Origin: a phage
Strand: one strand, 5' to 3'
Sequence record: OZ346151.1
Length of the DNA stretch: 64,000 nucleotides
The notes under the pieces were generated by a model. The model was not told the origin of the DNA. It made no database searches and saw only the letters and a program-made list of their open reading frames with translations. Shown here piece after piece: positions 1 through 64,000 of this stretch (position 1 is the first letter of the stretch; each line of letters begins with the position of its first letter). The position numbers and the translations under genes are program-made.

Positions 1-1
1 T

Positions 2-1465
2 AACTGTGGATGTGCAAACGCAGTAGATACTTTTGCAAACAATGAGAAATTTATCCGTAGCTACGGAACAGTGGTCCTTGCAATGGACAACGATGCGGCT
101 AACGAGGTAGAGAAGCAAAAACACGTTATCAAAGGTGTTGAAGCCACACATAATATTGCAGCATTTTTGATGGCTGACAACGTTTACCACGTGGAATATC
201 CTGGCGAGGTAAACGACCCTGATGGTGTAAAAGATATCCGTGACATGCTGAAGGCTAAAAAGCTGGAAGATATTGTAAACATGTTCCGGCATCCTGTTAA
301 GTATGTGCCTGATGCTGTGTCGGATTTAGAAGACTTCTCTATCGAATCTTTGCGGAAAAAGACTTCCAACGGGGTAGATATCAGCGCAGAGTTTCCAAAA
401 CTGCAAAAAATGCTAAAAGGCTTGCACAAAGGGACACTCGTAATGCTTACAGGTCCATCAGGAGGTGGTAAAACAACTGTAGCCAAAAAACTGGAACACT
501 GTATTGCAAGATACCTAATGGACCCGACATGTCCAAAGGCCGATGACTACGAAGAGGATGATCGTCTATGCATGATTCATCTTGAGGAGGACCCAGAGGA
601 AGCAATTAACTCCTTGTATGCAAACCAGTTAGGGTTTGATGTTAAAGAGTTTGTTGAAGATCCTAGCCAGTTTTTAACTGATCAAGAACATGCAGAGATT
701 CACCAATCATGGGCAAAAGCTGGAAAAATCAAAGTGTTCAAACATTTCGGGTCTATTCCAGTGGACGAGTTGATTACCAAGCTTAAGCAAATGGTTTGCC
801 TGTACCATTGTCGCTATATTGTGCTGGATCACCTGTCTATGGTAATTTCAGGGCTTAATGTTAAAGATGAGCGAAAAGAACTGGACATGGCTATGACTCA
901 GCTGGCTGCGTTTTGTAAGCAGTTTAACGTGTTTATCTTGGTGATCGCTCACCTCAAACGTACAGAGATTGTGCCTCCTAAGGACAAGGATGGTAACCCA
1001 TTACCTTTCTGGTATCCTGTGCGAAAAGAGAATTTGCGAGGATCGGCTGGGCTTGAACAGTTGAGTTGGGTAGTCATAGGTGTCGAGGCCGAAGAAATGG
1101 TGGATCGTTCTCGTGGGCGTGTCCGTCTGGTAGGTCTTAAAAACCGTCCAGCAAAAACTTTAGGTATTGCTGACACTTTAGTTATGGACCCACATACAGG
1201 TAAGTTCCATGATGCCAGTAATTGGTACTGGGACAAAGAAATGCAGATGTTTACAGACGGAGAAGGTGGGGAGGTTGTTTGGAGACCTCAGGCCATGTTT
1301 GAGGACCAAGAGCATGCAGTTGTAGAAACACCTATGGGCAAGGTTGTAGCCGATAAGGTTGTAACTCCTACTATTAAGCCTGTTGACACGCAGGAAGACC
1401 TTCAGTACGATGATCCATCCTCTGATCCGGTCCCCGGTTTTGAGGATGATGAAACACCTTTTTAA
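2..1465 (+). CDS. primase-helicase (T7 gp4-like), 5'-partial
   Basis: Frame open from window edge (no upstream stop); Toprim-like LAMDND motif; Walker A GPSGGGKTT; DnaB-type helicase region; acidic C-terminal tail ending FEDDETPF. Confidence 0.85.
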   Translation, partial: NCGCANAVDTFANNEKFIRSYGTVVLAMDNDAANEVEKQKHVIKGVEATHNIAAFLMADNVYHVEYPGEVNDPDGVKDIRDMLKAKKLEDIVNMFRHPVKYVPDAVSDLEDFSIESLRKKTSNGVDISAEFPKLQKMLKGLHKGTLVMLTGPSGGGKTTVAKKLEHCIARYLMDPTCPKADDYEEDDRLCMIHLEEDPEEAINSLYANQLGFDVKEFVEDPSQFLTDQEHAEIHQSWAKAGKIKVFKHFGSIPVDELITKLKQMVCLYHCRYIVLDHLSMVISGLNVKDERKELDMAMTQLAAFCKQFNVFILVIAHLKRTEIVPPKDKDGNPLPFWYPVRKENLRGSAGLEQLSWVVIGVEAEEMVDRSRGRVRLVGLKNRPAKTLGIADTLVMDPHTGKFHDASNWYWDKEMQMFTDGEGGEVVWRPQAMFEDQEHAVVETPMGKVVADKVVTPTIKPVDTQEDLQYDDPSSDPVPGFEDDETPF

Positions 1466-1523
1466 TGTTTAACAAAGAGTGGGAGGGGTAGTACAACCGC
1501 CTCCCCTTTAAGGAGAACTGTAT

Positions 1524-3947
1524 ATGAGCATGTGGTCGTTCGACTTTGAGTCATCCGGTTTGCTGGAAGACCCAGATCTTTATTATCACTGCGGCCTGTT
1601 TAAAGAGCTGAATAAGAACCGTTTTATGCTGTTCCTTCCTCTAAATGACCGCACACACTACTCCGAGGAGGATATAGAAAAGGCTAAGAACTTCATTCTG
1701 GCAAAGAAAACTCTTTATAAAGATTTTGAAGTTCGCATAGCAGATTTTTCAGAGTTGGAAGGTTGGCTTACAGGAAATTCTGACTGGTCACCAACAGCTT
1801 TGAACTGCCATAACTGCTACAGTTATGACTTTATGCTGATGGAAAGATTATCTGGTATTCATTTTGATATGTTCCGTGATCCTAAGTGTATGGGGACTAT
1901 CAACGATCACCAGGTTAACCTGTTTGATACGTTGGCGATGAGCCGAATCTTGTGGCCTGATCGCCCTTTACCAAAAGGTTGTCCGGACTCTGTATTCAAC
2001 CCGGTTACTAAGAAAATGCAGCCTGTTGGTCCTCACGGCCTTATGGCATGGGGCTACGCCCTTGGTAACCAGAAAGTTCAAATTGATGACTGGCGCGATC
2101 TTCCGTTATGGAAGTATGTGGATCGTGTATTTGAGGACGTTATCATCCAGGAGCTGCTCTGGAAAGAGCTGGTAGCGGAATCAAAAGGTGTATTCTACGG
2201 CAAATCTGACATGCAGAACTTTATGTACGATCCTGCCAAAGAGAAGCCGAAAGGGTTCAAGAAGATCACCTGGAAGAACGCATTACGTCGAGGCATGTTG
2301 CAGCACTTCCTGATGGAGCTGCAGGCCCGTCAGGGTGTATACTTCGACATAGATGGGGCTATTGCTTTACGTGACCGCTGCGATGCGTGGATGAAAGAGA
2401 TCGCTGATCGTGTTGAACCACAACTGCCTTTAAAAGAGCTGTCAATGTCTCAGCGGCCCAAGTTCCCTGAAAAGCCGTTTAACCAAGATGGGACAATCTC
2501 TAATAATGGTTGGAAATGGTTAAAAGATAAGCTTGGCTATCCTGTGGACATGAGTGCTTTAGAGTTCAAAGCCCCACCTAAGCGAGCATTTACCTCTACA
2601 GGAGATGTCAGTAAGATGGGGATAAAATGGTGTGAAGAGATGGGCTGCAAAGACCACGATAAGATGGCTGATTTCTTGAGAGGTTATATTAAGGGCACCT
2701 CCACACCACAACCTTTACCTAAAGAGCTGATGGATCAGGCAATAAGCGATCTGCAACAGAAGCGAATGCCTGACTGCAAGATACCTATGAAAATCAGCAA
2801 TCAGGACGACATTAAGCGATACCTGATCAGTGCTGGTTGGCTTCCGACAATGTGGAGAACTAAGGATGTAACTAAGGACAGCAAGAAGAAAGCTCTACCT
2901 GATGCAGATGTTGATGCACGAGTATATGCATACATGGACGAGCTTTTAGAGTCAGAGTATTGTGACCTAATTATCAACTTCTGGAACAAAACTGATGCTA
3001 AGTTTCAGACAACAGTGCACAAGTTCCGAAGCTTTCCTAACTCCGAAAGGATTAAAAAGGAAGTGTTCGGGAAAATACGCAGAAAAGCCAGGGCACTTAT
3101 TACTTCTCCGCAACTGAAAGATACGTTTGGACACCTATGTCCGAATCTTGAAAAATTGAACGGAGAGATGGCTAAAGATATCGTCTTGTGGTTATCATTG
3201 CGAAACCGCAGATCGGTCCTTGATCCAATCAAGGAGGATAAGGTTGATACTGGTCTTCTTAATCACCCACGTTTGAAGATTGACCATAAGCTTCCTGCTA
3301 AAAGCTCTGGATTAACAAACACTTCCCGACAGAAACACAGTATTTGTGCAAACATGCCTAAACCATCTCCTAAAGTGGTTATGGGTAAAGAGATGCGTAG
3401 CTTGTGGGGTGTTCCTCCTGGATACTTTGAGATCGGTATTGACGGGTCCAACTTAGAGCAGCTTATCGGGGCTTGGGGTGCCTTTGAGTTCGACAACGGC
3501 TTGTACTATGATGTTGTAAGTAACGGGGACGCACACCAAAACAATGCTGAGGCATATACAAAAGTAGCAGGCAGAGAGGTGTCTCGTAACGACGGTAAAC
3601 CTATCACGTATGGGGTTATGTACGGGGCACAAAAAGATAAAGTTGCAGATATGCTGGATATCTCCCCAGAGTTGGGGCAAAGGGTGATCGATGCACTTTG
3701 GGATGCCAACCCAGGTCTTAAGGGGCGCAAAGAGGATCTGGAGAAATTCTGGGAAGCAACAGGTAAGAAGTTTATCTACTCTTTTGATGGTCATGCTATC
3801 TGGACCCGATCTAAACACTCTTTACTTAATGCATACCAACAAAATGGCGGCGCATCGTTGTGTGACTTAGTTGGGATACTCATGCACCATCAAATGGTGA
3901 AGCGTGGGTGGTACGATGAAGGTGTTCGTCGTATTATCTATTACCAT
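1524..3947 (+). CDS. DNA polymerase, family A (T7 gp5-like), exon 1
   Basis: SD AAGGAG before ATG 1524; exo motif FDFESSG; pol motif A IGIDGSNLEQ; motif B KPITYGVMYG; ORF stops right after ...IIYYH, i.e. before motif C. Confidence 0.85.
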
Positions 3948-4789
3948 AAATAACATTGTGGCTTCGTGCAGTGATGCACGTCGAAAACCTCTTTAATTGA
4001 CGGGAAGGCTAAGTTGACTTTTACACCTAAACATGGTAAAAGCTCAATATGCTAATCCGCAGCGAAGACTAAAGGGGTGTAGTTAAAATGGCTAGATCAG
4101 TTGAGTATCACGGATATACCGTGTTTGATGATGGAACAATACCTTTATCGAAACGTGATCATACAACAATGTTTTGTTTTGATAATGGTCGAGGTTACCT
4201 TTGCGTAACCATGTTCATCGAGGGGAAGCAGTGCACAAAAGGTGTCCACCACTTGGTTGCTGAATGCTTTGTATCAAACCCTGATCCTGAAAGGCTCACA
4301 TGGGTGAACCATAAGGACGGAAACAAATACAACAATGCATACTGGAACCTTGAATGGACCACCCCTGGTGGAAATATCAAACACGCTTATGATAATGACC
4401 TCAGAGTAAGGCCAGTCGGTGAGTATAATGCCAACGCTGTACTGACCGAGGATGAGGTAACGGAGATTTGCGAACTGTTACAAAGTGGTTTACGACAATG
4501 CGAGATTAGGGATCTTGGGTATCCTTATGAGACGGTCAGAGCCATAAAGCAAAGAAGACAGTGGAAACATATCTCTAAAAACTACACCTGGTAGTAACGT
4601 TCAGAGACTATCGAAAGCATAGCGCCAACATAAATTGGTGCGAAGAAGCGAGTAGAGTAGACCAGCAAGTGCGGTCGAAATGGGAGGTGCCTTGGTAACA
4701 AGGTAGTGAGATAGTCCGATCCATACAGGAAACTGTATGGCTGTGCACGTAATGGTGCGGGGTAGCTTAACGACCTACCTGAACTATTG
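3948..4789 (+). mobile_element. putative group I self-splicing intron in DNA polymerase gene, carrying HNH homing endonuclease ORF
   Basis: Exon 1 ends ...YYH after a U (3947); downstream frame resumes DEYQLQV...GRNWGDCH, restoring motif C (YHDE) and the family A C-terminus; possible P1 pairing exon CCAU with intron GUGG (3958-3961); G at 4789 precedes exon 2; boundaries +/- a few nt. Confidence 0.65.
4088..4594 (+). CDS. HNH homing endonuclease (intron-encoded)
   Basis: HNH motif ...VNHKDGNKYNNAYWNLEWTTPGGNIKH; own start and stop inside the polymerase interruption. Confidence 0.8.
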   Translation: MARSVEYHGYTVFDDGTIPLSKRDHTTMFCFDNGRGYLCVTMFIEGKQCTKGVHHLVAECFVSNPDPERLTWVNHKDGNKYNNAYWNLEWTTPGGNIKHAYDNDLRVRPVGEYNANAVLTEDEVTEICELLQSGLRQCEIRDLGYPYETVRAIKQRRQWKHISKNYTW

Positions 4790-5143
4790 GATGAGTACCA
4801 ACTTCAAGTCCCTGACACACCGAAGTATAAGACTGTGTACACCTTCGACACAATCGAAGAACTGGAAGCATTTAAGGCAGAGCAGGAGGCCAAACTTCAT
4901 GTGTTCGACGGTCATAAGTACAAAAAGGCACGCAAGGATGAGGACGGAAACGAAGTGGTTGACAGAGACGGAAACACGGTGTACGATCCTATCCTGAACG
5001 ATGACGGAAAGCTTGAACTTATCTGGAGCCCTGTGGGTGAAATGGTGGTGCATTGCTTCTGGCAAGCTTCTAAAATGATGGGCGTCCCGTTCCAGATCAC
5101 GGGTGAATACCTGTGTGGTCGTAATTGGGGTGATTGTCACTAA
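4790..5143 (+). CDS. DNA polymerase, family A, exon 2 (motif C and C-terminus)
   Basis: Begins DEYQLQV; ends GRNWGDCH, resembling the T7 DNA polymerase C-terminus as remembered. Confidence 0.7.
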   Translation, partial: DEYQLQVPDTPKYKTVYTFDTIEELEAFKAEQEAKLHVFDGHKYKKARKDEDGNEVVDRDGNTVYDPILNDDGKLELIWSPVGEMVVHCFWQASKMMGVPFQITGEYLCGRNWGDCH

Positions 5144-5192
5144 TGTAAACTATCAACACATGGAAGTGTTGTTGAGCAAAGAGGAGACTTTT

Positions 5193-5477
5193 ATGGTAGT
5201 AGAACCAACAAAAACATTTACATCCATGACTATCCCTGTTATTATGCAGGTGGAGTGTGTTCAGGTATCTCAAGTGTGGCCTGGCACCAAAATCCCGACA
5301 GGGCCTGATTTCTTTCAGGTTGGCAAAGTGTACAATGTCTGGAAGGCACCAGATTGTTACCCTTTCATCAAAGATGACCGTGGGATGCTGTGGTATCTTG
5401 GAAATGATTTGACACTGCACCTTGGGAATGCTATTATTGCAGTATTCAGACTTAACAAGAAGGAGACTGATCAATGA
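5193..5477 (+). CDS. hypothetical protein
   Basis: SD GAGGAG before ATG 5193; strand-consistent ORF. Confidence 0.5.
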   Translation: MVVEPTKTFTSMTIPVIMQVECVQVSQVWPGTKIPTGPDFFQVGKVYNVWKAPDCYPFIKDDRGMLWYLGNDLTLHLGNAIIAVFRLNKKETDQ

Positions 5478-5701
5478 CGACTTTGGTTAAAGCTACCTTT
5501 GTAGAAGAAAAGATGACAGACCTGTCATTCTTTAAAGAAGGAAAGACCTACGAGGTTTATTACGATAAAGCTCGTGCAAATAAAATGATTAAAGACGAGG
5601 AAGGGGTTGCCTGGTTTATCTCCCATCTGGCAAACGGTGAGTATCATATCTACGGAACCACCCTGCTTGCCAAGTTTGTAGCTGTTGAAGAGGACCTATG
5701 A
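5474..5701 (+). CDS. hypothetical protein
   Basis: SD AGGAG before ATG; start overlaps upstream stop (ATGA). Confidence 0.55.
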   Translation: MTTLVKATFVEEKMTDLSFFKEGKTYEVYYDKARANKMIKDEEGVAWFISHLANGEYHIYGTTLLAKFVAVEEDL

Positions 5702-5892
5702 AAGTAAAGTATCTGGCTGAGGGTATGAGTAGGTATTTCACCCTTGGTGAAGAATATTGGCCATTTACAAGCAACGGCGATGTCTACGTGAAAGATAATT
5801 TCGGCACGCCATGGTTTTTGCACCCTAACGGGTTAGGGTATTCTATTTATCGCAGTGCAATGAGCGACACAACCCTTGCAGAGTTTGTATAG
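5698..5892 (+). CDS. hypothetical protein
   Basis: SD GAAGAGGA before ATG; coupled to upstream gene. Confidence 0.5.
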   Translation: MKVKYLAEGMSRYFTLGEEYWPFTSNGDVYVKDNFGTPWFLHPNGLGYSIYRSAMSDTTLAEFV

Positions 5893-5902
5893 AGGAGGTA
5901 GA

Positions 5903-6274
5903 ATGTTAGTAAAAGGTACTCACACAGTCAAACAACGTATCGAAGTTGAGATCGATGACTGCGAGCTGAAGCATATTTTACGGTCATGTTCCAACGTTTT
6001 GCTCCTTAGTATTCTCCAGGAGCGAGCGGAGAACGAGTTCTTAAATGCACTGGCAGGCCGCCCTGGTGATTTCTGTGTGCGTAAGCGTGGTGACAACAAG
6101 TCATGGCTGTGGGAGATAGACGCAGAATGGGATTACCATAAAAATGAGGGTATAGATGAACCTATTCGTGAATTGACGGACAACGAGGTTCAGATGTACA
6201 ATGAAGTTTGTCAGTGGGCAAAAAGTCAACAAACTTATCTTGATCCTTGGTGGATGATCGAAAATAGTCGTTGA
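5903..6274 (+). CDS. hypothetical protein
   Basis: SD AGAGGAGG before ATG 5903. Confidence 0.55.
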   Translation: MLVKGTHTVKQRIEVEIDDCELKHILRSCSNVLLLSILQERAENEFLNALAGRPGDFCVRKRGDNKSWLWEIDAEWDYHKNEGIDEPIRELTDNEVQMYNEVCQWAKSQQTYLDPWWMIENSR

Positions 6275-6299
6275 CAGGAAGTAAGATTAGATATAAGAT
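6271..6299 (+). promoter_or_regulatory. sigma70-like promoter
   Basis: TTGACA (6271-6276), 17-bp spacer, TAAGAT. Confidence 0.45.
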
Positions 6300-6350
6300 G
6301 CTTCACACAAACAGAGCGTTGATTGTTTAACACTTAAGGAGACCGCTAAG

Positions 6351-6605
6351 ATGAAAATTACTCTGAAGCCAGAATGCGTTGAAAATGACCGAGCTTTTAA
6401 AGATTGCACAATCGGTGCAATTTATGAAGCAGAGTTTTGTGAGAACCCTTTGGTAAAAGCCCTTCTGGAAGAAGGAGCTCCTCTATCACAGGAAGAGCTT
6501 GATGAGTTGGAAAACTCAGCACAGTGCCTTACCTTTAAAGATGATGAAGGAGACTCTGTCTGGTGCACTGTTAATGAAGTAGTTTTTGTAAAACCTGAAC
6601 ATTAA
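6351..6605 (+). CDS. hypothetical protein (paralog of 6669-6941)
   Basis: SD AAGGAG; shares DRAFKDCT.../DDEGD..C(T) pattern with next gene. Confidence 0.55.
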   Translation: MKITLKPECVENDRAFKDCTIGAIYEAEFCENPLVKALLEEGAPLSQEELDELENSAQCLTFKDDEGDSVWCTVNEVVFVKPEH

Positions 6606-6607
6606 TG

Positions 6608-6636
6608 CTTGACAACAGTCATAGGGCCTACTATAA
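6608..6636 (+). promoter_or_regulatory. sigma70 consensus promoter
   Basis: TTGACA, 17-bp spacer, TATAAT. Confidence 0.6.
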
Positions 6637-6668
6637 TGGCCCTATCAAAACGAAAGGGGACCACAGCA

Positions 6669-6941
6669 ATGACCAAACAATATCAACGAATTAAAGCCAA
6701 GGTTAAGCCAGACTATCTGGAGAAGGACTCTGCTTTTCGGGACTGCACAGCTGACAAAGTTTACACAGGGGCCGTCCTGTTGAACGATGAACTTGAAGTA
6801 GATATTCTGGGTAAAGAGGCCACTATTAAGGACGACCAAGGCGATTATGTTTGCTGCACCACACGTGAGCTAGAAATCTTAGAATACTTCGGTGAAATCT
6901 TCACCTCTCTTGATGATTACTTAGATGATGAGGAAGCGTGA
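6669..6941 (+). CDS. hypothetical protein (paralog of 6351-6605)
   Basis: SD AAAGGGGA before ATG 6669; SAFRDCTADKVY.../DDQGDYVCCT similar to upstream gene. Confidence 0.55.
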   Translation: MTKQYQRIKAKVKPDYLEKDSAFRDCTADKVYTGAVLLNDELEVDILGKEATIKDDQGDYVCCTTRELEILEYFGEIFTSLDDYLDDEEA

Positions 6942-7330
6942 TGAAAAATATTTGGGATATCGATATCTTTGAAGCCTCTAAGCTTGATGGTGCTGATGGA
7001 GTGATTATGGTGTCTGATGGCAAAGCAACACTAACTTCCGGAGATATCATCTATGCCTTGGACGAGCTGGCGCTTCTGAAATCTACCGGTAACACTTTAG
7101 AGGAGCGTCTTCAAGGCTTCGCCTTCAAAGAAGGCACAAATACCGCCATGATGTGCACCACACGGACAGTTCAAGTTGGTAACGGTGTCTATATGATCAT
7201 TGCTGTGTGTCCTAAATTCAGCAACGTCAACAAAGATGATGCTGACGCTGTCAACGATGTGGTTGTTCTCTTCGTGGGTGACGCTATGGCAGATCTGATG
7301 AATGCAGGAGAAGCAGCAAATGAAGACTGA
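6938..7330 (+). CDS. hypothetical protein
   Basis: Strand-consistent ORF, ATGA overlap with upstream stop. Confidence 0.5.
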   Translation: MMKNIWDIDIFEASKLDGADGVIMVSDGKATLTSGDIIYALDELALLKSTGNTLEERLQGFAFKEGTNTAMMCTTRTVQVGNGVYMIIAVCPKFSNVNKDDADAVNDVVVLFVGDAMADLMNAGEAANED

Positions 7331-7622
7331 AAACATCACCCCCGCAGGGTTCTTAAAAGTATACCGTGAACTGCTATATACTACAGAGGACAGTGTTCTA
7401 GAGTATCCAGAATATCTTTTGCTGTATAAGTATCTGCAGGAGGCTGGTGAAAATCTGCCAGTTAGTGCAGAAGGTGGTCCGAACTGGATATACAGCGCAT
7501 GGAGAAAGGTTGACATTCTCCCAGATCCGGGTAAAGATATGGTAGTTTGGCAGCTTATCAACAACATCGGGATTCCAATCTTTGATGAAGCTGTTAAAAT
7601 CTATTTTGAACTTGACGATTAA
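7320..7622 (+). CDS. hypothetical protein
   Basis: SD AGGAG 9 nt before ATG 7320. Confidence 0.45.
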   Translation: MKTENITPAGFLKVYRELLYTTEDSVLEYPEYLLLYKYLQEAGENLPVSAEGGPNWIYSAWRKVDILPDPGKDMVVWQLINNIGIPIFDEAVKIYFELDD

Positions 7623-7639
7623 TATCAGGAGACCTTAAG

Positions 7640-7885
7640 ATGGCTGAAGTAGTTGCTCGCGCAGGACAGAAAGTACGTTGTGTGGAAGTAGGTTTTGGTG
7701 GCAAAGGGTGTCAAAACTTGACTCAAGGTAAGGAATACGCTGTTATTTCTGGTGGTGGCGACGAGAGTATTGTGTTCGAGGGCCACATCCTGGATGCTGA
7801 AAACTTTGAAATCTTTGACGACGATGGAGATCCGATCACCTGCCTGCTGGACGGGAATTGGGGAACTTTCGAAGTGATTGGCTAA
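7640..7885 (+). CDS. hypothetical protein
   Basis: SD-like GGAGA before ATG. Confidence 0.5.
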   Translation: MAEVVARAGQKVRCVEVGFGGKGCQNLTQGKEYAVISGGGDESIVFEGHILDAENFEIFDDDGDPITCLLDGNWGTFEVIG

Positions 7886-7968
7886 CAAATACCTATTGTA
7901 ATTTACAGAAGGGGATGCTAAAATAGTGTCTCCTTCTATGTTGTTCAAATAAAATCGGAGATTCCATA

Positions 7969-8334
7969 ATGGAACAAATGAACGATCAAGCGTCGGTTGC
8001 GATGAACGAGCAAGAACAACCTCAAGAATTTTTCTTAGGGTTAAGTAAAGATCAAGTGTCTCTTCTGCTAGTGCTTTCTTCTTTCATGGGAAGACTTCAG
8101 GAGCTCACACAACAGCCAGAGGCTGAACAATTATTCCAAGCTTTGCGTGAAGAAGAAAAATATCGTCGTTTGGACTATGCCTTAGGTTGGGTAGCTCAAC
8201 AACGAGATATGCTGATGGCCCTCTCTGGGACCACAAGTTTTGCAATGGGGCTGTTGGCTCAAGTTCAGGACAAATTAATTCAAGCAGGGTTTGCACACAC
8301 GGCAAACACTAACGAAGAACAAGGAGACAAATAA
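7969..8334 (+). CDS. hypothetical protein
   Basis: SD GGAGA before ATG. Confidence 0.5.
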   Translation: MEQMNDQASVAMNEQEQPQEFFLGLSKDQVSLLLVLSSFMGRLQELTQQPEAEQLFQALREEEKYRRLDYALGWVAQQRDMLMALSGTTSFAMGLLAQVQDKLIQAGFAHTANTNEEQGDK

Positions 8335-9560
8335 TGAGCGTTATTCAACAATTCGCTAACCCGATGAATCCGCGTGAAACTGTTTTACTGGCTCACGGCA
8401 TGATTAAACGTGTCAGCATCAAGCCTATCAAAGGTGCTGATCCTACAACAGGTATTAAAACCACTGTGTGGCAAGGTAAGAAAATTGAATCCAGCCACAC
8501 CATCTCTTTACTGATTTCTGAACTGGATTCCTCTGATAACCTGCTTCAAGGTGGTGAAGAAGTTTGGATCAGCATGGGTGATAAGCTGCTTAAACCTGGT
8601 CATCAAGACTCTGTCTCTGTTAAAATTGATGACAAGTGGGAAACCGTAACGCCGGGATGGATCGTAAATATTCCTTTGAAGGCAAACGAGCATAACGGTA
8701 AGACCTATTACAAAGGCTCACTGGCTAAGATGGTCAAGCTGGGTGCAGGAGAGGCTCCAGCAGCGACTCAGCAGCAAAAACAGCAACAAGGTGCACAATC
8801 ACAAGGCCAGAAGCAGAAACCTCAGCAGAATGCCAATCAGGACGTTTTACGCATCTATGGTGATGTGACTCAGATTGTTGGCAACGTGGTTACTGTTAAT
8901 GACCACAAGATTGGCGAAGGTGCTATGGTTGTAACTGATGAGCAGCTTAAAGACCTGGTGGTAGGTGGTCGTGTTGCAGCCATTGTTGACAAAGACACCG
9001 GAAACATTATCAGTGGTTTCAAGGCCTATCCTCCTAAGGCAGAGAACGGCACTCAAGGCTCTGGTGGCAAGCGTAAATCCTCTTACGACCCTATCGGTGT
9101 GGAAACGGGGCATAGCATCAATGCGTTGCAGATCATCCTGGATCGCGGGTTTAAGGTAGACGACCCACTGGGCGTGGCTAAAACACTGCACGTAGTCACC
9201 ATTGAGCTTAAGAAAGAGTATGCTCAAGCCACCAACCGAGCTGAAGATGAAGTAGGTGCCAGTGTCGGTAATGCGGTGTTGAACGCTTGTCGCCGTATTG
9301 ACAAGAAAACGAAAGTTGATGATTTTGCAGTGGCAATTACTGCAGAAGCAAAAGATGTCTTGACTAATCTAGCTGAGCCGTTGTACGATTGGATCAAGAA
9401 CGGTGCTGAGTCCACTGACCATCAAGAACCTCAGGCTGCCAAACAGGAAGCAGCTCCACAGCAAAACACTGTAGACGCTCCTCCTGTAAATGATGCGGAA
9501 GATGACCCAATGGATCAGAATCCAGCACAGTACGTCTTTGATGATGACATCCCATTTTAA
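8334..9560 (+). CDS. putative single-stranded DNA-binding protein with E. coli SSB-type acidic C-terminal tail
   Basis: C-terminus ...DDDIPF identical to the E. coli SSB tip; Q-rich flexible linker; placement among replication genes. Confidence 0.6.
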   Translation: MSVIQQFANPMNPRETVLLAHGMIKRVSIKPIKGADPTTGIKTTVWQGKKIESSHTISLLISELDSSDNLLQGGEEVWISMGDKLLKPGHQDSVSVKIDDKWETVTPGWIVNIPLKANEHNGKTYYKGSLAKMVKLGAGEAPAATQQQKQQQGAQSQGQKQKPQQNANQDVLRIYGDVTQIVGNVVTVNDHKIGEGAMVVTDEQLKDLVVGGRVAAIVDKDTGNIISGFKAYPPKAENGTQGSGGKRKSSYDPIGVETGHSINALQIILDRGFKVDDPLGVAKTLHVVTIELKKEYAQATNRAEDEVGASVGNAVLNACRRIDKKTKVDDFAVAITAEAKDVLTNLAEPLYDWIKNGAESTDHQEPQAAKQEAAPQQNTVDAPPVNDAEDDPMDQNPAQYVFDDDIPF

Positions 9561-9622
9561 CATTTAGTTAACATAGCCCTGCCAGAAAGGGTGGGGTATT
9601 TTTGTATAAGGAGATCTAAAAA

Positions 9623-10039
9623 ATGACATTAGAAGATATCATTGTTAAACCTGAGAACTATGACCAATACAACCTGTCAACTCAATCTGTAGACCTTGGA
9701 TGCGCCACGGTCAGTGCGTGGCTGGTTAACGGAAAAGAGCTGGATAAATGCTTAGAAGCTCACATGTCTATTAACAAGTTTCTGGATGAAAATACTCACT
9801 GGCTTGAGGGTGCAGGAGTATATGCTTCATGGTTGGAAAGTATGGGATTCGACTACCAATCTGAAGAAGGGTGGTGGAGCTATTTAGCTATCTGCCCAGA
9901 GACGCTGCAATGCTTCATGAAATATTCTGAAGATTTGGAGTACCGGGCGGTGGTTGATAGTGCTATTGCCCGTTATAGCCGTAAACCTTTTTCCCACGAC
10001 ATTAAAACTGTGGAAGAGTTTGTTGAAGTTTTCTGTTGA
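9623..10039 (+). CDS. hypothetical protein
   Basis: SD AAGGAG before ATG. Confidence 0.5.
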   Translation: MTLEDIIVKPENYDQYNLSTQSVDLGCATVSAWLVNGKELDKCLEAHMSINKFLDENTHWLEGAGVYASWLESMGFDYQSEEGWWSYLAICPETLQCFMKYSEDLEYRAVVDSAIARYSRKPFSHDIKTVEEFVEVFC

Positions 10040-10135
10040 CACAGGTGGAAAGGTGTGCAATTATAACTTCATAGAACGGGAGGACGTGATGAACGAAGAA
10101 AACTGGGATGTATAACTAACAGGAGGCCACTGCCC

Positions 10136-10333
10136 ATGATTTATCGAATCCGTGTAAGAGAAGATGCACCAGGCTGTTACTTTGACTGGCGTGGGTGGTG
10201 GTTTCTCCACCCAATGGATGGACTCACAGATAGAATGCTGGATGCTGCCCTTTATACAGATACCGACATAGAATATAATCTCTATCTGAAGGACGGTATA
10301 GATAACGGCCTGTTTGAAGCAATTCCTGTGTAA
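10136..10333 (+). CDS. hypothetical protein
   Basis: SD AGGAGG before ATG. Confidence 0.45.
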   Translation: MIYRIRVREDAPGCYFDWRGWWFLHPMDGLTDRMLDAALYTDTDIEYNLYLKDGIDNGLFEAIPV

Positions 10334-10401
10334 GAGACTGTAATAGCTATGTTTTATGATCTTCCTGTAGCACCACCACCTGTTGAACCCGGAGAACTAA
10401 G

Positions 10402-10827
10402 ATGATCTATGAAATGCCAAAACTGATTCGTGACGATGCCCAAAACGCCCACACCTTTATCATGGGCAAGCGCATGGATATTATTTGTCATAAAGATTTC
10501 TGGGAAGGTAGTTACTTCACAGAATATTTTGGTAAACTGGATAATGGTCTGCTGATCCAGTTCTACACCGATGCGGAAAACAATATCTGCTGGGAGTTCG
10601 AAACTGAAGATATCCATAAACTTTTCACCTTCCTAGGTATTAAGGTTGAGGCCAAGTTTGAAGAAGGCGAGTGCGACGATTGTGGATTCTACGAGGTAAC
10701 AGATTTCTATCTCCCAAGTGGTGAGAACCTTTACTATGAAAGCCACTTCGGCAACTCAAATATGCCACAAGGTTGGGATGAGTTTTTTGAAATTGCGGAA
10801 GAGGAGCTGACATACCGTGATTATTGA
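10402..10827 (+). CDS. hypothetical protein
   Basis: SD GGAGAA before ATG. Confidence 0.5.
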   Translation: MIYEMPKLIRDDAQNAHTFIMGKRMDIICHKDFWEGSYFTEYFGKLDNGLLIQFYTDAENNICWEFETEDIHKLFTFLGIKVEAKFEEGECDDCGFYEVTDFYLPSGENLYYESHFGNSNMPQGWDEFFEIAEEELTYRDY

Positions 10828-11275
10828 TACTGTAGCGGGAGATTTAATCTCCCTTTTTAAGAGCGGTGCTGGTCACCTGATCCACGGTTGTAACTGCTTT
10901 CATACAATGGGTGCAGGCATAGCGAAAGATATTGCCCGTGAGTTCCCTCAAGCACTGGCAGCCGACAAAGAGACTGCCTATGGTAATCTGGACAAGCTGG
11001 GTATGTTTTCTTGTTGGGAGCATTTTGCCAAGAACAGGGTCGTATATGGAATCAACCTGTATACCCAGTTCTACCCAGGGCCCAATGCTGAATACTTCTC
11101 AATAATGAAAGGTTTTGAGCGAGTCAACGAGGTATTCAAAGGTGTGTCATTGCCGTTCTACATTCCTAAAATTGGATGCGGTATTGGCGGTCTAAAGTGG
11201 GAACATGTAGAAGATGTAATTAATCTTGCAACCACAGATATTGATGTGGTTGTAGTAGAGTACAAAAAGTGTTGA
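10817..11275 (+). CDS. macrodomain protein (TARG1/DarG-like ADP-ribose processing fold)
   Basis: GTG start with SD GAGGAG; motifs HGCNCFHTMGAGIAKDIA and IPKIGCGIGG match macrodomain signature. Confidence 0.6.
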   Translation: MIIDTVAGDLISLFKSGAGHLIHGCNCFHTMGAGIAKDIAREFPQALAADKETAYGNLDKLGMFSCWEHFAKNRVVYGINLYTQFYPGPNAEYFSIMKGFERVNEVFKGVSLPFYIPKIGCGIGGLKWEHVEDVINLATTDIDVVVVEYKKC

Positions 11276-11329
11276 CGACCATCTTCTGAGGTGATATAGT
11301 TTCCACAACAACTAAGAGAGGAGAGCACT

Positions 11330-11500
11330 GTGGAGACTAAAATCTTAATTCTTGCTGTGGTAGATACAACCGAAGGAGCTATATTCGAATCTGCAGGGAG
11401 GTATTTCTACCTACCATACGGAAAAAGAACTTCCGAGCCAAGTAAAGATTCAATCCTCAAGGTGTTCCCGTGTGCTTTCTGGCTGGAGATTTTGGTATAA
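11330..11500 (+). CDS. small hypothetical protein (GTG start)
   Basis: SD AGAGGAGAG before GTG; 56 codons. Confidence 0.3.
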   Translation: METKILILAVVDTTEGAIFESAGRYFYLPYGKRTSEPSKDSILKVFPCAFWLEILV

Positions 11501-11526
11501 GATTGCAGAGGATTTGGGAGAGAATT

Positions 11527-11721
11527 ATGAGAAACAAGAAAGAGCTTTACTCTGGTGAGTGGATCAACGATCAACAGGTGGGAGAGGTAACCTGCTTCCG
11601 ATGTTTTACCAGGTACAATCTTAAAACTGCACCAAAAAGTGTTCCAAAGACTGACGGTTATTACATAAAAGAACCTCATTGCCCAAAATGTAAATGCCGA
11701 TTATACTGGAGTAACCTGTAA
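11527..11721 (+). CDS. small zinc-ribbon protein
   Basis: SD GGGAGAG before ATG; CFRC...CPKCKC cysteine pairs. Confidence 0.5.
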   Translation: MRNKKELYSGEWINDQQVGEVTCFRCFTRYNLKTAPKSVPKTDGYYIKEPHCPKCKCRLYWSNL

Positions 11722-11725
11722 AAGA

Positions 11726-11753
11726 TTGACATCTGAAAACTGCAGTGTATAAT
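11726..11753 (+). promoter_or_regulatory. sigma70 consensus promoter
   Basis: TTGACA, 16-bp spacer, TATAAT. Confidence 0.55.
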
Positions 11754-11784
11754 ATATGCATAAACTAACAGAGAGTGATGTATT

Positions 11785-11976
11785 ATGGTAATTTTTAACC
11801 GGGATGGTATCATAGTTAGACAGCACCCGTTCCTTGAATACTATCAAATTGAGCAATGGTGCTACGGGGATTGCAGTCACTCCTATGGGCAAAGTTGGGG
11901 ATATCGTACAGTTTTTGAATCCACAGACCTTGACAAAGTAAAACAGAAAGTTTTAGAACTTCTTAACAACAAGTGA
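11785..11976 (+). CDS. hypothetical protein
   Basis: Follows promoter 11726-11753. Confidence 0.45.
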   Translation: MVIFNRDGIIVRQHPFLEYYQIEQWCYGDCSHSYGQSWGYRTVFESTDLDKVKQKVLELLNNK

Positions 11977-11986
11977 GTATCGTGCC

Positions 11987-12319
11987 ATGGTAACATTGGA
12001 AAGACGTAAAGCTATTGCCGCCACACTGGCAGACATCTTTTGGGATTGTAATTTAAAATCTACCCGAAATTGTGGTGCATCTGTAGATGTATTATTCCCA
12101 CGGCCTACTATTGTTGCAATGGGCAACCTGCTCGATGTGGTATATGGAGCATGGGACAAGGAAGGTGGATTCTATATCTGGCAACCTGACTACGGGACTT
12201 GGAAAGAGGTTAGTGGTTCTTCGGACTTCACTCCTGCAGTGGCTAAAATGGATGGCTGGAAAATCTATGTCGGTAACGACATGGAACTGAAAGGCGAAAT
12301 TGTTTACTGGTTACCTTAA
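11987..12319 (+). CDS. hypothetical protein
   Basis: Strand-consistent ORF. Confidence 0.5.
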   Translation: MVTLERRKAIAATLADIFWDCNLKSTRNCGASVDVLFPRPTIVAMGNLLDVVYGAWDKEGGFYIWQPDYGTWKEVSGSSDFTPAVAKMDGWKIYVGNDMELKGEIVYWLP

Positions 12320-12340
12320 GAAAGTCCAGGAGATAAAGTT

Positions 12341-12586
12341 ATGAACAAAGGGTGGACATTTGTAGACGGCGTTAAAAACATGCCTCTAGGAAAGTATATT
12401 GTAGCCATGGCAGATGAGAATGGCAAGGTTGATTTCGGAGTTTGCGAGGTTGTTCTTGCAGGATCTGGTGACTATGCTCACAAAACTGGGATAATTAACG
12501 GTCATTTCTACTTTGATTACAACCCTGTTGTGGCGTATATGGCTATGCCAGAGTTCGAGCTCCCAAAGGAAGGTGCAGATGTTTAA
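12341..12586 (+). CDS. hypothetical protein
   Basis: SD AGGAGA before ATG. Confidence 0.5.
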   Translation: MNKGWTFVDGVKNMPLGKYIVAMADENGKVDFGVCEVVLAGSGDYAHKTGIINGHFYFDYNPVVAYMAMPEFELPKEGADV

Positions 12587-12776
12587 GCTTAAATCTGCAT
12601 GGAACATCGCTGTGGGGGACGAGATCCGTATCCCAGGTGGAAAGACCATTATGAAAATATCTCGTATCGAGTACGAAGGTGATCGTGTATTTCATATCTT
12701 TGCAGAAGATGGTCGAGAGATTTATATACAGGTAGGATCTCACATCTATATTCGTAAGAAAGGGGAGGACAAATGA
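12579..12776 (+). CDS. hypothetical protein
   Basis: SD AAGGAAGGTG before ATG 12579. Confidence 0.45.
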   Translation: MFKLKSAWNIAVGDEIRIPGGKTIMKISRIEYEGDRVFHIFAEDGREIYIQVGSHIYIRKKGEDK

Positions 12777-13102
12777 CAGAGATCATCATTTCAACTGCAG
12801 GGTATGTATTCCTGACAATCATTGCACTGGCTATTTTGGTGACAGTGTATGGGTTTGTTATCCTTCCTATCCTTGAGACATTTAGTTTGTGTCGGTGTTG
12901 GAGAAAAGCTTACGGTCCACAACCATGGAAGGACTGGCCCCACCTGGTGCGCTTAGCGTTCTCTTATGCTTACGATCACTCCAGTAGTGCATGCATAACC
13001 GGATACCACGCCCACAACTGGAGCTGGGAAGGGTTGAGGAAATGGAATGTTACAAAGACCATACCTCTGCGCATGTACAAACCTAAAAACAAAGACAACT
13101 GA
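12773..13102 (+). CDS. hypothetical membrane protein
   Basis: SD GGGGAGGA; N-terminal hydrophobic helix. Confidence 0.5.
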   Translation: MTEIIISTAGYVFLTIIALAILVTVYGFVILPILETFSLCRCWRKAYGPQPWKDWPHLVRLAFSYAYDHSSSACITGYHAHNWSWEGLRKWNVTKTIPLRMYKPKNKDN

Positions 13103-14280
13103 TACTTGAAAATTCCTGGCATATCAAGTATAAGGGGGATTTCTAAAATGGATTTCCTCCTTTTGATATTTCACCGGGCTGGATATTTTAAAATTCTTAG
13201 AAAATCAGAAAATGGATCGAAAACTAAAATGGATTTTTCAGAGTAGGCGCGACAAGCTGAATAACTCATCCTATCGTTTGCACCATATTCCAGGCCACCA
13301 TTATAGATTTCCCACACATGCTAACCTCTCCCTACTAGAACTTCCTCCACTTACCCTTGACCTTCTATGGTAACAATCTAACCGCTATCTTGAAGTTGCG
13401 GTGCAGCTTTCCAGGTACTCGATCTACTTTTCATTTCAGGGCTTGGATTTTCTGAAAATTTTTCTCGATAAATTTCTCAGTACTCGATCTGTTTTTCGTT
13501 TTCTGAATCGGATTTTCTGGAAATCGTTCCGGCTCTCAACCTGAAATTTTTGGGGACGAAATCGATTTTTCGTTTTCAGAAATGGATTTTTAAAATTTCT
13601 ATATGGGAATATTTTAGTGGATACTGTTTTATAGGAAATTGTTACGGAGGGTAATTAGCATGCTAATTAAATTTATTAAATGCGAGGAGTTCTCATTTAG
13701 AATTTTGAATGATAATCATTCTCGTTTGCAGAATAACGGGCAGGCCCGGTGATTGTCTCCCGGCCCCTGTTGCCCCGGCTTGTTATTATAGTATCACACA
13801 GGACAAAGAAAGCAAGGACTTTTTGCATAAATTTTTAAATGATAATGATAACCGTTCTCATTTTATGCAGCGCCCATCCCCGGTGGTTGTCTCCCCCGTC
13901 ACCGGTGCCTGCCGTCCTTTCGATATGTATATTGTGCCACCTGGCGGGGCCGCTGTCAACACTTTTCAAAAAATTTTTCTAACCTGGTGCGCTAACCGTT
14001 GCAACCTGGCGGGGCCAGCCTGGCAGGACCTAACTGACCAGGTAGGGGAGAATGAAGGCTTGTAAACCTGGTGGGCCTATGCTACAGGATAGGTAACAAT
14101 TGAAGAGGAGGTACAAAAATGATATGATCCCCCTGGAAAATGTAGCTATTAATGACTCTGAGGCTATCGCCCTGGTTGAAAAGGCTATGGCGGGAGCGTT
14201 GGAACATAAAGAAGAGTACGAAAATGGTGGTTAACCTGGCGGGGGCGGCAGGTGGATTCTATCATAAAAATAATTTAAAA
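13103..14280. repeat. non-coding repeat-rich region (AATGGATTTT-type repeats, ~45-bp direct repeat, ACCTGGCGGGGCC repeats)
   Basis: No RBS-supported ORF; multiple short direct repeats seen by eye. Confidence 0.6.
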
Positions 14281-14286
14281 TAGTAG

Positions 14287-14315
14287 TTGACAACAAGGTT
14301 AATCATGGTATTATT
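14287..14315 (+). promoter_or_regulatory. sigma70-like promoter
   Basis: TTGACA, 17-bp spacer, ATTATT. Confidence 0.5.
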
Positions 14316-14364
14316 ACCCTACAAGGTGAACAACACCGCACTAACCAGTAAAGAGGATAAATTT

Positions 14365-14562
14365 ATGAACGCATACGGGATCAAAGTACGTCGCAACACT
14401 CGCCAGGTGGTCACCAATCAAGTGATTTGCCGGGTGGATGTAACCATCAACAACGGGCAAGGCCTTTATAAATTTCGTCGCGGTCATAGCTATACCCTGC
14501 AACAGCTTAATCGTTGCGCCCTGACAAAAGGTCAGATCAACCACTGGTTTAATAAAAAATAA
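14365..14562 (+). CDS. hypothetical small protein
   Basis: SD AAGAGGAT before ATG 14365. Confidence 0.5.
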   Translation: MNAYGIKVRRNTRQVVTNQVICRVDVTINNGQGLYKFRRGHSYTLQQLNRCALTKGQINHWFNKK

Positions 14563-14565
14563 GTA

Positions 14566-14594
14566 TTGACATACAGTCAGACACCAAATACACT
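14566..14594 (+). promoter_or_regulatory. sigma70-like promoter
   Basis: TTGACA, 17-bp spacer, TACACT. Confidence 0.5.
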
Positions 14595-14626
14595 AAAAGC
14601 ACAAAAGACACTAAGAGGATAAAATC

Positions 14627-14812
14627 ATGAAAACCACTACCTTTAATTTTGATAATGCAGACTTTTCTTTTTCTGATGTCAAGAACTGCCGCCGTGATCG
14701 TGGATTTTACAAGGCTTATAATCTGGTGGGCCTGGACGATGACAATAATTTGCACGAAGTAGCTGAGATCCAGCTTGACAGATTGGACGGGAAAGTACTA
14801 AAAACTTATTGA
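14627..14812 (+). CDS. hypothetical small protein
   Basis: SD AAGAGGAT before ATG. Confidence 0.5.
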   Translation: MKTTTFNFDNADFSFSDVKNCRRDRGFYKAYNLVGLDDDNNLHEVAEIQLDRLDGKVLKTY

Positions 14813-14813
14813 G

Positions 14814-14859
14814 TTTATTTTTAGATGGCCTTGACACCAGGGCCATCAATAAAGTAAAC
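14814..14859 (+). promoter_or_regulatory. 45-bp repeated promoter/operator element, copy 1
   Basis: TTATTTTTAGATGGCCTTGACACCAGGGCCATCAATAAAGTAAAC; dyad GATGGCC/GGCCATC flanking an embedded TTGACA. Confidence 0.55.
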
Positions 14860-14892
14860 TAACCACAGTTGAGCGGAAAAGGAGGCTTAAAG

Positions 14893-15012
14893 ATGAGCAC
14901 TACACGCCAGCACACAAAGGTAACCATCATCGTTTGCATCATTGGGTACATCCTGGCGCAAATGTTGATGGGTAGCGCCAACGGTGTCGCAAAATTTTTC
15001 TTAAACTTTTAA
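14893..15012 (+). CDS. small hydrophobic peptide (39 aa)
   Basis: SD AAAGGAGG before ATG; predicted single TM segment IIVCIIGYILAQMLMG. Confidence 0.45.
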   Translation: MSTTRQHTKVTIIVCIIGYILAQMLMGSANGVAKFFLNF

Positions 15013-15040
15013 TTGACAAGCTAACTTAAATCGATATAAT
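15013..15040 (+). promoter_or_regulatory. sigma70 consensus promoter
   Basis: TTGACA, 16-bp spacer, TATAAT; leader hairpin GGGAAAACTTCCC follows. Confidence 0.6.
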
Positions 15041-15091
15041 AAGCACATAAACGGGAAAACTTCCCAGAACACACAAAAGGAGAAAAACACC

Positions 15092-15433
15092 ATGACTACT
15101 ATGACCGCCTCAGAAAAAGCTATGCAGATCGCTGAACTGAAAAAACAGATCGCAGACCTTGAGAATAAGATCGATAACTTTGAAATCGACGAGGACAAGT
15201 ACGACGAAAACTATGATGAATGGTTAGACGAGATCTACGGCGAAATTATGATCGGAAACATTTCTTTTCTTCCGTCGCGTATCCTCAAGGAGCTAGATCC
15301 TATCGCTTACCGCTGCGGATTTAGCGACTACATCGACAGCCTGGATATTGAGGACGATGAAGAATACCAGGAATTACAGACAGAGTTAGAAGAAGCAAAA
15401 GAAGAGCTTGCGGAGCTGGAAGAAAACGAGTAA
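15092..15433 (+). CDS. hypothetical acidic protein
   Basis: SD AAAGGAG; strongly acidic, predicted helical. Confidence 0.55.
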   Translation: MTTMTASEKAMQIAELKKQIADLENKIDNFEIDEDKYDENYDEWLDEIYGEIMIGNISFLPSRILKELDPIAYRCGFSDYIDSLDIEDDEEYQELQTELEEAKEELAELEENE

Positions 15434-15480
15434 GCTTATTTTTAGATGGCCTTGACACCAGGGCCATCAATAAAGTAAAC
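15434..15480 (+). promoter_or_regulatory. 45-bp repeated promoter/operator element, copy 2
   Basis: Identical to copy 1. Confidence 0.55.
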
Positions 15481-15522
15481 TTTATACTGTTAACACTGAA
15501 CTAATGCATAGGAGTTAAAACC

Positions 15523-15768
15523 ATGGCAGCACTAATCACCAAATATTATGCCCCTACCAACACCAAAAGCGCCCGTATCATGGTAAAAGGCTTCGGACGT
15601 AAAAAGGTGTACACCTGGGATTATGCCTTAGACACGGAAGACAACTACACCAACGCAATGACCGATTTTATTAATGAACTAAATAAGCAGATCTTGACAA
15701 GTTATAAAGTGACCGATATTGCTTATATAGGTGAAGGCGGGATCTGTTTTGTAGGCATTGTGAAATAG
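15523..15768 (+). CDS. hypothetical protein
   Basis: SD AGGAG before ATG. Confidence 0.5.
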   Translation: MAALITKYYAPTNTKSARIMVKGFGRKKVYTWDYALDTEDNYTNAMTDFINELNKQILTSYKVTDIAYIGEGGICFVGIVK

Positions 15769-15769
15769 T

Positions 15770-15815
15770 TATTTTTTCGGTGGTCCTGGTTGCAGGGCCA
15801 TCTATAAAGATAATT
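15770..15815 (+). promoter_or_regulatory. diverged copy of repeated promoter/operator element
   Basis: TTATTTTTTCGGTGGTCCTGGTTGCAGGGCCATCTATAAAGATAA resembles the 45-bp element. Confidence 0.35.
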
Positions 15816-15842
15816 TATTAACACCATGAAAGGAGAAAGTAC

Positions 15843-16196
15843 ATGATCAGCGGGGCAAGTTTTATTATTGGCGCTATTGCTACGGCTTTAATTGTAAATA
15901 AGATCCAGGATAAAAAGGAAAGAGGAAGTACCGCCCTTGCAGAATATCCATTTTGGGCATTCAACGATAACGAAGATTATATTATAAAGTATAAAAATAA
16001 AGAAGGTGACCAAGTAACACCGCGACCGATCCCGGCTTACAAAATGCAGGAAACACTATACCGCCTGGAGGCGGGTGGCGCAAAAATTGTAGACTTTTGG
16101 GGATACGACCACACAGATCAGGAAGTTATAAAGCGCCGTATCCGGGCTATTCAGGCCAATATTGAAGTTAGCAAGGGGGGAATATATGAAAATTAA
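15843..16196 (+). CDS. hypothetical protein with N-terminal TM helix
   Basis: SD AAAGGAGAAAG before ATG. Confidence 0.5.
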   Translation: MISGASFIIGAIATALIVNKIQDKKERGSTALAEYPFWAFNDNEDYIIKYKNKEGDQVTPRPIPAYKMQETLYRLEAGGAKIVDFWGYDHTDQEVIKRRIRAIQANIEVSKGGIYEN

Positions 16197-16383
16197 TTTC
16201 GAGAAAATTGTAAAGCGCCCTCATGATTCCGAAGAGCTGCCAGAACGCCGCCAGCGTAACAATAAACTGAATAAGCCAAAAAGGTTTGGGAAGATCTGGC
16301 GTAATCATTATGATCGTAAATTGCCCGGCCTACTTTTGGAACGTGAACGACAGGCAGAACGATACCGCCATAAAGACAAATAA
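16186..16383 (+). CDS. hypothetical highly basic small protein
   Basis: SD AAGGGGGG before ATG 16186; K/R-rich. Confidence 0.4.
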   Translation: MKINFEKIVKRPHDSEELPERRQRNNKLNKPKRFGKIWRNHYDRKLPGLLLERERQAERYRHKDK

Positions 16384-16391
16384 CAACCAAC

Positions 16392-16420
16392 GCCCCGCCA
16401 TTGTGCGGGGCTTTTTATTT
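16392..16420 (+). terminator. rho-independent terminator
   Basis: GCCCCGC-CATTGT-GCGGGGC then TTTTTATTT. Confidence 0.65.
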
Positions 16421-16540
16421 CTATCCTACGAATAGCGCCCCTGGTTGGCCCTGTAAGCGCCAAAAAGGCCCCCACCTATGCAATCGCCCCTTTAACCTGA
16501 AAACATCGCCCAGGGCCGTTTCATGGCGTTAAAAATATCA

Positions 16541-16568
16541 TTGACATCGTCAACAGGTTAGCTATACT
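16541..16568 (+). promoter_or_regulatory. sigma70-like promoter
   Basis: TTGACA, 16-bp spacer, TATACT. Confidence 0.55.
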
Positions 16569-16600
16569 AACCACATCAAAGAGAGAAAGGAGTAAACGCC

Positions 16601-16861
16601 ATGCGTAAATTAAAAAATTTTGATAAAGTTGATGTTATCCTGAATAATTTTTACTACTGCAACAACAAGGCTATTTGGTGGCGTGATAGTTCCACCGATA
16701 AAGTCAGGGCGCGCTTTCTTCAGGGGCACTGGCAAGGCCGCCCAGTGATTAAAATCATGGGGCAATCGGTAGCGTTTAAAAATTGCCGCCGTGTTGATGA
16801 CGTTGAGGAGATTTTAAACATTTTGCGCCACAATAATTTAAAAAATAGTGTTGACAAGTAA
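16601..16861 (+). CDS. hypothetical protein
   Basis: SD AAAGGAG before ATG. Confidence 0.5.
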   Translation: MRKLKNFDKVDVILNNFYYCNNKAIWWRDSSTDKVRARFLQGHWQGRPVIKIMGQSVAFKNCRRVDDVEEILNILRHNNLKNSVDK

Positions 16862-16878
16862 GCCTCAATAAGTATACT
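16851..16878 (+). promoter_or_regulatory. sigma70-like promoter
   Basis: TTGACA, 16-bp spacer, TATACT; leader hairpin GGCGGGAAAACTTCCCGCC (16888-16906). Confidence 0.55.
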
Positions 16879-16935
16879 TAAACACACAGGCGGGAAAACT
16901 TCCCGCCACTAACAAAGAAAATAGGAGAAAATATC

Positions 16936-17559
16936 ATGACCACCGTTAACATTACCGCAGGTTACAATTTATCTTTCGACGTGCTGACCGACGAACAAAA
17001 AGAAAAAGCCGTTGAAATGGTCCGCGAAAGAGAAGAACACAGCGGGGATAACTTTTTTGCAGAAAGTGTAATTGAATACTATAAAGAATATGTTTTTCCA
17101 GAGTATGGCCTTGAAGATACCGAAGTACATTGGTCAGGCTTTTGGTGCCAGGGTGACGGCGCGTCAATCAGTGCTGAAAACGTGGATTTAGAAAAATTTT
17201 TACGTAAAGTAAAGGCCCTGACCAAGTTCCGATCAATTCGTCACTTGTTCGGCACAATGCACGATGGCGAGTTATCAGCCAGTGTTGAACGCGACAAGTA
17301 CAGCCATTACAGCCATGAAAACACTGTAAGCGGGTACATTGATACCACTTGGCTAGATCTGACCGCCAAACAAGAAAACAAAGTGGAAGACCTGGAAGAA
17401 CTGATCACCGAGACGGTACGGGAGCTATCCCGCAAGGTTTACGTAGACCTGGAGGAGGCCTATCTAGAACAGTTCACCGCAGAAAACCTGATCGGCCTTA
17501 TCGAGGCCAATGATTGGCGGTTTGATGTCGATGAATATGGTGAGATGACTTTTTCATAA
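16936..17559 (+). CDS. hypothetical protein
   Basis: SD AGGAGAA before ATG; 207 aa. Confidence 0.55.
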   Translation: MTTVNITAGYNLSFDVLTDEQKEKAVEMVREREEHSGDNFFAESVIEYYKEYVFPEYGLEDTEVHWSGFWCQGDGASISAENVDLEKFLRKVKALTKFRSIRHLFGTMHDGELSASVERDKYSHYSHENTVSGYIDTTWLDLTAKQENKVEDLEELITETVRELSRKVYVDLEEAYLEQFTAENLIGLIEANDWRFDVDEYGEMTFS

Positions 17560-17567
17560 ATAAAGTG

Positions 17568-17595
17568 TTGCAATAACCTAAAAACCTGCTATATT
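17568..17595 (+). promoter_or_regulatory. sigma70-like promoter
   Basis: TTGCAA, 16-bp spacer, TATATT; leader hairpin 17605-17624. Confidence 0.5.
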
Positions 17596-17649
17596 AAAAC
17601 TCAAGGGGGCAAGACGTTTGCCCCAACACAAAACAAAGAGGATAACATC

Positions 17650-18030
17650 ATGAAAAACACTACCAAGGCTATTGACACCGTTATGTTTAACCTGGTTACA
17701 TTCCGTGAAGATATGAAAGATCTTCCTCGTGAAACAGTGTGCGACCATATCGAAAACTATCGCAAACTAATCAAAGAGTTGCCTTTAAAACGTGATCAAT
17801 ATGCGGCTAACGCCATGCTTAATGCCATGATCAAAAAGATGATCCAGTGTGATTTAACCCTGGCCTATGATTATGCAGGCGGTCGTTTTGCAGTATACAA
17901 TCAGCCCGTGCCCGGTATGAGCACCACCGAAGAATTGCACGCGCTCAATCTAAAACAAGACGTGTGGGATAGTATGCCTCGCGTGGTGGTATGGGTAGAA
18001 AGCGGAAAGATTTACGGCGATAATTTTTAA
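17650..18030 (+). CDS. hypothetical protein
   Basis: SD AAGAGGA before ATG. Confidence 0.55.
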   Translation: MKNTTKAIDTVMFNLVTFREDMKDLPRETVCDHIENYRKLIKELPLKRDQYAANAMLNAMIKKMIQCDLTLAYDYAGGRFAVYNQPVPGMSTTEELHALNLKQDVWDSMPRVVVWVESGKIYGDNF

Positions 18031-18039
18031 TCAGGTAGC

Positions 18040-18066
18040 AGGCGGCATATTTGCCGCCTTATTGTT
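18040..18066 (+). terminator. putative rho-independent terminator
   Basis: AGGCGGCATATTTGCCGCCT then TATTGTT. Confidence 0.5.
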
Positions 18067-18094
18067 AATCAGAACTGTAAAAGAGGTACATAGA

Positions 18095-18466
18095 ATGGAA
18101 TTTATTATTTTGGCTGTATTGGTTGCCTTGTTTAACGCCTGGATCGCTGGCAAGATGGGAAGATCCGCCTTTTTATGGTTTATTATATCTATTTTCCTGG
18201 GGGTGGTTGCAACTATTGTATTGGTTATCCTTGCAATTGTTGACAAGGGGAATAATAGAAAGGGTAAAGTATTTTCAGACCTGTACGACGCTCAAACGTT
18301 TGTCAACGCCTATTATAGTGATCTTCCAGTCTCCCTACGTTGCAGCCTTGCACAACAGGTTTTCGATGAAGCTAAAACCAGAGATCACGCCCATGAGATT
18401 TGTTTAACTGAGGCGGATCGCCTATTTGAGAGGAATAGAAAATATGTGGACCAGCCGTTTAAATAA
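18095..18466 (+). CDS. hypothetical membrane protein
   Basis: SD AAGAGG before ATG 18095; two predicted N-terminal TM helices. Confidence 0.5.
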   Translation: MEFIILAVLVALFNAWIAGKMGRSAFLWFIISIFLGVVATIVLVILAIVDKGNNRKGKVFSDLYDAQTFVNAYYSDLPVSLRCSLAQQVFDEAKTRDHAHEICLTEADRLFERNRKYVDQPFK

Positions 18467-18576
18467 TGCCACGTTAATTAACCCCTTTAGTAAAGATTTG
18501 AAGCCAGCCGCCTGGCGGGATGGATTCAATAACGAACGCTTTATTTTCAGGCCTGATCTTGAGGAATTTTATAACA

Positions 18577-18804
18577 ATGGATCGAACAACAGCGGAGATA
18601 ATTTTTCTTGTGGTGTGTGTCGTGATAGGACTCCTGGGGGCCATTGTAGATCGCGTCACTACTACCAGAAGGAAAGGGGAGACGATGACAACCAAGGATA
18701 AGCCCCGCACCGATAAGGTGCGCCGTGTTATGGTATGGCTTGAGATCATCGCCCTTGAAATATTGTTAGGCGTAGGGATGTATTTTATCTCTGTAAGTAA
18801 CTGA
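18577..18804 (+). CDS. hypothetical small membrane protein (alternative: 18444-18701 in another frame)
   Basis: Hydrophobic segments; ends just before terminator; frame choice uncertain. Confidence 0.35.
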   Translation: MDRTTAEIIFLVVCVVIGLLGAIVDRVTTTRRKGETMTTKDKPRTDKVRRVMVWLEIIALEILLGVGMYFISVSN

Positions 18805-18808
18805 TAAC

Positions 18809-18840
18809 GGCCCCCGATCCCTGGGGGGCCTAACTTTTTT
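18809..18840 (+). terminator. rho-independent terminator
   Basis: GGCCCCC-GATCCCT-GGGGGCC then TAACTTTTTT. Confidence 0.6.
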
Positions 18841-18863
18841 CAAAAAATTTTTCTTCCGGGGTG

Positions 18864-18891
18864 TTGCAATCCGGTCCTGAATATGGATAAT
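18864..18891 (+). promoter_or_regulatory. sigma70-like promoter
   Basis: TTGCAA, 16-bp spacer, GATAAT; leader hairpin GGGGAAACATCCCC. Confidence 0.5.
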
Positions 18892-18947
18892 AACAATCAA
18901 CGGGGAAACATCCCCACCAACACAAAAACCAGAAAGGAGAAACAAAA

Positions 18948-19148
18948 ATGAGCAACAATATCCGCGTTATTAACTTCAAAAAAGAAGAAAAAATTGCCGT
19001 GCTGATTGACGGTCAAGAAATCTTCAAGGGCGACTATGAAGATCATCAAACGGCGATTAGTATCACTCGCGTGATTGGTTACCATAATTTTTACCCCCAA
19101 GGCGCTGAGGCGGCGGTTAAACGAATCAAAGAGATTGTAGGCCTGTAA
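18948..19148 (+). CDS. hypothetical small protein
   Basis: SD AAAGGAG before ATG. Confidence 0.5.
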   Translation: MSNNIRVINFKKEEKIAVLIDGQEIFKGDYEDHQTAISITRVIGYHNFYPQGAEAAVKRIKEIVGL

Positions 19149-19150
19149 AA

Positions 19151-19196
19151 TTTATTTTTAGATGGCCTTGACTCTAGGGCCATCAATAAAGTAAAT
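19151..19196 (+). promoter_or_regulatory. 45-bp repeated promoter/operator element, copy 3
   Basis: Same element with TTGACT variant. Confidence 0.5.
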
Positions 19197-19241
19197 TTAA
19201 ACCCTGTTAAAATACCACGCAGTTAACAAGGAGTAATGATC

Positions 19242-19541
19242 ATGTTTATCCAGGCTAATAATCTTTATTTCTTTGATGGTCAGATCGTAGATGGTGTGGA
19301 AGTGGAGATCACTGGGTGCCCTGGTGGTCAGGCTATGACTTTTCGGAATAATGCCTTTGATGATTCTCATATCGTTATGAGAATGGAAGTTACAAAGCTG
19401 GACGACAAGAAAACGCTCATTGACTATTCCGTGAAAGATCATCCAGACTACCACATGATCTATGGTGATTTGTGCATTGTTGACCGTGACAAGGTGGGCG
19501 GCATTGTGATCGCTATTGTGAACGATGTTTTCTCTGTATAG
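19242..19541 (+). CDS. hypothetical protein
   Basis: SD AAGGAG 8 nt before ATG 19242. Confidence 0.5.
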   Translation: MFIQANNLYFFDGQIVDGVEVEITGCPGGQAMTFRNNAFDDSHIVMRMEVTKLDDKKTLIDYSVKDHPDYHMIYGDLCIVDRDKVGGIVIAIVNDVFSV

Positions 19542-19599
19542 TTCCGGCAAATGATGCAAAATAAGGCCCCTAGCAGGGCCTACAGCGATATAATCACAT

Positions 19600-19633
19600 A
19601 AAGGCCATGCAACCGCATGGCCTTTATTATTTT
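19600..19633 (+). terminator. rho-independent terminator
   Basis: AAAGGCCATGC-AACC-GCATGGCCTTT then ATTATTTT. Confidence 0.6.
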
Positions 19634-19680
19634 GGCGTTACAGCGGCCCCAAGGCGCTTAAAAATTTTTTAAAGAAGTAC

Positions 19681-19708
19681 TTGCATCAAGCCCTACAATA
19701 TGGATAAT
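19681..19708 (+). promoter_or_regulatory. sigma70-like promoter
   Basis: TTGCAT, 16-bp spacer, GATAAT. Confidence 0.5.
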
Positions 19709-19766
19709 AGGACGTGTCAGGGGGGGGAGGCCCCAATCATTAACCGGATAGATAGGAGTTAAAACC

Positions 19767-20051
19767 ATGGCTATTGTTACCGCTGGCGATGTAGTAGAAA
19801 TGGAAGCAAAATACTTAAAAGCGGGTATGCATATCCTACGCAACGATCTTGAACTGGTCCTGACAATGGTTGACTATAACCCAGGGCAAGATTATCCAAG
19901 TGTTGACTACTTTTTTGAGTATGTTGATGAAGAGTTGAAAGAGGATGAGGCCTATTGCGGTGAGTTCTGCAACTTCTTTTGTCCTGATGAGGTTGTAAAG
20001 GTTATCTATCAACCTGGCGTAGCTTTCCCGCTGCACGCTATCAATAAATAA
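19767..20051 (+). CDS. hypothetical protein
   Basis: SD AGGAG before ATG. Confidence 0.5.
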   Translation: MAIVTAGDVVEMEAKYLKAGMHILRNDLELVLTMVDYNPGQDYPSVDYFFEYVDEELKEDEAYCGEFCNFFCPDEVVKVIYQPGVAFPLHAINK

Positions 20052-20055
20052 ACCT

Positions 20056-20080
20056 GGCGGGGGCCTTTTCGGCCCCCGCC
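20056..20080 (+). terminator. GC-rich perfect hairpin (terminator-like, no clear U-tract)
   Basis: GGCGGGGGCC-TTTTC-GGCCCCCGCC. Confidence 0.4.
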
Positions 20081-20114
20081 TGAAATTATGAAAAATAAAA
20101 AGAGGCAAACTATC

Positions 20115-20348
20115 ATGATGGAACAAATTAAACGCGCTGAGGCTATTAATGGCAATGTAATCTATTTTGTCAGCAAAAACGAAAAAGGCGTACCCTATGC
20201 GGCGGTAATAGTACAGCCTGACGGCGATTATTGGTGCACTGTGTACGGCGCTTATTCTTTTGGGCGTCCAGTGCATGATAAAATTTTGAAAGTAGCGAAC
20301 CCTACCGGGAAAAATATTACAGCAGAAAAATTTTTTGAAAAAAGTTGA
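20115..20348 (+). CDS. hypothetical protein
   Basis: SD AAGAGG 9 nt before ATG 20115. Confidence 0.5.
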   Translation: MMEQIKRAEAINGNVIYFVSKNEKGVPYAAVIVQPDGDYWCTVYGAYSFGRPVHDKILKVANPTGKNITAEKFFEKS

Positions 20349-20375
20349 CATGACCATATAAAACTGTAGTATATA
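20345..20375 (+). promoter_or_regulatory. sigma70-like promoter
   Basis: TTGACA, ~17-bp spacer, TAGTAT/TATATA; leader hairpin 20383-20398. Confidence 0.5.
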
Positions 20376-20424
20376 AATCAAAGGGGGCAACAAGCCCCAC
20401 CAACCACAAAGAGGATAAAAAATC

Positions 20425-20604
20425 ATGGCTATTATTGCAAAGACCGAGATCGTAGGCTTAGATTCTATTCTCCTCGCATATGAGGAAGCTATAGAAATGT
20501 ATGTGGTTTCCTATGGTGAGTATATCCGTGAATATGAATCTATTGATCTAGCTTTTGAATGTTATATTCGCCAGGTTAATAAAGCGTACGATGATTATCG
20601 TTAA
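20425..20604 (+). CDS. hypothetical small protein (59 aa)
   Basis: SD AAGAGGAT before ATG 20425; below the 60-aa ORF-track threshold. Confidence 0.45.
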   Translation: MAIIAKTEIVGLDSILLAYEEAIEMYVVSYGEYIREYESIDLAFECYIRQVNKAYDDYR

Positions 20605-20610
20605 AATAGT

Positions 20611-20643
20611 TTGACAACAAACAACCATCTAACAAAGCATAAT
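20611..20643 (+). promoter_or_regulatory. possible promoter (weak -10)
   Basis: TTGACA at 20611; -10 assignment ambiguous; leader hairpin 20651-20671. Confidence 0.35.
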
Positions 20644-20695
20644 ACATAAGGTGGTAGAATGATCCGCCACCCGGAACAAAGAAGAGGTAAACACC

Positions 20696-20941
20696 ATGAA
20701 AAGCAATAAAGGTTATAACGGTTACAAAAACAAAACTCATTGGAATGTAAGCCTTTGGATTAATAACGATGAGTCATTGTACCGGTTGGCCCAAGGATTT
20801 ATTAACGCTAATGCTAATCGTAATGATGCGGCGCGGGATATGATGCTTTTTCTGGAGCTAACCGGACAAGATAAGACCCCGGACGGCTTCAAGTACAGCA
20901 CTACGGCGATCCGTGCCGCGATGGTTGGAATGAAACACTAA
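20696..20941 (+). CDS. hypothetical protein
   Basis: SD GAAGAGG before ATG. Confidence 0.5.
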   Translation: MKSNKGYNGYKNKTHWNVSLWINNDESLYRLAQGFINANANRNDAARDMMLFLELTGQDKTPDGFKYSTTAIRAAMVGMKH

Positions 20942-20949
20942 AAGCACAT

Positions 20950-22980
20950 AGCCGCCAGATCTCAGAATTTACGTACGCTCACCAGTCTATAGCCTGCTAA
21001 GTATTTATTCCAACCATAGAATAACGGAATAGTCAATACCTGCATAAAATAATTATTCGTGTAAACTGCATAACATAAATCGGCTAGGATGTCAACATTT
21101 TTCGTAAACAGCTCGAAATTATAACGGTGAGTTATAATAAACAGAGAAATCTTTAGTCGTCTAATGTTTACTGTACATTACTATACTGACTGGAATCATT
21201 AGATGACTAAGAGAAAGATAAGAAATCATTAACAATGCAATTGTTTTATTCGTAACAATAAGGCAACTATGCAAACGGATGGCATGGCGCGACGGAGTCG
21301 CGACATAATATAAAAGCAGTAACCATCACCCCCGTGATAGTTTGTCTGCAAACTATTAATCAGATCATAGTTGCCTTGTATTTAGTTAATCATGACATAA
21401 CAAGCAAGGCAACTATAGATCTGCTAATAGTTGCCCTGCTTTTATATTATGTCATAGATTATTAGCCTGTTAATTGTTAGTCAGTCAAATCAACAACGTT
21501 ATCATTTCAGTCTTTATTGTTGTTGATCGTTATTGTTATCATGCAAACGAATGGCATGGCTTATCATTTTTGAGTAAACAATCTATACGTGAACAGTGAG
21601 GCATGCAATAGTAAGGGCGGGAATAATGAGAGTGTAAACTGTCAAGGGTAATGTCAATTATATCAATCGTGTCAGTTATGTCACCATTATGTCAGCAGAG
21701 TTTTTCTCCTCTTTGTCAAGTGCTGCATGCCCACACAAATAGTAAGAAATATAATTGTTATGTGCGTAAACAGTAACTCATGTTATCAATCCCTGTATGT
21801 ATCGCCAGTGGTGCGCATAATGGGTATTATGTTAAATTGCCCGTAATGATAATGGTTCTCACAATGATAGGTATTCTCATTCCCCCACACAAAATAGATT
21901 GCAAATGTTGTGCCACTATGTGAACGGCCTCACCTATTAATTTGCCTCACTGCCTCGATATTTGAGAATTATCATAAGAATGAGAAGTATTCCCATTTCG
22001 TCCGCCTGGCAGCACTCCAGTCGCTACGGCTCAGAACAGGGCAGAATTGTGTCCATTCAGATATTTCTGTCTGGCTCTTCAGGTCTGTGTGGGAAAAGTC
22101 CACCTCTCTGGCGGGGCATGGGGTCATGACGGGAAAATTGCAGGTCAATTAAAAAATTTACGTGGTGTATGAAGCGCTCTTCAGGTAAGGCATGTATTAT
22201 GGGATGAAACCCTCTTCAGGCAATGATATTTGTGGGTGTGATATTTGCTGGAAAGCCAGATATGACGGGACTCCCGGCGGGGCAGGGGTAGTACAGACAG
22301 GGGAAATATGGAGGATGTGGTTAGGTGAATTGATCAGACAGGTAGAGTATGGAATATGTTACAGGTATGTTAAATAGGGCGGCTGAATATCTGTAGGATT
22401 TGTGTGTAAAATCAAAGACTTAAGTGGTGTTGTGGTATTTTCTATAAATAATTCAAGTTTAATAGGTAATATTTGTCTCTATTCGCTTTGTGTGGTAAAC
22501 AGATTCAGATGAGATTGGTTTACAAGCGTATACATAATATACAAATTAAAGATACAAGAAACCCCCCTCCCCCTTCGGCTACCATTCACCTTTTCCTCTG
22601 ACTGGTACTTAAACACTTATTCAGACTCTTCAGGTTATCACCCATATATCATATGGCAGTGACTGGTGTCCTCCGGCCCCTCTTTCGTCACCCGTCCGCT
22701 TCGCCATGCTAATGCCATAGCCAATGGTTCGGTTGTTCACCCTGTTCACTCAGGTGTATCTCCATACCCCTTCAAAACGAAGAGAACAGAAAACCCGAAT
22801 TACTCGGTAAAAGAAAAGAGAAGAACTTAATTTTATCAGGATAGGCAAGAATGTCAAGGCATGACTGCTCACTAAACAAGCAAACAGTCATGTGTGGGAG
22901 GTAAGTGATTGTGGTGGTAGGAAATTTAGTTGAAAGATGTGTTATAGGTGCTTCCAGCACTTTAGCCGGGCAGCTAATTG
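20950..22980. repeat. ~2 kb non-coding, repeat-rich zone at the convergence of the plus and minus transcription blocks
   Basis: No RBS-supported ORFs; 20-bp near-identical repeat ATGCAAACG(G/A)ATGGCATGGC at 21268 and 21540; AAGGCAACTAT/ATAGTTGCC inverted copies 21258-21440; clustered TGTCA and CTCTTCAGG repeats. Confidence 0.6.
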
Positions 22981-22984
22981 TGTG

Positions 22985-23200
22985 TCAGTCCAGCGGTTCA
23001 TCCTCTACTTCACTGAAATCAATGTTCATGGTCTCTTCCCAACCATCGATCTCAGCACAAGAGTGGAGTTCTTTAGGGTTTACTCCTAAAGCCTCAGCAA
23101 CAGAGTCTATATTTAACACCTCTGGCAGGTATGATTCATCAAATTCAAGGTAAATCAGGCCACGAGTGTTGTCAGCTCCACCAAATATTTCTATCTTCAT
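22985..23200 (-). CDS. hypothetical acidic small protein
   Basis: Strand-consistent ORF, last gene of the minus block. Confidence 0.45.
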   Translation of the reverse strand: MKIEIFGGADNTRGLIYLEFDESYLPEVLNIDSVAEALGVNPKELHSCAEIDGWEETMNIDFSEVEDEPLD

Positions 23201-23321
23201 AAAATCTCCTCTGGAAATGAGAGTGTGAACAGGGTTTTATACGTCCCAATGCACAGGAATTATGCACGTTTTCCTCTTCAGGCCATGCTTTAGCATGAGG
23301 AACCTGTGTGGGCTCGGTGCT

Positions 23322-23534
23322 TCATAGTCTACCACCTCTGAACTCTTCGTGCTCAGGCATAATAGAGAACCAGATATCTACGATGTCCTCCCACGTCAGG
23401 TCATCAGCCTCAGGATCTGTCTGGGACGAAGATGAAGAGTCCTCAGAATCTAAGTTTTCCTCTTTAACTGGCTCATCCAAGGGACATATGGTCACTCCTT
23501 CGGATGTCTCTTCAGATGCATGTGTGTTGATCAT
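23322..23534 (-). CDS. hypothetical acidic small protein
   Basis: Strand-consistent ORF. Confidence 0.45.
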   Translation of the reverse strand: MINTHASEETSEGVTICPLDEPVKEENLDSEDSSSSSQTDPEADDLTWEDIVDIWFSIMPEHEEFRGGRL

Positions 23535-23894
23535 GTTCCACCCGTGAGTATTCCGGCAACAGCTGCTATGGACGTAATGATCATCAGGATCACCACTAAA
23601 ACTTCGGACAATGTTCTCATTGTGTACTCCATATTCTACAAACTATGTGTGGATACTATCACTGGATCGGTAATGTGTCAACAGAAACGCCGCGAGGGTT
23701 TGGTTAAAATCCGAGCGTATGGTGATTTGGGTCAAAACGGACGTGCGTTCTCGCTACGCTCGAAAGAGAGATTTGTTTGTAGGAAGCTCTTAAACGCTCT
23801 GTAATGAGATTATCTGTCCAAGGTATGCAATCGTGCACCAGATAAAGAAAAGGACGCCACAGAGCGTCCTAGGTGTCTTAAATTTGATATTTTG

Positions 23895-24206
23895 CTATAC
23901 CCATGAGGGCTTATCAAGGTTGGAGTAGCTGAAAGGTGTCAAAAGGTGACTGTCAAAATCTCTCAAACTATCTAAATCTTTTTCCTCGTCCTGACACCAT
24001 CTGTGCCTACATTTATTGTTGTAGTGCATAGAATGCATAGCGTTCTGCAACTTAACAGGTACAAGTGATTCAGGAGTAGATAGTATTGTTGGGTATGCCA
24101 GAATCACCTCAAACAGTGGAAACACATCGAAACTAAAGTCTACCTCTGCAGAGGTTGATGGCATATAGGAGTATTTAGCCGCCTTTGTAGACATAATCCA
24201 CCTCAC
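23895..24206 (-). CDS. hypothetical protein
   Basis: Strand-consistent ORF. Confidence 0.5.
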   Translation of the reverse strand: MRWIMSTKAAKYSYMPSTSAEVDFSFDVFPLFEVILAYPTILSTPESLVPVKLQNAMHSMHYNNKCRHRWCQDEEKDLDSLRDFDSHLLTPFSYSNLDKPSWV

Positions 24207-24529
24207 ACAGGTTTGATAATACCTTTACCGAATAATTCTTCGTATCTAATCTTATCCGGATCCCACTCTTGGATAATTTCGAAGACAATATCCAACCCAG
24301 GGATAATCACTTCTCCAGTGTCAAGTTTGGCAAGAACAAAACCAGAAGGCTGAATGGTTTCCCAGTTGCGCCGATTGGAATAGAAGACCTCGAAAATATC
24401 GCCGACCTTTATCTGTTGATCAAGATGTTCAAGATTCTCTTTCATATAGACGCAGCGGATTTTTCGTGCAGGCCATAGACCACCTGCATCACGTTCATTT
24501 AGCTCTTTTACAGTAATCGGTATACCCAT
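24203..24529 (-). CDS. hypothetical protein
   Basis: Coupled to downstream gene (overlap). Confidence 0.5.
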   Translation of the reverse strand: MGIPITVKELNERDAGGLWPARKIRCVYMKENLEHLDQQIKVGDIFEVFYSNRRNWETIQPSGFVLAKLDTGEVIIPGLDIVFEIIQEWDPDKIRYEELFGKGIIKPV

Positions 24530-24550
24530 CTCAAATCTCCTTCATAGATA

Positions 24551-24580
24551 GTAAAAAGAGGGGCCCAAGCCCCCCTCTTT
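24551..24580 (-). terminator. rho-independent terminator (minus strand)
   Basis: AGAGGGGGGC-TTGG-GCCCCTCT followed by TTTTT on minus strand. Confidence 0.6.
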
Positions 24581-24584
24581 GTCA

Positions 24585-24890
24585 TCATTCTACAGAGCGT
24601 TTGAACAGAATGTCTGCCTCAGACATGTGCTCAACCTCTTCTTCGATTTTAGCGCGACGTTTTTCAGCCTCATAGCGAATATCGAACTCGGTAGCCACCA
24701 GAGATTTGATGAATTTAGGAGAATACAGGTGATCCTGCTTCTCAACGAGAATGATATCCTTAATGGCATCTTTCAGATCTTTAATCTGAAGTTGGAGTTC
24801 TACCAGTTCTTCGATTGTTTTGCGAAGGCGATCACGCTCTGCAGTGTCAGAAGGAAGAGAGGTGAACAGTTCAACTTTAGATTTAGCCAT
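24585..24890 (-). CDS. hypothetical protein (helical, charged)
   Basis: Strand-consistent ORF followed by terminator. Confidence 0.5.
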   Translation of the reverse strand: MAKSKVELFTSLPSDTAERDRLRKTIEELVELQLQIKDLKDAIKDIILVEKQDHLYSPKFIKSLVATEFDIRYEAEKRRAKIEEEVEHMSEADILFKRSVE

Positions 24891-24918
24891 AGTAAGAGTC
24901 TCCTTATGTTGTTTTAAA

Positions 24919-25236
24919 TTAACGTTCTACAAAAATACCGTTCAGTTCAATAACCAGGAATTTCTGGTCTTCACTATCGTCTCGTGCCAGCACCTCACAG
25001 ACGTATCGGTCATCCCCATCATCATCGCAGTCAAATACAAGACTGAGGACTTTATCATGGTAAACCTTCGCCACTACCGCCTCGTAAGTATTGCCGATTG
25101 TGAATCCAAGATAATCTCCGATGCATTTGACAACAACATGGTCTCCAGCATTTAAGTCAATCTTCGTCATTACTGCGCTCCTTGGGTAATAATACTGTAT
25201 GTAAAACTTTAACCAGAGATGTGAATAACGCCCCAA
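24919..25236 (-). CDS. hypothetical protein
   Basis: Strand-consistent ORF. Confidence 0.5.
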   Translation of the reverse strand: MGRYSHLWLKFYIQYYYPRSAVMTKIDLNAGDHVVVKCIGDYLGFTIGNTYEAVVAKVYHDKVLSLVFDCDDDGDDRYVCEVLARDDSEDQKFLVIELNGIFVER

Positions 25237-25325
25237 AACACACCGATAGCGCTAAAACAGACAAGGCCATCATTAAAGCTTCAGTAAAATCAGTCATTCC
25301 TCACCTCTTGTTAGCCACTATACTA

Positions 25326-25589
25326 TCATTTATCCTTTTCGTCAAGAACTTTTTTAAATCTTTCAGGGATATCTCCCGTTCTTAGATAGTTCATGACCTC
25401 GCAAGGTTCCCACTTGAATTTCTTACAGAGCAGGGCGGCTGAGATTGTTTCATTGCGAAAAGAAAGGATATTAATATCCCACTCTGAGAACCCCAACTTC
25501 CGAAGGGTAGCTACAGAAATCCTCACCGCAACCCAGCAGCAAAAACATGCAACAAACGCCACTGCTACAACCCACATCAGGATGTTCAT
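25326..25589 (-). CDS. hypothetical membrane protein
   Basis: N-terminal TM helix WVVAVAFVACFCCWVAV. Confidence 0.5.
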   Translation of the reverse strand: MNILMWVVAVAFVACFCCWVAVRISVATLRKLGFSEWDINILSFRNETISAALLCKKFKWEPCEVMNYLRTGDIPERFKKVLDEKDK

Positions 25590-25678
25590 ATAAGCACCTT
25601 ACTGAAATACAAGACACAGTGTTAAGGTTACTGACCAGCAAATAATTAGCAGGACCATTGCAACCTTGGCAAGATTTA

Positions 25679-25966
25679 TCATAGTGCCTCTAAGATTTCA
25701 TATCCTTCAGGTCGAAATACAAGCCACTCCGTGGCTCCGTTTGGTCGATACGCTTTATACAGAACAACCTGATCTCGGCACATGCACATGGCTACATAGT
25801 TTTCATCCACACCTGCAGCCTGCATTGCATCTTCTTCTCCGGCAACTGCTTTGCTTACAACTTCCTTGGTAGGTAGGTGTGCGATCAGCTCGTCACCATC
25901 ATTAATTCCAAAATGACTGAGTTCTCCATTGGTATCTTTAATCTTAATCTTAACCAGATCTTTCAT
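25679..25966 (-). CDS. small acidic protein, distant member of tandem paralog family
   Basis: MK..KIKIKD start; ends YEILEAL like family members. Confidence 0.5.
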   Translation of the reverse strand: MKDLVKIKIKDTNGELSHFGINDGDELIAHLPTKEVVSKAVAGEEDAMQAAGVDENYVAMCMCRDQVVLYKAYRPNGATEWLVFRPEGYEILEAL

Positions 25967-26295
25967 TAGTCTTTCTCCAGGTTCAAAGGTCCTAAGATTT
26001 CATATGCCAGATTAGAAGTTACCAGAGGGTCTTCTGCATCTTTAGTATTGTACCACCCGTGAATAACCAGAGTCCCACTTTGTTTCATATCCAACTGGAA
26101 CTGTTCTGCAGTTTCCTCATCCAGCTCCAAGATTTCCATAAGGTATTTGATGTTAGGAAGGTATGCAGCTGTTACAGTTCCCTCCACCAAACCTTCGGGC
26201 CAACCTACATCCGGATGACAAGTAGGAACCAGGTTGGTCAACTTAATGGTGTACGCTTTTTCTGCACGAGCCTTCAGTAACGGGTCAATCTTCAT
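25966..26295 (-). CDS. hypothetical protein
   Basis: Strand-consistent ORF. Confidence 0.5.
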   Translation of the reverse strand: MKIDPLLKARAEKAYTIKLTNLVPTCHPDVGWPEGLVEGTVTAAYLPNIKYLMEILELDEETAEQFQLDMKQSGTLVIHGWYNTKDAEDPLVTSNLAYEILGPLNLEKD

Positions 26296-26645
26296 TATTC
26301 GTCCTCCTCTTCGGTGCCTGCTTCCAGTAATAAGTTAAGAATATCTTCTGCACAAGGCTCATAGAACTCTTGGCCTTCATTATCGATGATTTTGTAGTCA
26401 TCTCCACGAATAATCAGGGGATCACTCTCAAAATTATCGAGACCTTTAACAACGACAACACGATCGATTGCCATCATTGTAAGAACTTTATCGACATCTT
26501 CCTCTGCTACACCATACTGCAGCAGAATGTCTTTGGTAGGAGGAACAGCATCCACCACAACGCCGTTACCAAAACCTTCTGGAAGTTTAGCTAAAATATC
26601 TTCCGGAACCACATTCACATCAAAACCGGTAATTTCTACTTTCAT
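26295..26645 (-). CDS. small acidic protein, distant member of tandem paralog family
   Basis: MKVEITG start; acidic C-terminus. Confidence 0.5.
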   Translation of the reverse strand: MKVEITGFDVNVVPEDILAKLPEGFGNGVVVDAVPPTKDILLQYGVAEEDVDKVLTMMAIDRVVVVKGLDNFESDPLIIRGDDYKIIDNEGQEFYEPCAEDILNLLLEAGTEEEDE

Positions 26646-26906
26646 TTACAGCACCTCTTCGTCAACTACTTCATAAAAATGGCCTGGGATTGCAATAGCG
26701 TTCTCACCTTCACCTGCAAACACAGTTCCGTCAAGAATCAACATCATAAGAATTTCTGTAATATCCTCTTCCGGAACGTTGCCAAAACCTTTAATCAGCT
26801 CGTAGGTTGGAATATTTACATCTAAGATGTCACCATCTTTAGAACGGAAATCAACACCGTCCTGAATCTCTGCCGTTTCAAGGTTTTTCAATTTAATCTT
26901 CATCAA
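26646..26906 (-). CDS. small acidic protein, tandem paralog family
   Basis: MMKIKLKNLE start; C-terminus FYEVVDEEVL; own promoter upstream. Confidence 0.55.
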   Translation of the reverse strand: MMKIKLKNLETAEIQDGVDFRSKDGDILDVNIPTYELIKGFGNVPEEDITEILMMLILDGTVFAGEGENAIAIPGHFYEVVDEEVL

Positions 26907-26934
26907 TCGGTCTCCTGTCTTGTTAAGATGAAGG

Positions 26935-26963
26935 TATTATTTCACACAGGGTTGGCGTTGTCA
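26935..26963 (-). promoter_or_regulatory. sigma70-like promoter (minus strand)
   Basis: Minus-strand TTGACA, 18-bp spacer, ATAATA. Confidence 0.45.
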
Positions 26964-26982
26964 ACACCTGTGTGCAAGAAAA

Positions 26983-27378
26983 TTACTGAAACAGTGCGGA
27001 TAAATTACCTTCTGGTGGGAACTTATCTGCCAAAAACGGTGTTAGCACAGTAGCCTTCTGAAGATCTGGGGTCCACTCGTTGTTCAGAACATCCCAGTAG
27101 TACGCAATGTTGCTGTGTGGGTGCCGCATTACGAACTTTTTCCCTTCGTAGTCGTCTGAAACCTCTACAGAAGAAATAACAACAGAATCTTCAAGGGTTT
27201 CTTCATAGAAAGATCCCCCTTCAAATTTCCAACGAGATGCAAGAGCCCCTGCCTTGAACGCTGCAGATAACGGACTGTCGGCAAGAACATACATTTCTTG
27301 CACTCTGTCGCTGCGATCTTTGCTTCTTACGTTGTATACAGTATCTGAGCTATACTCAACACGGTATAGGCTTACCAT
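26983..27378 (-). CDS. hypothetical protein (paralog of 29190-29588)
   Basis: Shares HP(H/D)S...YYW(D/N)...W(T)P...TPF(L/A)(A/D) with 29190-29588. Confidence 0.55.
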   Translation of the reverse strand: MVSLYRVEYSSDTVYNVRSKDRSDRVQEMYVLADSPLSAAFKAGALASRWKFEGGSFYEETLEDSVVISSVEVSDDYEGKKFVMRHPHSNIAYYWDVLNNEWTPDLQKATVLTPFLADKFPPEGNLSALFQ

Positions 27379-27710
27379 TACCGCACCTCCTCAATAACTT
27401 CCACATCTGAACCTACCACAAATGCAAAAGGACAGGTTTCATGAAAGACATCTGGATCGCCGCCAAGCTTGCTAACAATCTCTCCACCACTAATAAACAC
27501 AAGCTCACCGATATTCATCAGATTGCTGAAATAGTACCCATAATGATTAAAGAATGCAGCAGGGTCAGGTAGACTGGTAGCCTCAAGCACTACATCGGTT
27601 GAGGTTACTTTCTTATCATAACCTCTCGCCTTTTGAGATGCAAGATCTGCAGAATCCTCAGGAGACCGGAGATGCACAGGAATTGTTTCACCAATAAAGC
27701 GTACTTTCAT
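27378..27710 (-). CDS. small acidic protein, tandem paralog family
   Basis: Start moved to internal MKVRFIGE (avoids overlap); C-terminus VEVIEEVR. Confidence 0.5.
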   Translation of the reverse strand: MKVRFIGETIPVHLRSPEDSADLASQKARGYDKKVTSTDVVLEATSLPDPAAFFNHYGYYFSNLMNIGELVFISGGEIVSKLGGDPDVFHETCPFAFVVGSDVEVIEEVR

Positions 27711-27714
27711 ATTA

Positions 27715-27978
27715 TCACCCAACAACCATAGCTTCAAAAGGAGTCATGAACGAATAAACGGCATCATCATCTGCTTCAGGGAATGCTCCCAAAGACTTCA
27801 TATCTGAACCCTTGACAAATACAAGGTTTTGATCAAAGGCTTCTTGGGGGTCAATCCGATACATATTTCGTAGAATATCGCTTACCTCCTCATCAAGAGG
27901 TGAGTATGCTGTGCACGTTTTTCCGATCAAGCTTTGAGAATCAGGGTATCCACCTGAAGTTTTAAAATAAACAATCAT
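27715..27978 (-). CDS. small acidic protein, tandem paralog family
   Basis: Contains LVFVKGSDMKSLGAF core shared with paralogs. Confidence 0.55.
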   Translation of the reverse strand: MIVYFKTSGGYPDSQSLIGKTCTAYSPLDEEVSDILRNMYRIDPQEAFDQNLVFVKGSDMKSLGAFPEADDDAVYSFMTPFEAMVVG

Positions 27979-28069
27979 ATAGTATCACCTCTGGTAAGAG
28001 ATTGGGATTCCTTTCCCACAAATAATTACAAATCTTCCTTATCGAGGAAGTATGCTAATCCAAGCAGGA

Positions 28070-28339
28070 TTATTCCTCTACAATCTCATACACATCAGGA
28101 GTTACAATCAACTCTTCTCCGTTACCCGGTGCAACAAACACCACCAAACCTTCAGGTGTGTGCTTTTTAGCCATCTCGATAACATCTTCTCGCAGAGCTG
28201 GCTCCATCAGATCAAAACCTTCACCCAGGGCATCACGAACCACCTTCATATAGTCAACTGGTTGTGCTTCAACAATCATGCCTTCAACCAGTCCACAGTT
28301 TTTGTCTGCCAGCTCAGTTTTGAATAATTTAATTTTCAT
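28070..28339 (-). CDS. small acidic protein, tandem paralog family
   Basis: MKIKLFKTEL start; C-terminus YEIVEE. Confidence 0.55.
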   Translation of the reverse strand: MKIKLFKTELADKNCGLVEGMIVEAQPVDYMKVVRDALGEGFDLMEPALREDVIEMAKKHTPEGLVVFVAPGNGEELIVTPDVYEIVEE

Positions 28340-28476
28340 TTAGAGGTCTCCTCAATTATTTGATATTAATAGCCGTAACCTAACACATTAACTACAACTG
28401 CGATTGCAAACATAATTTCAAAGCATGCAATCTCTACATTTGGGACTAATTTCTTAATCACACCCATTGTAGCACC

Positions 28477-28797
28477 TCATTCTCCAAAGTCAATCTTTAC
28501 TTTGCCTTTCCCCTTACCTTTCTTTCCACCGCATTTAGCCAGCTGACGTGCTGCAACATCTACCATACGGTCAGTTGCCTCGTAAGCATCACTGCCTTTA
28601 GCCTTGGCAATAACTTCTTTTCCAGAATTGTCAAAAATGAACGCCATAACTTCCTGGTGATCATTTTCAACTTTTACACTTACACGTGCATAGTTAACAG
28701 AGGGATGTAAACGCTCCAGCTTGGACATTTTGCGGGAAATAAAAGATACCATACCTTCTGTGATTTCTACATTGTTGCCAGTGATTTCAATTTGCAT
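28477..28797 (-). CDS. hpf: ribosome hibernation promoting factor / YfiA (RaiA) family homolog
   Basis: N-terminus MQIEITGNNVEITEGM... closely matches E. coli HPF MQLNITGNNVEITEAL (from memory); size ~106 aa; basic C-terminal tail. Confidence 0.7.
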   Translation of the reverse strand: MQIEITGNNVEITEGMVSFISRKMSKLERLHPSVNYARVSVKVENDHQEVMAFIFDNSGKEVIAKAKGSDAYEATDRMVDVAARQLAKCGGKKGKGKGKVKIDFGE

Positions 28798-28845
28798 AAC
28801 GTGTTCCTTTTAAGGAAGAGGGAATAACTATCTCTCTTTGAAAAC

Positions 28846-28875
28846 AATGATACTAAATCTGAAGCGTTGTGTCAA
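28846..28875 (-). promoter_or_regulatory. possible sigma70-like promoter (minus strand) upstream of hpf
   Basis: Minus-strand TTGACA; -10 assignment weak. Confidence 0.35.
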
Positions 28876-28881
28876 CAGTTT

Positions 28882-29172
28882 TTACAGCTTGTTGTCGATA
28901 GTTTTTAAAATATCCACAGCAAGATCTGCCATTTTTCGAACATACTCTGCAAACTCAACAGGATCCTTGATCAAAGAATTCACAGGGTCGTACCCTAGAG
29001 CGTTTAAAATGGCTGCAGCATCTACAACCTTCTCATCATTTGCGAAGATCTCTCCGTCAAACTTGTAGGTCCATTTTGAGTCAACCTTAGCAGAGCAGGG
29101 TTTGTCCATGCTTGTTACACCATCGTCTTTAAACTCTCCTGCGTTATCAATATTTAGAATTAAATCCATCAT
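28882..29172 (-). CDS. hypothetical protein
   Basis: Strand-consistent ORF. Confidence 0.5.
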   Translation of the reverse strand: MMDLILNIDNAGEFKDDGVTSMDKPCSAKVDSKWTYKFDGEIFANDEKVVDAAAILNALGYDPVNSLIKDPVEFAEYVRKMADLAVDILKTIDNKL

Positions 29173-29189
29173 GGTGACACCTCACTGTT

Positions 29190-29588
29190 TCAGTTTAGCT
29201 TTTCTTCAACAACCCCATAACTTGGGGCAGAGTCAAGAGCTTTCTGGTTTAAAAGTGGCGTAGCAGAATCTGCAAACGGTGTCCAAGTTTTTGTTCTGGA
29301 ATTCCAGTAATGCTTCACTCTGGAATCTGGATGCACTATAACAAAAACTTTTTCACTTGTCAACACATTAATTTCTTCTACACCCTTGCTGATAATTTCT
29401 CCGTCATAGCCCCCAGTCTGGTATCCTTCGTACCAGGTTCTTGCATAGGCATAGCCAGCCTGCCAGCATGCAGCCTCCTCCGAGGTGGAGACTACGTAGA
29501 AGTCTTTCTCAAATTCCGGAATACGCCCTTGCTTTACGCTCCAAGCTCCGCGAATTTTCATTGTTACTTTGAAAAGCTTGTTCTTCAT
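29190..29588 (-). CDS. hypothetical protein (paralog of 26983-27378)
   Basis: KVFVIVHPDSRVKHYWNSRTKTWTPF similar to KKFVMRHPHSNIAYYWDVLNNEWTP. Confidence 0.55.
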   Translation of the reverse strand: MKNKLFKVTMKIRGAWSVKQGRIPEFEKDFYVVSTSEEAACWQAGYAYARTWYEGYQTGGYDGEIISKGVEEINVLTSEKVFVIVHPDSRVKHYWNSRTKTWTPFADSATPLLNQKALDSAPSYGVVEEKLN

Positions 29589-29589
29589 A

Positions 29590-29844
29590 CTACCGCTCTA
29601 CAATCTCTACGTCTGTTCCTACACCGAAGGCATAGTAATGTTCTTCCCCAAAGTAATACTTGGGGACACCCGCTTTGATCAGATCTAACCCGCGAATAAA
29701 TACCACACCGTGTGATACAGTGGAATGCTTCTGACGCACAGGATCGTTGTCAGGCAACCATTCAAAGTACACCGCAGGTACAACCTTTCCCTTCAGGAAG
29801 GATTGTCCCAAGTAGACGTTAGAATCAAGAATTTTAACCTTCAT
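29590..29844 (-). CDS. small acidic protein, tandem paralog family
   Basis: MKVKILDSNVYLGQ...GKVV...IRGLDLIKAG...VEIVER. Confidence 0.6.
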   Translation of the reverse strand: MKVKILDSNVYLGQSFLKGKVVPAVYFEWLPDNDPVRQKHSTVSHGVVFIRGLDLIKAGVPKYYFGEEHYYAFGVGTDVEIVER

Positions 29845-30061
29845 TCTCGTCCTCCACTATCTCTGCATCCTCACCAAGGGCAAAGTTGTAGGTCCACTGG
29901 CTGTCAAAGCAGTCCTGAGATGCACCAGCGGCAATAAGATCTGCACCTTTTATTTTTAAAAGGTCAGGATAATCTTCGTTAGGGATAGCGGTAAACACTT
30001 TCCCCACTAAGGGCTCCTGACCAATATAGAAGCTTGAATCTAAAACTTTAACTTTCATCAA
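29834..30061 (-). CDS. small acidic protein, tandem paralog family
   Basis: MMKVKVLDSSFYIGQ...GKVF...IKGADLIAAG...AEIVEDENEG. Confidence 0.6.
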   Translation of the reverse strand: MMKVKVLDSSFYIGQEPLVGKVFTAIPNEDYPDLLKIKGADLIAAGASQDCFDSQWTYNFALGEDAEIVEDENEG

Positions 30062-30345
30062 CGGTCTCCCTCAGGCGGTTGTGGGACGTAAACACTGTTA
30101 CGAATATCGTCAGCAGTGTAGTAATAAGTGGTTCCAACCCTATCTCGGGCTGCAATGTACTCTGCTATACCAACAAGTGCCATTGATTTGGTGGCGTATC
30201 TTCCCCACTCGTTAGCTCCCCAGTAGAATTTAGACCAGTAGGGAATAAGACCGAACAAATATACCTTTTGACGAACTTCCCAGTAAGTGCCTTTTCCGAC
30301 AAGTTTAAACTCTACTTCACTACTGTTAATCTTTTTCATTATCAA
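30058..30345 (-). CDS. hypothetical protein
   Basis: Strand-consistent ORF. Confidence 0.5.
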   Translation of the reverse strand: MIMKKINSSEVEFKLVGKGTYWEVRQKVYLFGLIPYWSKFYWGANEWGRYATKSMALVGIAEYIAARDRVGTTYYYTADDIRNSVYVPQPPEGDR

Positions 30346-30638
30346 TCTCCCTCTACCGTGGTCGGATTGTCAGTAAGAAATTGAGCATTGGCTGGAGGCA
30401 CGCCTGACATTTTCCACACAACCATAAGTTTATAACCAGGCACTCTATTAAGTGCAGATCGAGTAGAGTTTGTGCACGTATACTTTCGCTTTCCAAACCC
30501 GTTCTCCATCATAATCCAGTACCCAGTATCTTTGTCACCAGGTATCGGTAGACCACCTTCATCAACCCACTGAATTGACCACGGCACGATGGCTACAGCT
30601 TTATATTTAAACTTTTTAAACCACTCAAAAAGTTTCAT
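30342..30638 (-). CDS. hypothetical protein
   Basis: Strand-consistent ORF. Confidence 0.5.
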   Translation of the reverse strand: MKLFEWFKKFKYKAVAIVPWSIQWVDEGGLPIPGDKDTGYWIMMENGFGKRKYTCTNSTRSALNRVPGYKLMVVWKMSGVPPANAQFLTDNPTTVEGD

Positions 30639-30938
30639 AATTCAGCCCCGCATAGACATAATCACTATAAATAGGCAAACAATGAATCCGAATGCCACGC
30701 CACCCATAAACGTTAATATTGATGCAATCATAGTCAATCAGCCTCGCCTGGCAACTCTTCTACCTTAACATGCCGAAAAGTGTTACCGTAATGGTTGATC
30801 CATGACATCAGCTCACTTTCTTGCTCTTCCTCTGGGATGAACTCTCGAATACTGACAAGTTTTAAGAAAACCTAATCACAATCTGCACCCATTCTACCAG
30901 ACAGACAATAGTGCTTCATAAAAACCCTCCCGCCCGGT

Positions 30939-31133
30939 TTAGAATATTGCTTCTTCCATTGCGCCTGAGAGCAACAAAGAGGTGATCTGGCTAACATTCA
31001 TCTCAGACTCTACTTCCTCCCCTTTGAAAGGTTCGCGGCAGAATAGGACTGTTTCAGGACTTTTACTTCGAACAATATAATACAAATCATTCAATGTGTT
31101 GTAGTAATAAGTGTTAAAACGTAAGTTTTTCAT
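30939..31133 (-). CDS. hypothetical protein
   Basis: Strand-consistent ORF. Confidence 0.45.
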   Translation of the reverse strand: MKNLRFNTYYYNTLNDLYYIVRSKSPETVLFCREPFKGEEVESEMNVSQITSLLLSGAMEEAIF

Positions 31134-31417
31134 TTTCTAGTCCTCTTCTTAGATTTTTGGGGAGAAACGCTTTCTGCAATACGAGACAGACGTTCTTCTG
31201 AAGCCTTACCTACTCCAGGTTTTTTGAGTGGATTATCTTTATGACCACAATCCAACTGGATATTGGATACCTCTCCAACTTTGTAAGTCAATTCTAGCAA
31301 AAGGTTGTCGTCCTTGTCAAATGTTTTTACGATAAATTTTTTATCGTTCTCCTGAACTTCATATCTGGTACCTGCAGTATACAGCATGGTGCCATCAGCA
31401 TAGGATATCCAGATCAT
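31130..31417 (-). CDS. hypothetical protein
   Basis: Strand-consistent ORF. Confidence 0.5.
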   Translation of the reverse strand: MIWISYADGTMLYTAGTRYEVQENDKKFIVKTFDKDDNLLLELTYKVGEVSNIQLDCGHKDNPLKKPGVGKASEERLSRIAESVSPQKSKKRTRK

Positions 31418-31761
31418 TGAGCCTCCTTTTGCTGCAACAGCATTAACTCTTTGTTAGAGATCTTTACTGCTGTTTTTATTGTTCCATCTTCACGAAACCA
31501 CGACCAGAACTCTACAGTGTCACCACTATCAAGTAAAGCATGCCCATGGTAAAAATCTTTGTCCTTAGACAGTTTCTCATCTATATCTGCATCAACACAT
31601 TCGTGATCCAGAGCATTTTGCCTGAACGCATCGGTTATGCCAATGCACGCCTTGCTCTCAAGACTGGTATATCCGATATCTTTTAATTCAGTTTCCCAAG
31701 TCCAGTACCCTATAAAAGCTAAAACAGCTACCCACAGTAATAACGTTTTAATCTTTGGCAT
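31414..31761 (-). CDS. hypothetical protein with N-terminal signal/TM segment
   Basis: N-terminus MPKIKTLLLWVAVLAFIGYWTW hydrophobic. Confidence 0.5.
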   Translation of the reverse strand: MPKIKTLLLWVAVLAFIGYWTWETELKDIGYTSLESKACIGITDAFRQNALDHECVDADIDEKLSKDKDFYHGHALLDSGDTVEFWSWFREDGTIKTAVKISNKELMLLQQKEAQ

Positions 31762-31823
31762 TCTCTCTACCTCTTTCTTAGTTTATTTCACTATGGCACA
31801 TCCTTTGTGCCATATCTCAACTA

Positions 31824-32294
31824 CTACTTAAATAGTAGTTCAAAATAGTGCAAAATTAACAGAAGTTGAACTACACCTAGTGCAACGGCGAGTATGTTAA
31901 TCTTAGAATCGAAAAACTTCTTAACTTTTACTCTAAAAGGTTCCTTAATGTCCTTTACGATCCTATCTATAGATGACCTCATATCTCTGATTACCATCCT
32001 GAACATTAAAGACGGATGCTCCCCCATCTCCGTAACGGAATCGAAAACATACTCTCTTCGGTCATAAGGGCCGCCAGCTCTGCGTATTAACCTCTCCACA
32101 GAGACCTCGAACGTCACACCTGTAACGTAATCATCTATAACAAGTCGTGACGGGTCTTTACCTTTACTATCAAGAGGTATCAAAGTTATCTTTCCAGATT
32201 TTGTTAAAATTTCCCCTTTTTCAAGCAAGGTGTACCAATGCTCTCTGCCAAGACTGTTGAGGCACGTTTTTACATATTTAACAAACATCGTCAC
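31824..32294 (-). CDS. hypothetical protein with C-terminal TM segment
   Basis: C-terminal LAVALGVVQLLLILHYF hydrophobic. Confidence 0.5.
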   Translation of the reverse strand: MTMFVKYVKTCLNSLGREHWYTLLEKGEILTKSGKITLIPLDSKGKDPSRLVIDDYVTGVTFEVSVERLIRRAGGPYDRREYVFDSVTEMGEHPSLMFRMVIRDMRSSIDRIVKDIKEPFRVKVKKFFDSKINILAVALGVVQLLLILHYFELLFK

Positions 32295-32494
32295 CCCTCA
32301 TCGCACGTCTGATATAACCACTCTATAAAATCTTGATACCATTCGCCCTCTGAGCGCTCCGTAGGCCAATAATCTTCACCCTCTCGTGCATTAAAATCTG
32401 AGTATTCAACTTTCCACTCCTTTACCAGCTCGTGGAGAAGGTTTTCAGCCTGCTCTAAAGATTTATTTTTTACCATTGCTGTCTCCTTTTTCAA
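32291..32494 (-). CDS. hypothetical protein
   Basis: Strand-consistent ORF. Confidence 0.45.
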   Translation of the reverse strand: MKKETAMVKNKSLEQAENLLHELVKEWKVEYSDFNAREGEDYWPTERSEGEWYQDFIEWLYQTCDEG

Positions 32495-32695
32495 GATAGT
32501 TATACATCAGAACTGCACCACCTAAGATGGCTACCAGTAACAATATCCCAGATAGCATCTCAATAAACATGGCTTGAAACACTGGAAGGTCTCCCTAAAT
32601 TAACGCACCATTTTAAATACATGCTCTTTTCCCATAAAGGTGCCTGGCTAAGATCTGCGTAGAACGCAATCTCTTTAAGAACAGTATAGATAGTT

Positions 32696-32923
32696 TTAGG
32701 TGCGGTCTCCATCCCTACTCTCCTTCCTGATATTCTTGTAGTAATCAACTAGGCACATTATTACGATGAAGATAACAACAGGCCAAAAAGGTGCAGCAGT
32801 GATGATGGTGATAAAATCATCAAACTTCACCCTTCGTCTGGACACGATGCATACACCTGTCAAGAATACCGCTGTTATAACGGACATTACCAGGTAACCT
32901 ATTAGCACAACATTTATACTCAT
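32696..32923 (-). CDS. hypothetical small membrane protein (two TM helices)
   Basis: Two hydrophobic stretches, charged C-terminus (holin-like topology, unproven). Confidence 0.5.
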   Translation of the reverse strand: MSINVVLIGYLVMSVITAVFLTGVCIVSRRRVKFDDFITIITAAPFWPVVIFIVIMCLVDYYKNIRKESRDGDRT

Positions 32924-32953
32924 TGGTCCTCCCTTTGTAGGTTAAATTGTATA

Positions 32954-33487
32954 CTACAAATGGTCGCTGAGGGTGTCAAGAAAATTATCCCGTTCTTTCT
33001 CAGAGTTTTCATGTGTGTAGCTGAAAAACATATCGAGAATAACCTTATTGATATATTCCAGCTCCTCTGTGTTCAGATGCTTAGCAGGATCTACAATGAC
33101 ATCCCAAATATCATACAGACCGCACTCATGATACCCATAACGCCACTCAATTGTCAAGCTGAGCGGCAAATCTTTACCTTCACAAACAACCTTCCATCTA
33201 CATATGTTGGTATCTGGTCGTACCTGTGCACGGTACACCTGCACAAAATCCAATTTGAATTTGAGGTACTCGTCATACAATTTAAGCACAAAGCTCTCGA
33301 TTTGTGGAGACACTTTTGCAGCAAACTGTGCGTATTCGTACTTGCACTGGATGATCTTTCTGCGTTTTGCAGTTAAATTTTTTGCCGCCAGTTGTTCTTC
33401 AGTGTATCTCCACCTACGATCAACAAACGCAACAGGGTCTTTGTCCCCATAGAGGTCTTCCCAGTTAATCAGAAGCATACCTGTCAC
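32954..33487 (-). CDS. hypothetical protein
   Basis: Strand-consistent ORF. Confidence 0.5.
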   Translation of the reverse strand: MTGMLLINWEDLYGDKDPVAFVDRRWRYTEEQLAAKNLTAKRRKIIQCKYEYAQFAAKVSPQIESFVLKLYDEYLKFKLDFVQVYRAQVRPDTNICRWKVVCEGKDLPLSLTIEWRYGYHECGLYDIWDVIVDPAKHLNTEELEYINKVILDMFFSYTHENSEKERDNFLDTLSDHL

Positions 33488-33717
33488 TCCTCCACAACTT
33501 CAAGGCCTTTACCGCCTCGCTCTGGCAGATTACTTAAAGATAGGTAATACATATAATCAGGAGAGATCCTGCCAGACTCTGCACCTGCAGCTAGTAAATC
33601 CTTCCCTTTAACCAGGACAACATTCTCGTTTGCAGATAGCCGTTTTGCTTCCACAATTTTACCAACACAGTCAACCAAGGAAGGGTACCCTAAATCTGTA
33701 AGAAATTTAACTTTCAT
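33484..33717 (-). CDS. small acidic protein, tandem paralog family
   Basis: MKVKFLTDLGYP...GKIV...VKGKDLLAAG...LEVVEE. Confidence 0.6.
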   Translation of the reverse strand: MKVKFLTDLGYPSLVDCVGKIVEAKRLSANENVVLVKGKDLLAAGAESGRISPDYMYYLSLSNLPERGGKGLEVVEE

Positions 33718-33754
33718 GCTACCTCCTACCTACCGTCCCTGGTAAGATAAATTA

Positions 33755-34153
33755 TTACTGAACAGAGCGCGGTGCTGGGAAGGATAACTCTTCTAAAGAG
33801 AAGATTTCATTTCCTACCACCCAAGTTGCTGGGTCATCTGGATCAACAGGTTGGATAATCATTACCTCATCCGCCTCGCACACACGTTTCCCACCCATAG
33901 TAGCGTCAGCCACTAACATACGCGGCTCTTCAGAAATGCACAGGTAGCCACCTCGGCCCACTGTTCCTTCCACGGGATCCTGCCCTTTGACCACAATGAA
34001 TACCTTCTCTCCTGTGGCGATATTACTTTTCACACTAACAGTTTGACCAACTTTAGATGTACCGATCTTGGTGGCTTCAAACATTAAATCCCGAATTACT
34101 GTTGCATAGTTGCCGGACACTTTCTTACCTTCTTTAGTAATCTCAATCTTCAT
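33755..34153 (-). CDS. hypothetical protein (possible distant family member)
   Basis: MKIEITKEG start; VVKGQD core. Confidence 0.45.
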   Translation of the reverse strand: MKIEITKEGKKVSGNYATVIRDLMFEATKIGTSKVGQTVSVKSNIATGEKVFIVVKGQDPVEGTVGRGGYLCISEEPRMLVADATMGGKRVCEADEVMIIQPVDPDDPATWVVGNEIFSLEELSFPAPRSVQ

Positions 34154-34422
34154 AACCTAGGCTCCTTAAATGAATCTATGTAATCAATTAAATCCCAAGC
34201 ATCGCGATGGGCTGTCAGAGGGTATACTTCTCCGAGAGGGATCATAGCAATAAGTCTATCAAAAACCCAGTCTGGACGCAACATTTTATGGTGATATTCC
34301 CACTCACCTTCCACAGATTTTTTCTGAGTGATCAGGATCTCTGTGTAGTGTTTCGCCTGTCTTGAGTAGATTGAAAATGACTTGTACATAAAGACCCCCT
34401 CTTGTTGAAAACAACAATACAC
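34150..34422 (-). CDS. hypothetical protein
   Basis: Strand-consistent ORF. Confidence 0.5.
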   Translation of the reverse strand: MYCCFQQEGVFMYKSFSIYSRQAKHYTEILITQKKSVEGEWEYHHKMLRPDWVFDRLIAMIPLGEVYPLTAHRDAWDLIDYIDSFKEPRL

Positions 34423-34424
34423 AA

Positions 34425-34709
34425 CTACCAGGTTACTGTCAAGTAGGCAACCGTATTATTTTTCTCTGGGGAGATGCCAACAACATCTACCTGCAGACCT
34501 CCTGCCCTTAAATCTCCAACAATGTGCGGGAAGTAATCTGAGAGATGCGAGGGTAGATTTATCGAAAATCCGCACCCCAGAAAGCCTGCTAACGCTTTAT
34601 TTTGTATCTCCCCTACAATCGCATCATAAATGGAGTTAAGCTCGTCAGGGAGCGTTACAGGACGTTTTAGCGCTAACTGGTGTAATTTGTCCTTAGCACT
34701 CATTTTCAT
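34425..34709 (-). CDS. hypothetical protein
   Basis: Start set at internal Met near upstream stop. Confidence 0.45.
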   Translation of the reverse strand: MKMSAKDKLHQLALKRPVTLPDELNSIYDAIVGEIQNKALAGFLGCGFSINLPSHLSDYFPHIVGDLRAGGLQVDVVGISPEKNNTVAYLTVTW

Positions 34710-35239
34710 TTCAGGTCTACCTCTGGTGGTGCCAACCACATAAATGGCGGCAAGCCTAAACGGTTTTTCTTATCCCACACAAAATATGCATATGCTTGCC
34801 CGTCAGTTCTGCCATTTGATTGAAAAGATGGACGCTTAGATATTGTGATCACAGTGGTAGGTGCATTATCAAGCCACCATTCAAATCTGGCTTTGCTTTC
34901 CAGAAAATTAAGACGCAAAAGCATAATAACTACGTCAGCATCTTTCAACGCCTTGTCTACAAACTCACGAGCCAAACTGTATGGTGGGTTGGTGATAATA
35001 CAGTCAACATGGTTGTATTCTGTATTCAGATAGTCAACACCTTCTTGGATTTCTCCCCATGCAGATCCTAACGGCATACGGGAGTAGAACACACCTGAGG
35101 CACTATTCCTGCAAGGCTCTAAGTAGGTCCAGTCTTCTGGGAACGGAATAAGGTCATACAGCCCTTCTGCACACCACTCCGGTGTCACATACTCATCGTA
35201 GGCGTTACGTTGTTCATCAGGTTTTCGAGCACAAGTCAT
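34706..35239 (-). CDS. DNA methyltransferase (amino-methyltransferase, NPPY motif)
   Basis: Motif IV IITNPPYS; motif I-like LEPCRNSASGVFY; 177 aa. Confidence 0.65.
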   Translation of the reverse strand: MTCARKPDEQRNAYDEYVTPEWCAEGLYDLIPFPEDWTYLEPCRNSASGVFYSRMPLGSAWGEIQEGVDYLNTEYNHVDCIITNPPYSLAREFVDKALKDADVVIMLLRLNFLESKARFEWWLDNAPTTVITISKRPSFQSNGRTDGQAYAYFVWDKKNRLGLPPFMWLAPPEVDLK

Positions 35240-35249
35240 GCAAATCTCC

Positions 35250-35280
35250 AGATCATAAAAGCCCTCCGAAGAGGGCTTTA
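35250..35280 (-). terminator. rho-independent terminator (bidirectional hairpin)
   Basis: AAAGCCCTC-CGAA-GAGGGCTTT with flanking T/A runs. Confidence 0.6.
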
Positions 35281-35290
35281 GAATTAATGT

Positions 35291-36340
35291 TTAAGCTTCT
35301 TCGACAATTCCTGCACCCAGGATTTTTTCATTGAGCTCTTTTGCTGTTTTAATAATATTGTCCACCAGACGCTTGCGAGTCTTATCTTTTACCTTAACCT
35401 CTTCACCGCCGTTCAGGGTTGTCTTCAATTGGGACAGAATGTCTTGAAGTTCAACGACAGAGAATCGCTGCAGATCTTCTGAGGTAATCTCGCCTAAGGC
35501 AATCTTAACGGTCTCACCACTTTCCATCTGCAGGTTCAGGAACACAGTGTGAACATCACCTTTCGAACCACCCGCTTTTGCAGATTCAACAGCATGAACT
35601 AGCTCATCTAAAGAGGTGCACTGGTGAATCTCCGGAAGACCTGCTTCACCTAGCACACCTTCTTCATCACCTTTTGCCAAAAGCTTTTTAGGTTTTTGTC
35701 CGTTCTGGATGCGTTGTATGTTGCCTTCATCCAGAATGATAGCTCCAGTTCGAGCTGCCAGCTCCTCTCCGTCCAACCACACTTCGCCACCCGCTGTGAT
35801 GGATGCGATCTCATCTTCTGTCAGCACCCAACCGTAGTATTTTTCGATCAGGCGTTCGAAACGTTTTTTCCAGTAGCTGACCTGAGTATTCATGTTCACA
35901 CCATTGCCATAAGTGCCGCCTTGATAGTAGTGGAACATAAACTCTGTGTCCGGAGCCACAGTGCGTTCTTTGCAACCCAGCCATAGGATTGTTCCAGCAG
36001 AGCAGCACATCCCTTCAGCATGTGCAACAACGCTTGCCTGAGACTCGCGGAATGCCTGTAGATAAGCCATTGCAATGTGCACGCAACCCCCAGGGCTATT
36101 GATGATCACACGAATGCTTTCTTCCGGCTGAGCCATACGGATCGTCTGCAGACGAGACATATGATCCTGCAGGTCCTCCAAATCGTCGATATAAAGAACG
36201 TGGTCAACAACAGGTGTTGGGTAGCTGTATGTTTCCATAATACCACCCGGCATACCAAACATTTTATTACTCATAGGTTCGAAACCGTTCTGTTTTTCTT
36301 TCATGCCGTGTACCATGGTTCTGCGAGGTGTTAAATTCAT
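35291..36340 (-). CDS. ClpP-family serine peptidase with C-terminal extension
   Basis: INSPGG motif; Ser in GMCCSAG and His in MFHYYQGG at ClpP-equivalent positions. Confidence 0.65.
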   Translation of the reverse strand: MNLTPRRTMVHGMKEKQNGFEPMSNKMFGMPGGIMETYSYPTPVVDHVLYIDDLEDLQDHMSRLQTIRMAQPEESIRVIINSPGGCVHIAMAYLQAFRESQASVVAHAEGMCCSAGTILWLGCKERTVAPDTEFMFHYYQGGTYGNGVNMNTQVSYWKKRFERLIEKYYGWVLTEDEIASITAGGEVWLDGEELAARTGAIILDEGNIQRIQNGQKPKKLLAKGDEEGVLGEAGLPEIHQCTSLDELVHAVESAKAGGSKGDVHTVFLNLQMESGETVKIALGEITSEDLQRFSVVELQDILSQLKTTLNGGEEVKVKDKTRKRLVDNIIKTAKELNEKILGAGIVEEA

Positions 36341-36400
36341 GAGAAATCCTTAATATTGGAAGTTGAAAGCTATTTATTTAAACCTGATTCACATTTACCT

Positions 36401-36712
36401 TTATTTAGCAATCACTATGGAATACTTACGATTGTCAGAAGCATCACAACTCAATGATTGCCAGTCTACCACATACCACGTATCATTGTCAACAATTACT
36501 TTATCGCCTGTTCTGTAGCAAGTGCTGCTTTCAATAATTCGAGACTCGATAAAGAATCTGTGTCGGCGCTCACGTAGCAACGCTAAGTTAATTATATTAC
36601 CACCGCTGTCCTTGGTCCACACATTCTTGGATCCCTTATTTGCCAAAATTGTCTCGCCGTTATAGACAAACAGGCAGTATATTTTATTCAGTTTCTCTTG
36701 TATTGTAGCCAT
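36401..36712 (-). CDS. hypothetical protein
   Basis: Follows minus-strand promoter 36731-36759. Confidence 0.5.
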   Translation of the reverse strand: MATIQEKLNKIYCLFVYNGETILANKGSKNVWTKDSGGNIINLALLRERRHRFFIESRIIESSTCYRTGDKVIVDNDTWYVVDWQSLSCDASDNRKYSIVIAK

Positions 36713-36730
36713 ACTGTCCTTCTCTCTGTT

Positions 36731-36759
36731 TTGTCCGATAATAATATCTAAAGCTTACC
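36731..36759 (-). promoter_or_regulatory. sigma70 consensus promoter (minus strand)
   Basis: Minus-strand TTGACA, 17-bp spacer, TATTAT. Confidence 0.55.
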
Positions 36760-36787
36760 TATTTGTCAACAACTGTTTTAGATATTT

Positions 36788-36808
36788 AAGGGTGGAATAA
36801 CCACCCTT
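36788..36808 (-). terminator. stem-loop after phoH (no clear U-tract)
   Basis: AAGGGTGG-AATAA-CCACCCTT. Confidence 0.35.
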
Positions 36809-36813
36809 CTGTA

Positions 36814-37602
36814 TTACTCGGAAACAGGGGTCCAAATATGATTTGCACGATCCTCAATAAGATTGAGTGCGATCTGACGACCCAACCCAGAACGAACGAC
36901 ATCGTCTGGACTATCAAAGCTGATCATTCCAACCTCAGGATCTGGATGACGAGTAAAGAAATCCGTCACCCATGCAAGGCCAGATTTACCAGGGATGTCA
37001 CGTTGGCTATTATCACCCATAATTACAAGGGTGGCTTGATCAGAGATCCTTGTGATAATTGACAACATTTCTTCAGGGTTAGTTTGCTGTGCCTCGTCAA
37101 TCAGGACAAAGCATCGCTCATCGAAACTACGACCACGAATGCTTTCAACTTCACAAATCTCGATACGGCTGTTCTGACCGTCTCCCAGCATTGCGGCAAA
37201 AGCACCTTTGCCAACACGACGACAAATCGTGTCCATCATGCTTCGAAGATAGGGCCACAGTTTCTGCATTGCATTTCCAGGTTTAAATCCTGAAGTCTTT
37301 CCTGTCTGAACGTAAGGACGTGCAACAATAATCTTATCAATCTCGTTCTTACGCAGAAGATCACCTGCATATGCAGATGCCATGAATGTCTTACCGGATC
37401 CAAACACACCGTTTACAATAATAATCTTACGTGACCCTAGATAATCAAGATACTTTTGCTGCTTCTTATTCATTGGTCTGAGAGCTGGAGCGGTGTGCTC
37501 TCTTTCGTCAGCAAATTTCTCAGCAGCCTTACGCAGGCGATCAGATTTGCGAGCCTCTCTAGCTTCATCACGCATGCGTTTTGTTTCTTTAGCTCGACCC
37601 AT
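36814..37602 (-). CDS. phoH: PhoH-like ATPase
   Basis: Walker A GVFGSGKTF; length and layout typical of phage PhoH. Confidence 0.8.
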   Translation of the reverse strand: MGRAKETKRMRDEAREARKSDRLRKAAEKFADEREHTAPALRPMNKKQQKYLDYLGSRKIIIVNGVFGSGKTFMASAYAGDLLRKNEIDKIIVARPYVQTGKTSGFKPGNAMQKLWPYLRSMMDTICRRVGKGAFAAMLGDGQNSRIEICEVESIRGRSFDERCFVLIDEAQQTNPEEMLSIITRISDQATLVIMGDNSQRDIPGKSGLAWVTDFFTRHPDPEVGMISFDSPDDVVRSGLGRQIALNLIEDRANHIWTPVSE

Positions 37603-37640
37603 GTTGGGACTCCTTTCAGATTGAGATGTGCCAAGTACTT

Positions 37641-37991
37641 TTACTGCAACAGTTTTTCAATAGCCGCTTCCATGCTGCTTGCAACAGCCTGAACTCGGAT
37701 ATTCATCTCTTCTTGGTGGATCAGCTCCTTAAGCTCTTTAATGGTAAATTCTTTAGAGAAACCTTCCACCATAATCTTGTGCAAGGCTTCTTGCGTGTCT
37801 ACTTGCAAGAACTTTTCCAGTTTGTTGGCAGAGGCTTCTAAATCAGCCCGAATACGAGGGTCATCTGTGCGATTCAGCATTAGGCGTAAGCCATCAAGAT
37901 TAGTAGAAATAGCATCTGCATGTTGAGTAACTAACCGTGGCAAAATGAGATCTACAAACTTATTAGCCAAATCGATACGTTCTTGTGTCAC
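37641..37991 (-). CDS. hypothetical protein
   Basis: GTG start overlapping upstream stop. Confidence 0.45.
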   Translation of the reverse strand: MTQERIDLANKFVDLILPRLVTQHADAISTNLDGLRLMLNRTDDPRIRADLEASANKLEKFLQVDTQEALHKIMVEGFSKEFTIKELKELIHQEEMNIRVQAVASSMEAAIEKLLQ

Positions 37992-38101
37992 TGTTGCACC
38001 CCCTCTTCATCTTCATGATGTTTCTTTTCACGCTTGTGTTTTTTCTTAAGCTCAAGCGCAATCTCTTTCTTGTACGCCTTCTTCAAGGCTTTTTTAGCCA
38101 T
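37988..38101 (-). CDS. small lysine-rich peptide (37 aa)
   Basis: SD GAGGAGGTG before ATG; MAKKALKKAYKKEIALELKKKHKREKK...; follows promoter 38131-38160. Confidence 0.35.
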   Translation of the reverse strand: MAKKALKKAYKKEIALELKKKHKREKKHHEDEEGVQQ

Positions 38102-38130
38102 TTGGCACCTCCTCTGCTTTCATTACGGCA

Positions 38131-38160
38131 ATTATAACCAACTCAACAAAGCTTTGTCAA
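38131..38160 (-). promoter_or_regulatory. sigma70 consensus promoter (minus strand)
   Basis: Minus-strand TTGACA, 18-bp spacer, TATAAT. Confidence 0.55.
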
Positions 38161-38163
38161 CAA

Positions 38164-38637
38164 CTAGTCTACCTGAACCCAACCGCCTGATACTTTTTTA
38201 AACATTCTTTGGTTATCACTGCCTCGGAACGGTTTCTTGGTTGGTAAATCTTTTACATACTTACCGTCAATGATGATATCAGCCAGTTTAATAACATCAC
38301 TAGAGATATGGTCAAATGTGAACCCAGTATATACAAGAATAGTTTTCTTGTCACCAAATTTTTCCTTAATTTTCTCCATCAGGCTAATAATATCTGGCTC
38401 ATTATAGTATGCTAAGGGTTCTCCACCCAGTAGAGAGATACCGCACACAGACGGGTTATCTAAATCTGACAAGATTTTTTGCAAGTCTTCTTCAGTGAAC
38501 TTCCTCCCCTTATCTTTTGACCAAAATGCCTGATTAAAGCAACCAGGGCAAGCGTGTGGGCACCCAGATACCCACAAGGCAGTTCTAATACCTGGTCCTT
38601 CGGTGTAAGATATTTCTGTGTATCCAGCAATGTTCAT
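38164..38637 (-). CDS. nrdG: anaerobic ribonucleotide reductase activating protein (radical SAM)
   Basis: CxxxCxxC cluster GCPHACPGC; adjacent to nrdD. Confidence 0.8.
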   Translation of the reverse strand: MNIAGYTEISYTEGPGIRTALWVSGCPHACPGCFNQAFWSKDKGRKFTEEDLQKILSDLDNPSVCGISLLGGEPLAYYNEPDIISLMEKIKEKFGDKKTILVYTGFTFDHISSDVIKLADIIIDGKYVKDLPTKKPFRGSDNQRMFKKVSGGWVQVD

Positions 38638-38750
38638 AGATACTCCGCATCACATTTAGGGCAATGCCAAATAAAATCGTCTAGTGCCTTGCACCAACGA
38701 AGATTACAACTACAGCCGCACTTGCAAATTTTATAAATACCTGATGACAT
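38634..38750 (-). CDS. small Cys-rich peptide (38 aa) translationally coupled to nrdG
   Basis: SD AGGAGG before ATG; CKCGCSC...HCPKCD; stop overlaps nrdG start (ATGA). Confidence 0.4.
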   Translation of the reverse strand: MSSGIYKICKCGCSCNLRWCKALDDFIWHCPKCDAEYL

Positions 38751-38813
38751 ACTGCACCTCCTAGCTCACTGTGTGTCAATAATATGCCACATCCTTGTGG
38801 CTTTTGTCAAGAA

Positions 38814-40085
38814 TCAGCAACCACAACTTCCGTAGTGCTTAACTCGCTCGATAACTTCCGCTTGCTTACCTTTATTGTAAGGACGGGAGTTAGGACTGGA
38901 AAGGTATCCAGACACACGTCGAATTACACTGATCGTTCCCTCTTCATGGTTTCCACACTCTGGGCATACAAAGCCTTTAGCTGTTGCACTGAACTCACCA
39001 GAGAAACCACACTTGAGACATTTATCCACAGGTTGGTTAATACCAAAATACATAATGTGTTTATACCCGAAGTCAACAAGAGCCTCTAAAGCATCCAGGT
39101 TGTTTTTCAGGTTAGGTGTTTCTACGTATCCGATGTTGCCACCAGAGGATATCATAGCAAAACCTTCTTCATACTCCCACTTATCAAAAGGAGAGCTATT
39201 GATCCATACTGGCTGATGGAAACTGTTGGTGAGATATTCATGCTCGTGCTTCAACACTTCAGGATATTCACGATCCAGACAGGTTGCAGCTTTATAGCAT
39301 AGACTCTCAGAAGGGGTGCCGTACAAACTAAACGCTAGTCTACTTTTCTTCTTGTATCGCTCACAAGCATCTCTCATGTGCTGAAGTATTCCAAGAGCTA
39401 AAGCCTTGTCACCCTCTCTGCCCAAAATCTGACAGGTTTCATACACACCAATATACCCAATACTGATGGAAGCGTACCCGTCATAGAAGAGTTTATCAAT
39501 ACTCTCTTCAGGATCCAGGCGAGCAAGAGCGCCTTCACACCACATGATAGGGTTCTGCCCTGCCTTAGTGCCTTTCAGACGGTTAACCCTTACAAGGTGA
39601 GCTTCATATGCCAAATCCAGATACTCGTCAAGAACGGAAAAGAAATCAACACCTTCCGTCTTAGCTTTTGCCGCAATCATTGGCAGGTTAAGACTAACAA
39701 CACCCAAGTTGAATCTGCCGAGGTATTTCTCCTCACCTGTTTCCAAGTCATTGTATTTGCTAAGAAAACTCCGGCAACCCATGCTCGTTACTTTACCATC
39801 TGTCGAGCCTGTCACTTTACGATTTAGTGGAACAGAAACAAAGTCAGGATAAATCCGCTCTGCAGAGCATTCCAGAGCTAATCGTTTCAAATCATAGTTA
39901 GGATCTCCAGGGTTCATGTTGACACCCTCTTCTAGGAAGAACAACACTTTAGGGAACACAGGTGTGATACGTTCTTCACCAAGACCCATTTTGTGGACTT
40001 TCAAGTAGTTTTTGGTAATCATTCTACCAAAGACTGAGGTGTCCAGACCTAAACTTAATGTGATGAATGGAGTCTGCTGTCTCCT
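38814..40085 (-). CDS. nrdD: anaerobic ribonucleotide reductase NrdD, exon 2 (C-terminal part)
   Basis: Glycyl-radical motif RRVSGYL; zinc ribbon CLKCGF...CPECG; similarity to remembered E. coli NrdD (QTPF..LG.DTS) begins upstream of first ATG, implying splicing. Confidence 0.8.
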   Translation of the reverse strand, partial: RRQQTPFITLSLGLDTSVFGRMITKNYLKVHKMGLGEERITPVFPKVLFFLEEGVNMNPGDPNYDLKRLALECSAERIYPDFVSVPLNRKVTGSTDGKVTSMGCRSFLSKYNDLETGEEKYLGRFNLGVVSLNLPMIAAKAKTEGVDFFSVLDEYLDLAYEAHLVRVNRLKGTKAGQNPIMWCEGALARLDPEESIDKLFYDGYASISIGYIGVYETCQILGREGDKALALGILQHMRDACERYKKKSRLAFSLYGTPSESLCYKAATCLDREYPEVLKHEHEYLTNSFHQPVWINSSPFDKWEYEEGFAMISSGGNIGYVETPNLKNNLDALEALVDFGYKHIMYFGINQPVDKCLKCGFSGEFSATAKGFVCPECGNHEEGTISVIRRVSGYLSSPNSRPYNKGKQAEVIERVKHYGSCGC

Positions 40086-40882
40086 CCCTGTGTTTCCACA
40101 GGGCCAGACTATCTCTTACTCTACTTCAATAAGATAATAACCCTTTATTGTGAGATGCTTACCTTCGGCATTTCCTTCGATAGCCCTATGAACGTTACCT
40201 ACGTTCAAATTTAAGGCTTTTGCACAGGCATAGAGTGAAGGATATTCACCCACCAAGGTTTTACCTTTGTATGCCTGCACTTTCCTATAGCACTTACCTG
40301 GACAAAGTCCTGTTCGGAAAGCATGTCTCTTATTATCTTCCGGCAAAACCCACTCTAGGTTAGACGGATGATCATTCAATGTATTGCCATCTTTATGATT
40401 CACTTCCCAGTTTTCAGGGTCTTCTGGGACATCCGGCAAACAATACAAGGCAACAATCCTTGAGGTTTGGATTCGAATCTTTTTACCTTTGTGGTTGAAA
40501 GAGTACATATAACGGCGTTTAACATGCTTGTTACCTTTTCCATAACCTCCCCACAATATTGGGTGTAGCATTCCACGTTTTCCGTATACGTTTCCAACCT
40601 CATCAATCACATAGTTTGATTCTTCACCATTAAGAATGATCTTTTTCATAGAGCCTCTCCATTTCGAAGTTAGTATTTCAACTAACCCCTACACTACTTG
40701 GTTCAGAAATGTTTGTCAAGCATTTCTGCCTTTCGTTAGTCGTTACAACCGTTCCAACTCCTGTAAGAACTAGTCACGGGATTGGCATAGCTTTCGCCTT
40801 AGCGTTCCCCGTTAGCCGGATTTACCGACCCCTCTTATGAGGTTAGGAGAGTTTTACAACGGCCAGTTTGTTAACCGTTGAC
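40086..40882 (-). mobile_element. putative group I intron in nrdD with 3'-located HNH ORF
   Basis: nrdD reading frame broken between ...INTLTS and RRQQTPF...; HNH ORF in the gap ends ~30 nt before exon 2 (ORF-at-3'-end layout as recalled for the T4 nrdD intron); boundaries approximate. Confidence 0.6.
40116..40649 (-). CDS. HNH homing endonuclease (intron-encoded)
   Basis: HNH motif VNHKDGNTLNDHPSNLEWV; paralogous to 4088-4594. Confidence 0.8.
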   Translation of the reverse strand: MKKIILNGEESNYVIDEVGNVYGKRGMLHPILWGGYGKGNKHVKRRYMYSFNHKGKKIRIQTSRIVALYCLPDVPEDPENWEVNHKDGNTLNDHPSNLEWVLPEDNKRHAFRTGLCPGKCYRKVQAYKGKTLVGEYPSLYACAKALNLNVGNVHRAIEGNAEGKHLTIKGYYLIEVE

Positions 40883-41734
40883 AGAAGTTAACGTGTTGAT
40901 TTGATAGAGCAAAGTCTGCATGCTGTCAAATACGTCTTTATCTGTCATTTGCATTGCAACAGTTTCAGCATCCGGCAACCAATGTTCCTGGCAAAATTTA
41001 AGGTTCTTCTCATAGGTTGCTTCAGCATACTGTGCCAGATAATGATCAATATGGCTCATAGTCTGACCACCATATTGAGCACTAGCTACCGCACTAGAGA
41101 TTTGGCTAAGGATTGTTGTTGCAACCCCTATTGACTTCGGCTTACTGACATGGGCGTTACCAATGTTGAATCCGTTTTCCAACATATCTGGATAATTTAC
41201 CAAACAACAGTTTGTTAACGGACTGATCAAGTAGTCAAGATCATGCACATGGATGAATCCTTTATTGTGCTCTTCGGAGACACGGTCTGGCAGGATCTGT
41301 GTTGATGCAAGGTGTTTGCTAAGAATACCTGCAAGCAGGTCGCGATGAGTGTGTACATGATTAGTAGGCTTATTTGCGTTTTCTTTTGTAAATTCATCAC
41401 AAGTTCGATCCAAGAAGCCACTAATATCTGCAAGCAGTTTTCCACCTGCCTCTCTGTTATTATCTCTTGTCTGTCTATACTGGATGTATTCTCTGGCTGC
41501 ACATTTTAAACCCATATCCATAAGAGCATCTTCAACAAGGATATGGATATTTTTTACAGAGATCGTGCACTGGTCGGTTGGTAGATTGTTAGCAACAACT
41601 TCATTAACCGCGCAGGCGATCCGGTAAGCTTCTTCTTCAGTATGTCCAGACTCAAGTAAGGCGGACTCTGCCGCCTTGATCACCTTAATTCCGTTATAGA
41701 ACTCTTCTCTACCGTCCCGTTTTACAACTTTCAC
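40883..41734 (-). CDS. nrdD: anaerobic ribonucleotide reductase NrdD, exon 1 (ATP-cone and N-terminal part)
   Basis: ATP-cone-like N-terminus VVKRDGREEF; ORF stops shortly after ...INTLTS. Confidence 0.75.
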
Positions 41735-42009
41735 TTTTTCTCTCCAAAACCATTCTTAACAAAAGAGATGAAATCGTCGGCACCGCCTATATGGACACTG
41801 TCAAGATCGCTTTCTAAGAAGATCTGCGGCAACGTTCTGGGGACAATTGGACTGCACTTCTCAATAAGCTCTTCTTTTGTGTAGCCCTCGCCAAGTGTCT
41901 TATATACAAAAGGCAGACCTTTGCTGATTGCAAATTCTTTTGCTCTGACACAATGTGGGCAGTTATCATTACCGTAAATGATGATGAAAAAAGATTTTTC
42001 GCAGCTCAT
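41731..42009 (-). CDS. glutaredoxin/thioredoxin-like protein (RNR reductant)
   Basis: CPHC active site; between nrdB and nrdD. Confidence 0.75.
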   Translation of the reverse strand: MSCEKSFFIIIYGNDNCPHCVRAKEFAISKGLPFVYKTLGEGYTKEELIEKCSPIVPRTLPQIFLESDLDSVHIGGADDFISFVKNGFGEKK

Positions 42010-42012
42010 ATA

Positions 42013-43101
42013 TTAAAACTCCCAAATTTCTTCTTCAGCGTCGTTAACAGTTGTGTTGACGCGGTAGTCAGTGTTCGACATTTCTTGGTTCGCCGTCTGT
42101 TGTAATGAAGGTTTCATCCACACCTGCATAAACGGTAGCGGGTCCTTTGTTGGCGGCACAAAGTCTTTGTCGATGTCGTAGTAATCATAAATCGGTGAGC
42201 AGTTATAGTCAACCCACTCTTTAAGCAACGGTGAGTTAAGACCTATAATCGCTCTTCCTTCGCTGAAAATATAGTCACTCCAACCGTACTCTTTGGTTCG
42301 TACTTCATCAAGAATCTCTTTTAACTCCCCCTTTATCTCAAGGAAGCTTTTCTCCCATGCGGGATCATTAAGCAAGATATCAATGATGGCAAAATCACCT
42401 TTCGAATGTAGCATTTCGTCAAGCATGATTTTTTGAACAAGCTGCGCCACCTGAACAAAGATACCCTGTTCAGCTACTGCGAAAGTGCATGCAAAACTTG
42501 CAATAAACTCAATACTTTCCAGAGCTAAAAGTGCAAAAAGCGCTCTAAGAATGCATTTCCGCACAACATCTTCTTCAACACTAGAAGGATCCAGTCGGTA
42601 TTTTGCACCAATAACCTCAAGCTCTTGCATGTATTTGACAATAACGCCAGATCTGCTCAGAACGTTTTGGTTTTCCTGAATCTCTTCTATAATCTCACGG
42701 GCATTGGGGAGGCATTGTCTAACAATCTCTGAGTAAGTTAGTGCGTGAAGAACTTCAATCTCTGACTGTTTCATCAATAGAGTGAAAAGCTCACTATTAG
42801 TGATGAATGGTGAAAAGAGGCAGATGATCGATCTTGCCGCAACGCTATCAGCCTCCCATTGCCACATCAAGGTCTGCACCATCACGTCATAAGTTGACTT
42901 TGAGCATGTTACAAAATCTGAAATAGATTGCGACAAATCCACTTCATCCTCTGCCCAATCTTGCTCTTTTTGTTTTTTGTATAGTTCAAACAGTTGTGGA
43001 TATTTTTTGTTGATAGAGTCGTACATACCCATTTGCTGTCCCAGAAACAGCGGATAGTCACCAGTTTTATGAGCGGTGTTCTCAGCATTAAATACAGCCA
43101 T
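42013..43101 (-). CDS. nrdB: ribonucleotide reductase class I small subunit
   Basis: Size and position downstream of nrdA; start set at MAVFNAENT (SD-like AGGTAG). Confidence 0.75.
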   Translation of the reverse strand: MAVFNAENTAHKTGDYPLFLGQQMGMYDSINKKYPQLFELYKKQKEQDWAEDEVDLSQSISDFVTCSKSTYDVMVQTLMWQWEADSVAARSIICLFSPFITNSELFTLLMKQSEIEVLHALTYSEIVRQCLPNAREIIEEIQENQNVLSRSGVIVKYMQELEVIGAKYRLDPSSVEEDVVRKCILRALFALLALESIEFIASFACTFAVAEQGIFVQVAQLVQKIMLDEMLHSKGDFAIIDILLNDPAWEKSFLEIKGELKEILDEVRTKEYGWSDYIFSEGRAIIGLNSPLLKEWVDYNCSPIYDYYDIDKDFVPPTKDPLPFMQVWMKPSLQQTANQEMSNTDYRVNTTVNDAEEEIWEF

Positions 43102-43118
43102 TATTCTACCTCTAAAAT

Positions 43119-43132
43119 GGGGCCGAAGCCCC
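43119..43132 (-). promoter_or_regulatory. intercistronic stem-loop between nrdA and nrdB
   Basis: GGGGC-TTCG-GCCCC followed by ATTTTA on minus strand. Confidence 0.4.
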
Positions 43133-43139
43133 TTTAAAA

Positions 43140-45455
43140 TTATAGTGCACAGCTTTCGCAATACGGATCTTCAACTGAACTATCTGCAATCAAAGGATAG
43201 TTCTTTCTGGTTTCATCTTCAGCCTGTTTCTTGGCATGGAGTTCCTCTGCCAAGGAGTCACCAGCACCAACCCTAGAGTTTAAATAATACCATGTCTTCA
43301 TCCCGAATTTAGTGGCACGGATAAGGTACCCTAGCTGCTCCTTCATTGAAATTTTACCATCTTTCAACTTGGTGTAGTCTATGTATAAATCCGCGCTGAT
43401 TGCCTGACCTGTGAATTTTTGAATCACAGCATACATATCGATCATGTCGTTAGTATCAACGTCCCAAGCCGAAGTGTAATACTCTTTCAACTCATCGTAT
43501 TCAGGAACGATAAACAGCACCTGCCCTTGTGGCGACTTTTTAAAGATAATGTGCTCACGGACAGGATAAACCCCGTTAGTGGTGTTTGTTGCCAGCGAAG
43601 AGCTTTCATTAGGCATATATGCTTCAAGAACGCTATTACGTAGCCCACCATTTTCAATGATTTCTTTACGTAACCCTTCCCAATCCTGTTTAAGAGAAGG
43701 ATCTTTCACCACACTATCGACCTCTTTGTTATAAGTGTCGATTGGTAACCAACCTTCTGGATATTTTGTTTTATACATCCACTCGCAGACACCACGCTCT
43801 TTTGCCAACCGTAAACTTGCCTTATGCAAGCTGTAGCTGTGAAGTTCTGCAAGATCGTGAACAAGCTGTTTACTTTCAGGAGATCCGTAAGTAACCTTGT
43901 GGCTGGCAATAAAATGTGCAACATTGGTAAGGCCAACCCCGATGGATCTGCGTTTTTTAACAGTACTCTCCATGTTTTCATACGGATATGCCATGATTTC
44001 CATAACATTGTCAATCATAAGCACCGTGTAGTATGCAACATCCTCATACTCCTCTGGGGTAACCCTTCCAGCTACAAGAGATGACAGGAAGCACAATGCA
44101 ACCTCACCATCATCAACATCGTACTTGAAGATATTACGCATATCTGAATAGCCTTTTGTCGGGAGGGCTATTTCTGCACACAGGTTGCTTGAATAGATCA
44201 CATCTTTAAAAGGTGTATGTCTATTCATCTCATCTGTCCAGTATACGTACAGCCTTCCCACCTCAGTACGCTGCGTGATCAGCTCAACAGCAAGATCTCT
44301 AGCCCGGATCCATGTCTTAGGAATACTGTCATCTTTAGCAATACGCTCAACCTCTGCATCGAACTCCTCCATAGACATGGTGAAGATACCCTCATACAGT
44401 TGAGGAGCGTGCTTATAAGAAACAAGCATCCAATCTAAATTCTTAGCCACACGGTTGATAAACGACCTATTAATACCGATGGAGTAGTCCATGGTGTTGA
44501 TTCTTTTTGAAGCAACAGTCATAGGGTTTCTCAAACGGATTAGCTCATCAATCTGCGGGTCCAGTGCAAGGAATGATACTGTTGCAGAACCGCCACGTGA
44601 TTGTTGTCTGTTCTCCTTAACACCAGCATCAATACCTCGATAATATGGAATCTTACCCATGTGTTTAATAGTGTTACCGCGAACACCATCACCTGCAGAT
44701 CTTGATGATAAATAGTAGCCGATACCTGCTTGGTTAACCGTCATTGTGTACGCAACTTCACGTGCCACACCAATAGATTTTGCTGTATCGTCAGCTTTTA
44801 TTACACAACAAGATGCATACCCTGTCTTACCTGTGCGCAGCCCGTTTAAGTACGGTGTCGGGGCATTGATCTTTAAGTCGGACAGATAAGTGTATAATTT
44901 TACAACATCGTTGATACGACGTTCTTTCGGCATATTCTTCATGACAGCCATTGCTATCCCCATAAACATCATCTGGGGAGATTCAAACAAGGTGTCTTTA
45001 AGAGTATCCTTGATCCCGTATTTGTCGCGAAACTGTTTAAGGACTGCATAGCCATAGCCGAGATCTTTACTGTGGTCAATAACAGCGTCTAAAGTGTTTA
45101 GCTCGGTAAAGCTATATCCCATATCCTCCCAATACCCTTTCTCAACCATGTCGTTGTAAAATGATGGTAAGGAAGGGATCTTTGTAAACCCTCCAAAAGC
45201 CTCTTTATAAATCTGACCAATAAGAACACGACCAGCCATACGGGAATGTGCTTCGTCTTTACGGCTAACACAGGAGTCTATGATAGCTTGGTTAACTTCT
45301 TTGGTTGTACATCCATCATACAGTCGTTTGTATGCATCCAGTGCAATATGTGACCAATTGCCGTTACCGTCGTCACCGAAAATAGCTGCCTTATTTAAAC
45401 GTTCTGGATCGAATGCCACTTCACATCCGTTGCTTTTAATTACCTTGGTGATCAA
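43140..45455 (-). CDS. nrdA: ribonucleotide reductase class I large subunit
   Basis: ATP-cone N-terminus; active-site SNLCAEIALPT; TTG start with SD GGAGGA; C-terminal CESCAL. Confidence 0.9.
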   Translation of the reverse strand: MITKVIKSNGCEVAFDPERLNKAAIFGDDGNGNWSHIALDAYKRLYDGCTTKEVNQAIIDSCVSRKDEAHSRMAGRVLIGQIYKEAFGGFTKIPSLPSFYNDMVEKGYWEDMGYSFTELNTLDAVIDHSKDLGYGYAVLKQFRDKYGIKDTLKDTLFESPQMMFMGIAMAVMKNMPKERRINDVVKLYTYLSDLKINAPTPYLNGLRTGKTGYASCCVIKADDTAKSIGVAREVAYTMTVNQAGIGYYLSSRSAGDGVRGNTIKHMGKIPYYRGIDAGVKENRQQSRGGSATVSFLALDPQIDELIRLRNPMTVASKRINTMDYSIGINRSFINRVAKNLDWMLVSYKHAPQLYEGIFTMSMEEFDAEVERIAKDDSIPKTWIRARDLAVELITQRTEVGRLYVYWTDEMNRHTPFKDVIYSSNLCAEIALPTKGYSDMRNIFKYDVDDGEVALCFLSSLVAGRVTPEEYEDVAYYTVLMIDNVMEIMAYPYENMESTVKKRRSIGVGLTNVAHFIASHKVTYGSPESKQLVHDLAELHSYSLHKASLRLAKERGVCEWMYKTKYPEGWLPIDTYNKEVDSVVKDPSLKQDWEGLRKEIIENGGLRNSVLEAYMPNESSSLATNTTNGVYPVREHIIFKKSPQGQVLFIVPEYDELKEYYTSAWDVDTNDMIDMYAVIQKFTGQAISADLYIDYTKLKDGKISMKEQLGYLIRATKFGMKTWYYLNSRVGAGDSLAEELHAKKQAEDETRKNYPLIADSSVEDPYCESCAL

Positions 45456-45682
45456 TTTGCTTCCTCCACTTCATCAACGTATTTATCAAGGCAGGTATCA
45501 GTATCTTGCTGGATAAAGGTATCCTCTTCTACAGAGATATTTATAATTTTGCCTGTATACTCGTCATAATAAACATCATCATACATTTTAATATCGTTTG
45601 TCAGGCCGTTGAACCAAAGCCAACCAACATACTCTGACCGACTTGCAAAACCAAGATCCTTCCACTTGGAGTTATGACTCAT
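45452..45682 (-). CDS. hypothetical protein
   Basis: Start set at internal Met with SD AGGTGG. Confidence 0.45.
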   Translation of the reverse strand: MSHNSKWKDLGFASRSEYVGWLWFNGLTNDIKMYDDVYYDEYTGKIINISVEEDTFIQQDTDTCLDKYVDEVEEAN

Positions 45683-45692
45683 CTTCACCACC

Positions 45693-46193
45693 TTAGCTTT
45701 CAATACCGAATAATTTTTCCAGGCGATGCAGATCTTCAAAATTGAAAGGTTCATCAACAATATGAATATCTTCAGCCTTTTCAGATTGTTTTGTATACTT
45801 TCTTACATTAACACGATCCTCTACAGGAATATCATACGGAAGATCTTGAACAAGCATTGCCTCACCAGGTGCTTTATCCACATCTAAAATATCTACACCG
45901 TTATACATTTGCGGGTATCTAAAGTCTGCACGCATGACACCAGCAAATACATCTGCCTTTCGATAATGTGTTGGCTTATTTTTGCATCGAACGTTTTTTC
46001 CACGAAGAACATCAATACTTTTTAAATCAAACCCTACGGCAAAGAGTGCAGCTCGGAGACCGTTTCGTGTGCGAACGTTAAACCCGGGAACGGTAGATAG
46101 GAAATCCAAAGTAACTGAAATAAATGTCTTTTTAGGAATCATAACATTACTCATATCTGTCTCCATTTCTGGCTCACCAACAAAGTGAGCCAT
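45693..46193 (-). CDS. hypothetical protein (start uncertain)
   Basis: Promoter -10 lies 1 nt from first ATG, so real start may be an internal Met. Confidence 0.45.
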   Translation of the reverse strand: MAHFVGEPEMETDMSNVMIPKKTFISVTLDFLSTVPGFNVRTRNGLRAALFAVGFDLKSIDVLRGKNVRCKNKPTHYRKADVFAGVMRADFRYPQMYNGVDILDVDKAPGEAMLVQDLPYDIPVEDRVNVRKYTKQSEKAEDIHIVDEPFNFEDLHRLEKLFGIES

Positions 46194-46194
46194 T

Positions 46195-46223
46195 ATTATA
46201 GATTATCTAATACTATTAGTCAA
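46195..46223 (-). promoter_or_regulatory. sigma70-like promoter (minus strand)
   Basis: Minus-strand TTGACT, 17-bp spacer, TATAAT. Confidence 0.5.
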
Positions 46224-46252
46224 CACAAAAGTTACCTATCGCTGTGATAGGA

Positions 46253-47236
46253 TTAACCTTTCACGAAGTGGTTATTAAGCAGTTGTCTGTGCTGAACCCA
46301 CCCACAAAAGTTGGCAGACCAGAATTTACCATCACGGTCTTGATGGGTTACACCTTCCTGCCAAGTACTGATGTCTTGTGTGATTTCACATGAAGACAGG
46401 TAGTAGTTTAAACGTTCCATTGCGTTATCGTGATCCATAGGTGTTGCCTGGTGCTCGTAAGGGCTTGCATGAATACGATCCCCACCAATCAATTTTTTAG
46501 CCACACTGTCTGCCTTTTCAAACGTGCTGTCAATATTTCGATAAGATACTTGTGCACAGCAACTAGCACTGATAGACAGAGCTTCTTTAGTATCGAGAAT
46601 GCAGAGCTTTCCTTCTGTGTCACGTACAGCGTAGTTAAACTCCCCGTCCAAATAAACGTGCTCTACATATGGAGTGTGCCATTGACCCGGTTTAAGGATT
46701 TCAGGAGTGCTATTCACAAGAGCCTCCCACATACAATTAGCTAACATCTGAATCGTAGGATCCGCATCGTGCCAGCAACGGAGGTGGAAAAAATTATTCC
46801 ACTCGGTGCTTGTTACAACTGTTTTCATGCGCTGAAAAGGCTCCACTAAGCGGTTACATACTTGCTTATGGTAACCAGCAAGGGCAAACTTCTCTGCATG
46901 CCAAGCGGCGTTTTTTGCAGCTTCTTTCCAAAACTCTTCCGGAGTTAGCTCCATATCAGTGTACTCTACACGGATCTTTTGATCGTGTTCCCCACCATCT
47001 TCCATTCCTCGCTTATTTACACCGAAGCGAACTGGCATTGCCGGATTCTCCACAATCTGTTGCAGCATCTTTCCGACAGGCACTGCACGGGAAGACATGG
47101 CGTTTCGGCTGAACACTCGGTGCGTCATAAGCTCTGAGTGAATAATTCGAGGATACTCTAGCTCAAAAGTGGTGATGCGCTTACCTTTCTCGGAAATGCT
47201 GTCAGCAATGATCTTTGCAGTGCACAGTTTTAGCAT
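46253..47236 (-). CDS. thyX: flavin-dependent thymidylate synthase
   Basis: ThyX-like motif THRVFSRNAMSSRA (RHR...S...SxR pattern). Confidence 0.7.
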   Translation of the reverse strand: MLKLCTAKIIADSISEKGKRITTFELEYPRIIHSELMTHRVFSRNAMSSRAVPVGKMLQQIVENPAMPVRFGVNKRGMEDGGEHDQKIRVEYTDMELTPEEFWKEAAKNAAWHAEKFALAGYHKQVCNRLVEPFQRMKTVVTSTEWNNFFHLRCWHDADPTIQMLANCMWEALVNSTPEILKPGQWHTPYVEHVYLDGEFNYAVRDTEGKLCILDTKEALSISASCCAQVSYRNIDSTFEKADSVAKKLIGGDRIHASPYEHQATPMDHDNAMERLNYYLSSCEITQDISTWQEGVTHQDRDGKFWSANFCGWVQHRQLLNNHFVKG

Positions 47237-47436
47237 TATTTAGCTCTCCTTGTTTTAATTTTGGAAATTTCGTCTGGGTTTATGTTGGCCTTAAATGCAA
47301 GGTATCTGTTGAACATATCGGAGCACATGTCTTGGGTGATCCTGGAGGCATACACCAGCTTACCTCCCAGATCATACACCTCTAGCCAGTCACCGTATCT
47401 GACTACAGGATCGCCACCTTTAGAACATCTGCCCAT
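47236..47436 (-). CDS. hypothetical protein
   Basis: Strand-consistent ORF. Confidence 0.45.
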   Translation of the reverse strand: MGRCSKGGDPVVRYGDWLEVYDLGGKLVYASRITQDMCSDMFNRYLAFKANINPDEISKIKTRRAK

Positions 47437-47437
47437 T

Positions 47438-48031
47438 TCAAATACCTTCTAAAAACTTTCCTATTTTATACCAGCTATTAGCGGTATAGTCAACACTGAC
47501 CTTTAACTCCTCAAATTGCTCATAAGGCGTATCTTTTAGGATTTTAATAACTTCAGGGCGTGAAGCGAATTGGTTCAGGTATTCATGCCTGTCGTCAATT
47601 ATAACATCTACAGCCACATTTCCCTTGAAATGCGTGGCGTAGAAGCCGTGACCCTGGGTGTGATCGTCCAGATCCATAAAATCACTAGTCCAACGCTTTA
47701 AGAACCTTGATTTAGATGCAAGGTGACCTTTCTTGCATACCGAGATAAATGCAAGCTTGTGACCACGAGCCACCAAATCTTTCATAACCTCAATAGCCCC
47801 CTCTTCAGGCTTAAGAAAGTCGTAGAGGAACGGGTCACTCCAGAAATCAAAAGGCCCTATGATGTTTTCTTTGGGGCGATCAGGCCAATACTTTGACAGA
47901 TCGTAATACATTAACCCATTAGAAGGTTTAGTGACTGTCTTACTGGCTGGACCATATAAACGCTCCAACCACTCCCACCATGCTGTTCCTGAATCTACCA
48001 GTGTCAAATCTACATCAATACCGATTAACAT
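47438..48031 (-). CDS. HAD-superfamily hydrolase (putative nucleotidase)
   Basis: Motif I GIDVDLTLVDS (DxDxT); motif IIDD; sits in nucleotide-metabolism cluster. Confidence 0.6.
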   Translation of the reverse strand: MLIGIDVDLTLVDSGTAWWEWLERLYGPASKTVTKPSNGLMYYDLSKYWPDRPKENIIGPFDFWSDPFLYDFLKPEEGAIEVMKDLVARGHKLAFISVCKKGHLASKSRFLKRWTSDFMDLDDHTQGHGFYATHFKGNVAVDVIIDDRHEYLNQFASRPEVIKILKDTPYEQFEELKVSVDYTANSWYKIGKFLEGI

Positions 48032-48642
48032 TCTTCTTGGGCCTCTTTAGCATCAATATACTTGCACACAATCTCCGATGCACATTCCCAAGGTGCACCT
48101 TCAGGGTTTACAACATCGAACTCAATTCCTTTTATTCCGTTCTTTTCCAGACTTAGATAGGTTCTGGAATCATTTCCCCAGTCATATCCGACACGGTGAA
48201 TACGGAACAACAACAGATCTCCACCTGTGCTGTACGCGTACTCGCTAAGGCATGCCAGCTCCTCTTTGAATCCACCATCGGAGTAAACAACAACCCCTTT
48301 ACCTTTAGGGAAATCTTTCTTCAAAGATGCGACTGCGGCTTTACCGAAAGCATCTTCACCAAAGATAGGTTTAATCAGATTTTCACTACAATGGATCATC
48401 CATTCTCGCGGAGAAACATGCTTGCCGTCTATCATTAAGAAAGGGCAAGGCTCTTCTTTGTAGTGGCGGTCATAAAGTGCATTCCAGAGTTGAGGAGTTA
48501 CACCAGCTGCCTTAATTGCCACACTGAAGAGCATCTCCTTAACCTCACGGTGGTGTGAGTTAGGAATAGCTTCCAACAAGAGATCTGCAATGTGATCCTT
48601 ACCACTGCTGGGTGGGGCGTTAAGAACAATAATATCCATCAA
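48025..48642 (-). CDS. deoxynucleoside monophosphate kinase (T4 gp1-like)
   Basis: P-loop LNAPPSSGKDHIADLL resembles T4 gp1 SGKDT..ADF as remembered. Confidence 0.6.
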   Translation of the reverse strand: MMDIIVLNAPPSSGKDHIADLLLEAIPNSHHREVKEMLFSVAIKAAGVTPQLWNALYDRHYKEEPCPFLMIDGKHVSPREWMIHCSENLIKPIFGEDAFGKAAVASLKKDFPKGKGVVVYSDGGFKEELACLSEYAYSTGGDLLLFRIHRVGYDWGNDSRTYLSLEKNGIKGIEFDVVNPEGAPWECASEIVCKYIDAKEAQEEC

Positions 48643-48842
48643 AAACCTCCGTGGTATTCTTCAACTGCATCAATAATACTTTTACACTTATCTACCAGCT
48701 CGTTAGCCACTACAGCATCGTCTTCCCAAACAGCTTCCTCGATCTGATCAAGCAATGATCGCATCTTACCCATCATTTCTGGGATAAAGTCTTCTGAAAA
48801 GCTGTCTGGAATTGTTAACTTTAGTGTCATTGCGTTCTCCAA
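48639..48842 (-). CDS. hypothetical protein
   Basis: Strand-consistent ORF. Confidence 0.45.
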   Translation of the reverse strand: MENAMTLKLTIPDSFSEDFIPEMMGKMRSLLDQIEEAVWEDDAVVANELVDKCKSIIDAVEEYHGGF

Positions 48843-48857
48843 TCATACTATGCGTTA

Positions 48858-49316
48858 TTAGAAGTTTGTTTTTACACGTCCCTTTTCATCAACCTCGTTG
48901 TTGGCTAGAAGCGTTACAAAGTCTGTGAAACGGACATGAAGAACTCTTTTCTTATCAAGGTATCCTAAAGCCACCCCTGAGAAATTTAGCATCAAAGGGG
49001 CTAAAGAAGCTCTGGCACTGAAATGCTGTTGTTCTACCCTTCCAACACCCTTAGTGTAGGATGGGTTAAGATTGTAAGTTCTGAATCCCAGTTTTGTTGG
49101 AGCTTTAGAATTAAAAACAACTTTATAGCGTTTCTTACTCAACTTATGCTCCAGGATAAGCATTCCCTTATCACCCTTGATAAGTTGAAAATCTGTAAAG
49201 TGCTCTTTTAATACGAAAGGTAGTGCCAGTCCCATCGCCTGCCCCCTTTGTACCGCTGTCTCACCAAAAGCTTTTGCATCAGTAAGTTCTTTGGTCAAGT
49301 CTATGCTTTTGATCAT
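48858..49316 (-). CDS. hypothetical protein
   Basis: Strand-consistent ORF. Confidence 0.5.
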   Translation of the reverse strand: MIKSIDLTKELTDAKAFGETAVQRGQAMGLALPFVLKEHFTDFQLIKGDKGMLILEHKLSKKRYKVVFNSKAPTKLGFRTYNLNPSYTKGVGRVEQQHFSARASLAPLMLNFSGVALGYLDKKRVLHVRFTDFVTLLANNEVDEKGRVKTNF

Positions 49317-50127
49317 ACCTAGTCTCCAAAATGTATTGTAGTTCTTTCTTACCTATACTCTTCATTCCGGCAGTCTTACCTGCTTCTTCTTGAAAAGAAG
49401 AATAGCATTCAGCAAACACTCTGTCAACACCGTCAACTAAAGATTTTATGAAATATGTTGATTCTTCAGATTTTGGGTCATCCTCCCCCAATACTTTTCC
49501 AGCATTATACCCAACACGTCTTACACAGAAGTCGTAGTCATCTGGAGTGCTAAAAGAAAATAACTTATTCTCCCCAATCTCTACAGGATCCCTGTTGCAC
49601 GCCTTTTTCTCCCAAATTTGGAAAACACACGGCACGTCATAAGGTTTGCCATTAAGTAGAAACGAGTTCTTAGGGCACCTTTCACTGTAGACAAGGTGCA
49701 TCGACATGTCCAGTTTGTTTGCAAAAAATATTTTTTCAAATGTCCGTGGCAAGATGAAGGCTATAGCCCCTCCAAGCTCTAGCAATGATGCACAATGGTT
49801 AAAGAATTTGCAAGCTAAAGATGAATTCTTGCCAAATGGTGGGTTACCTATGAAGACATCTGCCTTGGGATGCACCTCCAAGAAGTTTGCCTGAATGCAC
49901 GGTGTTGGTCCTTCAAATTCAGGATCTGGTACTAGATCGTAAGACAGTATCTCTGAAAATAGTTTTGAAAAAGAACCCCTTCCAGCAGAAGGCTCAACGT
50001 ATGCACAATTTCCATACTTATCTTTTACTTTACCAACAAGATATTCTGCATACTCAGGGTTTGTGTAATATTTGTCGTTGGACTCTTTCTTGCTCAAAGT
50101 GCCTCCAAAAGGAAAAGGGAGGCGCAA
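49279..50127 (-). CDS. DNA N6-adenine methyltransferase-like protein
   Basis: Motif I VEPSAGRGSF; motif IV FIGNPPFG. Confidence 0.65.
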   Translation of the reverse strand: MRLPFPFGGTLSKKESNDKYYTNPEYAEYLVGKVKDKYGNCAYVEPSAGRGSFSKLFSEILSYDLVPDPEFEGPTPCIQANFLEVHPKADVFIGNPPFGKNSSLACKFFNHCASLLELGGAIAFILPRTFEKIFFANKLDMSMHLVYSERCPKNSFLLNGKPYDVPCVFQIWEKKACNRDPVEIGENKLFSFSTPDDYDFCVRRVGYNAGKVLGEDDPKSEESTYFIKSLVDGVDRVFAECYSSFQEEAGKTAGMKSIGKKELQYILETRYDQKHRLDQRTY

Positions 50128-50143
50128 GCCTCCCTATACTTGA

Positions 50144-51133
50144 TTAGATTATCTGAATCAGGGTGTTTTTCATTTCTTCTCTGGTACGGATGTTGTTACG
50201 GTCACGAACAACAGATCCACAACCTTCGCAGCGATATGTTTTAAATGCACTCAGTTGAGTATACGCCAAAGCTTCTTCCTCGTGAAGGTGTTCTCCACCG
50301 CAGCGTGGGCAACGAACTTTTGGCTCCTCATCCTGGTAGTACAATGACATATTGGGGTGCTGCTTAGCAAACGGGCGTGCCAGCAAATACAGGCCTTCCA
50401 GAGATAGGATATCACCAACATTGTACTCCCGCATCTGTTTAAACGCCTCAAGATCACCATGAACACACTTGATCCACATTTCAAATGTGTGGTCAATCAG
50501 TTTCTGTCGGGCAAGTTGGAAGTATTTGCATGCATACTCCAAAGTGTTTGCATTCAAACGGAATGCCTTCTTGATCATTTTAAGGGTGTCAACCTCTTTG
50601 TATGGGCTTGTTGGAGGCAACCCGTGAAATGCAAATCGTTGGTTTGCCCACCCACAGTCAAAACCTGAATTGTGGGCTACTGCGACATCACATTTATCCA
50701 GATAATACCACAAGTCCTGAATCAATTCGAGGTCATTGTGAATATCCTCATCCCACATTTTGTAATCGGGAAGAGCGCAGTCAACCACACTAGGACTGTC
50801 TAACCACTTACCTGCGAAAGTTAGCATATAGGGCATAATTTCAATACCGCAGGTTTGAATGTTGGTCTTATAGTGCCCAAAGAACCAGCCGTTTGTTGGT
50901 GATGTTTCTGTATCATACACCCAAACTTTAGCTCCTTTGTGTTCTTCAAGGAAGCGCTCAGTTGCTTCTCCTACAATCTCTGACATATTCTCTTGTGCAC
51001 GTTTAAGCTGTAGTCGGATCCAACTCTCACGTGACTCACGGCCTAAAAATTCACGAGCAATTTGTCTATTAGTGTATCCCTGCTGCTTTAGTGTTAAAAT
51101 TTGCTCAAGAGTTAACTTTGTCATCATCGTCAA
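50144..51133 (-). CDS. DEDD-family 3'-5' exonuclease with N-terminal HTH and C-terminal zinc ribbon
   Basis: Exo I VYDTETS; Exo II VAHNSGFD; Exo III YNVGD; CPRCGG...CEGCG. Confidence 0.65.
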   Translation of the reverse strand: MTMMTKLTLEQILTLKQQGYTNRQIAREFLGRESRESWIRLQLKRAQENMSEIVGEATERFLEEHKGAKVWVYDTETSPTNGWFFGHYKTNIQTCGIEIMPYMLTFAGKWLDSPSVVDCALPDYKMWDEDIHNDLELIQDLWYYLDKCDVAVAHNSGFDCGWANQRFAFHGLPPTSPYKEVDTLKMIKKAFRLNANTLEYACKYFQLARQKLIDHTFEMWIKCVHGDLEAFKQMREYNVGDILSLEGLYLLARPFAKQHPNMSLYYQDEEPKVRCPRCGGEHLHEEEALAYTQLSAFKTYRCEGCGSVVRDRNNIRTREEMKNTLIQII

Positions 51134-51139
51134 AATTCC

Positions 51140-51361
51140 TTAGTAAAACTGAAGAATGTCTTTTAAAGCGAAGTCACGATATTCGCCCTTGTCTACATCA
51201 AAGGCATGCATCAACCACTGCTCTTCTTTATGATACTCTGTAGAGCCAAACCATAAATTAGGCTCAGTAACGCAGCGATCTGCAACAACACCTTTCCAGT
51301 TACGGTATTTCATCCTGATCAGGACTGAGTCGCAAGGATTGAATACCTTTTTCATCCCCAT
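51140..51361 (-). CDS. hypothetical protein
   Basis: Overlaps the upstream gene; start uncertain. Confidence 0.4.
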   Translation of the reverse strand: MGMKKVFNPCDSVLIRMKYRNWKGVVADRCVTEPNLWFGSTEYHKEEQWLMHAFDVDKGEYRDFALKDILQFY

Positions 51362-51905
51362 AGAAATCTCTCTCCTCAGTTTTCTTTATAAACTCCTGCA
51401 TGTAGGACTCAATAGCCTCATGCTTGGTGCACTCTGGATTAATGACAAGATTGAGATCTGATTCTGCTCGTGCAATAATCGTAGCTTTAGAGCATCTCCT
51501 CAAGAACTTTGTCATATCATCTCTGTAGTTTTTGTGGAGCGGGAAGTCGCTGTAGTCTTTCTCCAGATAGTCAGCCATCCGGCGCAACGCCTCTGATAAA
51601 CTGCAATCTGTATACTCGTTACAGTATTTCATCCAGTATTTAAGCACATACCCCTCAAAGGTATTAGTGCACTGAGACAAAACACCCCTGCAACGACCAG
51701 TCAGATGATCATGATCTAAACAAGGCTTACGAAGTGGCTCGCACAAGATCGGATCAAGACCATCCTGCTCCTCTGACAATTCTTTTCGAAAGTTGGCTAT
51801 GTCCTTAGAATCTTTTAGCCACCCGCTATGAACGGGGGCTTTGACAGCTTTCTTTCTTATTTTACGCTTTGCGATAACCCCTCCAGATGCGCCCTGCCTA
51901 TCCAA
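51300..51905 (-). CDS. endonuclease VII-like (T4 gp49-type) junction-resolving nuclease
   Basis: CLDHDHLTGRCRGVLSQCTN matches Endo VII signature as remembered; N-terminal extent uncertain. Confidence 0.6.
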   Translation of the reverse strand: MDRQGASGGVIAKRKIRKKAVKAPVHSGWLKDSKDIANFRKELSEEQDGLDPILCEPLRKPCLDHDHLTGRCRGVLSQCTNTFEGYVLKYWMKYCNEYTDCSLSEALRRMADYLEKDYSDFPLHKNYRDDMTKFLRRCSKATIIARAESDLNLVINPECTKHEAIESYMQEFIKKTEERDFYGDEKGIQSLRLSPDQDEIP

Positions 51906-52486
51906 TAAGCATCTGCGAGATCGGCCTTACCTTGTACCAAATTGATCCCATCTAGGAACCCAGGTTCAGATACTTCGCAGGCCTTAACCATCAACTTTTT
52001 ATCCATCGTAACAGGTTTCTTCACAGTATGCTCTTTACCTGTCTTTTTGTCAAGCTTTTTCTTCTCCTCAAAAGCAAGTTCCTCAGGAAGATGACTACGA
52101 GCAAACTTTTTGGCAGTTGTTGGTGTCACAGTGTGGACCTTAAACAGGCCGTCATTTTCACAATCAGCTAAAGCATCCCAAAGCATAACTTCAAGACCGT
52201 AAAACAACCCAGCCAGTTCGCGTGTGGCATCCCCGCGTGATCCAAAGGAAAGCCCTTCCATAACCACGGTGTCAACGCCGTGCGTGTGGATGTAATATCT
52301 GACCTGTTTGCAGATCCAGTCAATACGCTCAGCAGCTGTTGCAAAAGAAACCGTCCCTGGTTTCTTCTCTTTTGCAGATGAGCTTTGAGTTCGTAACACA
52401 ACCTTATGAACAGGCTTTCCATCGTCCCATACAACGCAAGCTGTGTGTGTCAACGACTGGTCTATGGATAATAGACGCTCTCTCAT
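51857..52486 (-). CDS. RuvC-like Holliday junction resolvase
   Basis: N-terminal LSIDQS, central VVMEGLSFG, C-terminal DLADAYWIG resemble RuvC catalytic motifs. Confidence 0.6.
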   Translation of the reverse strand: MRERLLSIDQSLTHTACVVWDDGKPVHKVVLRTQSSSAKEKKPGTVSFATAAERIDWICKQVRYYIHTHGVDTVVMEGLSFGSRGDATRELAGLFYGLEVMLWDALADCENDGLFKVHTVTPTTAKKFARSHLPEELAFEEKKKLDKKTGKEHTVKKPVTMDKKLMVKACEVSEPGFLDGINLVQGKADLADAYWIGRAHLEGLSQSVK

Positions 52487-52815
52487 GCTTCCTCGTCCTC
52501 CTCTCCTTCATCAGGAGCATAAGCCTTATCTTTGAACAAGACGAGAGAGCAAAGCTTAACATCTGTTTCCACACTGGTGAACATGCATAACCGCTCGCCC
52601 TCAATCAGCTCACAATCCTCTTTTAAAACAGCAGACCATACACGGTCATCTGCGTAATCATCCGTGTACAGGATGTATGAAATGGTGTCATCTTCATACA
52701 ACCGCCACATACCTGTGGCAACAACGAATGTATTTTTTGTTTTAAGTGTCCCTGTTGTGTGATCATCCTCAAAAACAGCTTCCATAATTGCGTTATCTAC
52801 AGCATTTTTAGTCAT
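52483..52815 (-). CDS. hypothetical protein
   Basis: Strand-consistent ORF. Confidence 0.5.
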   Translation of the reverse strand: MTKNAVDNAIMEAVFEDDHTTGTLKTKNTFVVATGMWRLYEDDTISYILYTDDYADDRVWSAVLKEDCELIEGERLCMFTSVETDVKLCSLVLFKDKAYAPDEGEEDEEA

Positions 52816-53954
52816 CAGATTGCTCCAACATTTCTAAGAACGTTAACAAGTTTTGTCTGGTCATTAAATGTCCGCTTCATATACAAACAGTCAAAAATTA
52901 TACTCATCCATTGACCTACGGAAATTCTACGATCAATACCATTGAAGTCAGTATACTTAACAACACCTTTCGGGAACCACTTCTTGTACTGATCAATAAT
53001 AGCCACCCACATCTCCTTTGGAGTGCTGCACTGAGACAGTAGGTAGAATGCTGAGGCATCCCCGAACTTACCCTTACCGATAAGTCCTTGATACGGCTTG
53101 ATGTTGTCAGCAGAGTCACCACACAGCATTTGGTATCCGAAGAACAGCATCCCGTAACCGCCAACCTCTCCATTGGGCTTCATGAAGATGTTCCCCATAC
53201 CGTTATCGATCAGCATAGGGGTTTCCCTTACAAAATCTCCCTTATCGTTTCGCATGGGATCGAACACAAGCCCCGGTAGTGTTCTTTGGTCCTTATCAAT
53301 AGAGATAATAAACTTGTTGAACTTACCTGTTTTTTGGTAGTGGTTCCAACCTTCAAATTGCTGGATAGCTAACCAGTCGTCAGCCTCGATACCGTTGATC
53401 ACTTGAGCATTATACTGCTTTTGGAGATACTGTCTTGCATCTCCAAGCAGCAGTGGTCGAAGAGTATTGTTACGGTTGGCTTTATATCTTTCCGGCATGG
53501 GAAGATCTAGTCTGAAATTACCTGTGCCTCCAAGTACCCCCACGCACCGATCTTCCGGAATACCGAGATAATTAAGGACTGCATTAGCTTTACACTTAAT
53601 TGTGTGCAAGCAGTTCTCTACAGGATCAGGGGTTTGGATATCCAAGACATCGAAATCTTCTCGTGTCCACGGAATAAACTCCTTGCCAGCCTTTTTACAT
53701 GCAGCTTCACGGTTGGTATTCTCAGCTTTTAACCAACCACCAACGGTGTTCTTCTGCCGCCCCCAGAACTCTGTTCGTGTTTTAAACATCTTCTTACGTC
53801 CGGAGGCTTTGTGTGTTACCTCAATTGTCCTTTTTTCACAACTTGCTGCAGCTTGATATGCAACCTGATCGAAGTCATAATAAACTATAGCGTCAGGTTC
53901 AAGAAGATCAGCCAGACAATCTATGGACTCAATAAGTGGATATTCTCTACTCAA
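52815..53954 (-). CDS. flap endonuclease / 5'-3' exonuclease (FEN family)
   Basis: GIEADDWLAI and LCGDSADNI motifs. Confidence 0.75.
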   Translation of the reverse strand: MSREYPLIESIDCLADLLEPDAIVYYDFDQVAYQAAASCEKRTIEVTHKASGRKKMFKTRTEFWGRQKNTVGGWLKAENTNREAACKKAGKEFIPWTREDFDVLDIQTPDPVENCLHTIKCKANAVLNYLGIPEDRCVGVLGGTGNFRLDLPMPERYKANRNNTLRPLLLGDARQYLQKQYNAQVINGIEADDWLAIQQFEGWNHYQKTGKFNKFIISIDKDQRTLPGLVFDPMRNDKGDFVRETPMLIDNGMGNIFMKPNGEVGGYGMLFFGYQMLCGDSADNIKPYQGLIGKGKFGDASAFYLLSQCSTPKEMWVAIIDQYKKWFPKGVVKYTDFNGIDRRISVGQWMSIIFDCLYMKRTFNDQTKLVNVLRNVGAI

Positions 53955-54255
53955 AGACCCTCCTGTTAGTTATTCTGCAAGATGGTTGGATGCTGTAATG
54001 GAATGCATCATCACTCTCTGCAATAAGTGACTCAACATCCCAATACTTTTCAAAAAGGAACGGATTAGACCCCCAGTGGTGGGTTATTTTCATCAAGGAG
54101 TCTGGTATCATATAACCACAGATCTTAATTACATCGCCAGGTTGAATTGTGTTTTCATGAAGGTTGCTTGCCTTCTTCAGAATCATACCTTTATGATTCT
54201 CGTTTGCATACAACTGGACAATATCTTTATCTTCAACAATAAAAATTTTAAGCAT
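53947..54255 (-). CDS. hypothetical protein
   Basis: Strand-consistent ORF. Confidence 0.5.
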   Translation of the reverse strand: MLKIFIVEDKDIVQLYANENHKGMILKKASNLHENTIQPGDVIKICGYMIPDSLMKITHHWGSNPFLFEKYWDVESLIAESDDAFHYSIQPSCRITNRRVFE

Positions 54256-54314
54256 ATCTAGTTCTCCTAGTTTATAGATATCTGACCGATAATATCAGAT
54301 TAATAACACTTTTG

Positions 54315-54608
54315 TCAAGACTTTTTAGTCTTTCTTGGAGAGCTTTTTGTTGATCTTTTCCTTTTGTGGTAGATTCCAAGTGCAGCGTTTTCTTGGGCGC
54401 ACGTTTTAACAGTTCTCAGAGAAGAACTTTCAGCTTTAGGCAGGTTTAACTCCCACCAACCGAGCCAGTAAAGTTCTGATTCCGACAGCTGCTCAGATTC
54501 AGCCTTCCGATACAATGATTGCATACCTCTAATGATGTCGTCCAGAGGTGTATCGAATACAAAAGCTGTCTTATCGAATTTCTCTTTTACAGGTCTCTTA
54601 GCCATCAA
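54315..54608 (-). CDS. hypothetical protein with basic C-terminus
   Basis: Strand-consistent ORF. Confidence 0.5.
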   Translation of the reverse strand: MMAKRPVKEKFDKTAFVFDTPLDDIIRGMQSLYRKAESEQLSESELYWLGWWELNLPKAESSSLRTVKTCAQENAALGIYHKRKRSTKSSPRKTKKS

Positions 54609-55044
54609 GGTAACCCTCTATCCACGAAAAGTCAGTCTTCCATTCTGGAACTTTACTAAGCTCACGCCACTCTGCAAAGCAGTCTCGGTAATACGCCTCT
54701 GCCATACTCTTGGTGATCTTATTCACCTTAGCCAACTGATTAACTGCCTGAGCATACTTTCCACGGATATTTGCTAACCCAGGATGCACCGATGTGTGAC
54801 AATCCGGGCACAGTGCTATCAGTCCGACAAGCCGGATCACTCCCTCTTCGAAAGTGTAAAGTTCATGACACTCCACTGGGTGTTTGCTGCCTTTACCGCC
54901 GCACACCTCACAAGTGTAGTTGGCTTCTCTATAGCACTTCTTACGTATCTTATCCCACTCACTCTTCTTCACAGCGTTTCGGAGGTTATTATACCAAGCT
55001 GTTTCTGGGATCAGTTGCACAATAAGCCTGCGTTCAGACTTCAT
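54598..55044 (-). CDS. hypothetical zinc-binding protein
   Basis: CEVCG...CHE...CPDCH; start set at internal Met to avoid overlap. Confidence 0.45.
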   Translation of the reverse strand: MKSERRLIVQLIPETAWYNNLRNAVKKSEWDKIRKKCYREANYTCEVCGGKGSKHPVECHELYTFEEGVIRLVGLIALCPDCHTSVHPGLANIRGKYAQAVNQLAKVNKITKSMAEAYYRDCFAEWRELSKVPEWKTDFSWIEGYLDG

Positions 55045-55072
55045 TAAACGTCCGTCTTCCACGTGTTCTCCC

Positions 55073-55279
55073 TCATTCAAAGAAATGGGTGCGAGGGCAG
55101 GAACCTGCCTCACCTTGTTTCACAAGCTCGTAGAGCTCACCTTGACTTGTCTCATAAAGGCAAATACGTTTACCATTGTCCCGATATACATCGACAAGAT
55201 ACGCTGTTTCACCTGCAAACACGACACCACAGGCCAGACATGCTACCATGAACAAAATTGCCAATAGAAAATCTTTCAT
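55073..55279 (-). CDS. small lipoprotein (signal peptide with lipobox)
   Basis: N-terminus MKDFLLAILFMVACLAC with L-A-C lipobox; immediately downstream of endolysin. Confidence 0.55.
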   Translation of the reverse strand: MKDFLLAILFMVACLACGVVFAGETAYLVDVYRDNGKRICLYETSQGELYELVKQGEAGSCPRTHFFE

Positions 55280-55342
55280 GGTTAAGCCCTCCTAAACATT
55301 TTATGAGGTAACAATACCACGTCCGTGTGGTTATGTCAATGA

Positions 55343-55813
55343 TCAATCAAGGACAACACCGCCTGCCTTTTTAAACACCTCGATCAACTTCTCGATCTTC
55401 TGTTCATGCTGACCATATCCAGCACCAGGTAACGAAGCCCAGCGGGAACGGCATTTATGGATAGCCTCGTGGATACGCCCTTCGTCAATGTCGGCGAGAG
55501 CCTTGCACTCACGGATCAGTTGCAACGCAATCTTGTCCTGACTGGCGGGGCCAAAATCTGGCAATCCTAACTGTTCCATGTAGTGTTTAGCAAACTTCTC
55601 CAAAACCTGGTAACGACCAGCAGCGGAGGAGGTAAGTTTAGCATTTAGCTTAACGTACACACCTGGATGCTTGCTGTAATCGCTAAACAGCTTGCCACCA
55701 ACTATGACATCGTATCCCCGATCCTTAGTGGGTTGCCTACCATTATCTGTGCCTTCCGAATATGCGATCATGTCCAAGAAAGCTTTTCGTTGAACATTTT
55801 TATCAAGTTTCAT
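55343..55813 (-). CDS. endolysin, lambda R-like lytic transglycosylase
   Basis: QRKAFLDMIAYSEGTDNGRQPTKDRGYDVIVGG and WASLPGAGYGQ closely resemble lambda R as remembered. Confidence 0.85.
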   Translation of the reverse strand: MKLDKNVQRKAFLDMIAYSEGTDNGRQPTKDRGYDVIVGGKLFSDYSKHPGVYVKLNAKLTSSAAGRYQVLEKFAKHYMEQLGLPDFGPASQDKIALQLIRECKALADIDEGRIHEAIHKCRSRWASLPGAGYGQHEQKIEKLIEVFKKAGGVVLD

Positions 55814-55936
55814 TTTTCATACTCTCCAGTTTACTCATAACTAACACGATCAACAACACTACACAGTGTGGTTATGTAGGTGCCGATTGAAAACCATCAT
55901 TCAATTGGCTACCGTTACCTACTGAACCTTCCTACA

Positions 55937-57220
55937 TCATTCAAGCACCTCCCAAGTGTCTGGGTTAACATTTCGGACGCAGATACCGACAGGGAATTGG
56001 TAATTGTTGTCTTCTGTCCTTGCTTGGTATTTGAAGGTGACAAACTTGCCGATCATTTCCTGCATCCTGTCATAGCTACGCTCCTCGTGCGTGCCTTTCA
56101 TCTTCATTTTAACAACAACACCTTCCTTGTCAACACAGATAAGAACACCTTCATCATTCTTATCTTTCTCAACGTCAATAACTTTCACCTCTGCGTCGTT
56201 GAACTTTTTCCATTTCAATGCTTCAGATGTTCGCTGACCATACTCATATTTACCGCAGAAATTACGCATGATAGTACCTTCATATCCTTCGGACATGAAT
56301 ATACCAACAGATTCTTCGCAATGATCAACTGTGTACGCAAGCTCTGCGTCAACAACCTTGATATGATCAAGCATCAGAGTGGTAACGGTATCCTCTGCAT
56401 CCATAAGATCCTTGCAGCGTCCAGACTCTGTTTCTGGATCCCACCACACCTTGTCGCTAGGAATATCAAAAATGTGATACTCCAGATCGTAGCTACAGTA
56501 TCCACCGTAACGCAAATCATCACGAACAGGCTCAACATCGACAGGAATATCTACCTTGTTGAAGTTTTTGTATGTTGATAAGCCTGCCTTAATTGCTGCA
56601 TGACGGCGTTTTTTATCTGCCTCATAGTCTTTATCGATCTCGGCCTGAATCTCTTCCTGTGTGCGCCACCGTTTAGCAAGAGACACTATTTTCTGCAAAG
56701 GAAGACCATGAATGTATAGTTCCCCATCAAGTTGTTTAATCCCAGTGGTAGAATGGAAAGAACGAAGTTGCTCTAAAAGCTTTCCTTGAATAGGGTAGGA
56801 CTTATTACCACGGGAAATAAATTTAGGCTCACCATTTTGGAAAACAACAAGCAGACGAAGGCCATCTAACTTACGCAAGATCCAGCAAGGTAATTTAAGT
56901 GCCTTGCCACGCTTCAGGTAGTCATGCACCAGCATAGGTAAAAGATCAACACCCTGCTCGCAATCTTCCATGTTTTCAACATACCCCAGACGGACTTGTT
57001 TTTCCCACTTGCTGATAGCCTCAAGCTCGGCCTGTTGCTCAGCTGTAGTCTCGTTGGCACGACCTACGTTTTTAGGTGTACATACCGTCTCTTTGTACTG
57101 CAATTTACCGTCAAGCTTGCCAAACTCTACGATAACCTTTTCGCCATCAGTGAATACTTTCCACTGTTGGTAGCTGCCATCTTTGTTCAGTGCGTACAGT
57201 GTTGTTTTGATTTGATGCAT
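55937..57220 (-). CDS. ATP-dependent DNA ligase
   Basis: Nucleotidyltransferase motif I RKLDGLR; 427 aa. Confidence 0.75.
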   Translation of the reverse strand: MHQIKTTLYALNKDGSYQQWKVFTDGEKVIVEFGKLDGKLQYKETVCTPKNVGRANETTAEQQAELEAISKWEKQVRLGYVENMEDCEQGVDLLPMLVHDYLKRGKALKLPCWILRKLDGLRLLVVFQNGEPKFISRGNKSYPIQGKLLEQLRSFHSTTGIKQLDGELYIHGLPLQKIVSLAKRWRTQEEIQAEIDKDYEADKKRRHAAIKAGLSTYKNFNKVDIPVDVEPVRDDLRYGGYCSYDLEYHIFDIPSDKVWWDPETESGRCKDLMDAEDTVTTLMLDHIKVVDAELAYTVDHCEESVGIFMSEGYEGTIMRNFCGKYEYGQRTSEALKWKKFNDAEVKVIDVEKDKNDEGVLICVDKEGVVVKMKMKGTHEERSYDRMQEMIGKFVTFKYQARTEDNNYQFPVGICVRNVNPDTWEVLE

Positions 57221-57489
57221 TACTCGGCCTCTTCCTTAAAAATTTTAAACATCTCTTCTTTACTCATTACCAACCAGTCTCCCATAAAGTCAACTAACCA
57301 ATCTCCCTGGTACAAAACCAAGTTGCCAAACGGCTCAACAAGCTCACACATGCGACGAATATCTCTGGTCCGAACAGGTGACGATGTAAACACACCTGTA
57401 TCAATCCACCGTTGCAGATCAGATACTGATGAAGAGCTTCCATCAAACTGGTGTGCTTCTACAGGTTTAGCAAGATTAAATAACGGCAT
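57220..57489 (-). CDS. hypothetical protein
   Basis: Strand-consistent ORF. Confidence 0.5.
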   Translation of the reverse strand: MPLFNLAKPVEAHQFDGSSSSVSDLQRWIDTGVFTSSPVRTRDIRRMCELVEPFGNLVLYQGDWLVDFMGDWLVMSKEEMFKIFKEEAE

Positions 57490-57784
57490 TGCAGTCCTCC
57501 TTCTGTAGTAGGTCTTTTATAGGATAAACAAGTAAGTGTGGATCGGAATAACGTATAGTCCTATTCTGCCACACTATGAACTTTATTACAACCAAATTTA
57601 CAATATCTTTATCACCATGTAGCCCAACACACACATTTGTCCATATTTTGTGGTTGAAGATCTTGCTATCGATGTAGATTTTAGTGTCAAACTTATCTTC
57701 CATTCTACCTATAAGTTTGATCAGCTCCTTCATCTGGTCGCCAAACACAGCATCTTTTTCAAGATCTCTGGAATGCTTGTACAT
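57476..57784 (-). CDS. hypothetical protein
   Basis: Strand-consistent ORF. Confidence 0.5.
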   Translation of the reverse strand: MYKHSRDLEKDAVFGDQMKELIKLIGRMEDKFDTKIYIDSKIFNHKIWTNVCVGLHGDKDIVNLVVIKFIVWQNRTIRYSDPHLLVYPIKDLLQKEDCNAVI

Positions 57785-57846
57785 AACTAACTACCTCACT
57801 GCATACTTTCCATAATAAGTAAAGCCGGGTAATCCCGGCTATGTTG

Positions 57847-58560
57847 TTAAATATACTCTGTTACATCCTTGAAGCTCGAAGGCTTCATAATCTTACCTTT
57901 ACTGTCAAGGAATATAATAACTTTATTACCGTTGTAGAACTCCTCTTTAGCAACGAAACCTTCGTAGCGACCACCAAAACGACGCTCAAGATCTTCAATC
58001 TCTAACTCTATGAGCAATTCAGTAGACATATCTGCACTGGCACCGTGAGAATATCGTAGATGGTTGATCCGTGCAAACTTGCTGTCATTAGATTTGAGAA
58101 CCTTCCGCATCATCCCACACACATCGCCGCGAAGCTGGAACAGCAAAGCTGTTGACAACTCCGCTAAGCGGTAAGCTGACGCTCTTTGCTTGGATGTGTT
58201 TTTCGCAGCGATCAGTGTATCATAGAACTCACCGATCTTGAACTTAAGACCTCGTGGATTATCAAACAGGTTTGACCACTTTTCGTGATTATCATTAACA
58301 AGATAAGCGGCATAACTTGTGACAACGTGAAGATCGCAGGCCTCTTTTAGCAGGTGATCTCCACCATCACCTTTCTCCAGCTCTTCCAAAACCTCATTGA
58401 ACTCTTCCTCAATGAAGCTAAGCTGTAATTCGAATGGTGTGTATGATTTTTTCACTTTAGCTGCCACACGGTTCCAGTTTTCCACCCAGTTGGCAGACCA
58501 AAGGTAGTTTTCAGGCTGAGACAGTTTTTCCAGGTTGTCGATCAGTTTAGTATTCAGCAT
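57847..58560 (-). CDS. hypothetical protein, possible MazG-like nucleotide pyrophosphohydrolase
   Basis: FIEEEFNEVLEELEKGD...EACD weakly resembles MazG EExxE...E..D motif. Confidence 0.35.
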   Translation of the reverse strand: MLNTKLIDNLEKLSQPENYLWSANWVENWNRVAAKVKKSYTPFELQLSFIEEEFNEVLEELEKGDGGDHLLKEACDLHVVTSYAAYLVNDNHEKWSNLFDNPRGLKFKIGEFYDTLIAAKNTSKQRASAYRLAELSTALLFQLRGDVCGMMRKVLKSNDSKFARINHLRYSHGASADMSTELLIELEIEDLERRFGGRYEGFVAKEEFYNGNKVIIFLDSKGKIMKPSSFKDVTEYI

Positions 58561-58573
58561 TAAAGGTCTCCTT

Positions 58574-59335
58574 TTAAAGTTCCATAAAGTTTTCTACAGT
58601 TTCAATAAATGCTTTATCAGAGAAAGCGTCAACAGCACCGTTAAACCATACAGGGATCCCGCGATCCTCATATTGATAAAGGTCGCTACGTGAAATGCCA
58701 CTCCCATCTGCACTCTGCGAGTCATACTTGTTTACAATCAGCAGTTTTGTGCCTTTACAAGTAGCAGGAAACAATTCCCAGTTAAAATTAATAACTGTGT
58801 TAGAACAACCTACTAGGATCACCATATCATTGCTTGTGAGAGATGTCAACAGGTCATACATGTCTGTATACTTAGGAGCAACCTCACCGAAGAACACTAC
58901 ATTGGGCTTAACCCAGGTATACTTGCCTGTATCTACCTCCGTGTATCCGATATTTTTAATTACATCATTACCTTCAGCATCTTCGTAGGTGATTTCAGGC
59001 AAATACCCGTGGACATGTAAAATATCTTCATGTTTTACACCAGCACGCTCCAGCAAATCATCTACATTGGTGGTAAGGTTGATCACACGACCAGACCAGC
59101 GGGAATACCACTCAGCGATCCGAAGATGTGCAAGGTTAGGATCAACACTGCCCAGAGCTACACGACGTGCATTGTAAAAGTCATGCACCTTATAGTAGTT
59201 CTTGGCAAAGGTGTGGATGTTGCACACCTCATCGATGCTGAAATTCTCCCACATTGCAGTGCTACCAGATCGGAAAGTGGGAATACCAGATTCAGCGCTC
59301 AAACCAGCACCGGAGATAATAATCAGTCGTCGCAT
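58574..59335 (-). CDS. Sir2-family (sirtuin-like) NAD-dependent protein, no zinc-ribbon module
   Basis: SGAGLSAESGIPTFRS, TTNVDDLLERAG and HG motifs; no CxxC pairs. Confidence 0.7.
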   Translation of the reverse strand: MRRLIIISGAGLSAESGIPTFRSGSTAMWENFSIDEVCNIHTFAKNYYKVHDFYNARRVALGSVDPNLAHLRIAEWYSRWSGRVINLTTNVDDLLERAGVKHEDILHVHGYLPEITYEDAEGNDVIKNIGYTEVDTGKYTWVKPNVVFFGEVAPKYTDMYDLLTSLTSNDMVILVGCSNTVINFNWELFPATCKGTKLLIVNKYDSQSADGSGISRSDLYQYEDRGIPVWFNGAVDAFSDKAFIETVENFMEL

Positions 59336-59343
59336 AAGTGTCC

Positions 59344-59694
59344 TCAGTAGATGTTTTGTTTAATCTCTATTCCAAACTTCTTGAATGAGTCAGCAGCAAG
59401 CATAAATTTACGAGCTGCCGATGGATTAGAAGTATGCACGAAAATAATCACGTTGTCAATAAGTGGTGGCTTTCCGAATACAAGTTTCTCCTCTAGCGCA
59501 GAGAAGCAGTCGTACCCTTCAAGCACTTCACCTAGATCATTGTCAAAATACCACTCAGATACGCGTCTGTAGAGCTTTCTCTTATCATTAAGAAAATCCA
59601 TAAACTCAGAAGAATTCTTTAGCCACAGAGCGTCTGGGAGTCCATAATCTGACGGATCTCTAAAATCATCAAGCCACACAATCCACTTCTTCAT
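59344..59694 (-). CDS. hypothetical protein
   Basis: Strand-consistent ORF. Confidence 0.5.
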   Translation of the reverse strand: MKKWIVWLDDFRDPSDYGLPDALWLKNSSEFMDFLNDKRKLYRRVSEWYFDNDLGEVLEGYDCFSALEEKLVFGKPPLIDNVIIFVHTSNPSAARKFMLAADSFKKFGIEIKQNIY

Positions 59695-60626
59695 TGCATA
59701 TAGTCCTCGTTGTGGAAATAGTAGTCCAGTATCTCACGACGCTCCTGCTCTAATAAGCAATTCCACACATCTTCTGTATAGTTGCTACGAATAAATTTTA
59801 CCATACCGTAAAACTCTTCGTCAACACGTTTAAAGATATCATCATCCCAAATCTTCCAAGCTTTACCCCTCATTACTGCCTTCCGTGCCAGATAGTATGG
59901 AGACTTGATCTTCAGCTGCAGATCATAAGGGTAGTAAGGCTTACGAATCATATACCCTTCACCTCTTGTTTCTGCAGCTAATTCTTTTGCATAGCTGAAC
60001 GGAATTTCACGCACAGTGTTAGGACGTTTTGCACCAAGGTATTTGGCAATCCCATCTAAAGCTGCTTCTGGTAGCATTATTCCAGAATCATTATATCTGC
60101 AACCTATCAAATATGCGCCATGGTCTTCTTGAACAATATGCGGATCTGAAGGGTGACAAATTTCAAACATGAATGTCATGTTTTCATTGCCCATAACCTT
60201 CTTGATAAGATCTAAATTACCACATTGCTCTTGGATGGTTTCCTTTGCAAGGTTACAATATGGAGAATCAAGAGACCCGGTTGTTGAGAACAATAGGTCA
60301 CCTTTATGAGATGATACCACACCAAGGAATCCGTTCTTTTTCTCTACCGCAGTCACAAGCTTATTGTCAGGCAGGTTGGTGGAGTTTTCTCCCAAGTTAA
60401 ACACTTTTGTGAAGGGCCATGCCACAACATTTCCTTCATTACCTACAACAATGCCTCGGCACTCCAGTAAACGAGGGGACAAATGCCATAAATTGTTGTA
60501 AAATACTTTTCTAGCATATTTATAGATCTTTAACCCGAGATCTGGGTAATACCTACTGGTTACAAGACCTTTGTCAACTAGGTCGTCTGCATTAAAATAC
60601 TTCATTATATGTTCCTCATTTGTCAT
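59691..60626 (-). CDS. RNA ligase (T4 Rnl1-like)
   Basis: LLECRGIVVG resembles T4 Rnl1 ALECRGIMF; motif I EKKNGF (KxDG/KxNG); divergent from pnk. Confidence 0.7.
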   Translation of the reverse strand: MTNEEHIMKYFNADDLVDKGLVTSRYYPDLGLKIYKYARKVFYNNLWHLSPRLLECRGIVVGNEGNVVAWPFTKVFNLGENSTNLPDNKLVTAVEKKNGFLGVVSSHKGDLLFSTTGSLDSPYCNLAKETIQEQCGNLDLIKKVMGNENMTFMFEICHPSDPHIVQEDHGAYLIGCRYNDSGIMLPEAALDGIAKYLGAKRPNTVREIPFSYAKELAAETRGEGYMIRKPYYPYDLQLKIKSPYYLARKAVMRGKAWKIWDDDIFKRVDEEFYGMVKFIRSNYTEDVWNCLLEQERREILDYYFHNEDYMQ

Positions 60627-60669
60627 TTTGTCAGTCTATCCTGCCACACAAATAACCTAGTGTCAACAC

Positions 60670-60698
60670 TTGAAATTAACAAAACAGTTAGGTATACT
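60670..60698 (+). promoter_or_regulatory. sigma70-like promoter in divergent intergenic region
   Basis: TTGAAA, 17-bp spacer, TATACT. Confidence 0.5.
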
Positions 60699-60726
60699 AC
60701 CGTTGAAATTAAAACGGAGGGTCGCT

Positions 60727-61137
60727 ATGTCTAAAATGCTATATATCGTGCGTGGTCTACCAGGGTCTGGCAAATCAACACTGGCAAATGAGCTATCTTT
60801 AGAGGGTCTGTATCCACATTTTGAGAACGACATGTTCTGGTATGACGATGACGGCAATTACAACTGGGATGCAAGTAAAGTAACACTCGCAGCAAAATGG
60901 TGCAAAGATAACGTAGAAGATATGATGCGTATGGGATACGACCGTATCGTGGTAAGTAATACGTTTACAAAAGAAAAACATGTGCAGGAATATGTTGACA
61001 TGGCAATCACTCACGGGTATAGTTATACCGTGATCGTGGTTGAAAACCGCCACGGTAATAAAAGCATTCATGATGTTCCAGACAAGGTTGTGGATCGTAT
61101 GGAACGCCAGCTTAAAAACTGCATTAAACTTAAATGA
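60727..61137 (+). CDS. polynucleotide 5'-kinase (P-loop kinase, T4 Pnk kinase-domain-like)
   Basis: SD GGAGGG; Walker A GLPGSGKST; ~136 aa; next to RNA ligase and phosphatase. Confidence 0.65.
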   Translation: MSKMLYIVRGLPGSGKSTLANELSLEGLYPHFENDMFWYDDDGNYNWDASKVTLAAKWCKDNVEDMMRMGYDRIVVSNTFTKEKHVQEYVDMAITHGYSYTVIVVENRHGNKSIHDVPDKVVDRMERQLKNCIKLK

Positions 61138-61144
61138 GGAATGT

Positions 61145-61699
61145 ATGAAATACTTTGTAACAAGCGACACACACTTTCTCCACCAGCGGGTCATGGAGTT
61201 TGATTCATGTCAAAAACACAGATCTCAGTATGATCACAATCTTGACAGTATGAATGCAGGAATCATCGCCGAGTGGAACTCTGTTGTGTCACCTGCAGAC
61301 ACTGTGTTCCACTTGGGAGATATTGCGTGCACTAATGATAAGAATATCAACAACTTACTTCCAGATATTCTAAATATGTTGAACGGACATATTATTCTTG
61401 TTCGTGGCAACCATGACACAAGGACGACTGTCAGAATTATGAAAGAGTTCGGTCATGAGGTTGTAGATTATTACGAGCTTCGCCACAACAAGAATTTGAT
61501 CTGTATGAGCCATTACCAGTTTGCAAAGTGGAACAGAAAGCCTCACGGATCAGTCCAACTGTTCGGTCATGCTCACGGAACCACACAACAGTTGTTTGGC
61601 AGGCAGCTTGATGTCGGTTGGGATGTGTGGGGGAGACTCTTACCATTAGAAGAGGCATACCGTATTGCAATGAGTTTTGATATTGACAGCAGGGAGTAA
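61145..61699 (+). CDS. calcineurin-like metallophosphoesterase (putative 2',3'/3'-phosphatase)
   Basis: SD GAGGA; motifs SDTHF, GDIAC, GNHD, HAHG. Confidence 0.65.
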   Translation: MKYFVTSDTHFLHQRVMEFDSCQKHRSQYDHNLDSMNAGIIAEWNSVVSPADTVFHLGDIACTNDKNINNLLPDILNMLNGHIILVRGNHDTRTTVRIMKEFGHEVVDYYELRHNKNLICMSHYQFAKWNRKPHGSVQLFGHAHGTTQQLFGRQLDVGWDVWGRLLPLEEAYRIAMSFDIDSRE

Positions 61700-61746
61700 T
61701 CCCTGCTATTTTAAAGAAAATTGCCACACAAGGAGAATCAGGAGAT

Positions 61747-62097
61747 ATGAAAGATGGGGATAAGCTGCTATATCTTAAAGTCCCCCTTGAAATACTATCT
61801 ATGTCAAAAGTTTTGAATGACACAACTGGGGAGGTTGTTGTTCTTGACTTGTATGACAAGATCGTATACTGCTACCTGCACAACTGGTATAAGCTTGGAG
61901 GAAATTCACGCTTCACACCAAGCACAAGGAAAATTGCAGCAGATGTTGGGATAAAGAAAACAAAAGCAGCAGCGTGCGTTAAAACTTTAGAATGTGCAGG
62001 AGTGGTTGAAACATCCACACAAGGGAGAGGTAAAAGATGCACATTTTCCAAAGTTTTGCCACCAGAAGAAGTTATTCGGATGTCAACAACTGGTTAG
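61747..62097 (+). CDS. putative winged-helix DNA-binding protein (initiator or repressor)
   Basis: SD AGGAGA; wHTH-like segment RKIAADVGIKKTKAAACVKTLECAGVVE; followed directly by palindrome array. Confidence 0.5.
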   Translation: MKDGDKLLYLKVPLEILSMSKVLNDTTGEVVVLDLYDKIVYCYLHNWYKLGGNSRFTPSTRKIAADVGIKKTKAAACVKTLECAGVVETSTQGRGKRCTFSKVLPPEEVIRMSTTG

Positions 62098-62173
62098 ACC
62101 AGTAAAAACTTAAATATCTGTACTATAAGGATTCGTATGTTTTATGTTCGCCATGGAACGGATACTATTAACT

Positions 62174-62252
62174 GTCCGTGATACGGACACTACTGTCCGT
62201 CACGCGGACACATCTGCCCGTAATACGGACACTAACTGTCCGTGATACGGAC
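62174..62252. repeat. four phased 15-bp palindromes (iteron/operator array)
   Basis: GTCCGTGATACGGAC (62174), GTCCGTCACGCGGAC (62195), GCCCGTAATACGGAC (62216), GTCCGTGATACGGAC (62238); spacing 21-22 bp. Confidence 0.75.
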
Positions 62253-62261
62253 ACATAAAGA

Positions 62262-62385
62262 ATATAACTAAAATAACTAAATAATAAAAAATAAAAGATC
62301 TAGTACTTATGGTACTAAGTACATATACTTAACTTATGTAGAATATACTAGATCCTAAGTACCATGTTTTAAATTTATTACTTAC
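62262..62385. repeat. AT-rich region with large imperfect palindrome
   Basis: AGATCTAGTACTTATGGTACTAAGTAC...TACTAGATCCTAAGTACCATG inverted symmetry. Confidence 0.55.
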
Positions 62386-62660
62386 TATGGGCAGTGTCGG
62401 CCCTTCATTGGCACTCGCCTACGAGGGGGCGAGATGCCGGGCCTCCTTGGCGCACACAATAACAGAAGTTCATACATGCAGGTCTGTTAACATGTGTGGG
62501 AGCGAAGCGATAGCGCAGGCCAAAGGCCGAGCACTGATGTGGACCACCGACGAAAGCTTGCCAGCGCCGTAAGGAGTCGGTTGAGAGTCTCCCGCGCGAG
62601 CTTGGATGAAGTTTATGTGTGGAAACTGACAAGAAGGCCCCTAAATCGCTCCACAGCTAT
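62386..62660 (+). ncRNA. candidate structured non-coding RNA (GC-rich, ORF-poor)
   Basis: Visibly GC-richer than flanks; several short stems (e.g. CTCGCC...GGCGAG); no RBS-supported ORF; strand undetermined. Confidence 0.3.
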
Positions 62661-62758
62661 ATAAACTATACCAGGTAATGCAATCGCACCAGTTTGATAG
62701 AAAAGCTCGTTACAAAGCGATACAGTGAGTTTTTCTATAACTTGAAGAGGAGGCAGCT

Positions 62759-63337
62759 ATGGGTTCACGCAAAGATGACCGTGAAAAGATTGCAAAACGT
62801 TATCAGAATGAAGAACAGATGGAGAAAACTTTCAAGTGGAAGCCAGGTTTCCAGCGTAATCATTCTAACGCTCGTGATCGTAAGCATCCGGATAAGTGGC
62901 TAACACCGCCAAATGATGGCATGCAGGTTGGGGATGAGAAGGAGATGTCGCCTGGAAAAGATGGCAACTACATTCGCACTAAGGACGCTGGTCCAAAGGA
63001 TGACAGCTATCTTGTAGATAAGGTTCTTGATGGTATCAATGTAGATGTTGACACTGCACGAAACCTTTTTCTTGGGTGGTATCGCACAGGTTTTTTCGAC
63101 ATCAAGGCTATTCGTCGTGTTTGTGATATTAAAAAGTCTGCATATGATGACGACTCGTTACATCGCACCCTGAGACAATATTCAGAAAGATATGGTCATC
63201 CGGTTATCACTCTTGACGATGTTAACGAAGTGATGTATCATGCAGAGGTTGTTGCAGGAAGATTCGGTGATGCATATCTTGATATCCTTTCTGCAAAGGA
63301 TGAGGTAATGTTAAATAAGATTTACTATGAACGCTGA
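62759..63337 (+). CDS. hypothetical protein
   Basis: SD GAAGAGGAGG before ATG. Confidence 0.55.
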   Translation: MGSRKDDREKIAKRYQNEEQMEKTFKWKPGFQRNHSNARDRKHPDKWLTPPNDGMQVGDEKEMSPGKDGNYIRTKDAGPKDDSYLVDKVLDGINVDVDTARNLFLGWYRTGFFDIKAIRRVCDIKKSAYDDDSLHRTLRQYSERYGHPVITLDDVNEVMYHAEVVAGRFGDAYLDILSAKDEVMLNKIYYER

Positions 63338-63536
63338 GGAGCGCTTAATGAACAACCCGGTAGCAAAGAACTGTAATAAGTTCAACAAGTCTGCAATTCA
63401 CACTGACAGGAAAAAGAGCTGGTCTCCTGACATTGACGAGGAGCTTGAGAGTTACTTTGAAGACCTGGTCACTAATGCAGATGAGGTTGCGATTAAAGAA
63501 TACGCAGACAGGAAGGATAAGGCCGGAATCTGTTGA
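63327..63536 (+). CDS. hypothetical protein
   Basis: Overlapping start (coupled). Confidence 0.45.
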   Translation: MNAEERLMNNPVAKNCNKFNKSAIHTDRKKSWSPDIDEELESYFEDLVTNADEVAIKEYADRKDKAGIC

Positions 63537-63612
63537 CAAAAATAGTGTTACCTGATAAGATCTGCAATATGATGTGATGCAATTTTAACTTACGAGGTCT
63601 ACAGGTAATGCT

Positions 63613-63855
63613 ATGTTTAAGGTTAAGCTCGTTTTTCGTTCCATGAATGAGGATTATTTAGAAGATGAAGGTGAATTTCGTGCACTGGATGATGCAATAG
63701 ATTTTGCCAACGACTTAGCTTGTATGAATACGGGTTATGGGCTATGCTGTTGGGATGGTGGTGTTCAGATCGGTGATAGCAAGATCTTCTACTTCTACCC
63801 TGAACCTGATAACAAACAAATTAAGTATGTTTTATTTATTTGTGCTTTACAATGA
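63613..63855 (+). CDS. hypothetical protein
   Basis: Strand-consistent ORF. Confidence 0.45.
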   Translation: MFKVKLVFRSMNEDYLEDEGEFRALDDAIDFANDLACMNTGYGLCCWDGGVQIGDSKIFYFYPEPDNKQIKYVLFICALQ

Positions 63856-64000
63856 GGTTGTTTTCGTGTATCATGATGAATATCCAATTTAAAGATGAAT
63901 TTGATGGCTTTATCTCCGGATGCTTTGAAACAGGGTTCGGAGAAGGCTGAGTTCCCCTTAGAGGGCTTGATAGTGCACCACACTTAAAATGGTAGGGGCA

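Follow-up and report, generated by a model that had tools for sequence, protein, structure and literature searches.

A conserved 9-nt box repeated on one flank of the terminal repeat of rV5-like phages is a candidate protein-binding site

What is the role of a 9-nt word that is repeated, always in the same orientation, in a non-coding stretch of a phage genome? We explored this question in a 64,000-nucleotide stretch of phage DNA (OZ346151.1, hereafter the window), which derives from an rV5-like Vequintavirus. The five repeated 9-mers listed by the initial annotation were recovered at 22075, 22177, 22212, 22626 and 23274 (+ strand as written), 0–6 nt from where they had been placed. The word, CTCTTCAGG, occurs seven times in the window, on the + strand every time, and five of the seven copies are packed into 1.2 kb. 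This count exceeds expectation, since shuffled windows carried a mean of 0.52 copies and none of 100 shuffles reached seven. Between 20950 and 23350 it is the sole 9-mer with at least three occurrences. The clustered copies are spaced by 102, 35, 414 and 648 nt, the repeated unit is 9 nt long with no extended consensus, and the zone has a G+C content of 40–48%.

The two distant copies (39504 and 47801, + strand) lie antisense within long minus-strand genes. There, the 7-mer CCTGAAG is generally commoner on the sense strand (12 vs 2), so both copies resemble coding background. A copy with one mismatch, CTCTTCAGA, at 23508 is not conserved among relatives. The complete rV5 genome holds nine copies, five within the 1.2-kb zone and four inside coding sequence, the latter at about background frequency. 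Across that genome no copy was found upstream of late genes and no motif-plus-(-10) site outside the zone, and the box is absent from the annotated rV5 early promoters. In KPP-1, too, the copies are local, with four of seven near the direct terminal repeat (DTR). The proposal that the word defines a class of middle or late promoters is therefore not borne out. Scans of IMG/VR were of little help: a search for paired copies gave at least 120 matches and was uninformative because these were mostly coding repeats spaced by multiples of 3, an extended 17-mer gave 26 matches, near the estimated chance level, and a search for further vequintavirus sequences yielded one contig.

The cluster lies inside the region drawn as a "non-coding" box in the rV5 paper, which spans ~2.5 kb in rV5-like phages. 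Judged by homology, this region appears to be the concatemer junction, or physical genome end, and to hold the terminal repeat. In the relative EdH4, the first 459 nt are identical to the last 459 nt and form a 459-bp direct terminal repeat. We positioned the repeat in the window by homology to EdH4 and KPP-1. Its equivalent spans 21695–22006 (no strand assigned), with ~150 nt of the EdH4 repeat missing here, and the inner boundary, which faces the box cluster, maps from EdH4 to 22006/22007. On the minus strand this boundary reads ...GTGCTGCCA/GGCGGAC (slash, boundary), homologous to ...GGTGCTA/GACGGAC in KPP-1. The boundary sequence is homologous across three genera, with TGCYA/GRCGGAC as the conserved word. 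Copy 1 starts 69 nt past the mapped boundary. The EdH4 copies lie at +68, +151, +186, +600 and +1247 relative to theirs, and none lies on the other side of the repeat. On this mapping, the convergence zone of the initial annotation corresponds to the end of the phage DNA and the repeat it carries.

The gene block running toward the repeat comprises RNA ligase, Sir2, ligase, ThyX, Nrd, PhoH, ClpP and small ORFs, and the gene order leading to the DTR is common to KPP-1 and rV5. The informative strand of the box is the minus strand, CCTGAAGAG, which is the sense strand of this block. Reports of terminal repeats conflict with others that describe some vequintaviruses as 'circularly permuted' or headful. 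At least one of the latter was built on transposase libraries, and such libraries obscure termini. For KPP-1, packaging in the style of T7 has been reported (PMC9862379).

We compared the five copies, all taken on the minus strand, with the signals around them. Copy 1 (22075–22083) reads CCTGAAGAG here and GACCTGAAGAGTCAGCC in most relatives, and is orthologous to the GGGTTGACCTGAAGAGTCAGCCC element of Mydovirus and Seunavirus phages. Copies 2 (22177–22185) and 3 (22212–22220) are parts of a 35-nt tandem duplication, copy 2 being the duplicate with no downstream -10-like hexamer. Copy 3 shares bases with the -35/spacer of a sigma70-like site that points to the terminal repeat (TTGCCT-16-CATAAT, 22223->22196, minus strand), which scored 9/12 in the promoter scan. 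The -10-like CATAAT of this site (22196–22201, minus strand) sits 10 nt downstream of the copy. Copy 5 (23274–23282) is intergenic, between the minus-strand genes 23534..23322 and 23200..22985, and has CATAAT (23259–23264, minus strand; TATAAT in some genomes) 9 nt downstream, followed by a ribosome-binding site and then the ATG of a 71-aa gene; its -35 is poor and the promoter scan did not call it. The 71-aa flanking protein is restricted to Vequintavirus and so is useless as an anchor to other genera. Thus, in a subset of copies, the box keeps a fixed register of 9–10 nt to a -10-like hexamer. For copies 1, 2 and 4 the promoter scan of the window found no convincing -10 and no sigma70 hexamer pair. 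Copy 4 (22626–22634) falls within an ultra-conserved non-coding block (22556–22935, no strand assigned, 98–99.7% identity), ~190 nt downstream of a near-consensus sigma70 promoter (TTGACA-16-TAAAAT with TG; 22830–22857, minus strand) that lies in the same block and fires toward the repeat. Of 16 genomes, 10 share this 22857->22830 promoter unchanged; six carry spacer differences, one of them, L008, together with TTAACA at -35.

No terminator-like site overlaps any copy in the window, no hairpin is centred on one, and no copy has a cassette-grade stem-loop. The five copies stand in five different predicted contexts and share no consistent fold, which favours recognition of the linear sequence. 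The word had been set apart from the sigma70-like promoters used elsewhere; on the minus strand, however, copies 3 and 5 overlap a -35/spacer, as do the orthologous elements of other genera. The T4 MotA box is an activator site near -30, and MotA-dependent promoters number dozens and are spread upstream of middle genes. Copies 3 and 5 resemble it, lying at roughly -31 to -23 with a -10 ~10 nt downstream and a dispensable canonical -35, but outside the zone the genome has no copies beyond coding background. The rV5 paper reports no homologues of gp33, gp45 and gp55, which act in late transcription in T4 (PMC3606486).

Comparison of vequintavirus genomes shows that the box is under purifying selection and more conserved than its surroundings. 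Copies 1, 3 and 4 are unchanged in 16 of 16 genomes, and the least conserved, copy 2, has a point change in three of the 16. Variable columns make up 3/36 of the motif vs 248/683 of the zone outside the ultra-conserved block (p = 0.0002), and the bases immediately beside the box vary. Downstream of both copy 3 and copy 5 the -10 tends toward TATAAT; after copy 3 it appears as CATAAT, TATAAT or AATAAT while the bases 5' of the box vary freely. Copy 1 retains GACCTGAAGAGTCAGCC with the TTG of the -35 and a good -10 both lost, so the promoter hexamers are less well kept than the box. The copies appear redundant, with single ones open to loss.

The same box, on the same side and in the same orientation, is found in Mydovirus (KPP-1) and Seunavirus phages. 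KPP-1 has seven copies genome-wide, four of them within the 4 kb that ends in the DTR. Sense-strand counts of CCTGAAG[A/T]G at the loci compared are 3, 5, 4 and 2 for KPP-1, KE22, GAP31 and EC152 (expected 0.02–0.04), against 1, 0, 1 and 0 on the antisense strand. The recurrence in three other phage lineages amounts to 50–100x expectation. The flanking proteins are unrelated, and tblastx of the KPP-1 locus against the window detected no protein homology. The nearest copy lies ~63 nt from the repeat boundary in KE22 and in GAP31, where it has one mismatch; in KPP-1 and EC152 the first 300 nt from the boundary hold none.

Some boxes in these genera occupy the -35/spacer of sigma70-like promoters that point at the repeat, and others cap terminator-like hairpins. 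The scan reported TTGACC-17-TATACT and TTGACC-17-TATTCT/TATGCT as promoters, in which the box covers roughly -31 to -23; the KPP-1 and GAP31 elements score 9–10/12. Two recurrent elements are strong hairpins with T-rich tails directly after genes, which could explain their conservation without a protein. In the element AGGGTTGAC-CTGAAGA-GTCAGCCCT...TATTCT, 11–34 nt after the last gene of the block, both promoter-like and terminator-like signals were called. KPP-1 and GAP31 combine a promoter and a stable stem-loop in one intergenic element (hairpin z = -2.98). Both phages also have, between two genes, a terminator and then a promoter, each bearing the box. The intrinsic-terminator feature is present only in these orthologous or paralogous elements of other genera.

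The idea of a recognition element, raised by the initial annotation, fits how the word behaves. It is enriched, tied to one strand and better conserved than the sequence around it, and other genera carry it at the homologous position. We tentatively propose, at somewhat less than even confidence, that the box is a redundant protein-binding site that gates transcription toward the genome end. In this proposal, CCTGAAGAG on the minus strand would be a strand-specific cis-element of the Vequintavirinae, found only where the block nears the repeat boundary, over its final ~1.3 kb or, in KPP-1, up to ~4 kb. A sequence-specific protein, phage-encoded or possibly from the host, would bind it and gate the passage of RNA polymerase into the terminal repeat. 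At copies 3 and 5 and at the TTGACCTGAAGAGTCA...TATACT elements of other genera, where it overlaps the -35/spacer, the box may serve as an operator, and at the remaining copies as a roadblock or anchor. Since copies 1, 2 and 4 have no convincing -10, there is nothing obvious to regulate there. The irregular spacings (35–648 nt) are unlike those of classic operator arrays and, like the other-genus hairpins, tell against a binding site. A single candidate regulator is encoded nearby, a 101-aa phrog_639 'transcriptional regulator' with a sub-threshold GapR-like match; it is kept in KPP-1, but 35 kb from the KPP-1 repeat. A literature search turned up nothing about this region, the motif or the transcriptomes of vequintaviruses.

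Phage T7 has phiOR/pacB and short repeat arrays beside its terminal repeat. The Vequintavirinae are similar in having a short direct terminal repeat, a conserved non-coding flank with repeat-directed promoters and short repeated words, a T7-type DNA polymerase and primase-helicase, and the T7-type packaging reported for KPP-1. They differ in the word itself. Because the Vequintavirinae use the host polymerase, promoters for a phage RNA polymerase and class II pause signals are absent. At the T7/T3 concatemer junction, a promoter fires into the repeat, the polymerase pauses and packaging specificity is end-proximal (PMC3276506). By analogy with the coupling of the T7 polymerase pause to maturation, control of transcription at the junction could be tied to end processing. 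A more specific version, which we regard as improbable, is that a dedicated Vequintavirinae protein forms a polar multi-site gate on one repeat flank, putatively coupling host-polymerase transcription into the junction with repeat duplication or cutting and the initiation of packaging.

A different origin, conceivable at perhaps one chance in a few, is that the copies are relics or members of PeSL-like promoter/terminator cassettes, with the 9-mer, at the tip of a stem-loop overlapping the -35 box, as the conserved core of small cassettes around ORFan genes where the block ends. Vequintavirus would then have lost the genes between cassettes, leaving a gene-free zone strewn with fragments in which ordinary promoters and terminators are functional and nothing reads the 9-mer as such. 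In T4-type phages, PeSLs are short, conserved and intergenic, join a sigma70-like promoter to a stem-loop able to overlap the -35, and lie in hyperplastic, indel-associated regions of small ORFan genes (PMC2839356, PMC4122927). The Mydovirus and Seunavirus elements fit this anatomy. The dual promoter-like and terminator-like element after the last gene of the block and the box-bearing terminator-promoter pairs of KPP-1 and GAP31 count for this reading. Indel hot spots and the tandem duplication adjoin copies 1–3. However, PeSLs, at ~50 per genome, are scattered through all hyperplastic regions, and conservation in them falls on the promoter hexamers and the G/C stems, whereas here a 9-nt loop or spacer word is conserved, only in the stretch before one terminal-repeat boundary, and numerous rV5 early promoters lack it. 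In Vequintavirus, a stem and a good -10 are both missing from most copies. The flanks of copies 1 and 4 vary around an unchanging word, which is not expected of decaying relics, and homologous recombination needs a longer core than 9 nt.

The box could also be a packaging or end-formation signal, a set of putative recognition sites by which a terminase or accessory packaging protein marks the cut side; we consider this unlikely. The copies are where such sites would be, all on one side of the repeat, in a single orientation and as close as 69 nt (Vequintavirus) or ~63 nt (KE22, GAP31) to a boundary whose sequence is homologous across genera. In T3/T7, the sequences that give packaging its specificity lie in the 5% of the genome nearest the termini, and maturation is set off when the polymerase pauses at the junction (PMC3276506); KPP-1 is reported to package its DNA as T7 does (PMC9862379). 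Against it, KPP-1 and EC152 lack a copy near the boundary, other copies reach 1.3–4 kb away, into coding sequence or gene ends, and copy number and positions differ between genera. Many copies also coincide with transcription signals, which a pure packaging signal does not need. The R sites of lambda cosB and the pac hexamers of P1 occupy fixed positions within ~100–150 bp of the cut. Those arrays likewise consist of several short asymmetric words on one side of the cut site, but the box copies extend over at least 1.2 kb and their positions are not fixed across genera.

We judged a signal at the RNA level to be rather improbable. Here, CCUGAAGAG in the block transcripts or in run-through RNA would be a putative site for an RNA-binding protein, an endonuclease or small-RNA pairing. 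The clustered copies are all on the strand transcribed toward the repeat, and the core C-U-[GAAG]-A-G can cap a hairpin, as it does in two strong hairpins of other genera. However, the window copies share no predicted context, and the box of the promoter-type elements precedes the start site. No Rfam family matched the window at its gathering score and nothing relevant appeared at E <= 5 in 20500–24500, so a known structured RNA was rejected. A large structured RNA in the zone or the ultra-conserved block was likewise rejected, since folding energies on either strand did not go beyond shuffles (z = -1.0, +0.1, +1.0 and +1.35). The minus-strand word resembles the hammerhead core CUGANGA, but there was no model hit and no consistent stems. 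A mimic of a tRNA anticodon loop (CUGAAGA) was rejected as well: ARAGORN found no tRNA and the flanks are unpaired. As for replication-origin iterons, these need regular ~17–22 bp repeats and an AT-rich region; the spacing here is irregular and the AT-rich partner is absent.

The + strand reading of the initial annotation, in which CTCTTCAGG followed by an ATG would be a phage-specific promoter, a processing site or a translation-start element, is very hard to sustain. An ATG does follow copies 2, 3 and 5 at 2–6 nt, inside the 10 nt described, while none follows copies 1 and 4. The ATGs are incidental, since no conserved ORFs begin at them. The only sizeable one, 22192–22377 (61 aa), has its frame broken by 1-nt indels in most relatives, which eliminates it as a small protein, and the other frames have only 2 and 21 codons. 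Gene callers fill the zone with tiny ORFs in mutually inconsistent calls. The AGG cannot serve as a ribosome-binding site for copies 3 and 5, where its spacing is wrong. Moreover, the neighbouring genes are read from the opposite strand, the word defines no promoter class across the genome, and other genera carry the box on the sense strand of the block, the minus strand of the window. Chance, or a neutral leftover of local duplications, could draw on the tandem origin of copies 2 and 3 and the mutated copy 2, but is scarcely credible given the shuffles, conservation beyond the flanks and independent recurrence in three other lineages.

Phages of the rV5 type are widely used in the typing and biocontrol of E. 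coli O157, and their ~2.5-kb "non-coding" box has been without explanation since the genome paper. It can now be read as the probable place of the genome end and terminal repeat, and the 9-nt box is the most conserved repeated feature on one repeat flank. For annotators, the box is a landmark that can help to decide how a Vequintavirinae genome record is oriented and where it starts. If it is a binding gate for transcription or end processing, it would provide a handle on DNA maturation in myoviruses with short terminal repeats and mark a region to spare when rV5-like phages are engineered. A polar gate, if true, would be a host-polymerase counterpart, in large myoviruses, of the junction-pause mechanism of T7.

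The exact 9-mer CTCTTCAGG, hereafter the box, occurs seven times in the window, on the + strand every time, and five of these copies fall within 1.2 kb (copies 1–5 at 22075, 22177, 22212, 22626 and 23274). It is the sole 9-mer with at least three occurrences in 20950–23350. Dinucleotide-preserving shuffles contained 0.52 copies on average and none of 100 reached seven; the repeat cluster described in the initial annotation is real, its count is above the expectation for the base composition, and chance is an unlikely origin. The remote copies (39504 and 47801) lie antisense within long minus-strand genes and were taken as coding background, since sense-strand occurrences of the 7-mer CCTGAAG generally predominate there (12 sense versus 2 antisense). 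A one-mismatch copy, CTCTTCAGA, at 23508–23516 within a 70-aa minus-strand gene, varies among relatives in five of its nine columns and is probably non-functional.

Similar flanks followed by an ATG within ~10 nt had also been proposed, with the box as the recognition element of a phage-specific factor. On the + strand an ATG does follow copies 2, 3 and 5 within 10 nt, but not copies 1 and 4. In most relatives 1-nt indels interrupt the frame of the one sizeable ORF that would start at these ATGs (22192–22377), and we consider the + strand promoter/ATG reading unlikely. Nor did genome-wide use hold up: the complete rV5 genome contains nine boxes, five in the gene-free zone and four inside coding sequence, the latter at about the frequency predicted by Markov models. 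A scan for box-like sites suitably spaced from a −10-like hexamer gave only two matches, both in the zone, and the box is absent from the 25 annotated rV5 promoters examined, all of them canonical TTGACA-N17-TAtaaT. The box is not a genome-wide promoter.

The window phage is an rV5-like Escherichia phage of the genus Vequintavirus, with 93–96% identity to rV5 and relatives. The cluster lies in the ~2.6 kb that separate rV5 genes 163 and 164 and carry no annotated genes; the rV5 paper draws them as a “non-coding” box, noting a change of GC skew and finding no terminators despite convergent transcription (PMC3606486). This gene-free DNA is 87–97% identical across about 120 vequintavirus genomes. 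Alignment of the zone with MAFFT (14, later 16 genomes) revealed a mosaic, with an indel-rich part (21450–21700), indel hot spots flanking copy 1 on either side (near 22022 and 22128–22141) and an ultra-conserved, non-coding block of 380 nt (22556–22935) in which substitutions are almost nil. The block is 98–99.7% identical among 14 genomes whose divergence elsewhere reaches 13%; it has no Rfam match and its folding energy is not in excess. It holds an 8-bp hairpin, CATGACTG...CAGTCATG (22861–22893), and a minus-strand G5AG6 run (22575–22564). At the hot spots, seven genomes carry a 51-nt hairpin-rich insertion that lies 16 nt from the boundary of the repeat, and ten carry a 14–15 nt deletion. 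At the other end of the cluster (23200–23267), the annotated rV5 ORF 163 (282 nt), whose GTG start follows copy 5 by 6 nt, is the product of a 1-nt indel within a run of T, and other genomes including the window phage back a 216-nt gene from the ATG at 23200 instead. A nested symmetric element at 21250–21455, conserved at ~90% or more, consists of a perfect 18-nt inverted repeat (GACATAATATAAAAGCAG / CTGCTTTTATATTATGTC) enclosing four ATAGTTGCC/GGCAACTAT copies that alternate in orientation; an operator, an origin or a cruciform site are possible roles.

Within this variable zone the box itself is retained. Copies 1, 3 and 4 are unchanged in 16/16 genomes. Point changes affect copy 2 in three genomes and copy 5 in one. 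Variable columns number 3/45 in the motif versus 27/150 in the 15-nt flanks (p = 0.047; 16 genomes) and, with the ultra-conserved block left out, 3/36 versus 248/683 in the remaining zone (p = 0.0002). The bases directly adjoining the box vary freely.

Terminal redundancies of 458 bp are reported for the vequintaviruses EdH4 and HdK5 by Korf et al. (PMC6563267). In the EdH4 record the last 459 nt are identical to the first 459 nt, and BLAST placed this repeat on window ~21695–22006. In 15/15 relatives ~150 extra nt follow 21729 (21729/21730) that are absent from the window phage, whose repeat would be ~312 nt instead of 459. Four further records from different laboratories end near window ~21540–21600, as calculated from match coordinates. 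For the Klebsiella phage KPP-1 (Mydovirus), coverage and PhageTerm confirm a repeat of 514 bp, and packaging is of the T7 type (PMC9862379); this repeat, too, is found in a gene-poor zone where gene blocks converge. The boundary beside the motif cluster, read in the gene-block direction, is homologous between genera: ...GTGCTGCCA / GGCGGAC in Vequintavirus, ...GGTGCTA / GACGGAC in KPP-1 and ...TGTTA / GACGGAC in Seunavirus. From this boundary position (22006/22007 in the window), copy 1 starts 69 nt outside the repeat, and the EdH4 copies lie at +68, +151, +186, +600 and +1247, all oriented alike, and the other side of the boundary has none. Some papers describe vequintaviruses as circularly permuted or headful packagers; we gave the repeat data more weight because transposase libraries underlie at least one of these reports. 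From these matches we infer that the zone is a physical genome end, also in the window phage itself. Five TGTCA words (21641–21694) precede the far boundary of the repeat and may represent a second family of boundary-specific repeats; the last two form TTATGTCA, have an 11-nt period and end exactly at the mapped cut. KPP-1 has three copies of TTATCATTTG, all oriented alike, from 27 nt past the other repeat boundary (4057, 4509 and 4653 of its locus), with an inverted 9-nt partial copy, AAATGATAA, at 4497.

KPP-1 and rV5 genes 82–163 share a gene order (RNA ligase, Sir2, ligase, exonuclease, ThyX, Nrd, PhoH, ClpP, methylase, small ORFs) that ends in the repeat, and this block corresponds to the minus strand of the window. 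On its sense strand the KPP-1 box reads CCTGAAGAG, with 4/7 genomic copies inside the 4 kb ending in the repeat. Among three Seunavirus loci (Salmonella KE22, Cronobacter GAP31 and Enterobacter EC152), the sense strand carries 5, 4 and 2 copies of CCTGAAG(A/T)G (expected 0.02–0.04), always upstream of the repeat-equivalent, against 0, 1 and 0 antisense. No protein homology to the window was detectable among the neighbours of the box. Since the box recurs on the sense strand before the repeat beside non-homologous proteins, it is subfamily-wide and tied to one repeat flank. The C-rich word CCCCTGCCCCGCCGGGAG (22271–22282, minus strand) is a second cross-genus landmark, resembling CCCCCnCCCCCGnnnGGAGG, which occupies the corresponding position ahead of the repeat in the Seunavirus loci L169 (2610), L170 (2815) and L171 (2628).

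In the other genera the box recurs within recognisable elements. AAGGGAGCCT-GAAG-AGGCTCCTTT then TCTTTT, at a gene end, is terminator-like (fold z = −2.98); TTGACCTGAAG(A/T)GTCA...TATACT, ~30–40 nt upstream of a KPP-1 gene, is sigma70-like (10/12); and AGGGTTGAC-CTGAAGA-GTCAGCCCT...TATTCT/TATGCT, 11–34 nt past the block's last gene, scored promoter-like and terminator-like alike. KE22 has a near-boundary copy, ~63 nt before the boundary, as does GAP31 with one mismatch. Copy 1 is the orthologue of the third element, as it reads GACCTGAAGAGTCAGCC in most vequintaviruses, but the stem, a good −10 and the TTG of its −35 are gone. On the minus strand, copy 3 has CATAAT 10 nt downstream (scored as TTGCCT-16-CATAAT), and copy 5, between two genes, has CATAAT after 9 nt, then an RBS and the ATG of a 71-aa gene. 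Both hexamers are TATAAT in some genomes and the bases 5′ of the box vary. Because the predicted structural context differs for each of the five copies, no convincing −10 was found on the minus strand at copies 1, 2 and 4, and folding is no better than shuffles on either strand of the zone, the common feature is a linear word, neither a fold nor a complete promoter.

The box is thus established as a cis-element under selection, specific to one strand and restricted in position to one flank of the terminal repeat; we infer its reader and purpose. Our tentative proposal is that a putative protein-binding box gates transcription heading into the repeat. This is favoured because the box overlaps the −35/spacer of several repeat-directed promoters in fixed register, outlasts those promoters in evolution, and is redundant and confined to one repeat flank. 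Polymerase traffic into the junction would be a real issue, since a near-consensus minus-strand sigma70 promoter within the ultra-conserved block (22857→22830, identical in 10/16 genomes) is also aimed at the repeat. In T7, maturation and packaging are reportedly initiated by polymerase pausing at the concatemer junction (cited in PMC3276506), and by analogy a similar coupling with the host polymerase is conceivable. A conserved 101-aa phrog_639 ‘transcriptional regulator’ is encoded 1.3 kb away (24585–24890, minus strand), with a weak sub-threshold GapR-like DNA-binding match and a 58% identical KPP-1 homologue (80525–80821); we found no link between this regulator and the box.

Alternatively, the box could belong to composite promoter/terminator cassettes like the promoter-early stem-loops of T4-type phages (PMC2839356, PMC4122927). 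The anatomy in other genera and the local indels fit this less probable alternative, which leaves unexplained both the restriction to one repeat flank and the invariance of copies with neither stem nor −10. We regard terminase or packaging recognition sites as less probable still: the one-sided, oriented placement beside the cut agrees, but copy positions are variable, KPP-1 and EC152 have no near-boundary copy, and the box overlaps transcription signals. An RNA-level signal has a low probability, and the structure analyses do not support it.

We found neither the box nor the nature of the rV5 “non-coding” region described in the searchable literature, and the box resembles in kind known end-proximal or cassette-type phage cis-elements. 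At the genome end it points to a control point that lends itself to testing. The box explains an annotated oddity of rV5 and provides a landmark across the subfamily.

Follow-up and report, generated by a model that had tools for sequence, protein, structure and literature searches.

The window analysed here (the whole 64,000-nucleotide stretch of sequence record OZ346151.1) comes from the genome of an rV5-like Vequintavirus. On its minus strand it carries an ORF of 106 amino acids encoding a diverged member of the HPF/RaiA (Ribosomal_S30AE) family. The positions of the gene, its parts and the surrounding features are listed in Table 1. An earlier note, made from the sequence alone, had described this ORF as a phage-encoded homolog of the ribosome hibernation factor HPF/YfiA. 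The ORF is present with an ATG start, its translation is identical to the quoted product (MQIEITGNNVEITEGMVSFISRKMSKLERL), and the genome is indeed that of a phage.

The promoter, ribosome-binding site and neighbouring genes

The TTGACA that had been noticed just upstream of the ORF was found on the minus strand as part of a sigma-70-type promoter lying ~50 nt 5' of the start codon. In the record of phage rV5 (DQ832317), a feature annotated as “Sigma70-type promoter; P144” occupies the same relative position. The total number of promoter-like sites across the region did not exceed the expectation from shuffled sequences, so the case for a function of P144 rests on the quality of the match, its position and the rV5 annotation. 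The record of phage Murica has an annotated ribosome-binding site where the window has the Shine-Dalgarno-like AAGGA. The strongly hydrophobic 33-amino acid ORF that follows the HPF-like gene, and is probably co-transcribed with it, is annotated in rV5, Murica and the BASEL phage MaxBurger (rV5 ORF145, Murica133 and bas54_0154). It is missing from a second phage lineage, described below, in which the HPF-like protein is 64% identical to that of the window and the gene is followed by a gap of only 84 nt.

Table 1. Features of the HPF-like gene and its surroundings (positions in the window).
Feature	Position	Strand	Basis or remark
HPF-like ORF, 106 aa, ATG start	28477..28797	-	Translation MQIEITGNNVEITEGMVSFISRKMSKLERLHPSVNYARVSVKVENDHQEVMAFIFDNSGKEVIAKAKGSDAYEATDRMVDVAARQLAKCGGKKGKGKGKVKIDFGE
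Sigma-70-type promoter (TTGACA, 17-nt spacer, TATCAT)	28847..28875	-	11/12 consensus positions; corresponds to rV5 P144
TTGACA element	28875..28870	-
TATCAT element	28852..28847	-
Shine-Dalgarno-like AAGGA	28805..28809	-	7 nt 5' of the HPF ATG; read from the sequence
HPF folded core	28525..28797	-	PF02482 (residues 3-89); AF2 pLDDT ~90; Foldseek 4hei and 6h4n_x, rmsd 1.0 Å
Asn-Asn codons 8-9	28771-28776	-	As in E. coli HPF
Lys/Gly-rich C-terminal tail, residues 92-106 (KKGKGKGKVKIDFGE)	28480..28524	-	Predicted disordered (pLDDT 35-41); net charge +4
AAGGGGAAAGG run in the tail-coding region	28495-28510	-	Frameshifted in Murica and APCEc02
HPF stop codon TGA	28477..28479	-	Sequence
33-aa strongly hydrophobic ORF (MGVIKKLVPNVEIACFEIMFAIAVVVNVLGYGY)	28366..28467	-	Starts 9 nt past the HPF stop; translation
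89-aa acidic ORF 3' of HPF	28070-28339	-	No Pfam match, no similarity to HPF
Small paralog-set ORF	26983-27378	-	BLASTP
Small paralog-set ORF	27378-27737	-	BLASTP
Small paralog-set ORF	29190-29588	-	BLASTP
Small paralog-set ORF	29590-29844	-	BLASTP
Small paralog-set ORF	29834-30061	-	BLASTP

The HPF-like gene belongs to a long series of small, functionally uncharacterized genes, all in the same orientation, downstream of genes for a ribonucleotide reductase, a PhoH-like protein, a ClpP-like protein and a methyltransferase (according to the annotation of MaxBurger, the HPF-like protein of which is 100% identical to that of the window). The earlier note placed the gene in a small acidic paralog cluster. 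This description holds insofar as most of the neighbouring products are acidic (pI 4.0-4.8) and a few are mutually paralogous: the 131- and 132-amino acid neighbours are 28% identical (E = 6e-10), and the 84- and 75-amino acid neighbours are 41% identical (E = 1.5e-15), both of the latter resembling the C-terminus of a 119-amino acid protein. None of them is related to HPF, however. An HPF-derived origin of the acidic neighbours, an idea prompted by the start of one of them (MKVEITGFDV) and by the name “sigma 54 modulation factor” given to the 89-amino acid ORF, was rejected, as a Pfam search of 10 neighbours gave no match for any of them and BLASTP revealed no match to HPF. The label in question is attached to the 89-amino acid ORF in the records of phages nomo and APCEc02, and looks like a propagated annotation error. 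As for the HPF-like gene, several phage records call it “ATP-dependent protease La type I”.

Searches of the window yielded no second S30AE gene and no tRNA or tmRNA genes, and no Rfam families were found between positions 19500 and 30000. A segment of about 2 kb (~20950-22980) between two convergently oriented gene blocks is devoid of ORFs of more than ~80 amino acids; GC content falls to 0.34-0.37 at 21000-22000, and the segment contains the peak of the cumulative GC skew. Its counterpart is unannotated in MaxBurger, and it gave no tRNA or Rfam match in the window. In MaxBurger, the upstream gene for the class III anaerobic ribonucleotide reductase is annotated as two joined pieces, split by a putative homing endonuclease gene (3116-5823 of the stretch examined).

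Family membership, fold and rRNA-contact residues

Profile, sequence and structure comparisons all placed the protein in the Ribosomal_S30AE family. It matched PF02482 with a score of 56.7 bits (GA 23.7; E = 4e-15), residues 3-89 aligning with positions 1-83 of the 88 in the model, and also scored above the threshold of TIGR00741 (NCBIfam yfiA; 56.8 bits, cut-off 40.9). The best PDB sequence matches obtained with phmmer were the E. coli HPF chains (2rql, 4v8h and 6h4n; E ~4e-15, residues 1-90), and BLASTP gave 44% identity to E. coli HPF over 88 amino acids (E = 1.3e-21), versus 25% identity to E. coli RaiA. The N-terminal likeness to E. coli HPF (MQLNITGNNVEITEAL) on which the earlier note was based is therefore real; it extends over residues 1-90, far beyond chance. 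That note had named the lack of a significant family hit, or of a full-length alignment behind the N-terminal match, as results that would speak against homology; what we found were scores above the curated cut-offs and an alignment with E. coli HPF across the entire folded domain.

The same function can be assumed for proteins that pass the cut-off of an equivalog model. The phage protein scored below the cut-off for both the enterobacterial short-HPF equivalog NF007780 (65.2 bits, cut-off 125) and the RaiA/YfiA equivalog NF007654 (22.8 bits, cut-off 158). Judged by sequence, the HPF-like core is nearer to short HPF than to RaiA, and the low score obtained with the RaiA equivalog indicates that the RefSeq product name “RaiA” is generic rather than specific. 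The protein also matched, over its full length, the profile of PHROG 12469 (Vequintavirus HPF-like; E = 1e-69, 232 bits), with residues 1-106 aligned to positions 1-105 of the 105 in the model.

The structure predicted by AF2 had a mean pLDDT of 82 (~90 over residues 1-90), with strands at residues 2-8, 34-44, 47-56 and 61-68 and helices at residues 14-30 and 71-90. The 35 best Foldseek matches in the PDB were all HPF, RaiA or pY chains, headed by V. cholerae HPF (4hei) and E. coli HPF (6h4n_x), with TM scores of 0.89-0.95 and an rmsd of 1.0 Å, so the model fits solved HPF structures closely.

The basic C-terminal tail recognized in the earlier note corresponds to residues 92-106, which have a pI of 10 (6.1 for the core) and, with pLDDT values below 50, are predicted to be disordered. 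The tail of rV5 is identical to that of the window, and the 64%-identical lineage has a different basic tail, ending K-W-D-Y. In both phage lineages, the short HPF C-terminus is replaced by a longer, basic, disordered tail ending K-[IW]-D-[FY]. A GGGGAAA run within the sequence encoding the tail (Table 1) is the site of a frameshift of -1 in Murica and of +1 in APCEc02, resulting in truncated or altered tails; in all, two or three phage records have a frameshift affecting the end of the tail. These frameshifts reflect either homopolymer sequencing errors or natural variation with a dispensable distal tail.

We assessed the conservation of individual residues in an alignment of 139 diverse representatives of the family, in which a position was considered conserved if one residue occurred at a frequency of at least 50%. 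At 26 of these 38 conserved positions, the phage protein has the family residue, as for K23, K26, R29, D70, Y72, D76, D80, R84, Q85, K88 and K92. According to a cryo-EM preprint (10.1101/2025.10.07.680626), the helix-2 residues K80, R83, K87, K89 and K91 are strictly conserved contacts to 16S rRNA, T53 and residue 62 form an invariant contact to m2G966, and K26 and Q29 make contact near m3U1498. In E. coli numbering, K26, R83, K87 and K91 are retained in the phage protein (as K26, R84, K88 and K92), whereas K80 is replaced by V, K89 by G, T53 by F and the usually basic position 17 by V. Two of the five conserved helix-2 contacts (K80 and K89) are therefore missing, and the beta3-beta4 hairpin contains one extra residue. 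The 64%-identical lineage has the losses at positions 17, 53, 80 and 89 in common, with T at 80, S at 89 and R at 53. As the losses are common to both phage lineages, they are ancestral and fixed, rather than a sign of decay.

Distribution and selection in phages

The 3.5 kb surrounding the gene is 99.5% identical to the corresponding sequence of Escherichia phage nomo and 96-99% identical to those of ~120 rV5-like Vequintavirus phages. A gene product 93-100% identical to the HPF-like protein is present in ~118 phage records, under the names “sigma 54 modulation factor”, “ribosome hibernation promoting factor”, “ribosome hibernation factor” and “RaiA”. When 50,697 phage records were searched with E. 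coli HPF, the matches came almost exclusively from rV5-like phages. Eighteen GenBank records labelled “Campylobacter phage” (MG0656xx, host C. jejuni) are 96-97% identical to positions 27000-30500 of the window and contain this HPF gene as well; mislabelling or contamination of these assemblies is the probable explanation.

The gene is the same as rV5 ORF144 (gp144, ABI79209; PHROG 12469), with the same position and the same promoter, P144. The window allele differs from that of rV5 by the substitutions R22H and V34A and by a 3-nt indel in the beta1-alpha1 loop: it encodes 106 amino acids with Asn8-Asn9, whereas the proteins of rV5 and most of its relatives have 105 amino acids and a single Asn, as does the protein of the 64%-identical lineage. 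In some species, contacts between the beta1-alpha1 loop and 16S rRNA have been reported (10.1101/2025.10.07.680626). The homology recognized in the earlier note is correct, but it had already been annotated and published. Mizuno et al. listed rV5 HPF among virus-encoded ribosomal proteins in 2019 (Nat Commun, PMC6375957), and hpf was noted again in rV5 phages by Mathieu et al. in 2020 (PMC6969025). Our search of the literature on phage HPF after 2019 retrieved only mentions at the level of annotation, with no functional follow-up, and no reports of transcript timing or gene essentiality were found for rV5-like phages.

An exhaustive search of 1.84 billion cluster representatives identified a single cluster of close relatives, represented by a 103-amino acid protein (P0004) that is 64-66% identical to the phage HPF; beyond this cluster, the best match had 44% identity and a score of 55 bits. 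A word-indexed protein search with the phage HPF returned only five proteins, all phage-type, and a related-locus search of viral contigs with P0004 found nothing. The contigs encoding P0004 are 125-137 kb long and display a similar run of small genes, in which the ORFs on either side of HPF have similar sizes and both the position of HPF and the gene order are conserved. This similar run suggests a second, unrecorded vequintavirus-like lineage as the source of P0004. On a 363-kb contig outside the window, we also observed a protein of 1160 amino acids (P0127) in which S30AE-like stretches occur eight times, an unusual HPF architecture of tandem repeats.

Strong purifying selection acts on the phage HPF gene. 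The window and rV5 genes differ by 11 synonymous and two non-synonymous changes (dN/dS ~0.04), and comparison with the 64%-identical lineage gave a pS of 0.83, indicating saturation, and a pN of 0.24. Low dN/dS together with saturated synonymous sites implies that the gene is old in this phage group and has been selectively maintained. Enterobacterial HPFs are 76-100% identical to one another, versus only 37-42% to the phage protein, so the phage copy has diverged far faster than its cellular counterparts. These data bear on the notion that the gene is a functionless passenger recently captured from a host. In favour of this notion, the gene stands alone among phage ORFans as a small gene of clearly cellular origin, and Mizuno et al. 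suggested a relatively recent transfer (PMC6375957). Nevertheless, the low dN/dS, the shared position in two lineages with saturated synonymous sites, the occurrence in 118 phage records, the identity of only 41-44% to any cellular HPF and the possession of its own promoter and ribosome-binding site make such a passenger extremely improbable, and the selection, conservation and divergence data effectively refute this reading.

Possible action on host ribosomes and comparison with known systems

The roles suggested in the earlier note, in which a phage HPF could shut down, reprogram or protect ribosomes, are hypotheses. Mizuno et al. proposed that viral HPF might compete with its cellular homologs, thereby preventing dimer formation (PMC6375957). 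In the only experiment published on the protein, they expressed rV5 HPF in E. coli and detected its peptides in the crude extract, but none in the 70S and 100S fractions of high-salt sucrose gradients, and there was no discernible change in 100S abundance; growth phase, stripping by salt and a genuine loss of binding were considered as possible causes of the negative association result (PMC6375957).

We tentatively favour, at somewhat less than even odds, a RaiA-like capping of idle host ribosomes by this HPF-derived protein. An ancestor of the rV5-like phages would have captured a gammaproteobacterial short-HPF gene, which has been retained since and would be transcribed from its own host-type sigma-70 promoter within the long block of small genes. 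On vacant host 30S subunits or 70S ribosomes, the folded core would, like HPF and RaiA, occupy the tRNA/mRNA channel that separates the head of the small subunit from its body, making contact through the retained residues K26, R84, K88 and K92. The flexible Lys-rich tail would leave helix 2 at its end and follow the path of the mRNA, where RMF is kept out by the RaiA tail. A RaiA-like outcome is predicted: idle ribosomes would be kept as 70S monomers, capped and protected from nucleases, instead of forming 100S dimers with RMF and HPF. As two rRNA-contacting lysines are missing, binding is predicted to be weaker and more reversible than that of host HPF, and ribosomes could thus stay available for phage mRNAs. 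Family membership, fold, purifying selection, the promoter motif and the pattern of kept and lost residues are shown by the data; that the protein binds ribosomes, what its tail does and in which direction physiology is affected are inferred.

RaiA-like capping is compatible with the lack of an effect on 100S particles and with the loss of the protein in a high-salt wash (PMC6375957), and the tail extension of RaiA is described as blocking RMF binding and 100S formation (PMC7764885). Against it stand the loss of K80, K89, T53 and the basic position 17 in both phage lineages, and the absence of rV5 HPF from the high-salt 70S and 100S fractions (PMC6375957). In addition, the tail has no sequence similarity to that of RaiA, and its distal part may be dispensable, given the frameshifts in two or three records.

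The protein might, instead, be a classical hibernation promoter, making 100S dimers together with host RMF and shutting off translation, for example that of the host, or late in infection. Among cellular proteins, short HPFs are more closely related to it than RaiA is, and its fold is essentially identical to that of E. coli HPF in the 100S structure 6h4n. We nonetheless consider this role unlikely, because 100S particles were not visibly affected when rV5 HPF was expressed in E. coli (PMC6375957), no RMF homolog was found in the window (tblastn, best E 5.8, with an E. coli RMF query), the extended tail lies where the RaiA tail is reportedly incompatible with RMF, and a block of all ribosomes driven by an independent sigma-70 promoter would stop phage translation too.

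The loss of several conserved rRNA contacts in both lineages despite strong selection, the very fast divergence (41-44% identity, versus 76-100% among enterobacterial HPFs) and the failure to detect the protein on ribosomes (PMC6375957) could also indicate a scaffold repurposed away from the ribosome, to bind another RNA, a host protein or a small nucleotide, in the manner of the immune-signal sponge Acb4. This anti-CBASS protein of phage SPO1 has been reported to be structurally similar to V. cholerae HPF (4HEI; PMC11722364). Clear sequence homology to HPF has been kept, however, including R83, K87, K91 and K26, and no Acb4 chain occurred among the PDB sequence matches (E≤1) or the 50 best Foldseek matches in the PDB. 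An Acb4-like sponge was accordingly ranked low, having neither a sequence match nor a top-ranking structural match, and we regard a repurposed scaffold as a distinctly unlikely explanation.

The loss of K80, K89 and T53 and the gain of a Lys-rich tail, fixed under strong purifying selection in both phage lineages, suggest a further and rather doubtful reading, in which the protein would be a neofunctionalised HPF acting as an anti-hibernation factor or a ribosome shield or, less probably, off the ribosome on another nucleic-acid or nucleotide ligand. If so, it would compete with host HPF and RaiA and exclude RMF, or shield the decoding centre from defence nucleases, allowing the phage to make use of cells that are in stationary phase or have been arrested by a defence response.

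One route by which viruses control host protein synthesis is through translation factors encoded by phages, and the window gene belongs to the small number of hibernation-factor homologs from cultivated phages. The existence of this gene was already established, and our finding adds nothing categorically new. The combination of strong selection, lost rRNA contacts and a new basic tail nevertheless points to concrete mutants and assays for determining whether the protein promotes, blocks or bypasses hibernation. The question bears on phage infection of non-growing E. coli in the gut and on the therapeutic use of rV5-like phages.

Acb4 of SPO1 (PDB 9E4W) is, like the window protein, a small phage protein (~96 amino acids) resembling HPF, with a dsRBD-like alpha/beta core (PMC11722364), but its topology is different and it is an obligate tetramer. 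Other HPF-like proteins with the S30AE fold, of 110-111 amino acids, are encoded by the jumbo phages GAP32 of Cronobacter (K4F6Q6) and PBECO4 of Escherichia (L7TII8). They are only 18-26% identical to the window protein, belong to a separate PHROG (8990) and appear to represent an independent acquisition; Mizuno et al. grouped the GAP32 protein with Firmicutes-like sequences (PMC6375957).

Among cellular proteins, E. coli RaiA (YfiA, protein Y; 113 amino acids) has the same fold as the phage protein and is likewise extended at its C-terminus past helix 2, but identity is low (25%) and the two tails have no sequence similarity, that of the phage being Lys/Gly-rich. The RaiA tail ends acidic. 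The closer counterpart is E. coli short HPF (YhbH, 95 amino acids; 2rql, 6h4n and 4v8h), which shares the fold (rmsd 1.0 Å) and 44% identity over the whole domain, with an almost identical stretch of 14 residues at the N-terminus. The E. coli residues K23, K26, D69, Y71, D75, D79, R83, Q84, K87 and K91 are kept in the phage protein, whereas K80, K89, T53, H55 and R17 are missing, and the C-terminal DKLKQH of E. coli HPF is replaced by the 15-residue Lys/Gly tail. The genes also differ in context, the E. coli HPF gene belonging to the rpoN operon and that of the phage lying behind a sigma-70 promoter in the phage genome.

What the first reader, a model, noticed from the sequence alone, without database searches (positions are those of the whole stretch)
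34706..50127. Two orphan DNA methyltransferases without an adjacent restriction endonuclease
34706-35239 (IITNPPYS) and 49279-50127 (VEPSAGRGSF ... FIGNPPFG) both carry amino-methyltransferase motifs, and no restriction-enzyme-like gene is adjacent. Phage orphan methyltransferases usually protect the genome from host restriction. Two different ones suggest protection against more than one restriction specificity, or a regulatory methylation role.
Basis: partly seen in the sequence, partly recalled or inferred. Interest (0 to 1): 0.45.

Follow-up and report, generated by a model that had tools for sequence, protein, structure and literature searches.

The report
Phage Dam methylase plus GTAC methylase-nuclease pair
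Both genes are real adenine DNA methyltransferases of an rV5-like E. coli phage: one is already proven in a near-identical phage to methylate GATC and set off retron defences, and the other is not orphan, because it is always paired with a small restriction-enzyme-shaped protein and probably makes the phage's unexplained GTAC methylation.

Summary
The window is a Vequintavirus (rV5-like) coliphage, 99.5% identical to phage nomo. Both ORFs exist as described and are already annotated in GenBank as putative N6-adenine methyltransferases.

MTase 1 (34706-35239, 177 aa) is 175/177 identical to the Bas51 enzyme. Nakamura et al. 2025 showed that enzyme methylates GATC, is toxic in E. coli, and triggers retrons Asa1 and Squ1. 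This part is already known.

MTase 2 (49279-50097, 272 aa) is a gamma-class enzyme with invariant SAM-binding and NPPF motifs. The same paper's data show a second motif, GTAC, methylated independently of MTase 1. My site counts show it is saturated: 509-511 of 516 adenines. By elimination, MTase 2 is the best candidate.

The genome also carries two further methyltransferases just outside the window.

The parts
34706..35239 (-). MTase 1: minimal (177 aa) N6-adenine DNA methyltransferase, GATC-specific by orthology. Motif X YVTPEW, degenerate motif I LEPCRNSASGVF, motif IV NPPY (84-87).
   Evidence: phrog_799 E 5.5e-67. 175/177 identical to Bas51 bas51_0176. The published loss-of-function mutations D69G, D79G and T83P map exactly onto D69, D79 and T83 of this protein and not onto MTase 2. 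The T83P mutant loses GATC m6A, 1405 -> 35.
34425..34709 (-). 94-aa ORF of unknown function, translationally coupled to MTase 1 by an ATGA stop/start overlap.
   Evidence: phrog_12158 E 1.6e-64, unknown function. No Pfam hit. Junction sequence read. Annotated as hypothetical in nomo, EmilHeitz and Bas51. Its fold was not tested.
49279..50097 (-). MTase 2: gamma-class N6-adenine DNA methyltransferase (272 aa; the longest ORF extends to 50127). Best candidate for the GTm6AC methylation of the phage genome.
   Evidence: PADLOC MTase_II E 1.5e-33, full length. Family alignment A4 has invariant DxxYT, EPSAGxGxF, D54 and GNPPFG. 270/272 identical to bas51_0200. GTAC m6A in Bas51 is independent of MTase 1 and saturated.
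48858..49316 (-). Partner of MTase 2: 152-aa protein with a PD-(D/E)xK restriction-endonuclease-like fold, overlapping the MTase 2 3' end by 38 nt and carrying its own Shine-Dalgarno sequence. Catalytic competence is uncertain (N82 where the family has D).

Best explanation
The window carries two functionally distinct adenine-methylation modules of an rV5-like lytic coliphage. Both sit in the replication and nucleotide-metabolism gene block, so they are probably expressed while phage DNA is being made (inferred from position).

(1) MTase 1 is a minimal Dam-like enzyme. It methylates every GATC in the phage genome, faster than host Dam can. This is shown in a 99%-identical ortholog, not in this phage. 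It is a solitary methylase, and its activity on retron msDNA makes it a trigger of retron abortive infection.

(2) MTase 2 is a gamma-class enzyme that most likely writes GTm6AC on every GTAC site (inferred). It is not solitary. It forms a compact, translationally linked pair with a small PD-(D/E)xK restriction-endonuclease-fold protein. That makes the pair a Type II restriction-modification-like module, resembling RsaI-type (GTAC) systems in the shape of the nuclease but using an m6A rather than an m4C methylase.

In this E. coli Vequintavirus clade the nuclease-fold partner has Asn at a position that is Asp in the rest of the family. It may therefore be an attenuated or non-cutting DNA-binding remnant. 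The module's present-day role would then be either self-protection of GTAC sites plus attack on unmethylated host or competitor DNA (if the nuclease is active), or protection alone (if it is not).
For: Identity of the phage: 99.5% to phage nomo, 114 records covering at least 80% of the query.

MTase 1:
- 175/177 identical to bas51_0176.
- PMC12548924 reports D69G, D79G and T83P as loss-of-function mutations, GATC as the motif, toxicity in E. coli, and triggering of retrons Asa1 and Squ1.
- Methylated GATC adenines fall from 1405 to 35 in the T83P mutant. Bas51 has 703 GATC sites, which is 1406 adenines.

MTase 2:
- All catalytic and SAM-binding motifs are invariant across 24 homologs.
- Full-length match to a REBASE-derived Type II MTase model.
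- GTAC m6A is unchanged in the MTase 1 mutant (509 vs 511) and saturates the 258 sites, which is 516 adenines. From my own knowledge, E. coli K-12 has no GTAC methylase.
- The only other adenine-type MTase in Bas51 (bas51_0070) is a Type III Mod-like beta-class enzyme (EcoP15I Mod E 2e-24, a further Mod E 1.4e-28). From general knowledge, that class normally methylates one strand of an asymmetric site.
- A characterised GTAC m6A enzyme, M.HpyAXII, is also gamma-class, with its catalytic Asn at residue 87; MTase 2 has it at residue 85 (PMC2588503).

Partner:
- Confident model.
- Best named viral structural match is an R.RsaI-like protein, and that protein is itself paired with an SPPY methylase.
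- Partner and MTase 2 homolog are adjacent in 10/10 loci, with the gene order reversed between clades.
- GTAC is depleted in the phage (O/E 0.59-0.62) but not in a host sample (0.90).
Against: - No experiment assigns GTAC to MTase 2. bas51_0070 remains a possible GTAC enzyme, and some beta-class PF01555 enzymes do methylate palindromes.
- MTase 2 has no detectable sequence similarity to any enzyme of proven specificity. The profile search of the PDB gave only weak hits: Ta1320/METTL5 5e-4 to 7e-3, M.TaqI 0.11. Some databases call its relatives 'RNA methylase'.
- The canonical (D/E)xK glutamate is T or R in this family. The Lys is Arg in phAPEC8. D82 is Asn in this clade. Nuclease activity is therefore doubtful.
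- All methylation data come from Bas51, not from the phage in the window.
Confidence: 0.72

Rival explanations
1. One reading: both enzymes are solitary (orphan) methyltransferases whose job is to shield the phage genome from host restriction enzymes of two specificities. The neighbouring small ORFs are unrelated.
For: MTase 1 has no recognisable nuclease next to it. Both motifs are fully methylated in virion DNA, which would block enzymes of the MboI/DpnII type and the RsaI/Csp6I/PabI type. RsaI is blocked by GTm6AC (PMC2588503). GTAC depletion in the phage fits past pressure from GTAC-cutting host enzymes.
Against: The ORF overlapping MTase 2 has a restriction-endonuclease fold and is never found without an MTase 2 homolog (10/10 loci). 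It is therefore not an unrelated neighbour. Vequintavirinae show no general RM resistance (PMC8594841).
Confidence: 0.2
2. The Type III Mod-like enzyme encoded just upstream of the window (bas51_0070 ortholog) makes the GTAC methylation. MTase 2 then has another substrate: a rarer DNA motif hidden in the 'other' class of methylated sites, or RNA.
For: bas51_0070 has an N6-adenine-type DPPF motif and a strong PF01555 match. 349 methylated adenines outside GATC and GTAC remain in the T83P mutant. The catalytic domain of MTase 2 weakly resembles METTL5-type rRNA methylases, and relatives are sometimes labelled RNA methylase.
Against: Type III Mod-like enzymes typically hemimethylate asymmetric 5-6 bp sites (general knowledge). 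About 275 such sites would be expected in 140 kb, close to the 349 unexplained 'other' sites (my arithmetic). MTase 2 matches REBASE-derived Type II DNA MTase models over its full length and is coupled to a DNA-nuclease-fold protein, which makes an RNA substrate unlikely.
Confidence: 0.18
3. The 152-aa partner is a free-standing PD-(D/E)xK homing endonuclease (I-Ssp6803I-like) or a Holliday-junction resolvase that merely rides next to the methylase gene. It is not a restriction partner.
Against: Homing endonuclease genes are sporadic, whereas this gene is fixed beside MTase 2 homologs. That holds from Vequintavirus to Vibrio phages, at 20-30% protein identity and in both gene orders. The phage already encodes an EndoVII-type resolvase nearby.
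Confidence: 0.1

Closest known systems
Bas51 (Escherichia phage WalterGehring) N6-adenine methyltransferase bas51_0176, a GATC methylase and trigger of retrons Asa1 and Squ1 (Nakamura et al., PLoS Biol 2025, PMC12548924)
   Same: 99% identical protein (175/177), same genomic position next to the ClpP-like protease, and the same residues D69, D79 and T83.
   Different: Two substitutions near the C-terminus (G162D, V174A in Bas51). No experiment has been done on this particular phage.
Solitary phage Dam methylases (T4/T2 Dam, P1 Dam, T1 Dam; Pfam PF05869 and NCBIfam TIGR01712 'phage N-6-adenine-methyltransferase')
   Same: Small phage-encoded GATC m6A enzyme without a restriction partner. Weak similarity around motif IV (PF05869 E 0.001; TIGR01712 E 0.006).
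   Different: Scores are far below the family cut-offs (19 vs 28 bits; 16 vs 97 bits). It belongs to a different sequence family (phrog_799) with a gamma-like motif order X-I-IV.
M.HpyAXII / R.HpyAXII and M.PabI / R.PabI, GTAC-specific Type II R-M systems with an m6A methylase (PMC2588503, PMC10273834)
   Same: Gamma-class adenine methylase of about 270-330 aa with motif IV near residue 85-87, a GTm6AC product (inferred for MTase 2), a small adjacent restriction gene, and strong GTAC avoidance in the genome that carries the system.
   Different: There the restriction partner is a 'half-pipe' DNA glycosylase; here it is a PD-(D/E)xK fold. Known GTAC methylases are under 18% identical to one another.
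RsaI-type R-M pair (R.RsaI GT^AC with M.RsaI m4C), as annotated in Synechococcus phage Syn19 (Syn19_153/154)
   Same: A small nuclease (171 vs 152 aa) overlapping a roughly 270-aa methylase gene in a lytic phage. Structural similarity of the nucleases (TMq 0.64, prob 1.00). A shared 'APSxxxGxGR' block at the same distance from the conserved Lys (by inspection).
   Different: No significant sequence similarity. The methylase is a beta-class SPPY N4-cytosine type in Syn19 and a gamma-class NPPF adenine type here. The Syn19 nuclease has a canonical ExK (VEGK), whereas the partner family has (T/R)YK.
Chlorovirus R-M systems such as R.CviQI/M.CviQI (G^TAC / GTm6AC), used by a lytic virus against host DNA (from my own knowledge; M.CviQI is mentioned in PMC2588503)
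   Same: A lytic virus that fully methylates GTAC adenines and carries a candidate cognate nuclease.

Membership tests
N6-adenine DNA methyltransferase, gamma class (M.TaqI-like): MTase 2 | Motif order X - I - II - IV, with the catalytic domain N-terminal and the target-recognition region C-terminal. | tested here: met
   DxxYT (motif X), EPSAGxGxF (I), D54 (II) and GNPPFG (IV) occur in that order within residues 8-89, followed by about 180 further residues.
N6-adenine DNA methyltransferase, gamma class (M.TaqI-like): MTase 2 | Conserved SAM-binding glycine loop and (D/N)PP(Y/F) catalytic motif. | tested here: met
   E35, P36, S37, A38, G39, G41, F43 and G84, N85, P86, P87, F88, G89 are invariant in 24 sequences at 38-83% identity.
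N6-adenine DNA methyltransferase, gamma class (M.TaqI-like): MTase 2 | Significant similarity to curated DNA MTase models. | tested here: inconclusive
   PADLOC Type II MTase models hit at 1.5e-33 to 4e-18. Pfam hits (Eco57I, MTS) are below the gathering cut-off, NCBIfam gives none, and the PDB profile search gives M.TaqI only at E 0.11.
GTAC-specific m6A methyltransferase: MTase 2 | Methylates the adenine of GTAC. | not testable with these tools
   Indirect only. GTAC m6A is saturated in Bas51 and independent of MTase 1. Assignment to MTase 2 is by elimination against the Mod-like bas51_0070.
Dam-type GATC m6A methyltransferase (solitary, phage): MTase 1 | Methylates GATC adenines. | not tested
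   Shown experimentally for the 99%-identical Bas51 ortholog (PMC12548924), not for this phage.
Dam-type GATC m6A methyltransferase (solitary, phage): MTase 1 | Membership of the curated phage Dam families (Pfam PF05869, NCBIfam TIGR01712). | tested here: not met
   PF05869 scores 19.2 bits against a cut-off of 28.1. TIGR01712 scores 16.1 bits against a cut-off of 97. It works like a Dam but belongs to another family (phrog_799).
Dam-type GATC m6A methyltransferase (solitary, phage): MTase 1 | NPPY catalytic motif and a SAM-binding motif I. | tested here: inconclusive
   NPPY is present at 84-87. Motif I reads LEPCRNSASGVF, an expanded loop that lacks the first glycine of GxG. The enzyme is nevertheless active in Bas51.
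Type II restriction-modification system: MTase 2 plus partner | Methylase and nuclease genes adjacent and co-inherited. | tested here: met
   Overlapping genes in the window. The pair is intact in 10/10 loci, with both gene orders represented.
Type II restriction-modification system: MTase 2 plus partner | The partner has a nuclease fold used by restriction enzymes. | tested here: met
Type II restriction-modification system: MTase 2 plus partner | Intact catalytic residues (acidic pair plus Lys). | tested here: inconclusive
   Acidic residue at position 38 in 29/30 and K65 in 28/30. However, the ExK glutamate position is T/R, and D82 (25/30) is Asn in the window, Bas51, nomo, EmilHeitz and P0121.
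Type II restriction-modification system: MTase 2 plus partner | Cleavage of unmethylated sites that is blocked by the cognate methylation. | not testable with these tools
   Requires biochemistry.
RsaI restriction endonuclease family: partner | Sequence homology to R.RsaI-like proteins. | tested here: not met
   BLASTP finds no hit and hhalign gives E 0.29. Only fold similarity (TMq 0.64) and a short shared motif support a link.

The most novel reading that the evidence does not exclude
rV5-like phages and their relatives (Phapecoctavirus, some Vibrio phages, many uncultured phages) carry a previously unrecognised compact Type II restriction-modification system. It would consist of a gamma-class GTm6AC methylase plus a 130-150-aa RsaI-shaped PD-(D/E)xK nuclease. 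The phage would use it offensively, to cut unmethylated host or competitor-phage DNA while its own fully methylated genome is spared, as chloroviruses do. In the E. coli Vequintavirus clade the D82N change would mark a recent attenuation or change of function.
Probability: 0.25. Interest if true: 0.7.

Novelty: new member of a known kind. Interest (0 to 1): 0.42.

Why it matters
As stated, the finding (a phage with two methyltransferases) is ordinary, and one half of it is already published. Three points go beyond that.

1. A public methylome of a near-identical phage contains a fully saturated second motif, GTAC, that the authors did not assign to a gene. This analysis names the most likely enzyme and a simple test for it.

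2. That enzyme belongs to a family listed as 'unknown function' in PHROGs. It is invariably coupled to a small protein with a restriction-endonuclease fold, which databases call hypothetical or mislabel as a methyltransferase. Lytic coliphages carrying their own R-M-like module would matter for understanding host DNA shut-off, competition between phages, and why these phages avoid GTAC.

3. rV5-like phages are common phage-therapy and biocontrol candidates. It is practically useful to know that they carry a GATC methylase that triggers retron defences, and possibly a nuclease as well.

Tried and rejected
- Single-sequence PDB searches for MTase 1, MTase 2, the partner and the Poseidonibacter neighbour gave nothing useful.
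- The first AlphaFold run of the partner, on a 5-sequence alignment, failed (pLDDT 39.8). It succeeded only after a profile search had deepened the alignment.
- An apparent partner-MTase fusion protein (P0020, 395 aa) looked like Rosetta-stone evidence. It was rejected because the DNA has an in-frame stop, so these are two adjacent genes merged by a gene caller.
- The genes downstream of the bacterial or metagenomic MTase 2 homologs (L011 199 aa, L013 171 aa, L014 349 aa) are not detectable partner-family members: HMM search found no hit, hhalign gave E 0.18, and a pairwise E of 0.002 was not reproduced. They have no Pfam or PDB matches. I could not show that they are restriction enzymes.
- The Syn19 methylase next to R.RsaI is unrelated to MTase 2.
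- The MTase 2-like gene in cyanophage ACG-2014f has no small partner.
- The exhaustive HMMER search with the partner found only 5 proteins, and the viral-contig scans returned few loci.
- The afdb50 structure library was unavailable.
- No paper mentions both RsaI and rV5.
- I considered host Dam as the source of GATC methylation and rejected it, because the T83P phage loses it on a dam+ host.

Full report
WHAT THE WINDOW IS. The 17-kb stretch around the finding is 99.5% identical to Escherichia phage nomo, and 114 phage records cover at least 80% of it; nearly all of these are Vequintavirus (rV5-like) myoviruses of E. coli. The region is the minus-strand replication and nucleotide-metabolism block. 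It holds a ClpP-like protease, PhoH, NrdG, an intron-split NrdD, glutaredoxin, NrdA/B, ThyX, a DnaQ-like exonuclease and EndoVII.

CHECKING THE OBSERVATION. Both ORFs exist on the minus strand with the quoted motifs. MTase 1 (34706-35239, 177 aa) matches phrog_799 'DNA methyltransferase' at E 5.5e-67. MTase 2 (49279-50127) matches phrog_5172 ('unknown function') at E 2.5e-129 and PADLOC Type II methyltransferase models down to E 1.5e-33 over their full length. Pfam and NCBIfam hits for both are below the curated cut-offs, so neither belongs to a well-curated family. GenBank records already call both 'putative N6 adenine methyltransferase'. The GenBank start for MTase 2 (50097, 272 aa) fits the N-termini of the family better than the upstream TTG. 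The two proteins are only remotely related to each other, around motif IV.

MTASE 1 IS ALREADY CHARACTERISED IN A NEAR-IDENTICAL PHAGE. A literature search led to Nakamura et al. 2025 (PMC12548924).
- In BASEL phage Bas51, escape from retrons Asa1 and Squ1 maps to 'the N6 adenine methyltransferase', with the mutations D69G, D79G and T83P.
- Nanopore sequencing shows GATC m6A in the wild type and near-complete loss in T83P.
- The enzyme is toxic in E. coli, and it triggers Retron-Squ1 in its native Serratia host.

I identified Bas51 as phage WalterGehring, MZ501111, and fetched its genome. Its bas51_0176 protein is 175/177 identical to the window's MTase 1. D69, D79 and T83 (the T of ITNPPY) sit at exactly those positions, whereas MTase 2 has Q, A and I there. 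So the published enzyme is the ortholog of MTase 1. This half of the finding is already known.

A SECOND, UNASSIGNED METHYLATION MOTIF. The paper's S4 Table (Fig 4f) lists methylated adenines:

| Phage | GATC | GTAC | other |
|---|---|---|---|
| wild type | 1405 | 509 | 576 |
| T83P | 35 | 511 | 349 |

The text does not discuss GTAC. I counted sites in the assembled 140,659-bp Bas51 genome. There are 703 GATC sites, which is 1406 adenines, and 258 GTAC sites, which is 516 adenines. Both motifs are therefore essentially saturated, and GTAC methylation does not depend on MTase 1. E. coli K-12 has no GTAC methylase (my own knowledge), so a phage enzyme must be responsible.

WHICH ENZYME WRITES GTAC. 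Bas51 has four annotated DNA methyltransferases:
- bas51_0070, 441 aa;
- bas51_0074, a Dcm-like C5 enzyme;
- bas51_0176, which is MTase 1;
- bas51_0200, which is MTase 2 (270/272 identical).

The window begins at Bas51 position 68410, just downstream of the first two. They are invisible in the window but almost certainly present in this phage.

bas51_0070 is a PF01555 enzyme with a DPPF motif. Its nearest solved relatives are Type III Mod subunits: EcoP15I Mod at E 2e-24 and another Mod at E 1.4e-28. From general knowledge, that class normally methylates one strand of an asymmetric 5-6-bp site. A 5-bp asymmetric site would occur about 275 times in 140 kb, close to the 349 residual 'other' sites (my arithmetic).

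MTase 2 is a gamma-class enzyme. Its motifs X (DxxYT), I (EPSAGxGxF), II (D54) and IV (GNPPFG) are invariant in 24 homologs at 38-83% identity. That is the same class and layout as the characterised GTAC m6A enzyme M.HpyAXII, whose catalytic residue is N87 where MTase 2 has N85 (PMC2588503). I therefore assign GTAC to MTase 2 by elimination and by class, with roughly 75-80% confidence. It has not been shown directly. Known GTAC methylases are under 18% identical to each other, so sequence comparison cannot settle the question.

MTASE 2 IS NOT ORPHAN. A 152-aa ORF (48858-49316, phrog_9938 'unknown function') overlaps the MTase 2 stop by 38 nt. It has a GGAG ribosome-binding site 7 nt before its ATG. 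In nomo it is mislabelled 'putative DNA N6-adenine methyltransferase', yet it has no methylase motifs.
- Sequence searches found only a narrow family.
- A profile search gave about 20 diverse members, and an alignment of 21 sequences gave a confident AlphaFold2 model with pLDDT 83.5 and pTM 0.78. The first attempt, on 5 sequences, had failed.
- Foldseek against the PDB was weak.
- Foldseek against predicted viral structures, after two family members and a third unnamed viral protein (A0A516LY52), returned 'R.RsaI endonuclease [Synechococcus phage Syn19]' at probability 1.00 and TMq 0.64.

RsaI cuts GTAC and is blocked by GTm6AC. In Syn19 that gene overlaps a 270-aa PF01555 methylase with an SPPY motif. 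This fits a genuine RsaI-type pair, because M.RsaI is an m4C GTAC enzyme (PMC6256690).

The resemblance between the window's partner and the Syn19 nuclease is structural only. BLASTP finds nothing. hhalign aligns a shared 'PSxxxGxGR' block, but at E 0.29.

THE PAIR IS CONSERVED. A partner-family gene lies directly beside or overlapping an MTase 2-family gene in every locus where I found one:
- the window;
- a Vequintavirus UViG;
- three Logan metagenomic contigs;
- three further IMG/VR contigs;
- phAPEC8 (Phapecoctavirus);
- Vibrio phage IBT_VpB-34.

That is 10 of 10 loci. The order is nuclease then methylase everywhere except Vequintavirus, where it is reversed. MTase 2 homologs in bacterial or other contigs (for example Poseidonibacter ostreae) occur without the partner and have other unannotated neighbours. 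A nuclease-fold gene that never occurs without the methylase, while the methylase can occur alone, is the pattern expected of a restriction-modification pair.

GTAC is also the second most depleted 4-bp palindrome in the phage (O/E 0.59 in Bas51, 0.62 in the window). A 50-kb E. coli K-12 sample shows no such depletion (0.90). Genomes that carry GTAC systems are known to avoid the site.

IS THE NUCLEASE ACTIVE? This remains uncertain. Across 30 family members:
- conserved columns are an acidic residue at position 38 on helix 1 (29/30), Y64, K65 (28 Lys, 2 Arg), D82 (25/30), and the invariant T88, K89, G90 and R93;
- the glutamate position of a canonical ExK motif is T or R;
- all five exceptions at position 82 are Asn, and all belong to the E. 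coli Vequintavirus clade: the window, Bas51, nomo, EmilHeitz and the P0121 cluster.

Asp-to-Asn is a classic inactivating change for a metal ligand (general knowledge). I could not inspect the model coordinates to confirm that D82 lies in the active site. The partner may therefore be an active but non-canonical enzyme, or a DNA-binding remnant in this clade.

FUNCTION. Shown in Bas51: MTase 1 methylates GATC on phage DNA and acts as a retron trigger. Inferred: MTase 2 methylates GTAC, and with its partner it forms a Type II R-M-like module.

Protection against GATC- and GTAC-cutting host enzymes is plausible but untested. The BASEL study found Vequintavirinae 'exceptionally susceptible' to the RM systems it tried. 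As far as I recall, those systems recognise other sites.

An offensive role against unmethylated host or rival DNA, as in chloroviruses, is the most novel reading that the evidence does not exclude.

VERDICT. MTase 1 is already known. MTase 2 and its partner are a new member of a known kind, a compact R-M-like pair that has not been characterised. Interest is moderate.

Noticed in passing
window 32954-33478 (-): This 174-aa gene, annotated 'putative glycosidase' in BASEL records, lies four genes downstream of MTase 1. [quoted passage not shown] How it does so is unknown.
   Followed up: partly
just upstream of window position 1 (Bas51 64456-65781 and 67042-67806; L009:14456-15781 and 17042-17806): Two more DNA methyltransferases lie just outside the window: a 441-aa Type III Mod-like DPPF enzyme and a 254-aa 'Dcm-like C5' enzyme (phrog_757, no Pfam hit). 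The phage therefore has four methylases. The 349 residual non-GATC/GTAC m6A sites in Bas51 may belong to the Mod-like enzyme.
   Followed up: partly
whole window and Bas51 genome: GTAC is depleted in the phage (O/E 0.59-0.62), nearly as strongly as CTAG (0.53-0.57). GATC is not depleted (0.99-1.04). A 50-kb E. coli K-12 sample has GTAC at O/E 0.90.
   Followed up: partly
window 38814-41734 (-), with 40116-40649 (-): The anaerobic ribonucleotide reductase gene nrdD is split into two ORFs by an insertion carrying an HNH homing endonuclease. BASEL records annotate it as a joined CDS, that is, an intron.
   Followed up: no
window 34425-34709 (-): A 94-aa ORF (phrog_12158, unknown function) is translationally coupled to MTase 1 by an ATGA overlap.
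   Followed up: partly
GenBank records MG065635-MG065690 ('Campylobacter phage' C14, A135, D#, A12a and others): About 20 unannotated records labelled as Campylobacter jejuni phages carry MTase 1 and MTase 2 at 98-99% identity to E. coli rV5-like phages. The host labels look doubtful and may reflect mislabelling or contamination.
   Followed up: no
nomo_145 in MN850578 (L001:16360-16818), equivalent to window 48858-49316: Several GenBank records label the nuclease-fold partner 'putative DNA N6-adenine methyltransferase'. It has no methylase motifs, so the name seems to have spread from its neighbour.
   Followed up: yes
L015:30-1217 (Logan contig ERR4682342_137557), protein P0020: A 395-aa 'fusion' of partner and MTase 2 in the protein database is an artefact, or else reflects a recoded stop: the DNA has an in-frame stop codon between the two genes. 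A further partial MTase 2-like ORF follows in tandem.
   Followed up: partly
L011:4805-5404 (Poseidonibacter ostreae) and cyanophages S-SSM5, P-RSM4, S-TIM4, S-SM1, S-WAM2, ACG-2014f: The unannotated 199-aa gene that follows the bacterial MTase 2 homolog after a 10-nt gap has relatives of about 175 aa (29-33% identity) in T4-like cyanophages. It may be another uncharacterised restriction-type partner.
   Followed up: partly
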